Positions 1 to 64,000 of a stretch of DNA of 64,000 bases are shown piece after piece. Within the stretch, counting starts at the first letter, position 1; each line of letters begins with the position of its first letter. The notes below the pieces were generated by a model. It was not told where the DNA came from, made no database searches, and worked only from the letters and a program-made list of their open reading frames with translations. The translations under genes were made by a program, and so were the position numbers. Source of the stretch: Lepidodermella squamata (taxonomy: Eukaryota; Animalia; Gastrotricha); the NCBI GenBank assembly GCA_047495785.1, contig JBLDXI010000023.1, positions 496,001-560,000 on the forward strand, given 5' to 3'.

Positions 1-1
1 A

Positions 2-2567
2 CTTCTGCTCGAGAACGGCGCCAATGTTGAGGAGACGAACGAACCAGCTAGAGATTACGAGTTCACAATGCAGCGAACCCCACTGCTATGGGCGGCATAC
101 CAAGGCCAGCTGGATATTGTCCGGCTTATGCTTCAAAAGTACGGCGCCAAATTGGACGCTGCCGATCGGGACGGCTATTCAGTTCTCAGCACACTTTTCC
201 AACTCAAAATTCAGCCGCAGAACTACTGGTCCTACGTCGCACTCACCAGCTACTTGCCTGGGGAATTGCTGAATTGGAGAAGCGCAAGGGGTCAAAACGC
301 TTTACACTTCGCCAGCCTTGTAAGCCCTACAGACCCGATGCCTTTCGTTCGAATTCTAGTTGAAAAGCATAAATTCGACGTCAATGCGAGAGATAACAAT
401 GGTTATACTCCTCTACTGATGGCGGCTAGAGTTGGCCGATCACTAGACCTGCTTCGTTACCTCATCGAAAAAGGAGCCGACCCGAAGGCGGCGACTGACG
501 CCGGTGAAAACTTGCTATTGAGTACTTGCCAAATCAGCAACAGACGCGAGGCTTTAAACTTCATCAAATTCGCTATTGAAGTCAGTGGCAACGACGTTAA
601 TTCTGAGATTGATGGGAAACGGTGTGACAGCCTGTTTCGCTACTCCGCCGGGTTTGACGCTGAGCACAACCGGTTTTGGATTCAACTCATTAAATACTTG
701 GTTAGTCAAGGATTCGATCTTAACCCGAGCAATGTGAATACCCCGCTGATGGTCGCAGCTGCGGCTGAAAGATCCTTGCCGTATTTGGAGACTCTGATTG
801 ACATGGGCGCCGATGTTAACGCGACGAATTACGAGGGCAAAACTGCGCTGGATTTGACGAGGCCGTCGCGTGATCAGGTTAACATTGGAGCTCTTGTAAG
901 GCGAAAGGCTGCTTGGAGCCGAAATTTCACACGCGTTGCTACTTTTTCGACGCCTAATCGACGGACAACTACTCGGCCAATGACTACAACAGACTCTGGC
1001 AGAAAGTCGATTGATGCTAAGATTGATTTCATGGCGGATGATGCGATTGAACTTGTTCCGGTCGAAATGGGTGGTCCGAAGCTTAAGATCAGGCCGCTGG
1101 ATCGCCGAAGCAACCTGACAACGAAGGTTGACATCAGTCCTGGTGATTATCAGCTCACCCAGGCCCAAGCTGAACTGGATGCGGTTAGTTTTATCTCATA
1201 GATATCTAGTTGAACAAAATGAATTAGCCGTGGGACAGTACGCGTTGATTTCACTCTTCTCTTTACAGAAATTTATCAAGTTCGTGACGGATGGCAACAT
1301 GGAAGGTATTCGTGATATGATAGAGCAGCAGAAGGCCCGAGGCAATGCCCTGCTCTTCAAGCTTCAACAATCCCCCATGTCACGCAAAGCAAATTACATC
1401 ACCATCCCAGCTGTGGCTGCTGCTCTCAGCTCTCAGTTAAAAGGAAACGACACTTTCTACATGGTCGCGGCGCTTCTTCAAAATGGCGGCGATGCTAACG
1501 CTGTTCATCCTGAAACTGGCTTAAGTGCTATAATGATGGCTGCTGCAAACGGCAGTTTCGAATTGGTTGACCTTCTGCTGGAATATAACGCAGATATCGA
1601 TATGGAAACTTTCTCGAAAAGGCCGCGGACTGCTCTCCTCGAAGCTGCTGCAGCCAATCAACTCGAAATGGTCGACTATCTTTTGTCAAAGGGAGCTATC
1701 GCCTACAAGGATGAGCTGATTTTCGCATTCGACGCAGGAAATAAAGTTCCGGTTTTGCCGTTGGTCAAATACGCTGTTGAGAACGTATCCAATTCAGTAA
1801 ATGGCACGGGCAAGGATGGCTATACCCCGTTTGTCAAAGCCGCTTTGCAATTGCGAAATAGTCCAGATCGCCTTGAAATTCTGACGTATTTGCTAGAAAA
1901 TGGAGCCGATGCTGACTCCAGGGTGTCCACAGATCGATTCTCAAACAAAACCTTACTTCACCTTTCCATTTTGGAGAAGGATTACAATTTGACGCAGTTC
2001 TTGACCGAAACTGCCAAGGCTGATGTCGAGGCCCGTGATGGCGATAATTTGACTCCGTTATTACTCGCAGCGAAGAATGGCGATGCTAAAAGCGTTGAAA
2101 TTCTGTTCAGCGCAAACGCAGATCGAAGTGCTGTTGATGACGATGGTAACACGCCTTTCCTTCTGCAATGTGCCAGCGCATATTCCCCGGATCAGCTAAC
2201 GGTTCGTTTCCTCAGGTTCGAAGATACGGATGCAAGTTCTCGGAACAACAACAACGAAACTTGTCTGGCGCTCCTGAAAGGCTGGCGAACAGATTTGAAC
2301 AGTTTGCCGGGCGTTTTGGTAAATCGAGGCTATGATATTAACAAAACGTTGCGCAGAGGCGACACTGCTCTTAATCTGTACATCATTAACGGCGGCAGTT
2401 CAGCGATTGCGGCTTTTCGAGATGCTGGGGCTGATTTGACGTTGAAAAATGATGACGGTCTGACTGCCTTGGATTTGGCTCAGATGTACGGCAACACAAA
2501 AGCTGTCGCCGAATTGAAGAAGCCAAGAGCTCGGCCTACGACGCGCGCACCAGCAAAAACCCGCTGA
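2..2567 (+). CDS. Ankyrin-repeat protein A1 (subfamily I), 5'-partial; exons <2-1183 and 1269-2567
   Basis: Frame is open from base 2 (LLLENGANVEE...). Many ANK motifs (TPLLWAA, GQNALHFA, TPLLMAA). Thr-rich linker. Phase-0 intron GCG|gttagt...tttacag|AAA at 1184-1268, the same position as in all paralogs. Confidence 0.9.
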
Positions 2568-3487
2568 GAAATTAGCGAATCAAGAATCAAACTCTATCAT
2601 CCTCACAAATGCTTGAATATTTCTAAAAAAACTCAATTACTCGCGCCATCTTAGTGACCTTTAAATACATATTTGTTTTGACAAATTAACACACCAGCTA
2701 AATATCACCATAATTTATCTACCGAAATTTTATCTGAAATTCACCGAAATTCAGATCGGTATCTGAAATTCATACTTTCAGTAGATGAATAACTGCGTTT
2801 TTTTAGATTAATTAGGGTGATTTTGAGCATGATTTCCATAGAGGCGCCGAAATTGCGCAAAATAAAATCTAACAATAGAGCAGCCTGCAGGAATAGGTCT
2901 TACAGGCTGAATTTTTTTATTCGAAGATGGTTTGGTAAATGAGGACAGTGGGCGAAAAATGAGCCGGTTCTGCTGCAAGAATGACGAGTTTAGATTTTCA
3001 GAATTTTCTTGAGACGCAATGTCGGCGCCACAATGTCAGATAAATTGTGAGAATGAATGAGGATACTCACAGGGCCTTAGTTGAATTCCCAAGCTAAAAG
3101 TCCATTTTTTTATCACCCAAATTCGGTTTATTTATTTTCGGGTACAGAGAATTACCCTTCTGCTGTTTTTATTAACTAGCACAAACCAATAAAAATAATG
3201 GAAAAATCCCATTGAAATACCGAGCTGGAAAAGCCGGATTTTTTTTCTGAACGCCGGTAGCTGAGCAACAATTTCGTTTTATTTTATCTCTGCTCTAAAT
3301 TTTTTGCGTGAAACAGGATATTCAGAAGCGAGCAAAGCTTTAGGCCGCTTTTCGAAGATTTTTATCGATCCCATCTTGCAGAATGATCCCTGAAAAAATG
3401 ATGGCTTTACCCTATTTCACTAGCCTGGCCTATATCAAAAAGCCTAACTAGGCTGTGAACTGAGCTATATGGTTCATATTTTACTGA

Positions 3488-3667
3488 AATATTAAGGGTG
3501 GCTGAGTGACCGCCGCAAGAAACTGGGTGAGTGTAGCAGAAAGCTGGGTGAACGTCGCAATATCCAGTGTTTTGTACCATGATTGCATGTAAACTTTGCT
3601 ACATTCACTCAACATTTGCGACGCTCACTCAGCTTTTTGCAGCGCTCACCATTTAACTCAAATATTA
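3488..3667. repeat. Degenerate palindrome with ~20-bp subrepeats (MITE-like relic)
   Basis: Left units ctgggtgagtgtagcagaaa / ctgggtgaacgtcgcaa are mirrored by ttgcgacgctcactcagc / ttgctacattcactca. No clear TSD. Confidence 0.4.
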
Positions 3668-3879
3668 ACAATCACTGCAATCACTGCGCTCGGTGTGTCG
3701 AAATTGGGAAATTATAGTCACAAGCTGGACCTCTGTAAGAAAAATTATGCGAAAAGCAAAAAAATTCCTATAAATATCATAGCGCACAACAATAACGCAT
3801 AACATAAATTATCTCGCGCCTTTGCCATTTATTTTGTCTCCTATTTCCATCCGCATGCGCCGGGAAAGTAAATGAGAAG

Positions 3880-4466
3880 CTACGATGAGAGAAAATAAAC
3901 AAGCGAACCAAGCAAAGCCAGTTTTATGTCAGTAATAGCCAAGGATTTATAAGAGGCTGAGGAATCAAGCGGCAGAACCGTGACTGGCCTTAGATCGGAT
4001 CGAAACATGCTGAAAACGCTGGCTGTGTTAAGATCTCGGCCAGCTTGTTCATTCGATGATTCATCACGGCAATTTTCTGAACTTTCAACCGAGTTGCACA
4101 AATCCTCACAGCAATAACAGTGTGGGGCTAAGCCGATGTCCTCGTCCTCCATCAGAAGTTTAGATCCGCAGTTGAAGCTTTGCGTTGGTTCTCGAATGCA
4201 GTCATACAGAATCTTTGAAGAAAGATCTTTACTTTTATTGCCAGCTACAGTCTGAAAGTCCAAGATCTCAAAATGGCATGAAACAAATGGGAAAATGTTA
4301 CCAAACATAAGGCACAATCATTTTCGATTTCGATGGGTGATTCGTAGTTAGTTAGGCCTAATTTCGTCTCTAGATTCGAGTAAATAACACCTGTGTAGCA
4401 TTGAAGCCCTGTCGCAACGCCAAAAAGTAGGAAAAACACTAAAAAATGAGGTCTGGTAGAATGCAT
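3880..4466 (-). CDS. Ly6/three-finger-like, probably GPI-anchored protein, 178 aa; exons 4466-4302 and 4251-3880
   Basis: Signal peptide MHSTRPHFLVFFLLFGVATG is followed by LQCYTG...CALC...CYCCEDLCN. A 50-nt phase-0 intron (gtaac...ctttcag) joins the two ORFs. Hydrophobic C-terminus LALLGSLVYFLSS. Confidence 0.85.
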
Positions 4467-4958
4467 TAGGCCAAAAATGTGTACTGACTGCTACATATTA
4501 GGGCGGTAGGAGAGGAAGAGCTGTTATCGCATTTATTCGCGTTTTTACATGCGTGTCAGTACAAATAATCATACGGCTCATTTGTAAGCCCTGGAGCATT
4601 TGTAAACAACAAATTGCATAGTTATTTTCTCGGCAGCTCATTCGCTCAGATTTATTTACGTGCGCGCTAAGGACGACGCATTTACACGTGATAAATAGAT
4701 GATGATCAAATCGAACATGTAGCGAACAGGAATAAACAAGAGCTTATTTAGATCTTCATAATCAATTTTTCGACGGTCTTGGCCGTCCAGAATTTAGGAC
4801 GAATTCAGTAATGGCGAGACGAAAAAGTCTGTTGATTTTACAAAGGTTTGCTTTCTTGGTCATATGCCCCGTTGTACTCTAAGAGTATGGGTTGTTTGAT
4901 GAAATCCAGGTGCAAATAATCCAGCGCCAATACAATCGCCAATATTGTGCTCTTCAAC

Positions 4959-5947
4959 CATAGATATAGTTCAGTAGAGATCGCCCACTCGCGTGAAAAA
5001 GGGTGTACGCCATGGGCGCCAGATGGTTAGCTGATTCATCAGAGGCTTGGAGGCCAAGTAAACAAAATATTCGATTCGTTTTTTGTCGGTTCCGATCGAA
5101 ATTTAAAAATTTCTCAATTTTTGTTGATGGTTCCAGATAGGTGACATTACAAGGAACGTGCTGGTTATTTTTTCATGATTTTTAACTAAATATGGACCAC
5201 CAAAATCAAAGAAAAATGATTTTGCGATTGGAAATAAAATGAATTAACACCAGTAGCGGAATCGAAATTGAAGCAGTTTTTTAGTGGTCCGTGTAGCACA
5301 GATCGAGCTCTACAATTTGATACTTGGAGCGGACTTGGATGAATTTTTATCGATTTTCTGCAATTTTTTAAAGGAATCGAGAACATAATTTACATTACTA
5401 TCCTTTTGTGATTAAGGTTTGGACTCTTTCCAACCACAACATGTGCATGCGGCGCACGTGCTGTCAACAAAGGTTCTGAATTGAATCCTCCACCAAGTCC
5501 AGATTTTTATTATGGATGAATCCACGTTCGATTTTCGAAAATGTCCAGAAAATCGATAAAAATTCATCCAAGTCCGCTCCAAGTATCAAATTGTAGAGCT
5601 CGATCTGTGCTACACGGACCACTAAAAAACTGCTTCAATTTCGATTCCGCTACTGGTGTTAATTCATTTTATTTCCAATCGCAAAATCATTTTTCTTTGA
5701 TTTTGGTGGTCCATATTTAGTTAAAAATCATGAAAAAATAACCAGCACGTTCCTTGTAATGTCACCTATCTGGAACCATCAACAAAAATTGAGAAATTTT
5801 TAAATTTCGATCGGAACCGACAAAAAACGAATCGAATATTTTGTTTACTTGGCCTCCAAGCCTCTGATGAATCAGCTAACCATCTGGCGCCCATGGCGTA
5901 CACCCTTTTTCACGCGAGTGGGCGATCTCTACTGAATTATGTCTATG
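4959..5947. mobile_element. Foldback-type non-autonomous DNA transposon with ~402-bp TIRs and 8-bp TSD
   Basis: Arms 4959-5360 and 5546-5947 are near-perfect reverse complements (CATAGATATAG.../...TTATGTCTATG). TSD TCTTCAAC at 4951-4958 and 5948-5955. Confidence 0.92.
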
Positions 5948-6302
5948 TCTTCAACCGATCGAGTCTGTCGTTTGAATCTATCGCCTGATCCACAGTTGTT
6001 ACAGCACTGTCAGTGGAACAGTGCTCGAAATGAGATAACACCTTGGGGCACACTGTAACCGTGACCCTCAATCTCTTCAGCGTTATTAAGCCATTTGGCG
6101 GCAATAGCAACAAAGAGCAAATGCACCACGGTCGCGGATTGATCCTGGCACAGACAATAACAATACTGTAACAGAAGAAAATATCTTTCCATAGTGAATT
6201 TATTCGAGCTGAATATATGAAAGAGTGCGGCACGAGACCGCTTTTTTATGCCACCCAACATCCGCCAATTATAATGTTTATTAATTTCACAAATTAAATA
6301 AC

Positions 6303-7165
6303 GACTGTAAGAAACGATTAAACTCAGGGTCCACACTGATCCGATGCGAATGGGCAAGGGCTATGGCAGCGTTTCCCAAACCGTGTCCTATAGGAAACTC
6401 GTGTACTAAGCCAACTTTCAAGTGTCCTGTAGGATACTGGTGTCCTATGGGCCTCAAAATGATAGAACACAAAAATTGGTAGATCCACACTAAGAAACAA
6501 GACATTTTGGACCATTTTCAGACTCAAAATCTGGAAAAACCGTCAGCTAAAGCTCGCTTCAGTCGCGAGTTGCCTATTTATGAGATATTTTATGAAATAT
6601 TCTCCGATCAGACGGGAACCCTTACTTTCATGGTTTGGCTGAATCTCTGAGCTCTGAGACGATAAATGATAGAATCAATTTTTGAACTGACCCATGTCCA
6701 TTGTTATTTAAGCACTTTACATATTGCACCTTACGACATGATTAGTTTAAAATTCATAAAATTGATGAGTGAATTTCTGGGAAAACCCCAAGGCATGGCC
6801 TCAATTTTAAGATATTATAAGTCGTTTTTTAGTGTCGAATTCTACAAATTTTCTCGCTTCGCTCGCGTTTAGTTTGAATTTTATCCGGGATTTTATCAAT
6901 TTCGAGCTCGGTTGCCATCAAAAACCAAGCGATCAAATTTTTTCCCATTCCGAACCAAATTTCATTCATTTTAGCGAGGTGTCCTGCGAGCCATTCTCAT
7001 AGGACACTACTGTGTCCTACCAGACAAAAAGTTTGGGAACCACTGGGCTATGGCATGAGAAATTTCGTAGAAAACAGAGATTAGAGTAGCGTTCGACTAG
7101 GATGATTTGCGCAGTAGGATTCTAAAATATTGCCAAAATTATTGACCGATTAGCAACAGCAATTT
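6303..7165 (+). pseudogene. Relic of intron 2 of the Cys-rich gene family (third, decayed copy), interrupted by a hAT element
   Basis: act|gtaagaaacgattaaactcagggtcc...ctgatccgatgcga...gcaaggg and atggcatgagaaattt...gaccgattagcaacagcaa match 15831-15887 and 16054-16152. Confidence 0.7.
6367..7045. mobile_element. Non-autonomous hAT (Buster-like) element, 679 bp
   Basis: TIR CAGCGTTTCCCAAAC / GTTTGGGAACCACTG. 8-bp TSD GGCTATGG at 6359-6366 and 7046-7053. Subterminal gtgtcct repeats. Confidence 0.9.
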
Positions 7166-7544
7166 GCTTTCTTGGTCGCGTGACCAGTTTTTCACTTGTC
7201 AAGAACTTTATAACAAGCACGGCCAAATCAACGCAACTGAAAAGTGATTCCGGGTGGCTACTTCACCTCAATTTATCTCAAAAGACCCCATCTTCGATTT
7301 TTTCGAATTTTGGTTGCCGAGAAGCCTCCATCATGGGCTATGTAGGGACCCAATCCGAATTTCCGGCTGTCTATGCGTTGATTTTCTGGAATCTTTCAAA
7401 TCTTCCGAATTTTAGCAATCAATAAAATGGCGCGGGGCTGCTTGCGAGTTTTTTTTCGTGGTATGAATCGTGCTATTACATTGCAGATAAAGTCGTGGTT
7501 CATCAGCCGATTGCAAATGGCGAATGGGTTGTGACTGTTTATGG

Positions 7545-7700
7545 CAGGGCGCGAAGTACGGGGGGGAATGAGGGGTATCGTACCCCCAGTTCGGCAGGCC
7601 AAAGTGGATAAACCCCCAAAAAACCTCAGGGGGGACCCTTTGGTCATGAAATTGGGGCCCGAAAATACCCCCTAGCTCGAGGATCCTACTTCGCGCACTG
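7545..7700. mobile_element. hAT-type MITE, 156 bp (family with several copies in this window)
   Basis: TIR CAGGGCGCGAAGTA / TACTTCGCGCACTG. 8-bp TSD GTTTATGG at 7537-7544 and 7701-7708. Confidence 0.9.
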
Positions 7701-7718
7701 GTTTATGGTCAAAATAAG

Positions 7719-7940
7719 CTCGACATCAATTAGCTCTCCTGTGATTTCGACGACATACAAGGAAACAACTTCCAACTTCATACAATTCGAATTCTGACGC
7801 CTAGCGACGAGGGAATCAACGATCGCCTGCAGCCGATTGTTGGAGCTATTTTCAGGGCAAGATCAGCTATGGAGTATCTACGACCACGCGATCGAACGTG
7901 AAATCTGAATTGTGGCCAATGGAATCGGCAGACTATGACC
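7719..7940 (+). pseudogene. Fragment of the ankyrin-gene linker (LTPSDE..LQPIVGAIF..SELWPMES)
   Basis: Aligns by eye with ~21630-21852 of A2, with indels. Confidence 0.8.
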
Positions 7941-9555
7941 AGAAAATGACTAGAAAGCCTGAGTTGCCGCGCAATTGTGAATAATATGTATCATTCGGAT
8001 CATAGTGGAATAAACGCAGTAAAACAGCCCGGCATATTGCCTGCTATCCCGGGCTGATTTAAACCCCGTCATGGCTCAAAATTTTGGCAGCACTTACTCC
8101 TATCTTCGATTTCTTTGAGCACGGAAACAAAAGACACGAAAATACTGAGGCGCCGAAACCCCCGCGACCACCTAAATTTTATTATTCTGTAAAATTAACG
8201 AGAAAATTAACAAAATTGAAGAATTTGCCGAAAAGACACGGGGACTAGCGGGCCAAGCCATTTTTGCCGTTAGATCAGCTGAAAAAATCCAGCGGAGGCG
8301 ATCATCATTGATAGAGACTTGAGCCAGCAGCAACTTGCGCCCAAACTTGCTCAAGAGCGGGCTCAGATCAATTCGAGAAACGGTGTTGTTCCAAAAGCGG
8401 ATGCTACAGCAAACAAGTCGCAAGCCGAGACCATTTCGTTGCCTTCGCTGGGTGACTGGCTGGTTGCCTGGAAATTCTTCATTCGTATTAGCAACCTGGC
8501 TTCTAGGCTTGACCAGCCAATTCGCAATTCGAGAGATAGGCTTGACGTTTTGCCCAAAATTGATGCCACCCATGTTGATGCGGACGGGCTTGAAAAAAAG
8601 AATTTTCAAATCGCAGCGAAAAAACGAAGAATGATGAGCGTTGAAAATGCGCAATTTTAAGTTGGATTATCTATTTCGATATTTTCGGCAATTTCTAGTA
8701 AATGATCGCCTGCTGCAAACCAAGCTCGAGCCTGAGGATGATCTTCTTATTCTCCTAGCTCGAAATTCCGGTTTGAAAGTCGAAAGCTGACCGAGCCATT
8801 CAATTAATATATTTCGCGGGCTCGAGTGATCACGTCGATATCGTCACCAACTTGCACCAGTCGAATTTCGTCCGTGCAGGCCAATAGATTCCGAAATTAA
8901 GTACTTTTAATGAAGGGATACGAAATAAATTTAATACGAAATAAAGGGATGAGACTCGCGATTTTCCCAGTAAAAAATTGATGCTTGCGTAAAAAAGCTC
9001 TTATAAATTGTACGACGTCAGTTTTTCTCGCGATTTTTGAGCCGCTTTACGATGATAATTCTCGGACGGTTTCTGACTTCCAGAAGCATTTTAATGGAGA
9101 GATGCAAGCTGTGACGAGTTCATAGTATTATAGTCCCAAGGTTTATCATGAGAAGAGATGTCACGGCAGGTGTTTGACGCAAATGTTGTGTGTGTACTAG
9201 CAGAGCTAGCTCGGATTATCTTTTCACCGTATCTAAAGTAATTTACTACCCTGTTTTTTACGCGCTCCTCGTTGTAGCTATACTCCACTATACACATCAA
9301 ATGCGTAAATTAGGCGAAGCCGATGCTGATTTTTGTGTTCACTGGCTGGTTGCGTGTGGCTTTCTGCCTTTTTGTGTAGTCATTAAATCTTAACTGCAAT
9401 GGCTGTAGAAAATAAAATTCACACAGTTGATGCTGCTCGTGTGTGCTCGACGCGGCGGGTCGCTGGGCCGCTTCCATTTTATAATTTTTGGCCAATTTCT
9501 CTGTCACACGAATGCGACCGGTTCACCACGTCAAGTTCACCACGAGAAAGATGGA

Positions 9556-9562
9556 TATATAA
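9556..9562 (+). promoter_or_regulatory. Candidate TATA box of Cys-rich gene 1
   Basis: TATATAA inside the block ggatatataagagctgaagcggcgg, which is conserved before the paralog (TATTTAA at 15237-15243), about 60 nt upstream of the ATG. Confidence 0.45.
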
Positions 9563-9623
9563 GAGCTGAAGCGGCGGTTGTTATATATCCACTTTCCATT
9601 TCTCCAAGATGATTGAACCAAGC

Positions 9624-12338
9624 ATGCAATCATTCGTCCTAGCTCTCGTAGCCGCTACGTGTAGCGCAGTCACAGCTTGCCCTGCAACATCGACAACGCC
9701 CTGTCCAAGATCGGCCACAGCAACCGATTCTCCTGGAACTTGCCCGAATGGCCAGGCCTGTTACACCACATCAAACCCGTGCAACTCTGGCTCGTCCTGT
9801 GTGGCCTCGGCTAACGTTTGCGATACAACAGCCAACAACTGCGTCGCCAAAAGCGGCGCTTCTTCGTGTGCCAGCGGCCAAACTTGCACGCCGTCTGGCA
9901 ACATCTGCGACGCTACTGCAAAAAATTGCATCGCAAAGACGGATTCGCAGTGCCCAGCAGACCAGGCTTGCATGAGCCCAGTAAGTCAATTTCAGCCGGA
10001 TGATATATTTTTACTCGTATGTGAATTCATGTGACAGGTAACCTACAAGCTGTGTCTGATAACTAAAACGCAGGGCGCTGCGTCTGTCGCTAAAATTAAT
10101 GTTCCATTTTGCACGGCGAATGGTGGCGCGTGCAACTCGGTTTTGACAACTGGAACAACTGTAAGAAAATTTCTCAAATTTCTCCTGGTGCGAAGGACAG
10201 TGGTGCTGGGGTGTCGCCGACACCCCTGCTCCGGGTATGCAACCAGAGGATGGGTGGAAAACCACAAAGGGGACCCTTTGGTTTCTTAGGCTGGGTCATT
10301 TCGTCGTGCGTGCGGACAATAGTCCTATCTCCACGAGAGTTTATTTTGAGATAGATCGAAAAGTGTATCTCAATTTTAAGTAAAAAACTTCGCCGAGTCC
10401 ATTTAGACCATTTTGCATCGTTATCGCGCAATTGGGACATGCTTTGAATGTGGGACGTTTTCGTGCCACTTTCTTGTTTTTGTTTAATGGTTTTCGTTAG
10501 ATCGCGGTTCGATTCCTCATGCACTCATCAATTGTTGAGCTATTTTATTTTTGAGCGTAAACAAAGAGGATCATTTTTCCTTTGGCATCGAAATCGCGCT
10601 GCTGTGGTTTGATTCCTCGTGCATGCATATACTTTTTTAGCGATTTTACATCAGCATTTTGCTCGCGATTGAGTCATTTGTGGCTGGAGATAAGATTTTT
10701 GATGCAATTGGCTGCATCCATTAAATGGACTTACGGGGCTACCGCAGGGTAAGGGGCTATTCGGTGAGATTGTGGCTTAGTAAAAAACTATGAGGTCAAA
10801 GTCGATAAAATTTTGTTTGAAGCTACCTGGATAGATGACGCTTATTCCATGATGGCATACTCAGAATTTACAAATAATACATCTAATCGGCTAGGGGACG
10901 TAAGTTCGTGGACTTCAAACAGCGTAAAAAAACCAGGTTGAAAAGTTAATTCTTGAAAGTTGTCATTTGTACCACAAATGCTGTTAACTGACCTATATTG
11001 GCCAGCGTTTTCAAGAACATTTTAACGATTTTGGATGACTTTCAGATGTAAAAAGTAAAAATTTCACAAACATTTTGATGTCTCATCTGTCAGATTTACT
11101 GGTGATGACTTATAGCATTAGCTGATCCGCTGATAAAAAAAACTTGAGATTATGAAGTAAAACAATGTAAAAATTGCCAACTTTTCTATTCGGCACTATT
11201 TTTCGCCGCAAAGAAGCGCAAAAGAAAGAGCGCATCGACTCAGTTAGATGGGCATGTTCAGAACAAATATAAATTGCTCATTTGACCTGAAATTCAGCCA
11301 GAAAAAGAAGAAAACCCCGGCTTATTTCGGACAGCCACAAACTGCAGACAATTCAATCGACCTTGACGTTTTTTAAACTTCAATATTTTTGCGAGGATAG
11401 CACTGAGCTGCGACTTTTGATCCGTAGCGAATTTTGAGTTTTGAGATGCTATTTTCAGATTATTGACCAGCATGAAAAACTGAGTTAGAAACTTTAAAAA
11501 TCTCACTTTCGATTTTGGATGCTCAGCATATGACTAATCGCCGCACGCACGACAAGTAGAAAACACCTCAGTTACCGGATCCTACTTTGCACACTGATCA
11601 CGAGTCATTTTCCCTTGACTTGTCCGGGGCTTTTGGCACGAGAATTTTTGCAGAAGACAGGGCAAAGATTCTTCGTAGCGTTGGACTATATGCAAATTGC
11701 ACAACATTTTGCTGTTAAATAGCTAGAAGAAGCTAGAAGATTGAACTATTTTCTATAGGCCACCGCCCTGATATCTTCGAGATTTTCTATGCCAACAATC
11801 TTGGGAATTCAATGTGGCCCCAAAAATGAAACAATTTGAATGTGAAATAAGTAGGTTATGCGTTTACTCTTTTCAGGCAGCTCCTTCCGATCCCAATACG
11901 TTTCCTTCGTTTGCGGCCTGTTGCAATGCAGCGAAAGGAGCTAATTCTGTCATGTACGAAACTGTTCCCGGCTCACCGCCTGTAATGGCGTGCATTCAAA
12001 AAATGGATGGCGACAACCCGTACAAAATAACCTCTGAAACTGCTACTGGAATAATCAGCGGTGCTGCGGCAGCGTTGTGTTTCCGCTTCCCCTACACTTC
12101 ATCAGTCTCAACATACGTTGCTGTCACTTCTGGCGGGGTAGGTTTTTTCTACAAACACTTTTGTTATTTCTGTTCTATTTGTTCTTCTTGATTACAGACC
12201 ACCAGAATAACCGGTAGATACGACGCTGCAAGTTACCAAGAGTGCTGCGGGGTTTTAGCGGGGATCGTTCTCTCTTATGCATCCACAGGAAGTGCTTATG
12301 GCGCAACTGGTTTTGATACGTGCTTGTTCGATGGTTGA
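9624..12338 (+). CDS. Secreted cysteine-rich protein 1, ~293 aa; exons 9624-9980, 10038-10160, 11877-12137, 12198-12338
   Basis: Signal peptide MQSFVLALVAATCSAVTA. All three introns are GT-AG and phase 0, giving a continuous ORF with the same structure as the paralog at 15298. An in-frame ATG at 9609 is an alternative start. Confidence 0.88.
10184..11596. mobile_element. hAT-type MITE split by a nested insertion (halves ~10184-10297 and ~11554-11596)
   Basis: The two halves join to give the reverse complement of the 15888-16053 element. Right end ...ggatcctactttgcacactg. Confidence 0.7.
10303..11553. mobile_element. ~1.25-kb TIR element nested in the MITE
   Basis: Termini GTCGTGCGTGCGGacaatagtc / gactaatcgCCGCACGCACGAC. 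No clean TSD and no transposase ORF. Confidence 0.65.
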
Positions 12339-12892
12339 ACAGATGAATATCACGAGGAAGATCAAGACATTGAGAAAACTGTTGACCGCTGACTTCCCAC
12401 GCCGAGGCATCCCCGTTTTCTTTTGGTTGCCATTGCATTTTTGAAAATCAGATGTCCGCCACATTTTGAATAGTTCATAAGTATGCTTTCATTCTTATGC
12501 GACTCCGATAGGGCCACATTTGTTTCTCTTGGTTTATTTTTCATCGATTTCTATATTTTCGAAAATTTCTCACATTTAGTTAATTGTTAAACATTTCTGA
12601 CCATTCGATAATATTAACATCAGCGCTATATAAAATTGTAGAATTAAAATGCTTCACCGATATCTGCATCCTCGCTATCTGCACCCCCGTTATTAGTCAT
12701 CGATATGTGGACCCCGCTAAATAAACTAGCTGTAAATTTTCAATTAAAAAAGAGAATTTATTTGATAAATTAAACAAATTAGGAGGAGTGTGATCAAAAA
12801 AGTTGTATATTTTTTGTATTTTATATCAACGTTATAGCAGCATTTTAATTTTTTGTTTTACGTTGATTGGTAACATTCAGTAATATTAACAA

Positions 12893-13748
12893 TAAACAAG
12901 CGAACCAAGCCAATAATTGCCAACGCATTATTGGCCCGTGGCTGGCCTTAGATCGGATCGAAACATGCTGACAACGCTGGTTGTGTTAGGCCAGCTTGTT
13001 CATTCGATGATTCATCACGGCAATTTTCCGAACTTTCAACCGAGTTGCACAAATCCTCACAGCAATAACAGTGTGGGGCTAAGCCGATGTCCTCGTCCTC
13101 CATCAGAAGTTTAGATCCGCAGTTGAAGCTTTGCGTTGGTTCTCGAATGCAGTCATACAGAATCTTTGAAGAAAGATCTTTACTTTTATTGCCAGCTACA
13201 GTCTGAAAGTCCAAGATCTCAAAATGGCATGAAACAAATGGGAAAATGTTACCAAACATAAGGCACAATCATTTTCGATTTCGATGGGTGATTCGTAGTT
13301 AGTTAGGCCTAATTTCGTCTCTAGATTCGAGTAAATAACACCTGTGTAGCATTGAAGCCCTGTCGCAACGCCAAAAAGTAGGAAAAACACTAAAAAATGA
13401 GGTCTGGTAGAATGCATTAGGCCAAAAATGTGTACTGACTGCTACATATTAGGGCGGTAGGAGAGGAAGAGCTGTTATCGCATTTATTCGCGTTTTTACA
13501 TGCGTGTCAGTACAAATAATCATACGGCTCATTTGTAAGCCCTGGAGCATTTGTAAACAACAAATTGCATAGTTATTTTCTCGGCAGCTCATTCGCTCAG
13601 ATTTATTTACGTGCGCGCTAAGGACGACGCATTTACACGTGATAAATAGATGATGATCAAATCGAACATGTAACGAACAGGAATAAACAAAAGCTTTAGA
13701 TCTTCACGCTCGATTTCTCGACGGTCTTGACCGTCCAGAATTTAGGAC
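12893..13748. repeat. Direct duplication of 3894-4800 (Ly6-like gene plus upstream region)
   Basis: About 700 bp are almost identical (4038-4738 vs 12989-13689). The part encoding the C-terminus has diverged and carries deletions. Confidence 0.95.
12948..13417 (-). CDS. Ly6-like duplicate with frameshifted C-terminus and no GPI signal; exons 13417-13253 and 13202-12948 (possibly a pseudogene)
   Basis: Identical to the 3880-4466 protein up to EQAG. A 7-nt deletion (plus-strand agatctc) then gives LTQPALSACFDPI*. Confidence 0.65.
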
Positions 13749-15297
13749 TTTCATGGCGTAACGCTCAGGACCAGAGACATTTTTTGTTGTACTTATTGAA
13801 TTTCAGTGACAAAATAGACTCTGGTAATGTGAAGCGCGGGAATAATAGTAGGAAAAATAGGGCACACAGAAACAAACTCCAGCTCGGCCGCCATTCTGAT
13901 CCAAATAGCCGGCGTGTGAATACGGGTGGTTTGATGAAACCCAGGTTTTTTAGTTGGCATGCCTCGAGTCCTCGGCAAACAAATGAAACAAAGCCGGTCC
14001 AATGACTACATGAAAAATTGGGATCATTTTGAAAATTACACTCCATGTGCAGTTAATCGAGCGCATCGCCCCGTCGCTTAATTGATTCATCTCGCCGTAG
14101 TCGCTGGAAAGCTGATGAGGCTTCACCATTACTTGTGGACAAGTTCTAGAACTTTACCGCGGTATTCGAGTAAATTGCGAAGACAAAACGAAGGAAAAAT
14201 GGGGACATCGTTGACGTTGAAAAAGTCCTGCAGCTCCAACAAGCGACGCAAAATCCTAGCCAATGCTGCGCTCAACAATTGCTCGAGACTCGCGTTGGAA
14301 TCTATCACTTTTCTAGAGTTATACGATACTGCCGGAACAGTGCTCCAAATGAGGTGCCACCTTGAGGCACCTTGTATCCGTGGTCCTCAACTGCTGCTCG
14401 ATATCGAAGAATTGCGCGGCTTTATTACCTATTTCGCGGCAAAAACCGAAAGAGCAATGGTCTTGGCGAACCGGTCCCGTAATGTAGAACGTAATCTAGC
14501 TATTATTTGACACTGACGAAAGTGCCCATCATACTTGCCACTTGCCAACCGTTGACCGCACAACATTGAGATGTGGCTTGAGAACTACATGCAAAAGCAA
14601 GACTCCTTTTCCGAAAGGATGTAGCCTCGAGGTAAAACTCCTTGAATTATTACAAATTGAATTAAAAAGCAGGTAAAGATGCAGGTAAAACTTGAAATTG
14701 CTTGCACACACCGTATTAGTAATGCCATTAGCAAATCGTGTTTTTCGACGGTGGTTGCTCGCGTTTTTTTTATGCGAAGAGATGTCACGGCGTGTGTTTG
14801 GCGTTCATTTTGTGTGTGCTCGTCGACCTTGCTTCGATATCTTTTCACCGTATCTAATTTTCAATCCAGTTTTATCCGCACTCATTACTATAGTTACTGT
14901 ACATACCTATACAGTATGAATTACACGGAGCCGATGTTGACAATTTTTTCGTATAACAGGCTGATTGCGTGTGCCTGCTACTTTCTGCCTTTGTTGCGTA
15001 GCCTAATTTTCTTAACTGAAACGGGTGTAGATCATTAAAAATATACTGCCTCAGCGTGTGGTTGATGCTACCCCTGCATTTGGCGCGGGGCGGCGGGTCG
15101 CGAGGCCGTATCTTTTTTGTAATTCTCAGCCGATTCCTCTGCCACACGAATTCGACCAGCTGTAGCTTCAAGTTATAACCACGCAACGACTTGAATGTTC
15201 AGGCAATTAAGTATGCCAGTAAATGAGAAGAATGGATATTTAAGAGCTGAAGCGGCGGCTGTTAACTACTTTCCATTACTTCATGATTGAAATAAGC

Positions 15298-17059
15298 ATG
15301 AATTATTTCTTCCTTGCTCTGATAGCTGCTGCATGTGGCGTAGTCACAGCTTGCCCTGCAGCATCGACAACGCCCTGTCCAAGATCTGTTACAGCAACTG
15401 ATTCCCCCGGAACTTGCCCGAATGGCCAGGCCTGTTACACCACATCAAACCCCTGCAATTCTGGCTCGTCCTGTGTGGCATCAGCTAACGTATGCGATGC
15501 AGCAACTAGCAACTGCATTGCCAAAATCGGCGCTTCTTCGTGTACTAGTGGCCAAACTTGCACGCCGTCTGGCAATGTCTGCGACACTACTGCAAAAAAT
15601 TGCATCGCCAAGACGGATTCGCAGTGCCCAGCAGACCAGGCTTGCATGAGCCCAGTAAGTAAATTTCAATCTGATGATTTATTTTTACTCTACGTGTATT
15701 TGTGCAACAGGTAACCTACAAATTGTGTGTGATAACTAGCACACAGGGCGCTCCGTCTGTAGCTAAAACTACTGTTCCATTCTGCACGGCTAATGCTGGC
15801 GCGTGCGATTCGGTTCTCATAACTGGAGCTACTGTAAGATACGTTTAAACTCGGGGTCCTTTCTGATCCGATGCGAGTTGGCAAGGGCAGTGTGCAAAGT
15901 AGGATCCGGGGGCTGAGGTGTTTTGTACTTGTTTTCTAGGACCCAGCCGAAGAAACCAAAGGGTCCCCCCTGTAGTTTTTTCGGCCTTCCTCTGGCTGGA
16001 GTCACGGAGCTGGGGTGTCGTGACACCCCAGCACCCCTTTACTTCGCACCCTGATGGCATGAGAAATTCCGAAGAAGACAGGGGATCATACTACGATTTG
16101 CGCAGTATTTTCTTACAAATTGCCCCAATCATGGACCGATTAGCAACAGCAACAGTCTTCCGCCTTTCCATTAATTTAGTTCCCAGTAGGCGCTCAGGCT
16201 TATCCTCTGATTTTCAACCAATGGACTGACATGATGGTCAGCTATTCTAGCTTTCCACACTAAATTTTGAGGAACATGAGTCATGATAACTCCGCGTTGT
16301 AGCTCAGACCTCAATTTGGTAAAAAAAGTTTCGAAAATTTATGGCAGCCGCCCACAACGCTATGACGGCCCCCTATACCATATTCAGAAAATTATGCAGA
16401 ATTTTATCGTAAATAATCATATTTAAGCTGCCCTGTCTTGGGCGATATGGCTGCTAAATGAATAAATAAATAATTTTATTGTTGCGTGGCGTTTGCACCG
16501 CTTTTTGGGTTTATTCTGATTTGAAGCCTTCTGCTTCGTGGGGGACCCCAAATCCAACTTGGTCACAGTTTTAAAGTTAATATTTTTCAGCCATCTCATG
16601 CCAGTCCAAATACGTTTCCTTCGTTTGCGGCCTGCTGCAATGCAGCGAAAGGAGCTAATTCTGTCATGTACGAAACTGTTCCTGGCTCGCCGCCTGTATT
16701 GGCATGTATAAAAAAAATGGATGGCGACAACCCTTACAAAATAACTGCTGAAACTGCTAGTGGAACGATCGGCGGCAATGCCAGAGGATATTGTTTCCGC
16801 TTCCCTTACACTTCAACGGTATCAACATACGTTGCTGTCACTTCTGGCGTGGTAGCTTTTTACTACAAACACACCTTGTTCATGTTTTTCTTTTTTTTCT
16901 TATCGATTTCAGCCCACCACACCCGACAGTACCTACGACGCTGCAAGTTACCAAGAGTGCTGCGGGCTTCTACAAAAAGATCCAAATATCATCACGTATG
17001 CATCCACAGGCAGTGCTTATGGCGCCACTGGTTTTGATACGTGCTTGTACAGTGAATGA
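15298..17059 (+). CDS. Secreted cysteine-rich protein 2; exons 15298-15654, 15711-15833, 16591-16851, 16913-17059
   Basis: Signal peptide MNYFFLALIAAACGVVTA. Same phase-0 GT-AG introns and all Cys conserved relative to gene 1. Confidence 0.88.
15888..16053. mobile_element. hAT-type MITE in intron 2 of Cys-rich gene 2
   Basis: TIR CAGTGTGCAAAGTA / TACTTCGCACCCTG. Internal caaagggtcccc shared with 7545-7700. TSD not intact. Confidence 0.8.
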
Positions 17060-17302
17060 ATAATTATGAAGAATAATATTACAAGGAAGATAAAGAACTT
17101 GAGCCAACTGGTGATCGGTCTGTCTTTTCACGCACCTTTCTATTGCTGTTGCTTCATTAGAAAATCAGATGCCAGCCACATTTTGACTGGACCATGCGCC
17201 TTCATGTGCCTCCAGTGATTGTGATTAATCAGCTCTAAAATCTTCGCACAAAAAGTATTATTTGGTATCGGTAATGTTCTCGAAGCCAATGTTGTCTGTT
17301 TG

Positions 17303-17842
17303 GTGTGAAATGATTGGTTTACCAAAGCCACCATTCAAAAGTTATTCATGACTTTCGGAGGCATTTTTCGGGATTCTGTTATTGAATATCGCCATAGATA
17401 ATAGTAAAGATCGGACGCTTACCATCCTCCCATAGTGTCGAAATGTTGGGGTGCAAAGGTAAAACCGACCCAATTTTGAATCGATTTTTTGAAAAGCGTC
17501 ATTTTTTTAATTTTTTTGATAATTTTTATCCTCTTGTAGCGCTCTTTCATACGAGACCAGGCTCGTCTGCCCAGGACCTATACAAGGTCACCTAGAAATT
17601 CTCAAAGTTGTTAACAAAATCACGCAAATCGAAATTTTTCGATTTTTTCCGAACGGATTCTTCCATAGCAGGCTACGAAATTTCCCTATTTTTTTCATAC
17701 GCAGCGCGAACACGGTTTGACCGGTATGACGGCTGAAATCACGGCTGGGTTGTTTAGGCATAGAGCATGTAAACAAAAAAATGCATCTGAAAGCCATGAA
17801 TAACTTTTGAACGGTGGCTTTGGTTAACAAATCATTTTCCAC
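17303..17842. repeat. ~65-bp imperfect inverted repeat pair (17303-17368 / 17776-17842)
   Basis: accaaagccaccattcaaaagttattcatg vs catgaataacttttgaacggtggctttggt. Confidence 0.7.
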
Positions 17843-18525
17843 TGTGATAATATGGACTCAGTTGTATCATTTTCACCAAAGAAAGTAATAGTCCGATCAA
17901 GGATGTGGCCGTGAGGTAAAGCCGAAAACACTCATTTTTGAACGCCAAAAAGTGACCTTCGGGAAAACCGCTATGGCGTCGAAACCGTTCATTTCCCAGC
18001 TGAATCCTTTGAACTGGTTGAAATTGAAACCGATCCCCTTCGATTAAAATGAAAATAATACAAATTTCTATGATAATGGGCAGTGGGTATAACACCCTTT
18101 TTACATGTAGACATGCATGCACGAGTTTCAAAAAGATCCGCAATAATGAACTTTTACCAAAATCCGCAAAAGAATTAAAACTTCCAAAAGGAGTTTTATC
18201 TCTGGTAAGTCTATTCTCTATGGAGGAGATTTCGCAAGGTAAAAGTACGATTTTTTATCACCAAAATTAGGGTAATTTTTTTCTGGTGTACAGTCCTTTC
18301 TGATTTGGGATGTGAGGCTGCTCGGGAGAATTTCCGCCCAGCGAAATTCCAGCTTGTCCCCAATGTTGTCTGAATTACGGCCGCTATCATCGCAGGATGT
18401 CTCGATAATTCCAGGCTTGTTATTTTATTTTCTGATATATCATTGCGGAAATAAAGCATGAAACTGGGCATATAATAGAGGATTAATTGAAATTGAAATT
18501 CAAAAAAGACGGATGTGCCAACCTA

Positions 18526-19613
18526 CTAAAAATAAGGTGCGAAAAATATGTCGTAGCCTTTTTGGACGAGAAACTTGCCGAATCCGTTGACCAGTGTCGA
18601 TTGCCTTATCGCCAGGCGTCGATGACCACATTTTCGTCGCCGTGAATGTGTCGAAAATGTGGTTGATATCTTTGTTGTCGGGATTAGGCGACGCGTCGAA
18701 GCTCTAATAGCTAACTTCCTGGCCAAAGGAGCGCCTCGTCTTTTCAAAGTCCAAAAACTTCATTATTTGACGATCTGCCATTGTCATCTGTGAAATTCAT
18801 ATCAACGCCAAGATCGAGTAAGGTCTCTAGAGTATGCTCCCGATTATTTGATGCTGCTGCGGACATAAGAGCGGTATAGCCCCAATATCTGTCCTTCATG
18901 TTGAAATTGTAGCCTTTGCTATAGCTAAATACCGCATAATTTCGACGAGATCTCAGTCGTCAATCTGCGGGCCATCGAAGGGCCACTGAAGGTGAAGGTC
19001 GCAGGAATACTTCGACCTCGAATTTACGTCGTTCCCACCAACTTCAATCGCAAACCTGACAAAGCCCAGATGGGTCAGATGGGTCAGATGGGTCTTTTCA
19101 ATTTGACAAGCTTGAAGCAATATTTTATCACCATTTTTATTCCTCGCCTGTGGGTCAGCTCCACGGTCGATCAAGTACTGTGTAGAGCGATGGAATAACC
19201 AGTTTTAGCTGCAATTAGCAACTAAATCTTGCAGCCCAGAGACATGGAGTTTTTGTAAACTTGTCGCGTCTGTATTCATCAAGGATAGTATTCCTCGCTT
19301 CAACATTCGCTCCATTTTTGCAGCAGGAGTTCAACCATTTCGAAACTTTGATCTGTTCGAACAGCATTTACGATAGCTGGGGCTCGGTATCCTGAAGTGA
19401 CAGTGGATGTTGAATTTACGTTAACAAGGCCGGAATCCAGCATTTGCTGAACCGTCGAAAATTGGCCTGAAATAATTGCCTGTTTGAAAGCCTGGCAAAA
19501 AAATTCAAGTTTTCAAGTTTAGTTCAAAATTGTTTTAGTCCTACACTTTCATAGTTAACCGCCGCACACGCAAGTCATAACCGAATCAACAGCATTCGAA
19601 TATACAAATTCAT
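18526..19613 (-). pseudogene. Inverted, heavily deleted ankyrin-family pseudogene
   Basis: Minus strand has a decayed signal exon (...AAVNYES|gtagga), AFKQAIISGQFSTVQQML, GADPQARNKNGD, LQWPFDGPQIDD and NGFGKFLVQKGYDI, with stops and frameshifts. Triplicated cagatgggt at ~19067-19093. Confidence 0.88.
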
Positions 19614-20177
19614 TCGTAATATTTTAATGTGAAATTTAGGCTGCTAAAATCCTGGAATGCCGCCGACTTAGTGATAGATATTAGCATTAGCTAAAGATTT
19701 CCATCAGCTTGAGTTATGCTTTTCTGCCCTGCCCATTCATAACATGAATTTATAGCGTGTTGGTGTTTTATTACTGATGACGAAAAACATAGTTTTAGGC
19801 TGTAGATCAAGCAGTGGGATTCCCTGGGATGTAAATAGGTGTAGCCAGATCTTTCTTCGAGAACTGCTTATATGAAAATGAGGCTACTCGAGGGACAATT
19901 ATTCAAGGCGGGCTATTATTTCACTGGCTCATCAGGGTTATGAAAAAATGGTTTGTCAAACCTTGGAGGGATAATATTAAAACTTCAATCAACAATTAAT
20001 TTTTTGTCGAACTGGTTGAATGTCTTGATTTTCCAGAATTCAAATATCTATTGATAAGGATGATAAAATTGATATAGAATTTGAATACTCCAGAATATTG
20101 GCTGCATTCCGCTCAGGTAGCACTTCTTCAGTAAAAAATGTGAAAATTTATTAGAAAGTGGTTAAGCATTCTACAAC

Positions 20178-20228
20178 ATGATGACACTACCACTACTTCA
20201 ATGAAAAGTTAGCAGAGAAACATTCCTT
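20178..20228 (+). promoter_or_regulatory. Conserved upstream block of subfamily II ankyrin genes (TGATGACAC...AGCAGAGAAACATTCCT)
   Basis: Related motif at 33224-33236, 38242-38259, 43254-43269 and 58635-58651, 110-220 nt before each ATG. Confidence 0.5.
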
Positions 20229-20402
20229 AACGTCAACAAATTCTGGTCAGCATGCCTGCCAAAAGGCTACTACGCACGAAAATTACTACCTTTTTTTATA
20301 TTTTATTTCTCGAAATTCGCCGTTATTTTATTTCATATGACTTGTAGCATTTCAAATCTTTCTTCACAAACTAATCGATATAGTTTCAATTCGTAGTCTG
20401 AT

Positions 20403-23400
20403 ATGAGATCGATTTATTTGCTGTTTTTCGGGATATGCTTGACGGCGGCGGTCAATAATGACAGCGTAAAAAATCGAACAAATTTTAACTCAGGCATTAA
20501 CTGCTCGTTTAACTAGGCTTTCAACCAAGCTATTATATCGGGCCAAATTTCGACCGTTCGGCAAATGCTGAATTCCGGCTTTGCCAACGCAAATTCAACA
20601 TCGTATTACCGACCAAATTATCTTGCATCAGCTCTCGTGAACGCTGTGAACCAATCAAAGCTACAAAATTGTCGAATTATTACTGAGAAACGGGGCAAAT
20701 GTCGAGGCAATGAACCGAGATGTCGCTAATGAGTACAAATATTCCGAGAGTTCAAAAACTCCATTTCTCTGGGCGGCAAGAGTAGGTAGGCTGGACCTAA
20801 TGAGACTTCTCGTTGAAAAGTACAACGCTTCAACTGATGCTCGAGACAACAAAGATCAAACGGCGCTGATGGTGGCATTTGATGGCCCAGTCACTATAGA
20901 CTATCTTCGACTAGTCTATTACTTGTTACCATTCGAATCGCCTGATTCCAGAAACACAGACGGACAAACTGCCCTTCATAAATTTTGTAGTGTTGTCTCA
21001 ACGGCTGATCCAATGCCTTTCGCAAAACTGCTGGTGGAGGAGTTCAAAATGGATGTTAATGCGCGGGATAACAATGGCAACACCCCTTTGCTTATCGCGG
21101 CTAAAAGTGGTTATTCCATCGCTCTGCTCCAGTACTTGATCGACCATGGAGCTGATCCACAGGCAAGGAACAACGACGGCGATAACATGTTACTTCGAGC
21201 TTGCCAAATAGACCAATCTGAGCAGGGCCACTTGGCATTTATCAAGTTTGCGATTGAAGTAGCCGGGAATGACGCTAATTCGAAGTCGGAATTCGCAGCG
21301 TGCGACACTCACCTTCAATGGCCCTATGATGGCCCGCAGATTGACGATTGGGATCTAGTCGAGATTATACGCTACTTAGCCAGCAAAGGCTATGACTTCA
21401 ACGTGAAGGATGGATATTGGGGATACACCGCTCTAATGTCCACAGCAGCTTCAAATGACCGGGAGCAAACTATGATGGCCTTACTTGATCTTGGAGTTGA
21501 TGTGAATGCGACGAACGACAGGGGCGAGACTGCTTTGGACATCGCGACGTCGTTGAAAAATAGTGTTAACATCGGGAATTTAAAAAGACGACATGCTGCT
21601 TTCGGCATGAGATCAGCGACCATCCGCTCAACTTCGACATCAATTAGTCCATCCACATTTTCGACGATATCCAAGGGAGCAACTTCATACAATTCGAGGC
21701 TTTTGACGCCTAGCGACGAGGAAATAAACGATGGCCTGCAGCCGATTGTTGGAGCTATTTTCAGGGCGAGATCAACTGCAGCGATGAAGTCTTCGACCAC
21801 GCGATCGAACGTGAAATCAGAATTGTGGCCAATGGAATCGGCAAACTATGACTACGCGGTAGGTTGATCTTTCCGTAACTGTATTGACAAGGAACCATTT
21901 TTTTGACAAGGAGCAACAAAGGAGCCGATTAGACGGAAAGGTTGAGATTAACAACAAACAAAATTCAAAGTAAGATACCGGAACTAGGGGGTATCTTCGG
22001 GCCCATATGTACGATCAAAGGGCCCCTCTTGAATGTTCTTTGCTTGAATGTTGAAGCTTGAATGTTCTTCAAGGGGGCAACTACCGTAAAATTAACGAAT
22101 TGACTTAAAATCGAATTTCTTTGTATTTTTAACAGAAATTTGTTGATTATATCAACACCGGGAACGTTGGCGCTGTTCGCGAAATGATTCGATTCAATCA
22201 ATCACGAGGGGACACCATTTTAATGGAACGTCGGACCGAATACGTTGATTGCGAGCCTTTCGTTTACGTCGCTTCTATCCCAGCAGTGGCTGCTGCTTTG
22301 AGTGCCCAGAATACTTCCCTTGAAATGGTCCGAATTCTGCTCGAAAACTATGGCGATGCAAATGCGATTCATCCTGATTCCAAGAAATCCGCTCTAATGC
22401 TCGCAGCGCGACAAGGTCGCCTTGATCTGGTTAAATTACTAGTCCAATACGGAGCAGATGTTGACTTGGAAGTGAACGGAAGAACGGCGATACTGGATGC
22501 TGCATCTAAAAATCTCGAAATTGTGAAATTCCTCATTTCGCAGGGAGCTACTAAGAACTTGAATCAAATCATTTTCGAGGCTTGTCAAATCTCTTCAATA
22601 CCTGCTCTTCCCATGGTCCAATTTGCTATCGAAGAGGTTGAGAATTCTGTTTCTGACACGGATATCCTCGGAAGGACCCCACTTGCAGTCGCTACCATGT
22701 ACTTGAAATTACATGACAACGTTCAGGTCTACGAGTATCTGCTTACGAAAGGGGCTGACGTTAATAATACCAGGATAGATTCAACTTGGTACAGATACCG
22801 AAATTATACATTGCTACACCAAGCTGCACGAGCCGATAACCTACACCTTGCAATATTTCTAATCAAAACTGCCGGTGTCAGTCTTGAAGATCGCGAATCA
22901 ACTGGCAAAACTCCGCTGATGATTGCAGCTATGAACAACTCTCAAAAAGTTGTCAAACTACTTGTTGATTCGGGGGCGGATGTATCGGCGGTTGATAAAG
23001 ATGGCAATAACGCCTTTTTGCTGATATGTAAAAGCACGGAAATGCCCCTAACACGAGCCGAGCGATTCGTGAACCTCGCTGCGGTGGATTTGAATTCGCA
23101 AAACAAGAACAACGACACTTGTCTTACCCTGGTTCAGAATGACATCGACTTTAACGGCTTTGCCAAGTTTCTTGTGTTGAGAAGCTACGACATCAACCGG
23201 AAACTGCGTCGGGGAGACACTGTTTTGCACACAATCGCAGCTCGGGGGAACAGGAATAATGTTGGTGAGTTGATCGAAGCTGGAGCTGATGTTAACGCGC
23301 GGAATGACGATGATCAAACTCCGCTGGATTTGGCGTTGCTTTTCGGGAATTCTCGGGACACTCTTAGACCTGTAGAAGCTGTTACTGCAAGGAGGAGAAA

Positions 23401-23548
23401 TTTAGCAATTAGCTCCACGATATCAACCACTTTGAAAGCTTATGAAGAAGACGACGTTGAATACCGTAGGGACAATCCGGACGAGGAGTATAGTTTTGCC
23501 CGCAACAATTCTCCTCGCCACCCTTCTCGCACGTGCGAGGGCGCTTAA
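20403..23548 (+). pseudogene. Secreted ankyrin gene A2 with a 2-nt frameshift near 20648; exons 20403-20465, 20517-21858, 22136-23548
   Basis: Signal exon MRSIYLLFFGICLTAAVNNDS|gt. gtg[cg]aaccaatcaa lacks 2 nt relative to the paralog motif AVRTNQSY. The rest is open, so this could be an assembly error. Confidence 0.8.
21966..22028. mobile_element. Fragment of the hAT-type MITE family in A2 intron 2
   Basis: caaagtaagatacc..ctagggggtatcttcgggccc..caaagggcccc resembles the reverse complement of 7630-7695. Confidence 0.55.
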
Positions 23549-26535
23549 TCGGGAATAACCGCACTATGTTAGATGCTTGACGTGTTCAAAGTTGAACTAG
23601 TTTGAAGTATTAAAGTATCAATAATGCAATTTTATTCTCTCAAAAGGATATGAAAATGGTTTTGAAATGAGAATTCTGGAATAAATGGAATTAGGTGAAT
23701 CGGAATTTGACTTGTTTGATTAGTTTATCCTGCCATGCGAAGAGCGTCTTGAAAAAGAGGTTGATATCGATTGCTGGATATTTCGTGTTAGGTGTAGACA
23801 CGCTTTGCAAATACTGTTGGATATGTAGAATTCACAGGGCTAGTCTCAGGCGGTCACGATGAAACCGTCTTCTGGGTGAATTTTTTCTATCTCTGATATT
23901 GCGGCGATATGTAAACGTGAGAATTGCCGATATCACGAACATTACGCTGGCTATTATCCCGCAGACACTCGCAATTATAAAGATCTATTTACATACACTT
24001 TAAACTTGAACGAATTCATCGAAGGTTCAAAAACTATACCGATAATCCGTGCGATTTTTTCGTAGTGGGATCCAAACTAGTGCGAAGGAAGACAATGACA
24101 GCTGATAACAAAGACACGGAGGCCAAAACATGGTAAAACACCTCCTGATCGGAAAAAATAGGTCGCATGAATGAACAAATATTCCGTTTATCTTACCGCT
24201 AGAAGAAATATCTGCGTCATTCTTTTATCTGCGCGTGCAAAGCGGCACAGGTGGAGTAAAAAAATGACGGAAGTAAAAACGGCCAAAACGAAGCTCAGTA
24301 ACAGAAACCAAAGCTGGAAAGAGCAATATTAATCTATTTAAAAATACATAAATTTTGCCTATGATTCTATAGTGCCAGCTCTACCTGTTTCCAGTTCTGC
24401 TTCCAAGCACCTTTGAACAACGAATCGAAGTCACCGCATATTACTGCAAGTAAAATGTGGAAGAATAAGGTTCGACATGGGGAACAATTGTTACCTGCAA
24501 TGGCGCATATCCCAATCTCAAGCACCTAAACAATAAATGGGCGCAGTCTGATATGTTATAGGCGTTAGAACCTTCAAACCAGAAATATTCCCCTTGGCCG
24601 AATAAAGAGAAGCCAATCGACGTTAACTCGCGTACAGCAACGCCTGGATGATTTCCTAAGCGGCGGTGGTTGCCGTGTGCCAGCGCTTGCGGATAATAGA
24701 ATCCGGGAAGGCGCTGCGATGCGGCTATTAATGCCCCCAGATGACGCAAAAGTCGGCGCTCCACCGTCAACGGAACTGGAGGCCGGTTCGTCTCCTAGTA
24801 CCTCATCGTCATACTCCTGTGTTGTGGCATCCACAATCCGCTGATTCTTCAAACCCCACGGATCATCACGTTTGACTCGCGCCAGCGATGCGTGAGCCCC
24901 AAATGGGGAATAGTGCACTAAAGAAACACGCCGTCCCTCATTTCCGCGTGGGAAAGCAGAAGAGCTTCTGTGCATCCTGGGAGACATATCAAGGCTTTCA
25001 TCGGAATCCATTTCAAACGTTCACGAAGCGTGTTTTTCTGTTAGACTGCAAACTGTGGATACTTATATTAGATTGCTTGGCAGCCGAGAAGTATAGACCA
25101 TGAGGCTACTCATTCACGGCTAACTACAGTAGTGATATGAATGACTTATCAGCCCTAATTATTTCCAGTAATACATGAACAGATAACAGTGACATGATTC
25201 AAATTAAGATTTATTAAGTTTGCCTGATAAACTGTCCCGAGATATAAAAAAGGTAATCTGCAACCTAATCAGAAACGACATCGGTTGACATCAAAATCTG
25301 CAGAGCTGTAAGGAAATTGTCTTTCAGAGCCCGGCCGGTTTCGTCTTGAACATAGGTCTTGCTGAGATCTGGGCTTGGTTATCAGCCTGAAGGTGATTTT
25401 AACCCCATATAACCTGAATGGCTTCCGTATATGTGTGTTATCCGGGTCATATCGTAAAATTTTCCGGGTTACTAGCTGGCTTAAAAATTCCTCCTTACAT
25501 AACTAGCCCAAGCATATAGGTTCGTGGACTAACATAAGTACGTCGATATTTCTTGTGTGCGACTCTGGTACAAGAGAAACTTGATCTTTAATTTTCAATT
25601 GAAAGGATGACAAAAGGTAAATCACAATAGTGAATAGTGCCATCCAATCTTACAATCGGACCGGTTTTCACGCATTTTCAGCAGTCATCGTTCAGATCGC
25701 AGTCATTTCAGCTCGATTATATAGCATACTGTAGCCTTTGTTTGCGGTCGATTGCTGATACAACAAGGCAACATCGAGCGAAATGGTGACCCACCAGTTC
25801 GCCATCGACAACAAATCGACATTTGTTGAGCAAATAAAGCAGAGGCGACAAGAGTACGGCGAAATGGGGTCTATTCTCTTTGAAAAAGAACCGTGTGAAC
25901 GGAAAATGATATACAAAATACAAAAGAGGTAGCAACGGCAAACCTTGCCGAAAGCCCGAAAGCCCTAAAGCTGCGACGTTTAAGGAAACGGGCATTTCTT
26001 ATCCTCTATCAATTGGGAACCGCTGCATTAAAAATGAACAACAATTCCGGCTCCGCGAGAATTTTACTGTATAGCCTGGCATCAATGTCTTTATTGAAAT
26101 TTACGGCGCATTATAGCTAGTCTACCCCACCTGATCGTATGACTGACACTAATACTTATTGGGAGGGTTGAAGCGAGATTTATTTAGTTAATCATCGGTT
26201 CCTACTTGTTTGACGCATTCTTCGAAAATGGAGGGCAATTCTTTGGGATATCAATTTTCAGTGCATAATTTCGTGAATTACCAGCGCCCAAAACTTCTCT
26301 TTTCGTGTTCGTATGCCATGTGCTTCTCCCATTTTGACCTTCATTGGGCCGAGATAAGGTCTTTGCAATAAAACTAACATAATAGATTTTCTTTCACTTA
26401 TCAATTACTGATAAGTGCATGGTATACTTTTGTCCGGATTCCACACCTTGTTTCCCACCATGATATGGTATTTAAGCTGCCAATTAGCGCCTGAAATTAA
26501 CGAGCCTTTTTCGCCTTTCAGTAATTCAAGAAATA

Positions 26536-27112
26536 ATGAAAGCTTTCATCGTTTTATCTACTTTGCTGGCCTGTGCCTTTGCTGCACCGGCTGAGAGGGG
26601 CGATAATGGTAGGCAGGAAAATCCAACTAGAATCGGTCTGATATTTTGTTTCAGATGTCTATTGCCCGGCTAACTTCACTGGAATCTATCAGAACGAGGC
26701 GCTGTGCTGCGATGGTAATGCCTACCCTGTTGGAAGTGGAAGTGTCGCTCAATGCTGTGGCAAGGCGCTTTTCAACCCTGCAAATCAAAAGTGCTGTGAC
26801 GGAGTTGTTCTACCAGCCACTACTGAGAAGCACTGCGTTCCAGGTGAAAAAAGTAAACCAATTAACTTATTAAGCCTCAGCTGATAAGATTATTTTTGTG
26901 CACCGCCAGACGTTTGCCTTAATTGGAATGGTGGTATCATGAATGGCGGTCCGTATGGTTTCACTATGTGCTGCGACGGCGGTAATTCGTTCCCTTGGAA
27001 ACGTTACACTCTTTACTGCTGCGGCTCAGCTTCGTACGACTCCATGTACCAAACCTGCTGCAAGAATGAGCAGATCATCCTAGGCTATGAGCAGTTCCCT
27101 GTGCAGTGCTAA
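26536..27112 (+). CDS. Small secreted dicysteine-repeat (galaxin-like) protein, 154 aa; exons 26536-26608, 26655-26843, 26910-27112
   Basis: Signal peptide MKAFIVLSTLLACAFA. Two phase-1 GT-AG introns. Exons 2 and 3 each encode C..CC..CC..CC..C (LCCDG/QCCGKALFNPANQKCCDG; MCCDG/YCCGSASYDSMYQTCCKN). Not in the ORF track. Confidence 0.88.
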
Positions 27113-28835
27113 ATTCTGCTATTACTAAACAGTTTCTTTCCGATTTCTGAACGATATGAATTTCGAATGGTGGAAGTAAAAGTTTGCATCACTTGAAAGT
27201 ATGCGTTTTCTCAGGATTTCATGGATTCGTCAAGCATGAACCTCTACTCCGACTATTAACCGCGCGCGATGCTGAACGCACATTATTTCTGAAGTTGTTC
27301 CAACTTCTGGTTGCTGACGGTAGTTGAAGACTGGAAGTGAGAAGAGAAGCCAGGTACATAGTTGAAGCCTGTTTCACCAGCTGATATTGGAGGGATCTAT
27401 TGTAGTTTTCGCGAATTATAGATTATAGCTAGCTCGAGTCGATCATTTGTCTGCTGGTCACTTGGTTCGTTGATCTGCTCAAACAGTGAATTGTGAATGG
27501 CACTTGAGGGTTGTCAACAGTTGAGTACTGGCTTCAATGATTCGTTTCACGGACGACATCCCCGATAAGTCATTTTCTGCCGGAGAATCGTTTGGAACGA
27601 ATAGCTCCATCGCATTTGAAAGTGTCGACCCATTTCTAGCGTACGATGAGAAACTGATATAAGATATGCGTGGATTATATGGTGAAAGTCGAAGCTCATC
27701 CATTGCGTTAAATCTGAACTTGATGTAGTACAAATTGTCACGAAGAAAAACTTGCCTGTGAGAAATTTCATCATGTGAAAAGTACGTGAAGTACGTGAAA
27801 AAAACTAAAGCAATTAGAGCTTGTAACTAATAGGGCATTTCTTCGCTAACAATACATTGATGGAGTGGCCGTGACATTTCGAGCGCAGGCATCAGGTGGA
27901 CGAGTATAACTGACTTACACAGCTAGTGGTAATTTGTTTATTTTTTTTAATCAAAATAATAATAAAAAATTAGATAAACGTGCTCAGAATATTCGGCGCC
28001 GCGATGCTATCGGACGTCGAATTTTTTGCTGGAAACAAAAGAAAAATATACACCGAGGTCATCATCTAGCAATACAATGCAATTCCTACGCTGTCACGTG
28101 GCAAAAAAGGTAAAAGCGGCATTTTTTTTTAAATTTACAGCATTCTTCTCTGGATATTTGAAAACATTGTTTGAATTAGCCGAAAATATATTAGCGCTCA
28201 TACATAATATACATTCATTCACGTTTCCACATGCAAGTTTCATATTTCGAAACATGAAATGCACAATTCTGCGTTTTTGAGTCCTCCACCGTTGATACCA
28301 ACAGATTATCTTCATTAGCGCATTTGGTGTCAATTAAACAGAATCCTGTTTAAATAATTTCTATCACCTGATCAATGTCATTCAGAATCAATATGGTTAC
28401 ATTTTTCAAGTTTTAAAAAGTCAGCGAATAAATTGTGGACAAAACTGCCCAAATAATCTTTTTTTTACTTTCTCTTGCACTGCTTTTCTAGACTTTCTCG
28501 ATGAAATGCGATCAATTTTCGTGCTAACAATTTGCTTGATCGCTGCAGCTGCTGAGATACATTTCAACAACGTAAGAAGTCTTTTTACACGCAAAAGTTT
28601 CACTGAAATTTATTTTCGCAGGCGTTCAATCGAGCCGTTGGTAATAGTCAGCTGTCGACAGTTCGACACATGCTAGCAAGTGGCGTGGTCAATGCGAATG
28701 CGAGTTCCGAGACCCGTGACGGAGTTGTTGCTCCGGCGCTCTACCACGCTATTGCGGTAAATACATAGTAGTTACATAGAAGTAACTTTAGACATAGCCA
28801 AGGTATTTGAAGGTTGAGAATATGCGAATCGCCGT

Positions 28836-29218
28836 CTTGCACTTCGTTATTTAAGTAACAAGCTCAGCTTATAGTCAGCTCAGCTAAGCCATGAACAAAC
28901 TCAGCCAAGCCAGCTCAGCTTAATAGATAACCAGCTCAGCTCAGCTTGTCCGTTCAGCTTGCGGCACTATTAAGCTAAGCTGACAAGCTGAACTTACGAT
29001 CAAAGACAAACCAGCTCAGCGTACAAGCTCAGTGTGTTAAACTACACCAACATTCTCGTACTCAATATTCTACCACGCTCAGCTTGCTTGATAAGTTTAG
29101 TTGGCTTCGGCTTTAATAAGCTGAGCTTGTACGCTAAGCTAAGGTCTGAATACGCTGAGCGTACCGTAAGCTGAGCTGACTCTAAGCTGAGCTTGATACT
29201 TGAATAACGAAGTCCAAG
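28836..29218. mobile_element. MITE-like palindromic element with AGCTCAGCT subrepeats (A3 intron 2)
   Basis: ~50-bp TIR cttgcacttcgttatttaagtaacaagctcagctta / taagctgagcttgatacttgaataacgaagtccaag. Confidence 0.8.
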
Positions 29219-29302
29219 GGGGCTGTATTAGCGTGTTTTCATTAAACAATTGGCATGTGCATTAGCCTCGTGAGCTTCAGATATTGCCATGAAGTATTGG
29301 TC

Positions 29303-29456
29303 CAGAGAGCGAAGTACCGCTAGGGATGGTAGGGATCATTCCTACCAGTTCCATCGGTCTGTACCGTGAACTCATCGTAAGACCAAAGGGGGACCCTTAT
29401 GTCTTATGTCGATTTATGTGATCCCTACCAGATCCGCGGTCCTACTTCGTTCAATG
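29303..29456. mobile_element. Diverged hAT-type MITE, 154 bp
   Basis: Ends cagagagcgaagta / tacttcgttcaatg, flanked by an ATTGGTC duplication. Internal caaagggggaccctt. Confidence 0.6.
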
Positions 29457-32400
29457 ATTGGTCAAACTCTGGGAAAAATTAACCATAGCTTATATGTATA
29501 TTTATTTATTATTTTTTATTTCGAAGCTGTAACGCCCAAGAGAGGGCAGCTTGATTGCGAGATGAATAAGAGGTCAAAGATGAAAATTTCATAGTCATTT
29601 TGCAAAATTATGCCAAATACGTAACACCTGAATTATATTGATTTTTGCCAAGTGCCAAGAGATTATCTAATCATTTGCCTTGCAAATCAGGATAACAACT
29701 ACGACATGGTGCTTCTTCTGCTCGAAAGCGGTGCTGATGCTGAGGCAACAAACAAAGAGTATGGAAACTACATTCTATTGGCGGCATCCCTCGGCAGCCT
29801 TGATATTGTTCGATTATTGGCTGAAAGATACAACGCCGATATGGAAGCTACGGACCTGAACGGAAACACCGCCCTAATGTCTGTCCTTCCGAACTATATT
29901 GATCGAAGAATGCTTCCGTCGTACCTTGCACTCGCTTACTATCTTCCAGCTGAATCGCCTGATTTGCGAAATTCGAAGGGCCAAAGTGCTCTGCATCTAG
30001 CTTGCAACATTTACTCGACTGATTCATTGCCGTTCGTTCGAAATATTGTTGAAACCCGCGAAAGTGACGTCAATGCTGTGGACAACAACGGCGATACACC
30101 GCTACTGATTGCAGCAAGGGCCAGTCAATCGCTCAATGTTGTTCGCTATCTAGTTGAGAAAGGAGCTGATATCAAGGCAAGAAATAAAGCCGGTGAAAAT
30201 TTGCTGCTGAGTGCGTGCAAAATTAGAAACAAACGCGCTGCATTAGACTTCATCAAATTTGCCGTTGAAGTCGGCCGAAATGATATAAATTCTGACGTGG
30301 CTGGGCAGAGATGTGACTCTTTGTTTCGCAACACTGAGCGCTTTAGCGTTTACACTGATAATCGCTATTGGATTCAAGTCCTGAAGTACCTTGTTGGTAA
30401 AGGATTCAATCTGAACCCACTTCATGTGAATACCCCGCTTATGGTTGCCGCTATGGCGTCTCGATCGCTGTCCTATTTGGAGGCCGTGCTTGATATGAGG
30501 GGTGATGTCAACGTGACCAATAGTGAAGGGAAAACCGCCATGGATTTCGCGCAAGATCAAGGCAGCAAGGCGGCTCTTTTGAGGCGCAAAGCTGTATCCG
30601 GTCGAGATTTGACTAGTGTATCTACCTTTACTCCGCTCGGGCGAACTACCAAACCAAAGATGACAACAAGAACAGCGACAACAACCACGACAACTAAACC
30701 TGCTACTACAACTACGGCTACTACTACCACAGCTGCAGTTAGAAAAACGGACAGGCAACAACGAAACCGAGACTTCTTGCCTGGTAATTTACTCGAAGAA
30801 ATGCTGCCTGTCATGGATGGCCCGCCGATGAAAACCAGGAATTTATGGGCAATTGGTAACCTGACTGGTAAGGTCGAACTCAACCTAACGGACTACCAAC
30901 TAACTCAAGAACAAGCTGCCTTGGATGAGGTAAGATTCAGTGAAATTTCACAAATTCTCAAATAGTTGAAAAACTTGAAAACTTGTCTTCGAACCTTGGC
31001 AACTCCATCAAACACGTTGCAATAGGAAGCATTTTAATTGAAATTATAATACTAATTCGATTCATGTTTTTTTTGAAATCGTAATAGAAATCGATTGAAA
31101 ACTATGAATTTTTCGGAAAAAGCAAGATCTTCAACTGTGGGGGTGGGTAAGAATTTCTCTTTGCCTGCCTTCGCCCTCTTCAAAACCGGAAACGGTAAAT
31201 GACGCTCAGTCTAGAAGAGGTTTAAATAAAACTATTATTATAACTATTATTATTATCGTAATAGAAACTCGTCGAGCTTGTGACTGCTGGTGACATTGAA
31301 GCTGTACGTTCGATGCTTGAGCAAAAGCAAGCTCAGGGCAATGCTATCCTATTCACAACTGAAGGCGTCGCCACCCCAGCTGTGGCAGCTGCTTTCAGCT
31401 CAAAAAATCCTTCGCTCGAAATGGTCGAGCTGCTCCTCGAACACCACGGGGATGCGAATGCTGTTATTGCCGAAAAGCGTCTTAGAAGCGTTCTAATGAT
31501 AGCAGCTGCTCAGGGAAACCTCGATATGGTCAAACTTCTCGTGAAATATGGCGCCGAGGTAGACATGGAAGTTGCCGTTAATACGCCGATGACAGCTCTA
31601 CTTGAAGCTGCACGAGCTAGGCAATTAGAAGTTGTCAAGTATCTCGTGGCGCAGGGAGCTTCAAAGTTCAAAGATCGATTGATCCTTGAATTCGACCGAA
31701 GAAACGAATCTCCAGCCTTACCGTTCATCAAATACGCCGTTGAGGACGCTGGGAACTCGGTGAATGCTACGAATTATGAAGGCGAAACTCCATTCGTACT
31801 AGCAGCTTCGGTTCTGAATAATGCTCCTGATCAGTTGGAGGTCCTAGAGTATTTGCTTGCCAATGGAGCCGATGCTAACAGCGTTATAATGGACTATAAT
31901 GAAAAATCGTATACAAACAAATACATTCGGCTGTTAGGAGCGGAAATCAAAACAAAACTCGAATCTTGATCGAAGTCGCCAAGGTCGATCTGGAAGCACG
32001 GGATAGCGATAATCTAACAGCGCTGTTGCTCGCTGCAAAAAATGGCCTTGTTGAAAGCGTTGAGATACTTCTGGCTGCCAACGCCAGTAGCTCGGCTGTT
32101 GACAGCGATGGAAACACGCCTTTCCTGCGGCTTTGTGCTAGCGAAAATGCACGGGGATCGCTGATCAAGCGTTTTGTCGAAATCAGCGAGCCGGACGTCA
32201 ATGCCCAGAATTACAAAAATGAGACCTGCTTGGCTCTACTCAGTAGTCGGCCGGAAAGTTTCGGTGACTTGCCTAGCTATTTGGTCAGTCGCGGGTATGA
32301 CATCAACAGGAAATTGCGCCGAGGAGACACTGCTCTTAACTTGTACATAATTAATGACGGCCGTTCAGCGATTGAGGCTTTCCGAGATGCTGGGGCTGAT

Positions 32401-33402
32401 TTGACGCTGAAAAATAATGACGGACTCAATGCTGTGGATGTAGCGAAACTTTACGGGAAAGTTGGAGCTGGCTGGGAGTTGATGCCCCGAAATCCGGCTA
32501 CATGAAGGGCGTCATTCCAGGAAAAATGAATTTTGTAAAAAATACCTTCATTTTATTAGTTTTATATCTTTAAAAATACCAAAGCACCACTTGCCCACTT
32601 GCCCGATGTTCGAATTTTTCCCGGTTGTACGAGAGAATAAAGCGTTATCTTTGATCCTTTACTCTTTGTCACCATGGAATCATCCCGGGCAGAAGACAAT
32701 TAATTTATTCTCGGAGAATTTATTCAATAAAGGATTATTTAGAAAAGTTCATATAATCCTGCAATTTTCGATTCTAGCTGAACCAGCTGAACTAGCTGTC
32801 ATTTTAGCGAAAACATAATTGGGATCTCTTAAGAATAGATTCGGTTGTGTTTCACTTCTGGGTGATTACGAGCGCGCGCGGCTCCGCCAATGCGACCGCG
32901 AACCTGAACAAATATCTAAAAAATGAATCCAGCAATACCTTGAACAGAAAATCAATGGCGCAAATTCATTTTTCGTATCATATTGGAAAGATAACAGCAC
33001 TTGTTGGGGATTCGCTTAAATGTTTCAAGTTTCAAATGTCTTCAAATAGTGTTCAAATAATGATTGATATCCAAAAACTACTGCTGCATTCCATAGCTTG
33101 ATTTACAGCCAGATATTTTATAAATCGTCAGTAAAAAAACGTGAACATAACGAATGCGTATGAACATAAAAACGTGATGACACCTTGATCACGATATACT
33201 GCCAAGCTAAAAAATTTATATTACAGAAACATTCCTCTATAAGAGAAGATGAACTTGCCGAATCTCCAACCACGAACGACAACGCCGTCCATATGATGGC
33301 TTTAGCACGCCTGGTAAAAACATTTGACGCCGGTGGTATTTCATGAATTTTAGCACTTGAATTCTCTCTTCATTGGAAATTCCTTTCGTTTTTAAAAGAC
33401 AA

Positions 33403-36400
33403 ATGACATCGATTTATTTACTGTTTTTTGGAATAAGCTTTACAGGAGCGGCCTTGCTGGCTGACTATGACAGCGTGAGACATTTATAATAGTTAAAACT
33501 CCGGCGTCAACCGCTGCTTTTTCAGGCTTTCAACAGAGCAATTGCATCCGGTCAATTTTCGACGGTTCAGCAGATGTTAAATTCCGGCCTTGTTGACGCA
33601 AATTCGTGGTCCTTGTATCGAAATCAAAACGGAGCGCCCGCTGTCGCGAATGCTGTTCGAACAAATCAGAGCTACGAAATGGTTGAATTTCTACTGAAAA
33701 ATGGGGCAAATGTTGAGGGTACGATTCGTGGTGGCTACGATGAGAAAACCCCATTTCTGTGGGCTGCAAGAGTAGGCAGGCTGGATCTAGCGAGACTCAT
33801 TGTTGAAAAATACAATGCTAAAACCGATGTTCGAGATAGGAATAATCAAACGGCGTTGATGGTTGCCTTTGACGGCCCAATCACCCTCGGCCACCTACGA
33901 CTAGCTTACTACTTGTTACCATTCGAATCGCCTAATTCTAGAGATTACCGCAGGCAAAGTGCCCTTCATAAACTTTGCGCAGCCACAACAGCTTATCCAA
34001 TAGCTTTTGCGAAATTGCTGGTTGAAGAGTTTGAAATGGATGTGAATGCGAGAGATTTCAGTGGCAACACGCCTCTGCTAGTCGCGGCTAGAGCTGGCTA
34101 TTCCGTTGCCTTACTTCAGTACTTGATCGACCACGGAGCCGATCCACAGGCGAGGAATAACCAAGGCGATGATATCTTGCTTCAAGCTTGTCAAATAGAC
34201 CAAACTGAGTTAGGCCACTTAGCATTTATCAAGTTTGCTATTGAAGTGGGCGGAAATGACGTAAATTCGAAGGCGAGACTAGCTGCCTGCTTCTATCGCC
34301 TTCAGAATCGTCGTGACAACCGGATTGACGATTGGGATCTCGTCCAAATTTTGCAATACTTGGCTAGCAAAGGGTATGATCCAAACGTCAACGACGGATA
34401 TTCAGGCTCGTCTGCTCTTATAACCGCAGCGGCAGCTTCAAATGATCAAATTCACACTCTGGAGGCTTTGCTTGATCTTGGTGCTGATATGAATGCGACG
34501 AATGGCTGGGGCTACACTGCTCTGGACATGGCAAGAAACAAAATTAGCAGTGGTAATTTGAAAAGACGAGGTGCTCCTTATGGCAGGGAGTTGGTCACGG
34601 GATCATCGACCAGCCGCGCAACTACGACATCGACAAGTTCATTTGCATTTTGGACTACAAAGGCACCTGTCACTTCTTCCAATATTCGGCAAATGACGCC
34701 TGGCGATGACGCAATTGATGCTGGTCTGGAATCCATTGTAGGAGCTGATATTTTCAAGACAAGATCAACTGTGGCGATGAAGTCAACGACTACACGATCC
34801 ATCGCGAGAGCAGTGAGAAGCGAACCGCAAAATGAGCTTTACTCGGTACGTTGTTCGTTGTTTTCCTGGTTCGAGGTTATAAGTATCACGCGTTTTAAAA
34901 TTTCGGGGGTGTCTCGGGTCTCGGGACTAATAGACTGTCCATCGAACACTAGGATGAACGGGTTCTGGGTGCTGAACAATTTGCCCTTTCTCGAGCAACA
35001 AAAGGACGCTCACATTGATCGATAGTGAATAGACATAAAATGGCCAATATTGGGAAGATTTAGCTAAAGATTGAAGTGGCTTGGTGATGGTATAACTCAC
35101 CGATCCGTCAAAACAATAGCAGCCTGATTTCAAACTGTTTTTCTTTGTATTTCCGACAGAGATTTGTTGGCTACATCAAGGCAGGGAACGTCACTGCTGT
35201 TCGCGAAATGATTCGGCTCAATCAATCACGAGGGGACGCGCTTTTTATTGAACACCGCAATGAACAAGTGAATTGCCAGTATTTTCAATACGATCAAGCT
35301 ATTCCAGCAGTGGCGGCTGCATTGAGCGTGAAAAACACTTCGTCAGAAATGCTCCAATTTCTACTCGAAAACGATGGTGATGCAAATGCGATTCATCCAG
35401 AGTTGAAGAAATCTGTTCTGATGCTTGCTGTAGAGCAAAATCGCCTTGATCTGATTAATTTGCTCGTTCAATACGGAGTGGATGTTGATTCGGAAGTGAA
35501 CGGAAGAACGGCGCTACGCGACGCTGCCTCAAAGAATCTTGAAATTGTTAAATTCCTCATTTCGCAAGGAGCGTCTAAAAACTTGGATCAAATCATATTT
35601 GAGGCTTGTCAAATCTTCTCAATTCCTGCGCTGCCCCTGGTTAAATTTGCTATTGAAGAGGCCGGAAATTCTGTTTCCGACACGGATATACTTGGCAGGA
35701 CTCCATTGGCTGTCGCTGCCATGTACTTGAAATCACCAGATCGCGTCAAGGTCTACGAATATCTGCTATCAAAAGGAGCCGACGTTACAACCAAGATAAA
35801 TTCCATCTGGTACAGATACCATAATTATACATTGCTACATCTGGCAGCGCGTGTAAATGACTCCGGCCTGGCAAGATTACTGATCCAAACTTCTGCAATC
35901 GGCCTCGACGACCGAGAATCAGCTGGCCAAACTGCGCTAATGATCGCAGCTAGTAACAACGCGCAAAAGATTGTCAAACAGCTCGCTGATGCGGGCGCTG
36001 ATGTAACGGCAACTGATAAATATGGAAATAACGCCTTATTGTTTACTTGCAAAAACGACGTCATGTCTCTTACACGAACAAGACGATTCGCCAACCTCGC
36101 TGGTGTTGACGTAAATTCAAAGAACAAAAACAATGACACGTGTCTTACTCTAATTCCGAATAACTTCGAGTTCAACGGCTTTGCAAAGTTTCTTGTCCAG
36201 AAAGGCTATGACATCAACCGGAAACTGCGAAAAGGGGATACTGTGTTGCACGTCATCGCAACTCAAGGGACTGCGAACAATGTTCGAGAGTTGATTGAAG
36301 CGGGATCTGATGTTCGTGCACGAAATGACGATGGCCAAACTCCACTTGATTTGGCATTGCTTTACGGAAATTCGCGAGTTGTTGACATCCTTAGAGCTGC

Positions 36401-36542
36401 TAAAACTGATGAACACGTTGAGGAAGTCGGTGATGAAGATGGTGCAGATGATGAGTACCACAAGGACAACGCACGTGAGGAGTATACTGCAGCCCTGTCC
36501 AATTTTGTTCGGATTCCTCAATGCAAACTCGAAGGCGCTTGA
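33403..36542 (+). CDS. Secreted two-block ankyrin-repeat protein A4, ~924 aa, intact; exons 33403-33474, 33526-34845, 35160-36542
   Basis: Signal peptide MTSIYLLFFGISFTGA. Phase-0 GT-AG introns and a continuous ORF. About 20 ANK repeats, S/T linker, acidic tail. Confidence 0.92.
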
Positions 36543-37334
36543 GAATAGAAATGCTGTTTTCTGACATTGGCTACTTTGATTATCTTTGCATGGTTACGTT
36601 TTTGCTCCTTGAAGATTCGTCAGAGCTGTTCCATAGTTCCATTCTTTATTTTACGCATTGTCGACGAATAATAGAATACAATAGACGTAAACAATTCAGT
36701 TAAAGCATCAGTGATCTTTCATTCTAGCATTCTACTTCGGTTTAGCAGGATCAAAGTGCGCGTGCCCTCTTGTACTAAGAAATTGCTAGATTTCGAGGAG
36801 GTGATGGTTTCTTCGTTACTTCGTCATTTCGTCAGTTCGTCACTCAGTCACATCAAAAACTTACAGCCTTTGCAAACAGTTTGAGAAAAAGTTTGGATCT
36901 AAAATCAGAGGAGAATATTTGATCCTTTTATCAGCGATTTTACCCAATAAATTAAAAAGTTTACCGGAAAGAATAATGATTTTGTGTGTCTCCCTAGCTT
37001 TAATTTCGTGGAACATAACGACGAAAATTGATATTCAGGTAGCTTAAGTCGATACAAGCCCAGCCTAATCATGATTTTATCATGAAAAATAACGATGACA
37101 TTACTCCTTTTGTTCCACCTGTCATTCGTCGAATCAGCTGCTTCGAAGGGTTTGCTCTGAAGACCCATGACGGTACAATGAAGTAATAATTTCAGGCAGG
37201 CGGAAACTTCAACAAATCGGCCTGACATTAATCCGTCATTGAGCTGGATGCACTGACTGAAATTGGAGCACATTCATTGAAGCACACAAAAGCATCACTG
37301 AGTTGAAAAGATGCAGGAAAAACGTTGCTCAGGG

Positions 37335-37603
37335 ATACTCTTGTGGCCTTGCTCGACCTGGGTGCTGGGTGAATGCAACGAATAACAATGGCCAGACTGC
37401 TTTGGACATTGCGACGTCGCGGAAGGATCAAATAAGCATGGCTAATTTTGCGAAGACGAGATGCTGCTTACGGCAGTGAGTTAGACTAGCAGTCCCGTAA
37501 CTCCGATATCAACAACCCCAGCATCCACCTTATCGACTACATCGACAGCTATCCTAGCTATCAATTTCGCCCAGCAGCAGTTGCGGCCATGTACTTGAAA
37601 TCG
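37335..37603 (+). pseudogene. Ankyrin-family fragment
   Basis: TLVALLDLGA..NATNNNGQTALDIATS..RRDAAYG fused to AVAAMYLKS, with frameshifts. Confidence 0.8.
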
Positions 37604-38476
37604 TGCAACTTCAAATGATGAATGTGTCTCAGCCATCAAGGAAAGCCTCGGGCAGAGAAGCAAACCTTGACTGCTGCTTCACTTACCTGTCACTTTACTT
37701 ATCAAGGAAGGCTTAACCAGTTGGAATTAAATCGCCAACCCTAATCTCCGTAACTTCATTAAAGACAGCTGAAGATGTCATTATTGTACAGGCGATAAGC
37801 AGTACCAATAAGCGATATCAACAAGAGAAGAAAATGATCCAGCTTTGTCATATAGCGGGGCATCACAATGGGTGTCTAACAGGCAGCCTTAGGCTTCAAC
37901 TCGCATTCTATCAGCAGCTATTTACCTATAAATTTGTAGCGTCTTTAAGATTTTAAGCTTTTTACAGATAAGGGAATAATCAATGGCTAGCCATGGAGAA
38001 ATTAGAGAAATATGGAGTTTGGCGCAGCCAAAGGAGTCGAGGGGTTCCAGAGAGGGAATTTAAAAAATCTGAAAAATGTAAAATTAATGCGAATAATTTC
38101 GCGGCTTTCATTGCTTGAGTACCAGCCAGCAATTTTTTACATCATCAGTACACAAATTTGAAAACATATAGGAAAGAGGGTGAGCATATCAACGTGATGA
38201 CACTATTACTATACAAGTCACGTTAGAAAAAAATTATACTTAGCTGAGAAGCATTCCTTAATGAAAATCCAGGCAGCATACTGATCACATACATCATTAA
38301 CACATTAACATCACATACAGCACACAAGCCAAATGCCAAATCGCTACCAAAGCACGACAAAGCCATATATATTAAGGTGATGTTATTGCTGGAGAAACAT
38401 TTGGCGATGGTGATATTTCAAGAATTTTAACATCGACATATTTTCAACAATTATTCAAGTGAAATTGCGAAGTCCA

Positions 38477-41469
38477 ATGAGGTCGATATATTTACTATTT
38501 TTCGGAATATGCTTTGCCGGTGCGGCGGTCGAATATGACAGCGTAAGACCTTCAGGATGTCAAAGCTCAAGCTTCAACTGTTGTTTTTTTAGGCTTTCAA
38601 CCGAGCAATTATATCGGGCCAAGTTTCAACCGTTTGGCAAATGCTGAATTCCGGCTTTGTTAACGCGAATTCAACATCCTACTACCATCCCGATTACCTA
38701 GCATCCGCTATCGTGAATGCAGTGCGAACAAATCAAAGCTACGAAATGGTTGAATTCCTACTGAAAAATGGAGCGAATGTCGAGGCGAGGAACTGGGATG
38801 TCGCTAATGAATACAGATTCTCGGATTACGCTAAAACTCCATTTCTCTGGGCTGCAAGAGTAGGCAGGCTGGACCTTGAGAGACTTCTCGTTGAAAAGTA
38901 CAACGCCTCAACTGAGGCTCGAGACAACAAAGACCAGACGGCGTTGATGATAGCATTTGATGGCCCAGTCACTATAGACTATCTTCGACTAGTCTATTAC
39001 TTGTTACCATTCGAATCGCCTGATTCCAGAAACTCAGACGGACAAACGGCTCTTCATAAATTTTGTAGTGTTGTCACAACAGCTGATCCAATGCCTTTTG
39101 CAAAACTGCTGGTGGAGGAGTTCAAAATGGATGTTAATGCGCGGGATAACAGTGGCAACACCCCTTTGCTTATCGCGGCTAAAACTGGTTATTCCATCGC
39201 TCTGCTCCAGTACTTGATCGACCATGGAGCTGATCCACAGGCAAGGAACAACGACGGCGATAACATGTTACTTCGAGCTTGCCAAATAGACCAAACTGAG
39301 CAGGGCCACTTGGCATTTATCAAGTTTGCGATTGAAGTCGGCGGGAATGACGTCAACTCGAAGTCAGAATTCGCAGCGTGCGACACTCACCTTCAATGGC
39401 CCTATGATGGCCCGCAGATTGACGATTGGGATCTAGTCGAGATTATACGCTACTTAGCCAGCAAAGGCTATGACTTCAACGTGAAGGATGGATATTGGGG
39501 ATACACCGCTCTAATGTCCACATCAGCTTCAAATGACCGGGAGCAAACTATGCTTGCCTTACTTGATCTTGGAGTTGATGTGAATGCGACGAACGACAGG
39601 GGCGAGACTGCTTTGGACATAGCGACGTCATGGAAGAATAGAATTAGCATCGGGAGTTTGAGAAGACGAGGTGCTGCTTATGGTAGCGAGTTAGCTATAG
39701 GATCTTCGGCCAGTCGCTCAACTTCAACATCAACAGATTCTTCCATAATATCGACTACATCTGCGGAAACAGCTTCCACCAATTCTAGGCTATTGACGCC
39801 TAGCGACGAGGAAATCAACGATGGCCTTCAGCCGATTGTTGGGGCTATTTTCAGGGCGAGATCAACTGTAGCGATGAAGTCTAAGACCACGCGATCGAAC
39901 TTGAAATCAGAATTGTGGCCAATGGAACAGCTAAATTTCGACTACTCGGTAGGTTGCTTTTGTTGCCCTCCAATAACAATGATGAAGATATCAATATTCA
40001 TAAGGTATATTGGCTGATGATAGGCCATCAGAGGTTTATTAGAAAATCGACTCATAACCTCATTTGTTTGTATTTTTCGGCAGAAATTTGTTGCCTATAT
40101 AACCAATGGGAATGTCGAAGCCGTTGGCGAAATGATTCGACTCAATCAATCACGTGGCGACACTATTTTGATGGAGCGCCAGACCGAATACGTTGATTGC
40201 GAGCTGTTTGCTTACGTTGATCCTATCCCGGCAGTAGCTGCTGCTTTAAGTGTCAAGAATACTACACTGGAAATGCTCCAAGTTCTACTCGAAAATTATG
40301 GTGATGCAAATGCTGTTCATCCAGATTCCCAGAAATCCGCTCTCATGCTTGCCTCGCAACAAGGTCGCCTTGATCTGGTTAAGCTACTCGTCCAATACGG
40401 AGCAGATGTTGAATTGGAAGTGAACGGAAGAACGGCGATACTGGACGCTGCAGCTACGAATCTTGATATAGTGAAATTCCTTATTTCGCAAGGAGCTTCG
40501 AAGTACGTGGATCGAATCATTTTTGAGGCCTGCCGGATCTCCTCTATACCTGCTCTCCCCATGGTCCAATTTGCTATCGAAGAGGTTGAAAATTCTGTTT
40601 CAGACACGGATATCCTTGGCAGGACCCCGCTTGGCGTCGCTGCTTTGTATTTAAAATCGCCAGATCGCATTCAAGTCTACGAATATCTGCTATCGAAAGG
40701 GGCCGACGTTCATACCAGAATGAATTCAGCCTTTTACAAATACCGAGATTATTCATTGTTGCATCAAGCAGCGCGGTTGAATGACTCAACATTGGCAAGA
40801 TTCCTAATCAAAACTGCTGGAATCGGACTTGAAGACCGTGAATCAACTGGCAAAACTCCCTCAATGGTTGCAGCTATCAACAACTCGCAAACAATTGCCA
40901 AGCTTCTAGTTGATTCTGGCGCGGATGTAACGGCTATTGATAAAGATGGCAATAACGCCTTCCTCTTGACTTGTAAGAATGACGACATGCCTCTTACACG
41001 AGCAAGACGATTTGCAAATTTTTCTGGAGTGGACGTAAATTCAAAGAACAACAACGACGACACGTGTCTCACCCTTATCAGGAATTACTTCGAATTCAAC
41101 GGTTTTGCTAAGTTGCTTGTCCGAAAAGGCTATGACATCAGCCGGAAGCTGCGTAGGGGAGACACTGTTCTGCACACCATCGCAGCTCGGGGGACCGCCG
41201 GCAATGTCGAAGAGTTGATTGCAGCTGGAGCTGATGTTAGCGCAAGAAATGACGATGGCCATACTCCGCTTGATTTGGCATTGCTTTACGGAAATACGCA
41301 AGTTGTAGACATCCTGAAAGCTGTCAACGCTGATGAATACAACGTGGAAGTCGGCAATGAAGATGATGTAGGCGATGAATACCGCAAGGACAATACAAAC
41401 GATGAGTATACTGCGGTCCGGTACATTTTTGAACGTCGTCCACCACGCATTCCATGTGGCACCGCATGA
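38477..41469 (+). CDS. Secreted two-block ankyrin-repeat protein A5, ~935 aa, intact; exons 38477-38542, 38593-39948, 40084-41469
   Basis: Signal peptide MRSIYLLFFGICFAGA. Phase-0 GT-AG introns and a continuous ORF. Confidence 0.92.
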
Positions 41470-42157
41470 GATATGAAGATGCTGTCTAGCAAATTTATCA
41501 ACGTTTCATGACATTGATACCTGTATTAGTGTTATTATTCCTTTTTAATTCGCTTTTGTACCGGTTGAATGTGATAATAGTGATAGCGTTTTATCAACTG
41601 TTATAGGGACATCAACAGACTTTATTCATCCTGTATTATTCCCCCATTCTATCATTTTCGTGCTCATTACGAGTAATATATAGGTAAATGCTGAGATGAA
41701 GGGTAAGGTTAAAGGTTATTTTGCCGAAAATAACGAATATATGAGTGGAAATAAATTCAAAATAATTACATGTATTGATATGTTTTCGAAGGATTGTGAA
41801 CAGCTAGAAACTCATCCCAAAAAACCCTATTGTACGAAAATTCCCTACACCCTACAATGCCCACCAGACTAAACCTTAAATAATCGTACCAGTGTAAGTT
41901 AGGCACTAGATGAAGATAAAGAGATACAAATTTACTGTTGCATCAAATGGCTTTTATAGTACTGCTTTCATTTTCGACTCTAAATTTCCGACAGAACCTG
42001 TCCCTTGAAATGGAGCGGAAATAAGAGCAAACCAAGCACAGCATTTATTGGCAAACCAGCCGCATCTTTTAATACGAATATTTTGTGAAATTCAACTCAC
42101 TAATGCTTGGAAAATAGCTTCAAAGTCTGAAATGTCTTTTTATAATGATTAATAACT

Positions 42158-43113
42158 GACAGCTGCAAAGTGAAAAGTGTATCTTGGCGAATTTTTTGGC
42201 ATTTCGAAATGAGTACATAGGGTTGTTGGCCATGACATCCCGAGTCCATTGGTGAAAACCGTTCGAAAAAATACCTCAAAATGACCGAGATATCGCGTTT
42301 AGAAGTTTAGAGACAATATTTTTCACTTTTTGAGAAAAATGTGAAAATAAAAACTTCATTTTCCGCGCATAAAAAAAGATTTGCACACGTTTTCACCGTC
42401 ATTACCTTCGGATTTCTCAATCGTATTTCTACAAATTTTATACCGTTCGAAAGAGCGAGACAAGGCGCTTTTCACACCAGCATTCAATTGGAATATCAAT
42501 AAAAATTGTCGAAGCGCAAAATTTGTTAGCATTTTTTATTTAAATTTGAATTCCAGCGCGTAATTTACCACAGATATAAATACCTGAAAATTCCAGGCAG
42601 TTCAGGACCTATGGCTTGGTATTCTCGATCCCCTAGTGTGCTTTTGTAGCAAGTCCAGGCAAATTTCACTCATGGCGTGTTGATAAGCAATAGCACACGA
42701 TAATCTGAGTGGCGATTTCGAGGACTGCGTCTATTACTGCTGTTGCAGTTTTAAGGGCCAAAATGTGCGAGCGTTGGCAAATGAGGGCGGCTTTTGCTTT
42801 TATTGCACGTCGGCGAAATGCTAAAACATCGTTTTAGCTTTCAATGCGCACAAATGTTGATGTCTGCATCGTAAACTATGCGTACAAAAATGTAGAAAAA
42901 ATCGCTAATTAATGCTTTGAAGATTAATGTAAATTTGAGGTGGATCCGTAGGTCCTGTTAAGTTAAGGATGCGAAATTTGGAATCTACGACTCAAACTAC
43001 GTAAGGTTATTAGATGAAACCAGAACGGCCTTGGCTGGCCCCGAGACTTGTTTTTCTTGATGCTGAAAATAATTGAAAAATCGCCAAGATACACTTTTCA
43101 CTTTGCAGCGGTC
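42158..43113. mobile_element. Non-autonomous DNA transposon, 956 bp, ~33-bp TIR, 4-bp TSD
   Basis: GACaGCTGCAAAGTGAAAAGTGTATCTTGGCGA / TCGCCAAGATACACTTTTCACTTTGCAGCgGTC. AACT on both flanks (42154-42157, 43114-43117). Confidence 0.85.
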
Positions 43114-43406
43114 AACTGGAAAATTCCATTGATTGATTTACAGCCAGGTATTTTTTTACTTTTACGTCATCTGTGAGCATATACGAAAGTGGGTGAGCAT
43201 GAAAAACATGTTCACGATATTATACTGTCATGCTTCATGCTGTAAAAAATGATAGCAGAGAAAATTCCTCAAAGTGAAAGAACCACGAAAGCCGAGACTG
43301 TTCATAACATTGCTTTACGATAACTGGAAAGCATGCATTTTTGAGTTATTTTGTGAATTTCAGCATTTCCAATCTAATTCTAAAAACTAGCCTATTTCAA
43401 AACCTA

Positions 43407-46400
43407 ATGAGATCGATTTATCTACTGTTATTGGGAGTATGTTTCACAGGCGCAGACTTCTATGTCAACTATAACAGCGTAAGAAACATGAAGAAGTTGA
43501 AACTCATACATCAACAGCTTGCTTTGCCAGGCTTTCAACCAAGCAGTCACATCGGGCCAATTTTCGACCGTTCGGCAAATGCTGAATTCCGGCCTCGTCA
43601 ACGCGAATTCTACATCTTATTACAGCCCAGGCAGCGAAACCTCAGCACTCGTGAATGCAGTTCGAACGAATCAAAGTTACAAAATGGTCGATTTCTTACT
43701 GAAAAATGGCGCAAATGTTGAGGCAAGGGATGGTGCGAGAACTGCATTTCTATGGGCTGCGAGATTTGGCAGGCTAGATGTAGTGAGACTCCTCGTGGAA
43801 AAGTACAAAGCTAAAACGAACGTCCGAGATTCGAGAAATCAGACGCCGTTGATGCTTGCACTCGACGGTCCAATCACCCAAGATTATCTTCGGCTTGTAT
43901 ACTACTTGTTACCCTTCGAATCGCCTGAATACAGAAACTTCGACGGACAAACTGCCCTGCATAAACTTTGCAGTGTAACAACAACTGATCCAATGCCTTT
44001 TGCAAAATTGCTGGTTGAGGAGTTCGGAATGGATGTTAATTCGAAAGATAACAACGGCAACACACCGTTGATTATTGCAGCAGAAACTGGCTATTCTACC
44101 GCTTTGCTCAAGTACTTGGTTGACCAAGGAGCTGATCCACAGGCGAGGAACAACCGAGGCGATAACATGCTGCTTCGAGCTTGTTCAATAGCTCAAACTG
44201 AGCTGGGCTATTTAGCATTCATCAAGTTGGCAATCGAAGTAGGCGATAATGACGAAAATTCAAGGTCGTTGGCTGCTTGCTTTGATCGCCTCCAGAATGG
44301 CCGTGAATACTGGATTGATGACTGGGTTATTGCCGATATTGTGCGGTACCTATCAAGCAAAGGCTTTGATTTAAACGTGAAGAGTGGATATACTGGCTAT
44401 AACGCTCTGCTTCGGGCAGCTTTAAATAATCAGTTACTTACTCTTGACGCGTTAATCGATCTGGGTGCTGATTTAAATGCGACGAATGACAAGGGTGAAA
44501 CTGCTTTGGACTTGGCGACGTCGTGGAATAACAAAAGGATGTGGCTATTCGGACACAAAATTGTGTGTCACGCAATGGCTATTCGAACACAGTGTGTGTG
44601 CGTGACTGGCTACTCGAACACAAGTGGGCGTGAAGTGGTGTGTGCGCGCATTCGGCTATTTGAACACAGCATCTCAAGTCACCTGCTAATCACCGAAATC
44701 CGGATTTTAACAACTTTTTGTTAGTCCGGAAAATGCTAAAACTGCGAAAATTCGAAATACCAGCATAACGGGAAAATACCCGGTCCAAAATTCGAGCGCA
44801 CATTAGAATCAGCAATAAAGGCGATAAAGCAGTAAAGCAATAAAGCAATAAAGGCCGCTCTCTTTGACTTTGGGTCGCGGCCATCGAGTCTGGCAGGAAT
44901 TCCGATAAAAGGCTGCTGCGCGGCGTGATTGCAACTGATAATTAGCGATTTGATAGCTCGAATTTGACTCCGCCGGACGTCATCTTTCGGTTTGATTTCA
45001 ATTTGGCTTGCCGGCGGTCTTAAAAGCGCGCGGCGAGGTGAGACCCCTTGATACCATTGGAGGCGCGGGCAGTGAGGATAGGTTTAAAATCAAGAATACA
45101 TGACACTAGCAGGGATAGTCTTTGAAATTATGCTAAAAACGCTAAATCCGTCTTAAATCCGGTCAATTACCGTCTTTTCGCTAGCCTACCGTTATTCCTC
45201 GACTTCGAGGGGTGTGTTCGAATAGCCACTTCCGCGCACACACCGCTGTGTTCAAGTAGCCAATCACGCATACACAGTGTGTTCAAATAGCGAAAAGCGC
45301 GCACACAATGTGTTCGAATAGCCATTGCGTGACACACATTTCGCTGTGTCCGAATAGCCTCGTCCATAACAAAATTGGCTTTGCGAACTTGAGAAGAAGA
45401 GGCGCCGCCTTGGCTAAAGAGATGGTCATTAAATCATCGACCAGTCGCCTACTCACCACTCCACGAAAGAGTTCATCCAAGTTTTCGAGGACGTCGACAG
45501 ACATCACTGCTACCAAAACATTGCCATTGACGCCCAGCGATGCGGCGATCGACGCTGGTCTGGAACCGATTGTTGGATCTATTGTCAAGGCAAGATCAAC
45601 TTTGGCAATGAACACCACGACTGTACGATCGGTCGTGAAACCAGAACGAAGCAAAGAGCAAGATGAGGTGGACTCGGTATGTTGTTTTCTTGCATAGTCT
45701 GAAGTCTGAGGTGTCGGCCATAAGTAGATTGCCTAGTTTTGCCAAATCAGCAAAAAATTATGGGGATTCGGGAAATTCAGCTGAAGAACGACTATAGCGA
45801 AGAGGTACCGATCCTTTTATTTTAGTTTATCATAGTTCGAGCATCAGGCCTTGAAGTCTTGAAAAAAGAGAATAAACTTAGTTCAGTACTTGAAATGCTC
45901 GATCGGCGCTGGTTAGTATTGACGTCACATGACGCCGGGCAGAACTAGGGCACCACCCACGATGCCAGTTACCATCTTTCTCGTGTAACGTGCCATCATG
46001 GTTTCAACGCGATTCCGCGGCTCACATTTTTGTTTGATAACGGTATAAGCTATGGAATTGTTTTAGTCGATGAGAAACAATTGAAAGATATAAATTGGAA
46101 TATCAACATTTAGGCCATCCGAGCTTACAGAGCAAAACGTGAGGGAAATAGAGCAGCAAACTGCCATCAAGGCATACGACGGGTTTAAACCTGTTCCACA
46201 CAATACGCGACTATCAAATTAACTTCTAACATTTTTCTTCACTTTTTCGGCAGAGATTTGTCAGCTATGTCACGACTGGGAACGTGAAAGCTGTTCGTAA
46301 AATGATTCGGCTGAAACAAGCACGAGGAAACGCTATTCTATTCAAAAGTTATAGCGAACAAATGAATTGCAAACATTTCAATTACTATCGACCTATCCCA

Positions 46401-47726
46401 GCCGTGGCTACGGCTTTAAGCGTCAAAAAACCTTCGCTGAGAATGCTTCAGACTCTACTCCAAAACGACGGCGATGCAAACGCGATACATCCCGAGTTAG
46501 GGAAATCCGCACTAATTCTTGCCACGGAACAACGTCGTCTTGATCTCGTTAAATTACTCGTCCAGCATGGGGCCGATGTTGACATGGAAACTAATGGAAC
46601 AACGGCAATACTCGTCGGTGCCTCAACAAATCTAGAAATTGTGACATTTCTATTCTCGCAAGGAGCTTCTAAAAATGTGAATCAAATCATTTTCGCTGCC
46701 TGCCGAATTAAGTCAATGCCGGCTCTTCCTATGGTTAAATTCGCTATTGAAGAAGCTGGAAATGCTGTTTCCGGCACGGATATACTGGGTAGAACTCCGC
46801 TGGCAGTCGCAGCCATGTACTTGAAATTGCCAGATCGCTTGCAAGTCTTCGAATATTTGATATCGAAAGGAGCCGATATTCAAACCAGGATAAATTCGAC
46901 GAGACACAGGTACCAAAATTATACATTGCTACATCAAGCAGCCCGTTTAAACGATTCAAGACTGGCAAGATTTTCAATAGAAACTGCTGGCATCGGCCTT
47001 GAAGACCGAGAATCAACTGGCAAAACGCCGTTAATGATTGCAGCTAGTAAAAGTTCACAAAAGATTGTCAATCTTCTGGTTGATTCGGGCGCGGATGTAA
47101 CGGCCACTGATAAGGATGGGAACAACGCATTTCTGCTGACTTGTAAAAACGACGACGCGCTTCTCTTACGGGCCAGACGATTTGCAAATTTTACAGGAGT
47201 GGACGTGAATTCCCAGAACAAAAACAACGACACGTGTCTGACTCTAATTCGAGACGAGTATCCATTCAACGGTTTTGCCAAATTCTTAGTTCGAAAAGGC
47301 TACGATATCAATAGGAACCTTGGAAGAGGGTTTACTGTTCTGCACATAATCGCAACTCACGGCATCGCGAACAATGCTATCGAGCTGATTGCAGCTGGGG
47401 CTGATGTTGAGGCAAGAAATGATGCTGGTCATACTCCGCTCGATTTGGCATTGCTTCTCGGGAATTCACAGTTCGCCGATATCCTAACAGCTATCAAAGC
47501 AGATGTATCTGAACCGAGAGAGGCAGCAGTTAGTTCCACAATGGCTACCGCCACAACAAATGATGATCAATACGACGATGAAGCAGATGAAGATTACGAT
47601 TATGAGGACGATGATGAAGATGATGACTATCCTGACGATAATAGAGACGATGAATATACTGCGCCCCATAATGATTTTGTTTGGCGACCTCAATGCAAAG
47701 TCGGGAGAGAATTGGAAGGCGTGTAA
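43407..47726 (+). pseudogene. Secreted ankyrin gene A6 interrupted by a transposon in exon 2; exons 43407-43478, 43531-45676 (insert 44537-45365), 46254-47726
   Basis: Removing the insert and one TSD restores ...ATSWNNKIGFANLRRRGAA.... No other lesion seen. Confidence 0.85.
44537..45365. mobile_element. Mutator-like (MULE) non-autonomous element, 829 bp
   Basis: 9-bp TSD ATAACAAAA at 44528-44536 and 45366-45374. Long TIRs GGATGTGGCTATTCGGACAC / GTGTCCGAATAGCCTCGTCC with ggctattcgaacac subrepeats. Confidence 0.92.
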
Positions 47727-48076
47727 GCATACAAGATGCTGTTTTAGCAAGGTTGCCATCGGAGTATTGTTTGTTAAAAAATCGCCACTCGAAGTGTTCA
47801 AAGCCGGAGGTTGAAATACCATCTAATTTTTAATTCGATTATTTACCGGAATAAACTATAGGTAGTACGAGTAATATTCTTTCGTTCTTTGTCACTTCTT
47901 TTACTACTACTTTACTTGCATATAAACTTCATATTTACTTCATATACTTGCAAACGAAAGACATTTTCAGACAGCAAACCCCTGAATTGCCTCTCCACTA
48001 CCTTATTATCATCTTAATTATTGCCAAAAAATGACGTAATATTTAAAATTTAAGTTTTAAAATTTTAATTTTGGGT

Positions 48077-48165
48077 CAGTGCGCGAAGTAGGATCCTCGA
48101 GGGGGTATTTTCAGGCCCAAATTTTATGACCAAAGGCCCCCCTCCCCTGTGGTTTTTTGGGGGAT
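48077..48165. mobile_element. Truncated hAT-type MITE copy
   Basis: cagtgcgcgaagtaggatcctcgagggggtattttc... is the reverse complement of ~7612-7700. Confidence 0.8.
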
Positions 48166-48543
48166 TCGTTTGGCTGCGCCAAACTCACTCGAGGTTCCAG
48201 ATCGGGGGCAAATTTTATTTCTCCTTGGCTAGCCATAGAGTATTCCCTTATTTCATCATTTCCCTCATAGGTATTTATTTACATATTTATCATTCATTTA
48301 TCCTTCATATTTGTCATATTTACACCATCTTTATTGTGGTTAAACACTGAAAACCGTAGGCGGCCTGCTTTTTGCCGCTCAGCATTGGCGCGCGTTTTTC
48401 AAGAGCCACTGATAACGCGTCATACATAAGGCCAAACAGTTTGGCATCAAGTGAGCTATAATAACTTTCTACTCACGTGCTGACTGGCCTTTGATATGAT
48501 ACATTGAAAACTAGGATTTTGTAGACGAAAATTGAAACCTTAT

Positions 48544-48970
48544 TTTTTAGTATAATGGCCGCGGCGCGTAATTCTCCTGTTTTTCGAGGTACAAAATTGT
48601 GGCGATTAGCCGAGTGCGGTCTATATTCGAGTGCTGTCGTTATTTTTCCCAAGTTTCGATTTTAATAGGCAGCAGCATATTTCCCCTGAAAATTAGCTTG
48701 TAGGCGTATGCATTGAATAGGGATCACATGATTTTTTGTCACTATTCGACTCTCCCAAGGTGAATTTAATCTGTTGGCATACTCGAGAGGGTGTCTGGAG
48801 TCAATAAAGGGTGTCAGCGGGCGGCTTAAGGTCGCTGAGAGCTAATCGCTTGAACTATGCTGTAATTAAACTATGCGGCCTTTATTAACGTCTGAAGTTA
48901 CTTTTAAGGGTGATTTTGCGGCGATTATTCAGGCGCGGCCTTTATTCGGGCGCGGCCTTTATACTAAAAA
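48544..48970. mobile_element. MITE-like element (pogo/Tc2-like subrepeats)
   Basis: IR tttttagtataatggccgcg / cgcggcctttatactaaaaa, with gcggcctttatt subrepeats. Termini uncertain. Confidence 0.5.
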
Positions 48971-49655
48971 TTATACTAAAAACATCTCTTTCCAGAGGAA
49001 TTAAACAACAATTCCCTCACAAATACTAAAAATTCTGAAAGAATCGGGTATCCATAAAACTTATATATTTTCGATAGCTTATATCATCCTGGTAAAGAAA
49101 ATATTTGTTTTCCGAACATTTCCGACCATTCTTCAACAATTTGTCCGCCCCGAAATAATCGAAACATTTCTATATTCGTGATTTTGTGACCTACTAAGCA
49201 AAAAAGTACCTTTGCAACCTCAAATTTTGACACTATGACATGAGCATAAGCGTCCGATCTTTCCTTTATCTACGGAAAAACCATATTAGAAACTCATGGA
49301 AAGTCAATATCGATGAAATAACCTAACAAACCTTCTTTACCTACGCTCAGGTGAAATGTTCTTAGAAGTGCTTAAGCTCCGTCTTTCACTTGTCGCGGCT
49401 CATTTGTTTTTCTTTCTTATCTATTGTTGTTTAGTTTATATAGGTAAATACATAGGGAATTCCCGGATGTTGCAGATAAAATTATCAGAATATTTACGAA
49501 TTGTGAGGAGGTCGTCGTACTGTTTTGCAGGATGTTAACAGCCTGCGTTCTTTTTGATAAAGACATTCATACCAATTTTGCAATAATCTGTTAGAGTATT
49601 CTTGAATATTCTCATTAGTTATTATCTAACTTTTGTTTCTTATAGTATAAAAATA

Positions 49656-50405
49656 ATGCCAGAACTGGACAAGTCGATTTCGGCGGGCCTGTCGACGACC
49701 GGTCCGTACGTGTCGCAAAATATATGTTATACAAAGGATTTCAATATTGGACCGCTCCACGTCGGCGCTCAGACTTGTTTGGAGAATGGCCTTCCGAATG
49801 CAGGTCTCTACATTTCGGTAGACTTACCTAAAAATACGAGCTTGGAATTAGGCGCTAGTGCTAAAGGTCTTTATGCCGAAGTCGGAAAAAATATTGGTGA
49901 TTTTAACCTCTTGATTGCTGAAAACTCACATTCATTGGGAAATCCACAAATAAATCAAAAGTTCAATGGATCGTTTGATCAACCATACCAACCATACCAG
50001 GAAGTTAGACCATACCAACCTATAGACCTGCCATCGATACCTGATCCACCGAAAACTCCTTATCAACCATATGTTTTACCTGATCGGCCCTGGAAACCAG
50101 ACCCTCCTTTTGGAAATTCTTCATGGCCTTCTCAATGGCAGGAGTTGAGAGTAAACCCTTCTAGAGAAATTGAAGATCTTGCTCATGCGGACACTCTTCG
50201 CTGTGCCTTTGGTCCATACAAAATGGTTCCGCCGGAAGAAAGTCCCGAAATTAGACTTTCAGTCAAATCACCCAAGTTGGTTCATATGTCGGATTACCTA
50301 ACGCCATCCCCGGCGACACCCATCTTTGATCCAAAGATGGGCGATTTCATTCAGCCTGCCACAATGCCGTCGTCATGGCTGCTGCAACAACAGGTGCGTC
50401 CATAG
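49656..50405 (+). CDS. Intronless orphan ORF, 249 aa: Gly-rich N-terminal half, Pro-rich PYQP repeats
   Basis: 750-nt ORF in AT-rich flanks. aaaataATG start preceded by an acceptor-like ttttgtttcttatag. No family recognised. Confidence 0.6.
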   Translation: MPELDKSISAGLSTTGPYVSQNICYTKDFNIGPLHVGAQTCLENGLPNAGLYISVDLPKNTSLELGASAKGLYAEVGKNIGDFNLLIAENSHSLGNPQINQKFNGSFDQPYQPYQEVRPYQPIDLPSIPDPPKTPYQPYVLPDRPWKPDPPFGNSSWPSQWQELRVNPSREIEDLAHADTLRCAFGPYKMVPPEESPEIRLSVKSPKLVHMSDYLTPSPATPIFDPKMGDFIQPATMPSSWLLQQQVRP

Positions 50406-51333
50406 CTGCGGCTGCTACATTTGCTGGATTCATGAAAACGAAGGCTATTCGGAAAAACATATTCTTTTGAAAAAAACATGATAATCGAATCACAGAAACT
50501 TCTGCTATTGAAGCGAATTAATTGTTGAATATAATCGACTAAATAAAGGCTGAAAATGAAATTAAACTGAATTTAAAGATGTGTCGACCACGGACCGCTA
50601 TCTGTCGCTTCCATTTACTTTCGCTGTTATGTAATCGCAATTTTTCTACATTTTTAAAAGCGCTTGAGCTTTGATAATTCTGCGGAATTTTTACATCCAC
50701 TCGTAAGCGGCTACGGTAACCAGCAGTCATTTGGGGCAAAATGAACCTTTGGGGCTAATTGGCCAAAAATGGAGGCTTTCGCATTTTTATCGATTGCTCT
50801 AAAACTACAAGGGCAAACTTTGCAAAATTCAACAGGCCTCCTACAAGCCCCTGATATACACTCATGTAAGTCTTTAGCCAGGTATGTCCCAAAATGAGGT
50901 CACAGCATGTTTTTGCACAGACGTGTGTTTAGGAGGTAAGAATGACCCCCTTTAATTTTAATTACGGTTGAGCGAATGTTCGATTCCTCATTAAGGTGAA
51001 TTTTTTTGCGTCGCATTTAATTTTTTGTTAATTTTCCTCATTTTTTTCAATTGGATTTTTCCGTTTTTTCTGTAGTTTTACTGCTGAGTAGCTTTTAAAC
51101 GTCCCCCCGAACAAAAAATGCCGGGGACACAAGGCGATAGTTTGAAATAATTAAAAAGGGATATTAACAAAAAAAATTAATAAAATTAAATGCCACGCAA
51201 AAAAGTGCTACGTTATGAGCAGGAATCGATCCGTCGCTCTTCAGATCACACTTGTAGGGAATGCTTTGCCTCTTTCATGATAGTCGCGACCATAGACAAT
51301 AATGCAAGATCAGAAACTTACAGTTCTCACATA

Positions 51334-51833
51334 CAGTGCACCTTTGTTATAACGAACCGGTCTTATAGCGAACTTCGACTATAACGAGCAAAAATTAGTG
51401 GCACGAGCCAAACTACGCACTTTTACATGTTGCCAACCTCGTTTATAACGAACTTTTTATAGCGAACTTTTGGCAATAACGAACGATTCTGGGTGGCTCG
51501 GCGGCAGCTTTAAGCGTGATATTTACATGGTTCTATAGCGAACTTAGGTCTCGCGCGCGTTCATACTCGAAAATTTCATGTATTTCATCAATTTTGGGGA
51601 TTCAATTTTATGATCCATTACGACTTATAATCACGCTTCTGAAGAAGAAAGAACTCGACGAGCACTTGTATGAGCATTTAGACTCTACTTCTGACACTTC
51701 TTAAGCCGAACCATCCTGAAAATTGGGGTCTTGCAATTTTTTCTAAATTTCTCTACTTCGTTTGTAACGAACTTTGCTTATAGCGAACTTTTTAAGTGGC
51801 ACCGTAGTGGTTCGTTATAACGAAGGTGCACTG
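51334..51833. mobile_element. Tc1/mariner-superfamily (pogo/Tigger-like) MITE, 500 bp
   Basis: TA TSD. 25-bp TIR CAGTGCACCTTtGTTATAACGAACC / GGTTCGTTATAACGAAGGTGCACTG. tatagcgaact subrepeats. Confidence 0.92.
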
Positions 51834-52196
51834 TAGTGTAAAATTGCATCAGCTGCAAGGGATTAGCGAGCCTGCTTGTTTACTTTCCACGCTCTTTTAA
51901 CGAGAGGGAGATCGCATACTTGCATTGAAAAATTATCGATTTTGAAGATTGATTTCTCAACATGGCTAGTGAGCTCAATTCCTGTTAAAATTATGGCTTG
52001 CAGGGAATTTCGCGGGCTATCTAAATCACTAAGGTTTATTTCAGCGCCAATTTCGGTTGATTTTCTACTCAATTTCAAAAACAACCCTTTTCCGGTAAAA
52101 CTGCGAAAGTGGCTCAAGTTCGCGGGCCGAAATTTTACATGCCATCGTATCGGAAAAATCGACAGTAAATTCTGCTAAATAAAGTGTAGAGTATGG

Positions 52197-54775
52197 AACT
52201 CCATTTCTCTGGGCTGCGAGATTTGACAGGCTGGAACTTGCAAGACTCCTTGTGGAAAATTGTGGAAAAACTTTTTGGTGCCGCAACAACTGATCCAGTA
52301 CCTATTGCTAAATTGTTGGTTGAGCAGTGGCTGGCTATTCCATACTATTACTCCAGTACCTGATCGAACAAGGAGCCGATCCTCTCAGGCGAGGAATAAC
52401 AATGGCGATAACATGTTGCTTCAAGCCTGTTCAATGGATCAAGTTGAGTTCGGCCACTTAGCCTTCATCAAGTTTGCGATTGAATTAGGGGGGAATGACA
52501 TTAATTCGAGGTCAAAATATGATAGCTGCAACCATCGCCTACAGAATCGGCGTTATTACGAAAATTGGCGGATAGATGATTGGGATCTTGTCGAAATGAT
52601 GCAATACTTGTCTAGTAAAGGCTATGATTTTAACGTTAAGGATGGATATTCGGGCTTCAACGAGTTGATGTCTGCAGCAGCTTTGGTTGATCAAAGGAAT
52701 ACTCTTGAGGCTTTGGCATACTCTGGAGGCGAGGTGCTGCCGTGGCTAAGGAGCTAGTCACCAAAAAATTGACTAGCCACGCAGCTACGACTCCACGAAA
52801 GAGTTCATCAACTATGTTCACGGCATCGACAGCCATCACTGCTACTAAACTTTGGCCGTTGACGCCTAGCGATGAGGCGATCGACGCTGGTCTGCAGCCG
52901 ATTGTTAGATCTATTGTGAAGGCAATTTCTAGTGCGGCTAAGAACTCCACGACTGCACGATCTACCATGAAAGCAGTACGAGCTGAAGGACAAAGTGAGC
53001 TGAACTCAGTAAGTAACCGTTTCTTGATTCTTGTCAGTGAAAATCATACTTCCTTCACTGGTCTCCTCAGTAATGAAATGTCAACTGCCGAGTCAAGTTT
53101 ACCAACAATGCCCTGGAAACAGCATTTGTACCTAATGCTTCCCCATAGCAGCCTGGGCTAGTAAATATCAACCTTAGAATTATAAAACTACAATAATTGA
53201 TTGTTCGTTAATTTATAATTTGAATGTTTTCTAACATGATTCCTCAACCCTTGGCTATGGCGAAGAAGAACTCGCCATAGCCTACGAACATTACTCAGTG
53301 AGCATAAAGCATAATTGTAATCAAAATTGGACGTTTCTAATGTCAAAACAAAACTAGGCTAATTCTATTATCATTTCTATTTTTGGCACAGACTTGTTGG
53401 CTTTCTAAAGACGATGGACGTTAATGACGTTCGCGAAATGATTCGACTCAACCAATCCCGGGGGGACGCTCTTTTAATCGAACACCGGACTTATTACGTT
53501 GATTGCAGGTATGTCAATTACGACCAAGCTATCCCAGCTGTTGCTGCAGCTTTGAGCGTTAAAAATACTTCTCTGGAAATGCTCAAAATTCTACTCGAAA
53601 TCGACGGCGATGTGGATGCAATTCATCCAAATTTCAAGAAATCCGCTCTGATGCTTGCAGCAGGACAAGGTCGTCTGGATCTGATTAAATTACTCGTACA
53701 ATTCGGCGCAGATGTTGATTTGGAAGCGAATGGAAGAACGGCGATACTCGACGCTGCCTCAAAGAATCTTGATATAGTAAAATTTCTCATTTCGCAGGGA
53801 GCTACTAAAAACTTGGATCAAATTATTTTCGAGGCTTGCCGGATTTCCTCAATGCCTGCTCTCCCCATGGTTATATTCGCCACTGAGGAGGCTGTGAATT
53901 CTGTTTCTGACACGGATATGCTAGGCAGACCTCCGCTTGCAGTCGCAGCCATGTACTTGAAATCGCCAGATCGTATTGAGGTCTACGAGTATCTGCTATC
54001 AAAAGAGGCCGATGTTGGAACCAGGATAAATTCAGCTTGGTACAGATACAAAAATTACACATTGTGCATCCAGCAGCGCGATTAAATGACTCGAGAATAG
54101 CGCGATTTCTAATCAAAACAGCTGGCATTGGCCTTGACGACCGTGATTCAACTGGCAAGACTCGTTGATGATTGCAGCTATCAACAACTCGCAAACAACT
54201 GCCAAGCTTCTAGTTGATTCTGGCGCGGATGTAACGGCTATTGATAACGATGGCAATAACGGTTTTTGTTGACTTGCATAAACGACGATGATCTTCTCAT
54301 GCGGGCCAGACGATTTGCAAATTTCTCTGGAGTGGACGTGAATTCACAGAACAACAACAACGACACGTGTATAACTCTGATTCGCGACGACTATCCTTTC
54401 AACGGCTTTGCCAAATTTCTTGTCCGAAAAGGCTATGACATAAACCGGAAACTGCGAAGAGGAGATACTGTTTTGCACATTCTCGCAACTCGCGGGACCA
54501 TGAAGAATGTTCTTGAGTTGATTGCGGCTGGATCTAATGTTTTTGCGCGAAATGACTATGGCTATACCCCACTTGATTTGGCGTTGTTTTTCGACAATTC
54601 GCTAGTTGTGGAGGTCTTAAGAGCTGTCGAAGCTTATGAGCGTGATAAGGAAGTCGGTGACGATGAAGACAATGCAGGCGTTGATAACCGCAAGGACAAT
54701 ACAGACGAGGAGTATACTGCAGCCCGAGACAAGTTAAAACGCCAGCCACCACCCTTTCCATGCAACACTTCGTAG
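52197..54775 (+). pseudogene. Ankyrin pseudogene A7
   Basis: No signal exon, internal deletions, acceptor CAG mutated to CAC at 53387-53389, and frameshifts near 52730, 54066 and 54163. Confidence 0.88.
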
Positions 54776-55800
54776 GCACACCTACAGCGGAGGTTATCAA
54801 TGCTTCATAACTTGCATCACTCATTGTTTCATGTTGGGGTTTAGTTCATTTGCTCTCGGATCTCAGATAAAGGATTATGTAATATTTCTGAGTGATATGA
54901 GATGTTTTAATATTATTATTTACTGCGAAATAAAAACAGATTGCAACTCGCATTGTGCTCCCCAATAAACTTGCCAGTTGGCGAGTCGATGTGTTCAAAG
55001 TAAGGGTCTCTTTTGCGTCCGAGTGCTGAGTCATGGCAAAGACGACGCTCTCACCCGACCACTACGCGTCGTTTTGGCGCTCATCGTATCTTGTCTTCGT
55101 ATCGCATTCGTATTCGTATTCGTATCGCTTCTTGTCTCCAGCGAACATACCAGCTAACGCGTTTCCAGAATTATTTTCGAGATACATGCGATAACCGTAA
55201 AACGGCGAAAAAATGATCTTCCCGATCGTAGCTGAGTTGTAGCTGGTCATTTTTCACGGTGAACGGTGAACTGCCAATTTTAAAAGCTGCTCGCAGATAT
55301 AGTAGGATGTGAATGTACGCGTAGTCCCATATTCAGAGAATTGTTTAATTGCAAGGTCTAGCGTGTTTCTTTTATTCTCCCCGGAATTTCGAGAAGCTCA
55401 GGCTTAGGCAGCAGATGACAGATGTAAACACCAGAGGTTTTCCCTTCATGAGGGAATAAAAAATACACCCTTACATTGTTCAACACTTTTTAAATGCGCC
55501 TTATCATCATTAGCCACCAGTTGAAATATCACTTTAGTTTATTCTTGGAATGATTCTTTTTCCAGGTATTCAAAATTGAAATAAAATGGAATTTCAATAT
55601 TATATGAATAATCAATTTTCCGCTAGCAGATGAAATAGACCCTTGTATCCTTCTTCCGGCGACTACGTTTTAATTAAATGTTCAGCAAATACAACTCAGC
55701 CTTTGTAGGTGTATTTATAATAATAAAAACAGTGAAAAATACTTTGCACGATGTAAAATCCCAAGTGAAATCAGCTATAAGTCTAGAGTAATTCCAAACT

Positions 55801-56652
55801 ATGGCTATTCGCTCCGAAGCTGTTTTGCTTGTCGTATTTGTAGTTATAGCTCTCGAAAACATCACCAATGTGGCTGATGCTGGTTATATTAGCATATTCG
55901 TTTAATTAGTCGGAATTAACAAAGTTCTAACCACAGGGCTACTCGATTCAATTTATATTGGAACCCGATACCACGGTTAGTTGTATTGAGGAACATATTT
56001 GTTTTGAGTAAAGGAGTGAAGTTACAGCCAGTGCTACGATATATGTGAAACCCCAGTTCAAGCTACATTGGATCCAGAGATTTGGCATACCAGCTCCAAC
56101 AAAAGACACGCCATATTGGCCAAATAGTATTCTCAGCAACTCCTCCAGCCATGGGTACATATATCTATATGATTCTGTTTCAAGAATGGCAAGTTTGTTG
56201 CTATTTTTTTGGTGTAATCATTGATATTTGATCACTAGTTAAGCAGCCTTTTCCAGCTGTTAGGCTGCGACAGCTGGTTTACTCGCATTAAAATCAATCA
56301 GTTCAGAATGGGCACCGATGCCAATGAAACAGCGATTGACTTCATGGCAACGATCTGCTTCAACAACGCAAGCGACATGCTGAGATGCAACCAGAAAAAC
56401 TACACGATGCAAATGGTTGAAGATATGATCAATAATGTGACTAGTCAATTGGCAATTGGGGCTGTTGAAACTGATCTGCCTAGAGGTTATGTGGAGCCAT
56501 TCGAGTGGAACCAGGTCACGAAAACAGTTCTTACGTCGTTTTTGTCTCTGGACATGACGGAACTTCGCAGCGGGGTTTCATCAGCACTGACTTCCACTTA
56601 TCCTTGGAGTCTCGTCATTTGTTATGGATTGTTATGGACAAATGCCCGATGA
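55801..56652 (+). CDS. Candidate secreted or GPI-anchored protein; internal exons unresolved, may be a pseudogene
   Basis: Signal-like MAIRSEAVLLVVFVVIALENITNVADA G|gt. Last exon after ttttccag (LLGCDSWFTRIKINQFRMG...) has N-glycosylation sequons and a hydrophobic end. I could not join the middle exons without a stop. Confidence 0.4.
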
Positions 56653-56858
56653 GCTAGTAACATAAATCGCCTTTTAATCTTATAATTTTAGAAAATCCGT
56701 ACTCTAATTGATATATTATTGATATATCGTAAAACGTATAGAATTGTTTTAAATCTTTTTCATCTCCAAGTCGTATGGCATTTCAAATCTCTCTTTGAGA
56801 AGTACCTACTAGCAATTCTGGGTCGAGCAGCCGGCCGGTGATTTAGTCCACACTTGAG

Positions 56859-58236
56859 ACTATCATTGGGAATTTGAAAAGGCGACGTGCTGCTTATGGC
56901 ATGCGACGTAGATAGGACGCCGCACTAAGAGGTTTTCGGTTGTCATTATTTTCCACCCCAACATCTCTTGTGCTATTTCTGTGTAATTTTGAGCAGATGC
57001 TGCCATTTTATCAGCTGAATTCATCTCTAAAGATGCATATCCTCTTGATAGCATCTCGGAATCCGCGCCAAAAACGTTATTAATTAACTAATTAATTTTG
57101 AATTTTAAATTGAAATTATTAAGAAAATTCGAATTGAGCCCCGACATATTATTTTTTAGGTTGCAAAATATTTGGAATATTGATGAGCTAAAAAGTGAAG
57201 ACGCCTTTTTGTGCGGCGTCATACATTGGACAAACTGAATGTCGCATGCTGATCTGTGGGGGTTTTCCTTCACATCGACTTGATCAAACAATTATCTATA
57301 AATTAGGCTCATAGATTATTATTCCATATCGTGTGAGGAGTAGTTTGAGTCCAAGAACTCCACAATACGAGTCAGGGGTGAGCCTGGGCGATTGATAATT
57401 GGACAATCGATCTAGGCTAATTTCGGTATTCGATTGATTGAATATCGTCCGATATCGACGTGTTGTCTAATTTCCTGTTCCATCAAACATGGAATCCTTT
57501 GTCAATACGACCTTGCCGATAGTCGTCTTGAAATCAGAAGCTCATCCGGACTTCCGTTAACGAGTTAATTGGTGATTTGTGATTTATCGATTTGTGACTT
57601 CCCACTCAAGGGGTTTTTATCTTGATACCTCTGAGATATGGCTATGCGAAAGTCGCCCCATTTCTCCGTGGCAAAGTGACCCCGACTGGAAAAGTCACCC
57701 CATTTGACGGTAAGTAATAGGAAATCGCAAGTAAAGCCGAAAATTTGATTGTTAAATTCCGAGCTAATGCTTCTCGATCAAACTCATCTTTCGCCCTGGG
57801 TCCTAGCCGCCCTCCATTCAGATGGCCAAATGGTATTTCGTGATCCGAGAGCTACTCTAAGAGAAGCCTATTCCTTTTTATGTTACCGTTGAATTCCTTG
57901 ATCGATCGGTTGATTGATCATGCAACGGATCCTTGCTCCGTGTGGCCTACAACCCGCGGTAACAGGGCTAAATAGTGAATTTCCTGAAAATTCAGCTTGC
58001 TTGAAAAGTAGTGCTTCCCAATCAATACCTTGGGAATCAGTTGCTTGGGAAGCAGTTGATTGGGAAGCAATTGCTTGGGAAGCATTTCATAGCGTCTGGA
58101 ATCTGAAACGGCGAATAATAAATCAGTCGTCCAAGTGCGACACCGACGAGTTCATCTACAGTTTCGACGATATCGACAGCCACCACTGTTTGGCCATTGA
58201 CGCCTAGCCATGAGGCAATCGATACTGGTCTACAGC
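56859..58236 (+). pseudogene. Two dispersed ankyrin-family fragments (~56859-56900 and ~58123-58236)
   Basis: actatcattgggaatttgaaaaggcga matches A8 at ~59910. tggccattgacgcctagc..atcgatactggtctacagc matches the linker motif. Confidence 0.7.
58030..58086. repeat. 15-bp tandem repeat, about 4 copies (ttgggaagcagttgc)
   Basis: ttgggaa at 58030, 58045, 58060 and 58075, with an inverted unit just upstream. Confidence 0.85.
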
Positions 58237-58761
58237 GTGAGCATCGGGGCGCCAGGGGTCTCTATTTCTTAATCGTTAATTGTTTTGCATTTTATTTTCC
58301 CCTTCTGTGACAATAGCTGGAGTTGTGTCAGTGCAGGTATAGAGCATATGGTTGATATGATTCACTGTAACTCCAGAGGTTGAGTCGCCCAAACATTTGC
58401 GGAGAAATTAGCTCTTCGATAAATTCTGAGACTCCTAGTCTCATTGAGATCATAAAAGGCGTCAAAAGCTTCATATTCTGCATTATATCTCTGATGATAA
58501 ATAAACGAAAAATTCCATTTTCTTGACTTACACCCAGCTATTTTTTACTTTCAAAAGCGTGAACACGCGAATGTGTGAGCTTAACAACATTATGACAGCT
58601 TGATCACGAATAATGTCATGCTATAAAAAATTGTAGCAGAACAACATTCCTCAAGAAAGTCTTTTCATTGAATTGCTAACACGAGGAAAAGGTTGACGTC
58701 GCGGTTATTTCTTGAATTTTAAAAAATCTGTCTTAGGTATTCTCGTCTAATTCAAAGCCTG

Positions 58762-61700
58762 ATGAGATCGATTTATTTACTATTTGTTGGAATATGCTTT
58801 ACGGGCGCGGATTTGCTGGCTGACTACGACAGCGTAAGACCTTCCTTGTAAGAATCGTAATAAGGCTGCAACTGTTGCTTTGACAGGCTTTTAACCGAGC
58901 TATAATATCGGGTCAATTTTCAACCGTTCGGCAAATGTTGGATTCCGGCCTTGTCGACTCGAATTCATGGTTGTGGTACGGCTATCAAAACGGAGCGCCT
59001 GCTATCATGAATGCAGTTCGGAACAATCAAAGTTACGAAATGGTTGAATTATTACTGAAAAACGGGGCTAATGTTGAGGGTAGGACGATGCGTGGTAGCT
59101 ACGATGACAAAACTCCCCTGCTCTGGGCTACAAGAGTTGGCAGGCTGGATCTAGCCAGACTCCTTGTGGAAAAGTACAGAGCAAGGACTGATGTTACAAC
59201 CAGAAACAATGAGACAGCATTGATGGTTGCCTTTGATGGGACAATCGACCCAAGTTATCTTCGACTTGCTTACTACCTGTTACCATTTGAATCGCCTAAT
59301 TCCAGAAACTCCGCGGGGCAAACTGCCCTGCACAAACTTTGCGGTGCCGCAACAACTAATCCACTGTCTTTCGCTAAATTGCTGGTGGAGGAGTTCAGAA
59401 TGGATGTGAATGCTAGAGATTACAGTGGCAACACGCCTCTGCTAATCGCGGCAAAAGCTGGTTATTCGATCGATCTACTTCAGTACTTGATTGACCAAGG
59501 AGCAGACCCACAGTCGAGAAATAACGGCGGCGATGATATCTTACTTCGAGCTTGTCAAATAGGCCAAACTGAGTTGGGCCACTTAGCTTTTATCAAATTT
59601 GCTATTGAAGTAGGCAGCAGTGATTTGACTTCGAGTTTGAGATTAGCTGCCTGCTTTAATCGTCTTCAGAATCGGGGTGATAACCAGCTCGATGACTGGG
59701 ATCTGGTCGAAATTTTGCAATACTTAGCTAGCAAAGGATTCGATTCCAACGTCAAAGATGGACATTCGGACGACACGGCTCTGCTCGCAGCAGTTTTAAA
59801 TGGTCAAATACATACTCTTGTGGCCCTGCTCGACCTTGGTGCTGATGTGAATGCGACGGATGACAGGGGCAGAACTGGTTTGGACATTGCGACAGCGCGT
59901 AGAAACAAAACTATCATTGGGAATTTGAAAAGGCGAGGTGCCGCGTTTGGCAAGGAACTGGCCAGCGGATCAGCTAGGTCATCGACTAGTCGATCCACTC
60001 CAACTTCGAGTTCATCTACATTTTCGGCGACATCGACAGCTATTACTGCCACCAAAAAGTGGCCAATGACGCCTAGCGATGATGCGATCGAAGCTGCTTT
60101 GCAGCCGATTGCCGGAGCTATACTGAAGGCAAGATCAACTGTGGCTATAGCGTCTACGACTACAAGACTGCTGAACATGTCGGGACAGGGCAGTGACGGC
60201 CAAGTGAGGAAGCTTTCAGCTAATAAATGTTTAAAAATCGCTCAGGAAATTCAAGAAATGCTAACTAGTTAAGTATTTGCCGTTAATGAGCTGTGGCGAC
60301 GTTTGTTGTAGTTAGAAAAGGTGCTTTCAGCAGGTATAAGGTGGGCTAATTCAGTTTCGTTAACTCAAATTAGTTTCAAGGTGCAATAAGCTGATAGCGT
60401 CTCGGATTTGAGCTTGTTTACAAAAGTATCAAGGTGAAAACTGACACAGTAAGATGTTATTTCTCCGCTTATACTTGCCCCCAGTCTCCTTGAAACTGGT
60501 GTAAAGATTAGATTAAATCTGAGATATTCAATGACGCTAAGGATATCTTCGACAGCTGAAAATATCTTATAGCAGATGAAAGCATCAACAATAAATGTAT
60601 GTTTTGCAGCTCTTTACGACAACAAAATCTACCATAAAGAAAGCAGTACGAAGCGAACCGCAGAATGCTCTCTATTCTGTAAGTTGACTTTTCTTGTAAC
60701 TCATTCCGAGGTCTTTAACGAGCTTGTACAGCTGTCCTAGAGTCTAGATTCTAGAGAAGCCTAAAATCAAGGGTTGCAAATTTCCTTCGCGACGTATTTA
60801 CCTGTAACCTTATTTCTTTGTATTTCTCGGCAGAGATTTATAAGCTACATAAAGACTGGGAGCGTTCCTGCTGTTCGCGAAATGATTCGGCTCAATCAAT
60901 CCCGAGGAGACGCGCTTTTAATTGAACACCGCAGTGAAAAAGTAAATTGTGATTATATTGAATACGACCAAGCTTTGCCAGCGGTAGCTGCTGCGTTAAG
61001 CGTGGACAATTCTTCGTCGGAAATGCTCCAACTCCTACTCGAAAACGACGGCGATGTGGATGCAATTCATCCAAATTTCAAGAAATCCGCTCTGATGCTT
61101 GCAGCAGGACAAGGTCGTCTAGATCTGGTTAAACTACTCGTACAATACGGCGCAGATGTTGATTTGGAAGCGAATGGAAGAACGGCGATACTCGACGCTG
61201 CCTCAAAGAATCTTGAAATCGTGAAATTCCTCATTTCGCAAGGAGCTACAAAAAACTTGAATCAAATCATTTTCGAGGCTTGCCGGATTTCCTCAATGCC
61301 TGCTCTCCCCATGGTTAAATTCGCCATTGAGGAGGCTGGGAATTCTGTTTCTGACATTGATATACTGGGTAGAACTCCGCTGGCAGTCGCTGCAATGTAC
61401 CTGAAATCGCCAGATCGATTTCAGGTCTATGAATATCTTCTATCGAAAGGGGCCGATATTAAAACCAGGATGGATTCGATTTGGTACAGATACCGAAACT
61501 ATACATTGCTACATCTGGCAGCTCGTGCAAATGACTTTGAATTGGCATCTATCCTAATCAAAACAGCTGGCATTGGCCTTGACGACCGCGAATCAACTGG
61601 CAAGACTCCGTTGATGATTGCAGCTATCAACAAATCACAAAAGATTGTCAAACTACTCGTTGATTCGGGCGCGGATGTTACGGCGGTTGATGAAGATGGA

Positions 61701-62303
61701 AATAACGCATTTTTGCAGGCATGTAAATACGACGACAAGCCTCTCCTGCGAGCCAGGCGATTCGCTAACTTCACAGGAGTGGACGTGAATTCTCAGAACA
61801 AGCACAACGACACGTGTCTAACCCTAATCAAGGACGAATATCCTTTCAATGGATTTGCCAAGCTTCTGGTCCGAAAAGGCTACGACGTCAATCGTAAACT
61901 GGTAAGAGGCGATACTGTTTTGCACGTCATCGCAACCCGTGGGACCGCAAACAATATTGGAGAGCTGATTGCAGCTGGATCTAATGTCATTGCGCGCAAT
62001 GATGATGGCCAGTCCCCGCTTGATCTGGCTTTGCTATTCGGGAACACCCAAGTTTTAGACATTTTAAGAGCAGTCGAAGCTGTTGTAGCTAAACCGAGAA
62101 GAATAGCGCTTAGCGCTACACTGAAAATGACTACAACAACCGATGTTGAACACGATGACGCAAATGAAGTGGAAGATGAGGAAGTCGGCGATGAAAACGA
62201 TGGAGGCGATGAATTCCACAAGGACAATGCAGACGAGGAGTATAATGCAGCCCGGCACAATTTTGAACGGCTCCCTCCATGCAAATTATTTAACACCGCT
62301 TAA
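58762..62303 (+). CDS. Secreted two-block ankyrin-repeat protein A8, ~975 aa, intact; exons 58762-58833, 58887-60203, 60610-60678, 60834-62303
   Basis: Signal peptide MRSIYLLFVGICFTGA and phase-0 introns. The extra 69-nt exon encodes KAVRSEPQNALYS, which ends exon 2 in A4. Confidence 0.88.
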
Positions 62304-62701
62304 TCGTCACGTCGATGTTACATTGCGTCAAAGCAAAAGCTAGATATTCGACAAGTTTGTTCTTGATAAAATCGACCGATTTCGTTTTAAAATAAAAGTG
62401 ATGATTTTGTAATCCCACCAGTTCCTATTTGAATTTCATTGGGCCGTATGCAGTCTCCATCCTCGGAGCTTCTTCCTTGGGTTAAGTCCAGGCCTAGCCT
62501 AGCCATTTCTCTTGTCAGATGTGGCATAATCTCACCCAGACTGAATCGCTCTGGGCTTTCATGCTCGCTAGTAATTCTCCGTATGGCTCGTTTGCAAGCC
62601 TTTCGAGTATCGCATACATAGTATACAAAAAATCGCCTGGTTCTTTTCTTCTGCTTTTTATTAACGATCTGCTTTTTCGTAGATATAGGAAGACTCATAT
62701 C

Positions 62702-62769
62702 GGGACGACGCATTTACACGTGATAAATATAGATGATCAAATCGAACATGTATTAAACAGGAATAAACA
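62702..62769. repeat. Third copy of a non-coding block found upstream of the Ly6-like genes
   Basis: ggacgacgcatttacacgtgataaata...gatgatcaaatcgaacatgt..acaggaataaacaa matches 4671-4739 and 13622-13690. Confidence 0.85.
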
Positions 62770-63067
62770 ATACATTTATAACACTTGTGTATACGTGAGT
62801 CCATTATGAGTAATTCGTAGTCAATACGAGCGAATTCATCGAAAAATCTCGCAACTTCCAAAATTATTTCAAAATTTTCCCCTAATTCTAAAAATTATTC
62901 CGAATTTTTACGAAATTTTTAAACAAATTTCCACAAAAATTTGCTCACTTAATTGGAATAATTAATTAACTTATTTGCAATTAATCATTTGGACGTTGGT
63001 TTTCGAAAAATCGCTCGTATGGCTATAATAGTTTGAATCACCGATTGCGCACGTGGAGGGTCGATTA

Positions 63068-64000
63068 TCATTTCATTAGACAATGTAACGCTAGGATAGC
63101 GCCTACCACTATTGCCGATGTCGATGACAGCAAATTGGTCGAGTGGATCGAGCGGTCGGCGATGCTTTTCACCGCCACAGGGTTGAGCACAACAGCCGGC
63201 GTGACGTCCCCGTTATCCGGGCACTCATCAGCCGCGAACGCCTCCGTGTTGCACGAATCACCGCAGCACGTGCACCGTGTCGCCGAGGTCCAAATAATCG
63301 AATGCCGCCTTAGCGATATTGTTTGGTACAAGAGCCGGTTCGAAGGTGTGCATTGCTTCGGGAAAACGTCCATTTCCTTCACGCATGAGTAACTAACCAT
63401 CCGACCGGCGCCTTTGTTCTGTAGAAGTTTCAAAACCTGGCAGGAAACACAACCAGATTCTTGCTTCATAGCTTGGCTGATATTTTGTGGCTGTCTGCCC
63501 TCTTCGAAAAGGTAATTCATGAAAAATTGACCGGAATTACACGTGATTCTACTTTGACTGGAACTAACAATAGCTGGTTCAGTAGTAGCGACCAATTCAT
63601 CGGGGCGAATTATGCAGTTTTTCGCCATTTGCTCCGGGCTATTGCAGTTGCTTTCGCAGCAAATGCATTCTCGGGTTATGCCGAACTTTGTTTTGTCCGT
63701 TTGTTCGCTTTTCGAGCATTTTTGAGTGTTAGCGTCCAATTTAGCGCAGATGTAGTGAATTTTCAGGCCAGATTCGTCTAGCAACGACGTCGTCTGACAC
63801 ATTGAACAGCCTGGGACTAGAATTAATGTAGTAGAGACATTTCGCCCGTTTTTCCCGATATCAACTTGTCCGAAGTAGCAATTGATGCCAGTATCGAGGT
63901 TTCTTTCAGGATCTGGGATGTAGACGATTTTTGCAGTTGCCGGTGGACTCGGAGTTGTAGTTGTAGATGTCGTAGTGGTTGTAGTTGTAGTTGACTTTTC
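63068..64000 (-). CDS. Multi-domain Ly6/three-finger-like protein with Thr-rich stalk and GPI-like C-terminus, 5'-partial
   Basis: Frame is open from base 64000 (EKSTTTTTTTTS...). Two domains, INCYFG..CSMC..CICCESNCN..C and ITCNSG..CVSC..CTCCGDSCN..C. Ends SSTSAIVVGAILALHCLMK. Confidence 0.88.
   Translation of the reverse strand, partial: EKSTTTTTTTTSTTTTPSPPATAKIVYIPDPERNLDTGINCYFGQVDIGKNGRNVSTTLILVPGCSMCQTTSLLDESGLKIHYICAKLDANTQKCSKSEQTDKTKFGITRECICCESNCNSPEQMAKNCIIRPDELVATTEPAIVSSSQSRITCNSGQFFMNYLFEEGRQPQNISQAMKQESGCVSCQVLKLLQNKGAGRMVSYSCVKEMDVFPKQCTPSNRLLYQTISLRRHSIIWTSATRCTCCGDSCNTEAFAADECPDNGDVTPAVVLNPVAVKSIADRSIHSTNLLSSTSAIVVGAILALHCLMK

Follow-up and report, generated by a model that had tools for sequence, protein, structure and literature searches.

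A lineage-restricted, tandemly duplicated family of predicted secreted two-armed ankyrin-repeat proteins in Lepidodermella squamata

Ankyrin (ANK) repeats are known from textbooks as a protein-binding scaffold of the cell interior, and to our knowledge their use outside the cell has so far been mainly engineered, as in DARPins, or rare, as in latrotoxins and a few predicted effectors. The 64-kb stretch of DNA analysed here (the window) holds eight ANK gene copies, A1 to A8, all on the forward strand as mapped by tblastn, and six of them (A2, A3, A4, A5, A6 and A8) have their 5' end inside it. The question that this locus raises is, are these ANK proteins made for the outside of the cell and, if so, what would they do there? 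The best explanation, which we regard as probable, is a lineage-restricted family of secreted two-solenoid ANK proteins acting as bivalent extracellular scaffolds or cross-linkers.

Two copies give clean spliced models without a stop, A4 (924 aa) and A5 (935 aa), and both follow the same order: a leader, a first array of about 10 ANK repeats, a Ser/Thr-rich linker, a second array of about 12 and an acidic Tyr-rich tail. In A4 the 72-nt leader exon (33403-33474; MTSIYLLFFGISFTGAALLADYDS; GTGAGA donor) is followed by exon 2 (33526-34845), encoding the first repeats, the Ser/Thr linker and a conserved helical motif, and by exon 3 (35160-36542), encoding the remaining repeats and an acidic tail with Tyr and Cys. 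A5 consists of a 66-nt leader exon (38477-38542; MRSIYLLFFGICFAGAAVEYDS), exon 2 with arm 1 and linker (38593-39948) and exon 3 with arm 2 and tail (40084-41469), the latter two placed by tblastn. A8 begins with a 72-nt leader exon (58762-58833; MRSIYLLFVGICFTGADLLADYDS); its exon 2, with arm 1 and linker (58887-60203), has a donor at 60204 or alternatively at 60141, both in phase 0, and between this exon and the open exon 3 with arm 2 and tail (60834-62303; tblastn) lies an additional mini-exon coding for the linker end (60610-60678; LFTTTKSTIKKAVRSEPQNALYS). A8 thus has one extra intron compared with other copies, as does A3. The first copy, A1, has its 5' end and leader outside the window; its exon 2, with arm 1 and a Thr-rich linker (2-1183; tblastn), is an open frame followed after 1183 by a GTTAGT donor, and its exon 3 (1269-2567) encodes an arm 2 that is intact to the stop codon and matches Ank_2 with E=3.7e-34.

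The other four of the eight copies (A2, A3, A6 and A7) are broken. The A2 leader exon (20403-20465; 63 nt; MRSIYLLFFGICLTAAVNNDS; GTAAAA donor) precedes an exon 2 with arm 1 and linker (20517-21858; tblastn) whose frame is shifted by a 2-nt deletion near 20650, so that the copy is apparently broken; its exon 3, with arm 2 and acidic tail (22136-23548; tblastn), is open. A3 has a 66-nt leader exon (28506-28571; MRSIFVLTICLIAAAAEIHFNN), an exon 2a with the ANK cap and hairpin (28622-28756), the extra intron of about 0.9 kb, an exon 2b with the remainder of arm 1 and a poly-Thr linker (29691-30929; tblastn) and an exon 3 with arm 2 (31265-32505; tblastn), where a 1-nt frameshift near 31912 has apparently broken this copy too. 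In A6, a 72-nt leader exon (43407-43478; MRSIYLLLLGVCFTGADFYVNYNS) is followed by an exon 2 (43531-45676; tblastn) split by an 831-bp MITE-like element (44540-45370, no strand assigned), and by an open exon 3 with arm 2 and a long acidic tail (46254-47726; tblastn). The element has inverted, sub-repeated termini and at least 8 full-length copies elsewhere in the genome at 91-99% identity. A7 is truncated at its 5' side, the leader and the 5' half of exon 2 being missing from the remnant (52386-53008; tblastn), and its exon 3 (53392-54775; tblastn) is a pseudogene with 8 in-frame stops. Inverted fragments of an arm-1 exon on the reverse strand (18786-19491; tblastn pieces, 43-66% identity) constitute a further pseudogene remnant, and none of 10 intergenic ORFs matched in a Pfam search. 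Identity to A4 separates A1 and A3 (subfamily I, 38-45%) from the other copies (60-76%), the same division into A1/A3 and A2/A4-A8 that the original prediction had drawn.

That prediction had also proposed a dedicated signal-peptide exon of 63-72 nt, and a mini-exon of this kind, hydrophobic and starting with ATG, is found in all six copies with a 5' end in the window. The N-termini read M[RT]SI[YF]..., the donors are in phase 0 (GTAAGA, GTGAGA or GTAAAA), and intron 1, of only 45-51 nt, carries a CAAC-type branch motif and a YAG acceptor, right after which exon 2 opens with GCNTTYAA (A-F-N...). Between the copies, conservation extends to exon 1 and its splice signals but neither to the sequence upstream nor to the interior of the intron. 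When both strands (128 kb) were scanned for any exon combining an ATG, 18-34 open codons, a core of hydrophobic residues and GTRAG or GTAAA in frame, seven candidates came up in total, six of them the ANK leaders. The only public sequencing run that contains the locus is of DNA, its genomic contigs covering introns and intergenic DNA and containing no exon-exon junctions, and joining of exon 1 to exon 2 is therefore predicted from the splice signals.

The arrangement holds across the family, which numbers at least 50 loci in this 121-Mb animal genome. An intronless HSP70 gene of the assembly agrees with an animal origin, being about 75% identical to those of molluscs, barnacles, tardigrades and flatworms and 83% identical to a metagenomic contig; the assembly contains no mitochondrial COX1. 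A motif combining leader end and donor has 33 matches in the genome compared with 6 for a control pattern, and in 27-28 of the 33 cases an arm-1 start follows 45-65 nt further on. Other genomic clusters, with half of each neighbouring one covered, yielded 10 more leaders (among them MISIYVILFEICF, MRPILFLCTVSVAF, MHFNLLIFLGISS and MKSIFLLLLHIYF); their sequences have diverged but hydrophobicity is kept, as expected for signal peptides. Leader and splice signals are retained in about 31 of about 37 complete family genes, across a dS of about 1.

Are these leaders signal peptides? Judged by heuristics of hydropathy, charge and small residues, the window leaders have an uncharged core of 13-20 residues, a Kyte-Doolittle 8-mer maximum of 2.5-3.2, Arg at position 2 in five of six cases and small residues (G-A-A, A-R-A) ahead of the acidic flank DYDS. 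By the same heuristics they agree with the n-h-c layout of Sec-type signals, that is, a basic n-region, a hydrophobic core of 7-15 residues and small residues at -3/-1. Arg2 before the core and the acidic DYDS after it would, by the positive-inside rule, place the ANK part in the lumen. Against this, several leaders of other clusters have Glu or Asp within the hydrophobic core, some leaders outside the window have no basic N-terminal residue, and half of the copies in the window are broken. The predicted absence of a transmembrane segment and of a catalytic domain is confirmed: apart from the leader, no segment of the A4/A5-type models exceeds a 19-residue Kyte-Doolittle value of 1.6, and Pfam detects no domain other than ANK in the family proteins of the window. 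The protein models contain no ER-retention signal and no GPI-type tail, the C-termini being acidic or polar. Taken together, these sequences are best read as coding for proteins that enter the secretory pathway, and we consider this likely.

An alternative to secretion is that the ANK arms are cytosolic, either because the leader serves as an uncleaved organelle anchor or because the leader exon goes unused and translation starts in exon 2. In its favour, the great majority of ANK repeats are found inside cells, N-x-S/T sequons do not occur significantly more often than composition predicts (z = 0.3-0.5, whole proteins), no disulfide pattern is evident, and in the A4 leader 20 residues in a row are uncharged; the lack of an N-terminal basic residue in some leaders elsewhere also fits this alternative. 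The proteins have 8 cysteines in buried positions of the helices, as is usual for cytosolic ANK repeats, with no sign of pairing; given that conserved cysteines at such positions are common in cytosolic ANK proteins, they are uninformative on disulfides. Against an anchor, most cores span 13-16 residues, too short for a stable span, and the charge asymmetry favours translocation of the C-terminal side. Retention of the leader in most complete genes argues against an unused exon, and extracellular stalks typically contain mucin-like Ser/Thr and poly-Thr spacers such as these. A cytosolic location is thus unlikely.

The layout of the putative mature protein is as originally described, about 10 ANK repeats, a Ser/Thr linker and, on a separate exon, a second array, for which about 12 repeats are counted here; both repeat numbers derive from 20 partial repeat-HMM matches and alignment. 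Four arm ORFs match Pfam Ank_2 (PF12796) with E = 4e-29 to 2e-46, which assigns them to the Ank-repeat superfamily (including Ank, PF00023). AF2 models fold the A4 arms into solenoids (pLDDT 78 for arm 1 and 84.5 for arm 2) that Foldseek matches to ANK structures with a probability of 1.00, and each solenoid begins with a pair of capping helices and a beta-hairpin finger. The linker between the arms has 85-95 residues, a Ser+Thr content of 32-35%, a single conserved helical motif and a pLDDT below 50, as in disordered Pro/Thr/Ser-rich spacers of the mucin type; poly-Thr runs occur in the linkers of subfamily I and at C-termini in other clusters. The C-terminal tail is acidic and Tyr-rich with a single Cys.

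We propose the following scheme of secretion. Each intact gene would give rise to a protein of about 925 aa destined for the secretory pathway, its private mini-exon supplying a cleavable N-terminal signal peptide, and the mature protein would start around (I)DYDS-AFN. It would comprise two homologous ankyrin solenoids separated by a Ser/Thr-rich spacer that is probably O-glycosylated. Lacking a membrane span, a GPI-type tail and an ER-retention signal, the product should end up extracellular, either released or as a deposit, and serve there as a bivalent scaffold or cross-linker that binds proteins. Conservation of arm 2 among paralogues suggests a common partner, and the greater variability of arm 1 at the canonical ANK recognition positions suggests that its partners differ.

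How does this architecture compare with known ANK proteins? In fold, the closest known proteins are the membrane-binding domains of ankyrin-R and ankyrin-B and other long ANK solenoids: the arm-1 model superposes on the Espin-1 AR (TMq 0.63) and on ankyrin-1/AnkB (TMq 0.54-0.57), and each arm is likewise a long uninterrupted solenoid, of 10-12 repeats. In sequence, ankyrin-1 and ankyrin-2 are the best PDB matches (164 bits), at an identity of only 20-29%. The cytoskeletal ankyrins stay in the cytosol, possess no signal peptide and contain further domains (spectrin-binding, death or others), whereas the family described here combines a leader exon with two solenoids and the mucin-like spacer between them, and has no additional parts. 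Multi-DARPin fusions are among the top Foldseek and phmmer matches; DARPins, however, are built of 4-6 artificial consensus repeats, while the repeats of this natural family are degenerate.

Among animal proteins, the latrotoxins of widow-spider venom (PDB 7ptx, 7pty, 9go9) resemble the family in having about 20 ANK repeats and acting outside the producing cell, export being a prediction here. Their ANK repeats, about 20-22 in number, form one continuous array behind a large N-terminal helical or wing domain, whereas in the gastrotrich proteins the ANK cap follows directly after the leader and the array is split by the linker. Similarity to alpha-latrocrustotoxin (130 bits) is confined to the ANK repeats and ranks below that to ankyrin-1/2. 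Latrotoxins are not known to have a classical signal peptide. The original prediction rightly noted that their large non-ANK N-terminal domain is absent here; to take latrotoxins as the sole exported precedent would be too narrow, as other secreted ANK sets have been published. They comprise predicted secreted ANK effector candidates of phylloxera (PMC7376646), ANK-bearing proteins of spittlebug foam (PMC12911473) and secreted ANK proteins of oomycetes (PMC11139960). These sets, themselves mostly predictions, share with ours a signal peptide and ANK repeats in expanded, lineage-specific gene sets; no sequence relationship was found (nothing above 41% identity among 1.84 billion representatives), and the combination of two arms, mucin linker and acidic tail is not described in the accessible parts of the three papers.

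In protein searches, arm 2 retrieved only generic ANK matches of at most 34% identity from 5.8 billion proteins, arm 1 only giant multi-repeat ANK proteins of at most 41% identity from the 1.84 billion representatives, and a 133-aa N-terminal piece, chosen to pick up fragments of spliced transcripts, had no match in a protein search. None of these three large searches turned up a close relative. The gene family is best explained as lineage-restricted and tandemly duplicated.

Paralogues in the family show birth-and-death turnover and are under purifying selection, with a dN/dS of 0.2-0.3 at a dS of 0.2-1.0. At the recognition positions, dN/dS is 0.17-0.72 in arm 1 and 0.14-0.42 in arm 2, never above 1, as estimated by pairwise counting in 12 pairs only. 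Recognition positions of arm 1 evolve 2-6 times faster than the framework; those of arm 2 have the framework value. Entropy is highest at ANK positions 2, 3, 13, 14 and 33, that is, variability peaks at the positions randomised in DARPins, yet no positive selection was found there. A2 and A5 form a mosaic, with a dS of 0.22 in arm 1 and 0.76 in arm 2, which suggests exchange between copies.

Could the products be weapons, secreted effectors or toxins that act in or on the cells of prey, a host or a competitor, with arms engaging targets of the intracellular type? Such a mode of action has been proposed for ANK effectors of insects, and latrotoxins act in this way at membranes. The usual targets of ANK repeats are cytosolic, the cysteines resemble those of cytosolic ANK proteins, and the family is large, tandem and lineage-restricted with birth-and-death turnover; moreover, predicted secreted ANK proteins are among the commonest domain classes in the effector set of phylloxera (PMC7376646). 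On the other hand, there is no uptake, pore-forming or catalytic module, a recognition-position dN/dS below 1 is weak for an arms race, and latrotoxin is no nearer in sequence than ankyrin-1. We regard an effector role as quite unlikely. Very unlikely is a hypervariable recognition repertoire under diversifying selection, along the lines of the DARPin-like binders for immunity or host interaction in the original prediction: the large tandem family, its predicted export, the entropy peaks, the faster arm-1 recognition positions and the A2/A5 mosaic would suit it, but raised entropy at such positions is common to any ANK family, arm 2 evolves there as its framework does, the paralogues are old (dS 0.7-1.0) and 60-76% identical and thus not hypervariable, and dN/dS values that never exceed 1, together with sequons that are not enriched, leave it unsupported.

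If the products are exported as extracellular scaffolds or cross-linkers, this would be a large, conserved, animal-encoded, ANK-only family routed through the secretory pathway, and would show that the ANK fold functions under oxidising and glycosylating conditions. The family would also be a source of natural ANK binders with two arms, of which the partners and the tissue or secretion could be identified. A bolder view, that the ankyrin solenoid, in other settings almost exclusively an intracellular module, has been recruited as a major class of extracellular binder, with at least 50 secreted bivalent proteins serving self/non-self recognition, adhesion or matrix cross-linking, is conceivable but doubtful. 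The locus also illustrates how short signal-peptide exons missed by ORF-based annotation can alter where an entire gene family is predicted to reside. As a separate observation on the gene content of this genome, it holds more than 1700 Sushi candidates.

All six copies with a 5' end among the eight tandem ankyrin (ANK) genes of the window (A2, A3, A4, A5, A6 and A8, in a 5' to 3' numbering from A1 to A8) are preceded by a short ATG-initiated frame, the leader. These frames start at 20403, 28506, 33403, 38477, 43407 and 58762, respectively, open with M[RT]SI[YF] and continue into a hydrophobic run, measure 63-72 nt and end in phase 0 exactly at GTAAGA, GTGAGA or GTAAAA. The following intron, 45-51 nt long, carries a CAAC-type branch motif and ends in a YAG acceptor rich in pyrimidines, and exon 2 opens GCNTTYAA (A-F-N). 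Alignment of the six 5' regions reveals conservation of leader, donor, branch region, acceptor and exon 2; the upstream DNA and the intron interior are not conserved. As a chance control, a scan of the window's two strands (128 kb) asked for an ATG with 18-34 open codons, an N-terminal hydrophobic 8-mer of Kyte-Doolittle hydrophobicity (KD) >=2.5 and GTAAG, GTGAG or GTAAA in frame. Of just seven sites that pass, six are the ANK leaders; thus, the dedicated leader exon claimed by the original prediction for all 5'-complete copies is real, far beyond chance. A TGAATTTTAGCA-like motif about 60 nt upstream of the leader ATG (e.g. 33340-33360) is common to A2, A4, A5, A6 and A8, in upstream DNA that is otherwise unconserved, and is a candidate core promoter element for these genes.

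The family recurs across the assembly (121 Mb in 151 contigs). Arm 1, the exon 2 solenoid, has at least 52 genomic matches at E <1e-20, and arm 2, the exon 3 solenoid, at least 51 at E <1e-30, both counts being lower bounds. Clusters occupy C23, the contig of the window (400-640 kb and 960-1040 kb), and C54 (48-140 kb), and single loci are found on C24, C48, C30, C13, C34 and C150. In sampled 10-kb pieces of these other loci, a leader exon is present at 10 of 11 complete arm-1 starts, the eleventh (locus L002) retaining the leader's 3' part alone. The leaders of other clusters have diverged (MISIYVILFEICF..., MRPILFLCTVSVAF..., MHFNLLIFLGISS..., MKSIFLLLLHIYF...) yet are still hydrophobic, and the leader end is usually (I)DYDS. 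With at most one mismatch, the leader-end-plus-donor motif GAYTAYGAYARCGTRAGA has 33 genomic matches versus 6 for a control pattern, and 27-28 of the 33 precede an arm-1 start by 45-65 nt. Including leaders with more mismatches recognised by eye, the leader is kept in about 31 of about 37 complete genes. On C150 (10898-20188) two divergent copies, 51-58% identical to A4 with identical scores, lie head to head. The contig is small and the inverted duplication perfect; the arrangement may be an artefact of the assembly.

Behind the leader, arm 1 opens with a pair of ANK capping helices and a short beta-hairpin, and exon 2 encodes about 10 repeats altogether. A spacer of 85-95 residues, 32-35% Ser+Thr, separates the arms; its conserved motif LTPSDEAINDGLQPIVGAIFKARST... 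forms a helix pair in the AlphaFold2 model and the rest is disordered. Exon 3 encodes the second solenoid, with the same cap-plus-hairpin opening and about 12 repeats, and ends in a 44-aa tail of net charge -6 to -10 that carries DEEY-type tyrosines and one Cys 4-9 residues before the end. At loci L013, L014, L019 and L006 (C23:995-1025 kb, C54:105-115 kb and C23:480-490 kb) the C-termini are instead AKPMPFYL followed by poly-Thr, and these genes may continue into a further exon. Outside the leader, no 19-residue window of the models reaches KD 1.6, and beyond ANK families the Pfam search gave a single match, below threshold, to LRRK2 ANK repeats. The predicted two-armed protein with a Ser/Thr linker and no transmembrane segment or catalytic domain therefore stands, with about 10 repeats in arm 1 and about 12 in arm 2. 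The arms are homologous (26-27% identity, E ~1e-12), so that the gene looks like an internal duplication with a phase-0 intron at the seam. Structures predicted for the arms (pLDDT 78 and 84.5) match the generic long ANK solenoids of Espin-1 AR, ankyrin-1 and AnkB. Two subfamilies do exist, as proposed: subfamily I (A1 and A3 in the window, loci L011 and L016 elsewhere) has poly-Thr linkers and is 38-45% identical to subfamily II, which holds the remaining window copies.

Is the leader a signal peptide? We consider entry of the family proteins into the secretory pathway probable, though well short of certain. The uncharged leader cores span 13-20 residues with KD 8-mer maxima of 2.5-3.2, and most are too short to span a membrane stably. 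Arg occupies position 2 in five of the six window leaders, and small residues (G-A-A, A-R-A) and then an acidic flank stand at the leader end. By the positive-inside rule, the charge asymmetry of a leader sets which side crosses the membrane, and the C-terminal ANK side would thus go across. Sequence divergence with kept hydrophobicity is typical of signal peptides, as mucin-like Ser/Thr spacers and poly-Thr C-termini are of extracellular proteins, and all three features seen here count in favour. Against this reading count eight cysteines at helix positions common in cytosolic ANK proteins, the Glu or Asp inside the core of some leaders of other clusters, and N-glycosylation sequons that are not significantly more frequent than composition predicts (z 0.3-0.5); these sequons occur at about 1 per 100 aa, roughly double the median for 270 generic ANK proteins. 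A search designed for spliced transcript fragments gave no match; the one sequencing run found to cover the locus is not RNA but consists of genomic contigs, introns included.

The proteins appear restricted to this lineage: no close relative was found among 5.8 billion proteins (best <=34% identity) or among 1.84 billion cluster representatives (<=41%, giant generic ANK proteins only). Latrotoxins matched as generic ANK only, scoring below ankyrin-1/2, and their defining large N-terminal domain is absent from the family, as predicted. A full-text literature search on secreted or extracellular ankyrin returned bacterial effectors, an oomycete family and latrotoxin. Taking latrotoxins as the sole exported precedent would be too narrow: broader searches bring up phylloxera candidates for secreted ANK effectors, identified by prediction (PMC7376646), and spittlebug foam proteins that contain ANK repeats (PMC12911473). 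On these accounts, the combination of a signal peptide with ANK repeats is already precedented in animals; the literature text searched does not describe a two-arm, ANK-only family of this kind that is large and conserved.

ANK repeat frames on the + strand make up nearly all large ORFs of the window, and a tblastn search using the best copy's two coding blocks resolves the eight copies and an inverted arm-1 fragment (18786-19491). A4 (924 aa; 33403-33474, 33526-34845, 35160-36542), and A5 (935 aa; 38477-38542, 38593-39948, 40084-41469) give clean three-exon models. A8 has an open reading frame with an additional linker mini-exon at 60610-60678, and A1 runs off the window at its 5' end. Four copies appear to be broken. 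In A2 a 2-nt deletion lies near 20650; A3, its arm 1 interrupted by an additional intron of ~0.9 kb, has a 1-nt frameshift near 31912. These small indels could be assembly errors. A7 lacks its 5' half and its arm-2 exon has eight in-frame stops. Exon 2 of A6 contains an 831-bp MITE-like element (44540-45370), a non-autonomous transposon with inverted sub-repeats of about 32 nt as termini; given at least eight full-length copies on other contigs at 91-99% identity, the insertion is young. A 16-kb gap in the array (2600-18700) holds ORFs without a Pfam match, and a 267-aa Pro/Gln-rich ORF at 49602-50405 (+) likewise has none.

Pairwise Nei-Gojobori dN/dS values of 0.19-0.32 at dS 0.2-1.0 indicate that the intact copies are functional and most duplications old. 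A2 (20517-23548) and A5 (38593-41469) form a mosaic, with a young arm 1 (dS 0.22) and an old arm 2 (dS 0.76), which suggests exchange between array copies by gene conversion or unequal crossing-over. When alignment columns are assigned to repeat positions by a repeat HMM, entropy peaks at ANK positions 2, 3, 13, 14(-18) and 33, a pattern that any ANK family shows. For the six canonical recognition positions, arm 1 gives dN/dS of 0.17-0.72, versus 0.11-0.18 for the framework, and arm 2 gives 0.14-0.42, the same as its framework. The contrast agrees with arm 2 having a conserved partner and arm 1 more varied ones. The values never exceed 1 in either arm and do not fit an arms-race repertoire; in this respect the original prediction of an expanded set of binders for immunity or host interaction is not borne out. 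An exported bivalent scaffold or cross-linker would be the best mechanistic reading of the family protein.

Downstream of the array, a 244-aa ORF at 63068-63802 (-) has two Cys-rich modules, each ending CCxxxCN (ECICCESNCNS, RCTCCGDSCNT), a hydrophobic C-terminal tail and no Pfam match; it resembles a GPI-anchored protein of Ly6/uPAR type with two domains. An intronless HSP70 gene assigns the assembly to the animals, its matches including no closely related named species. Across the assembly there is a very large Sushi/CCP expansion, with 1734 first-look candidates, of which 150 pass the Pfam cut-off; they form dense arrays on C15, C19, C33, C13, C3 and C24.
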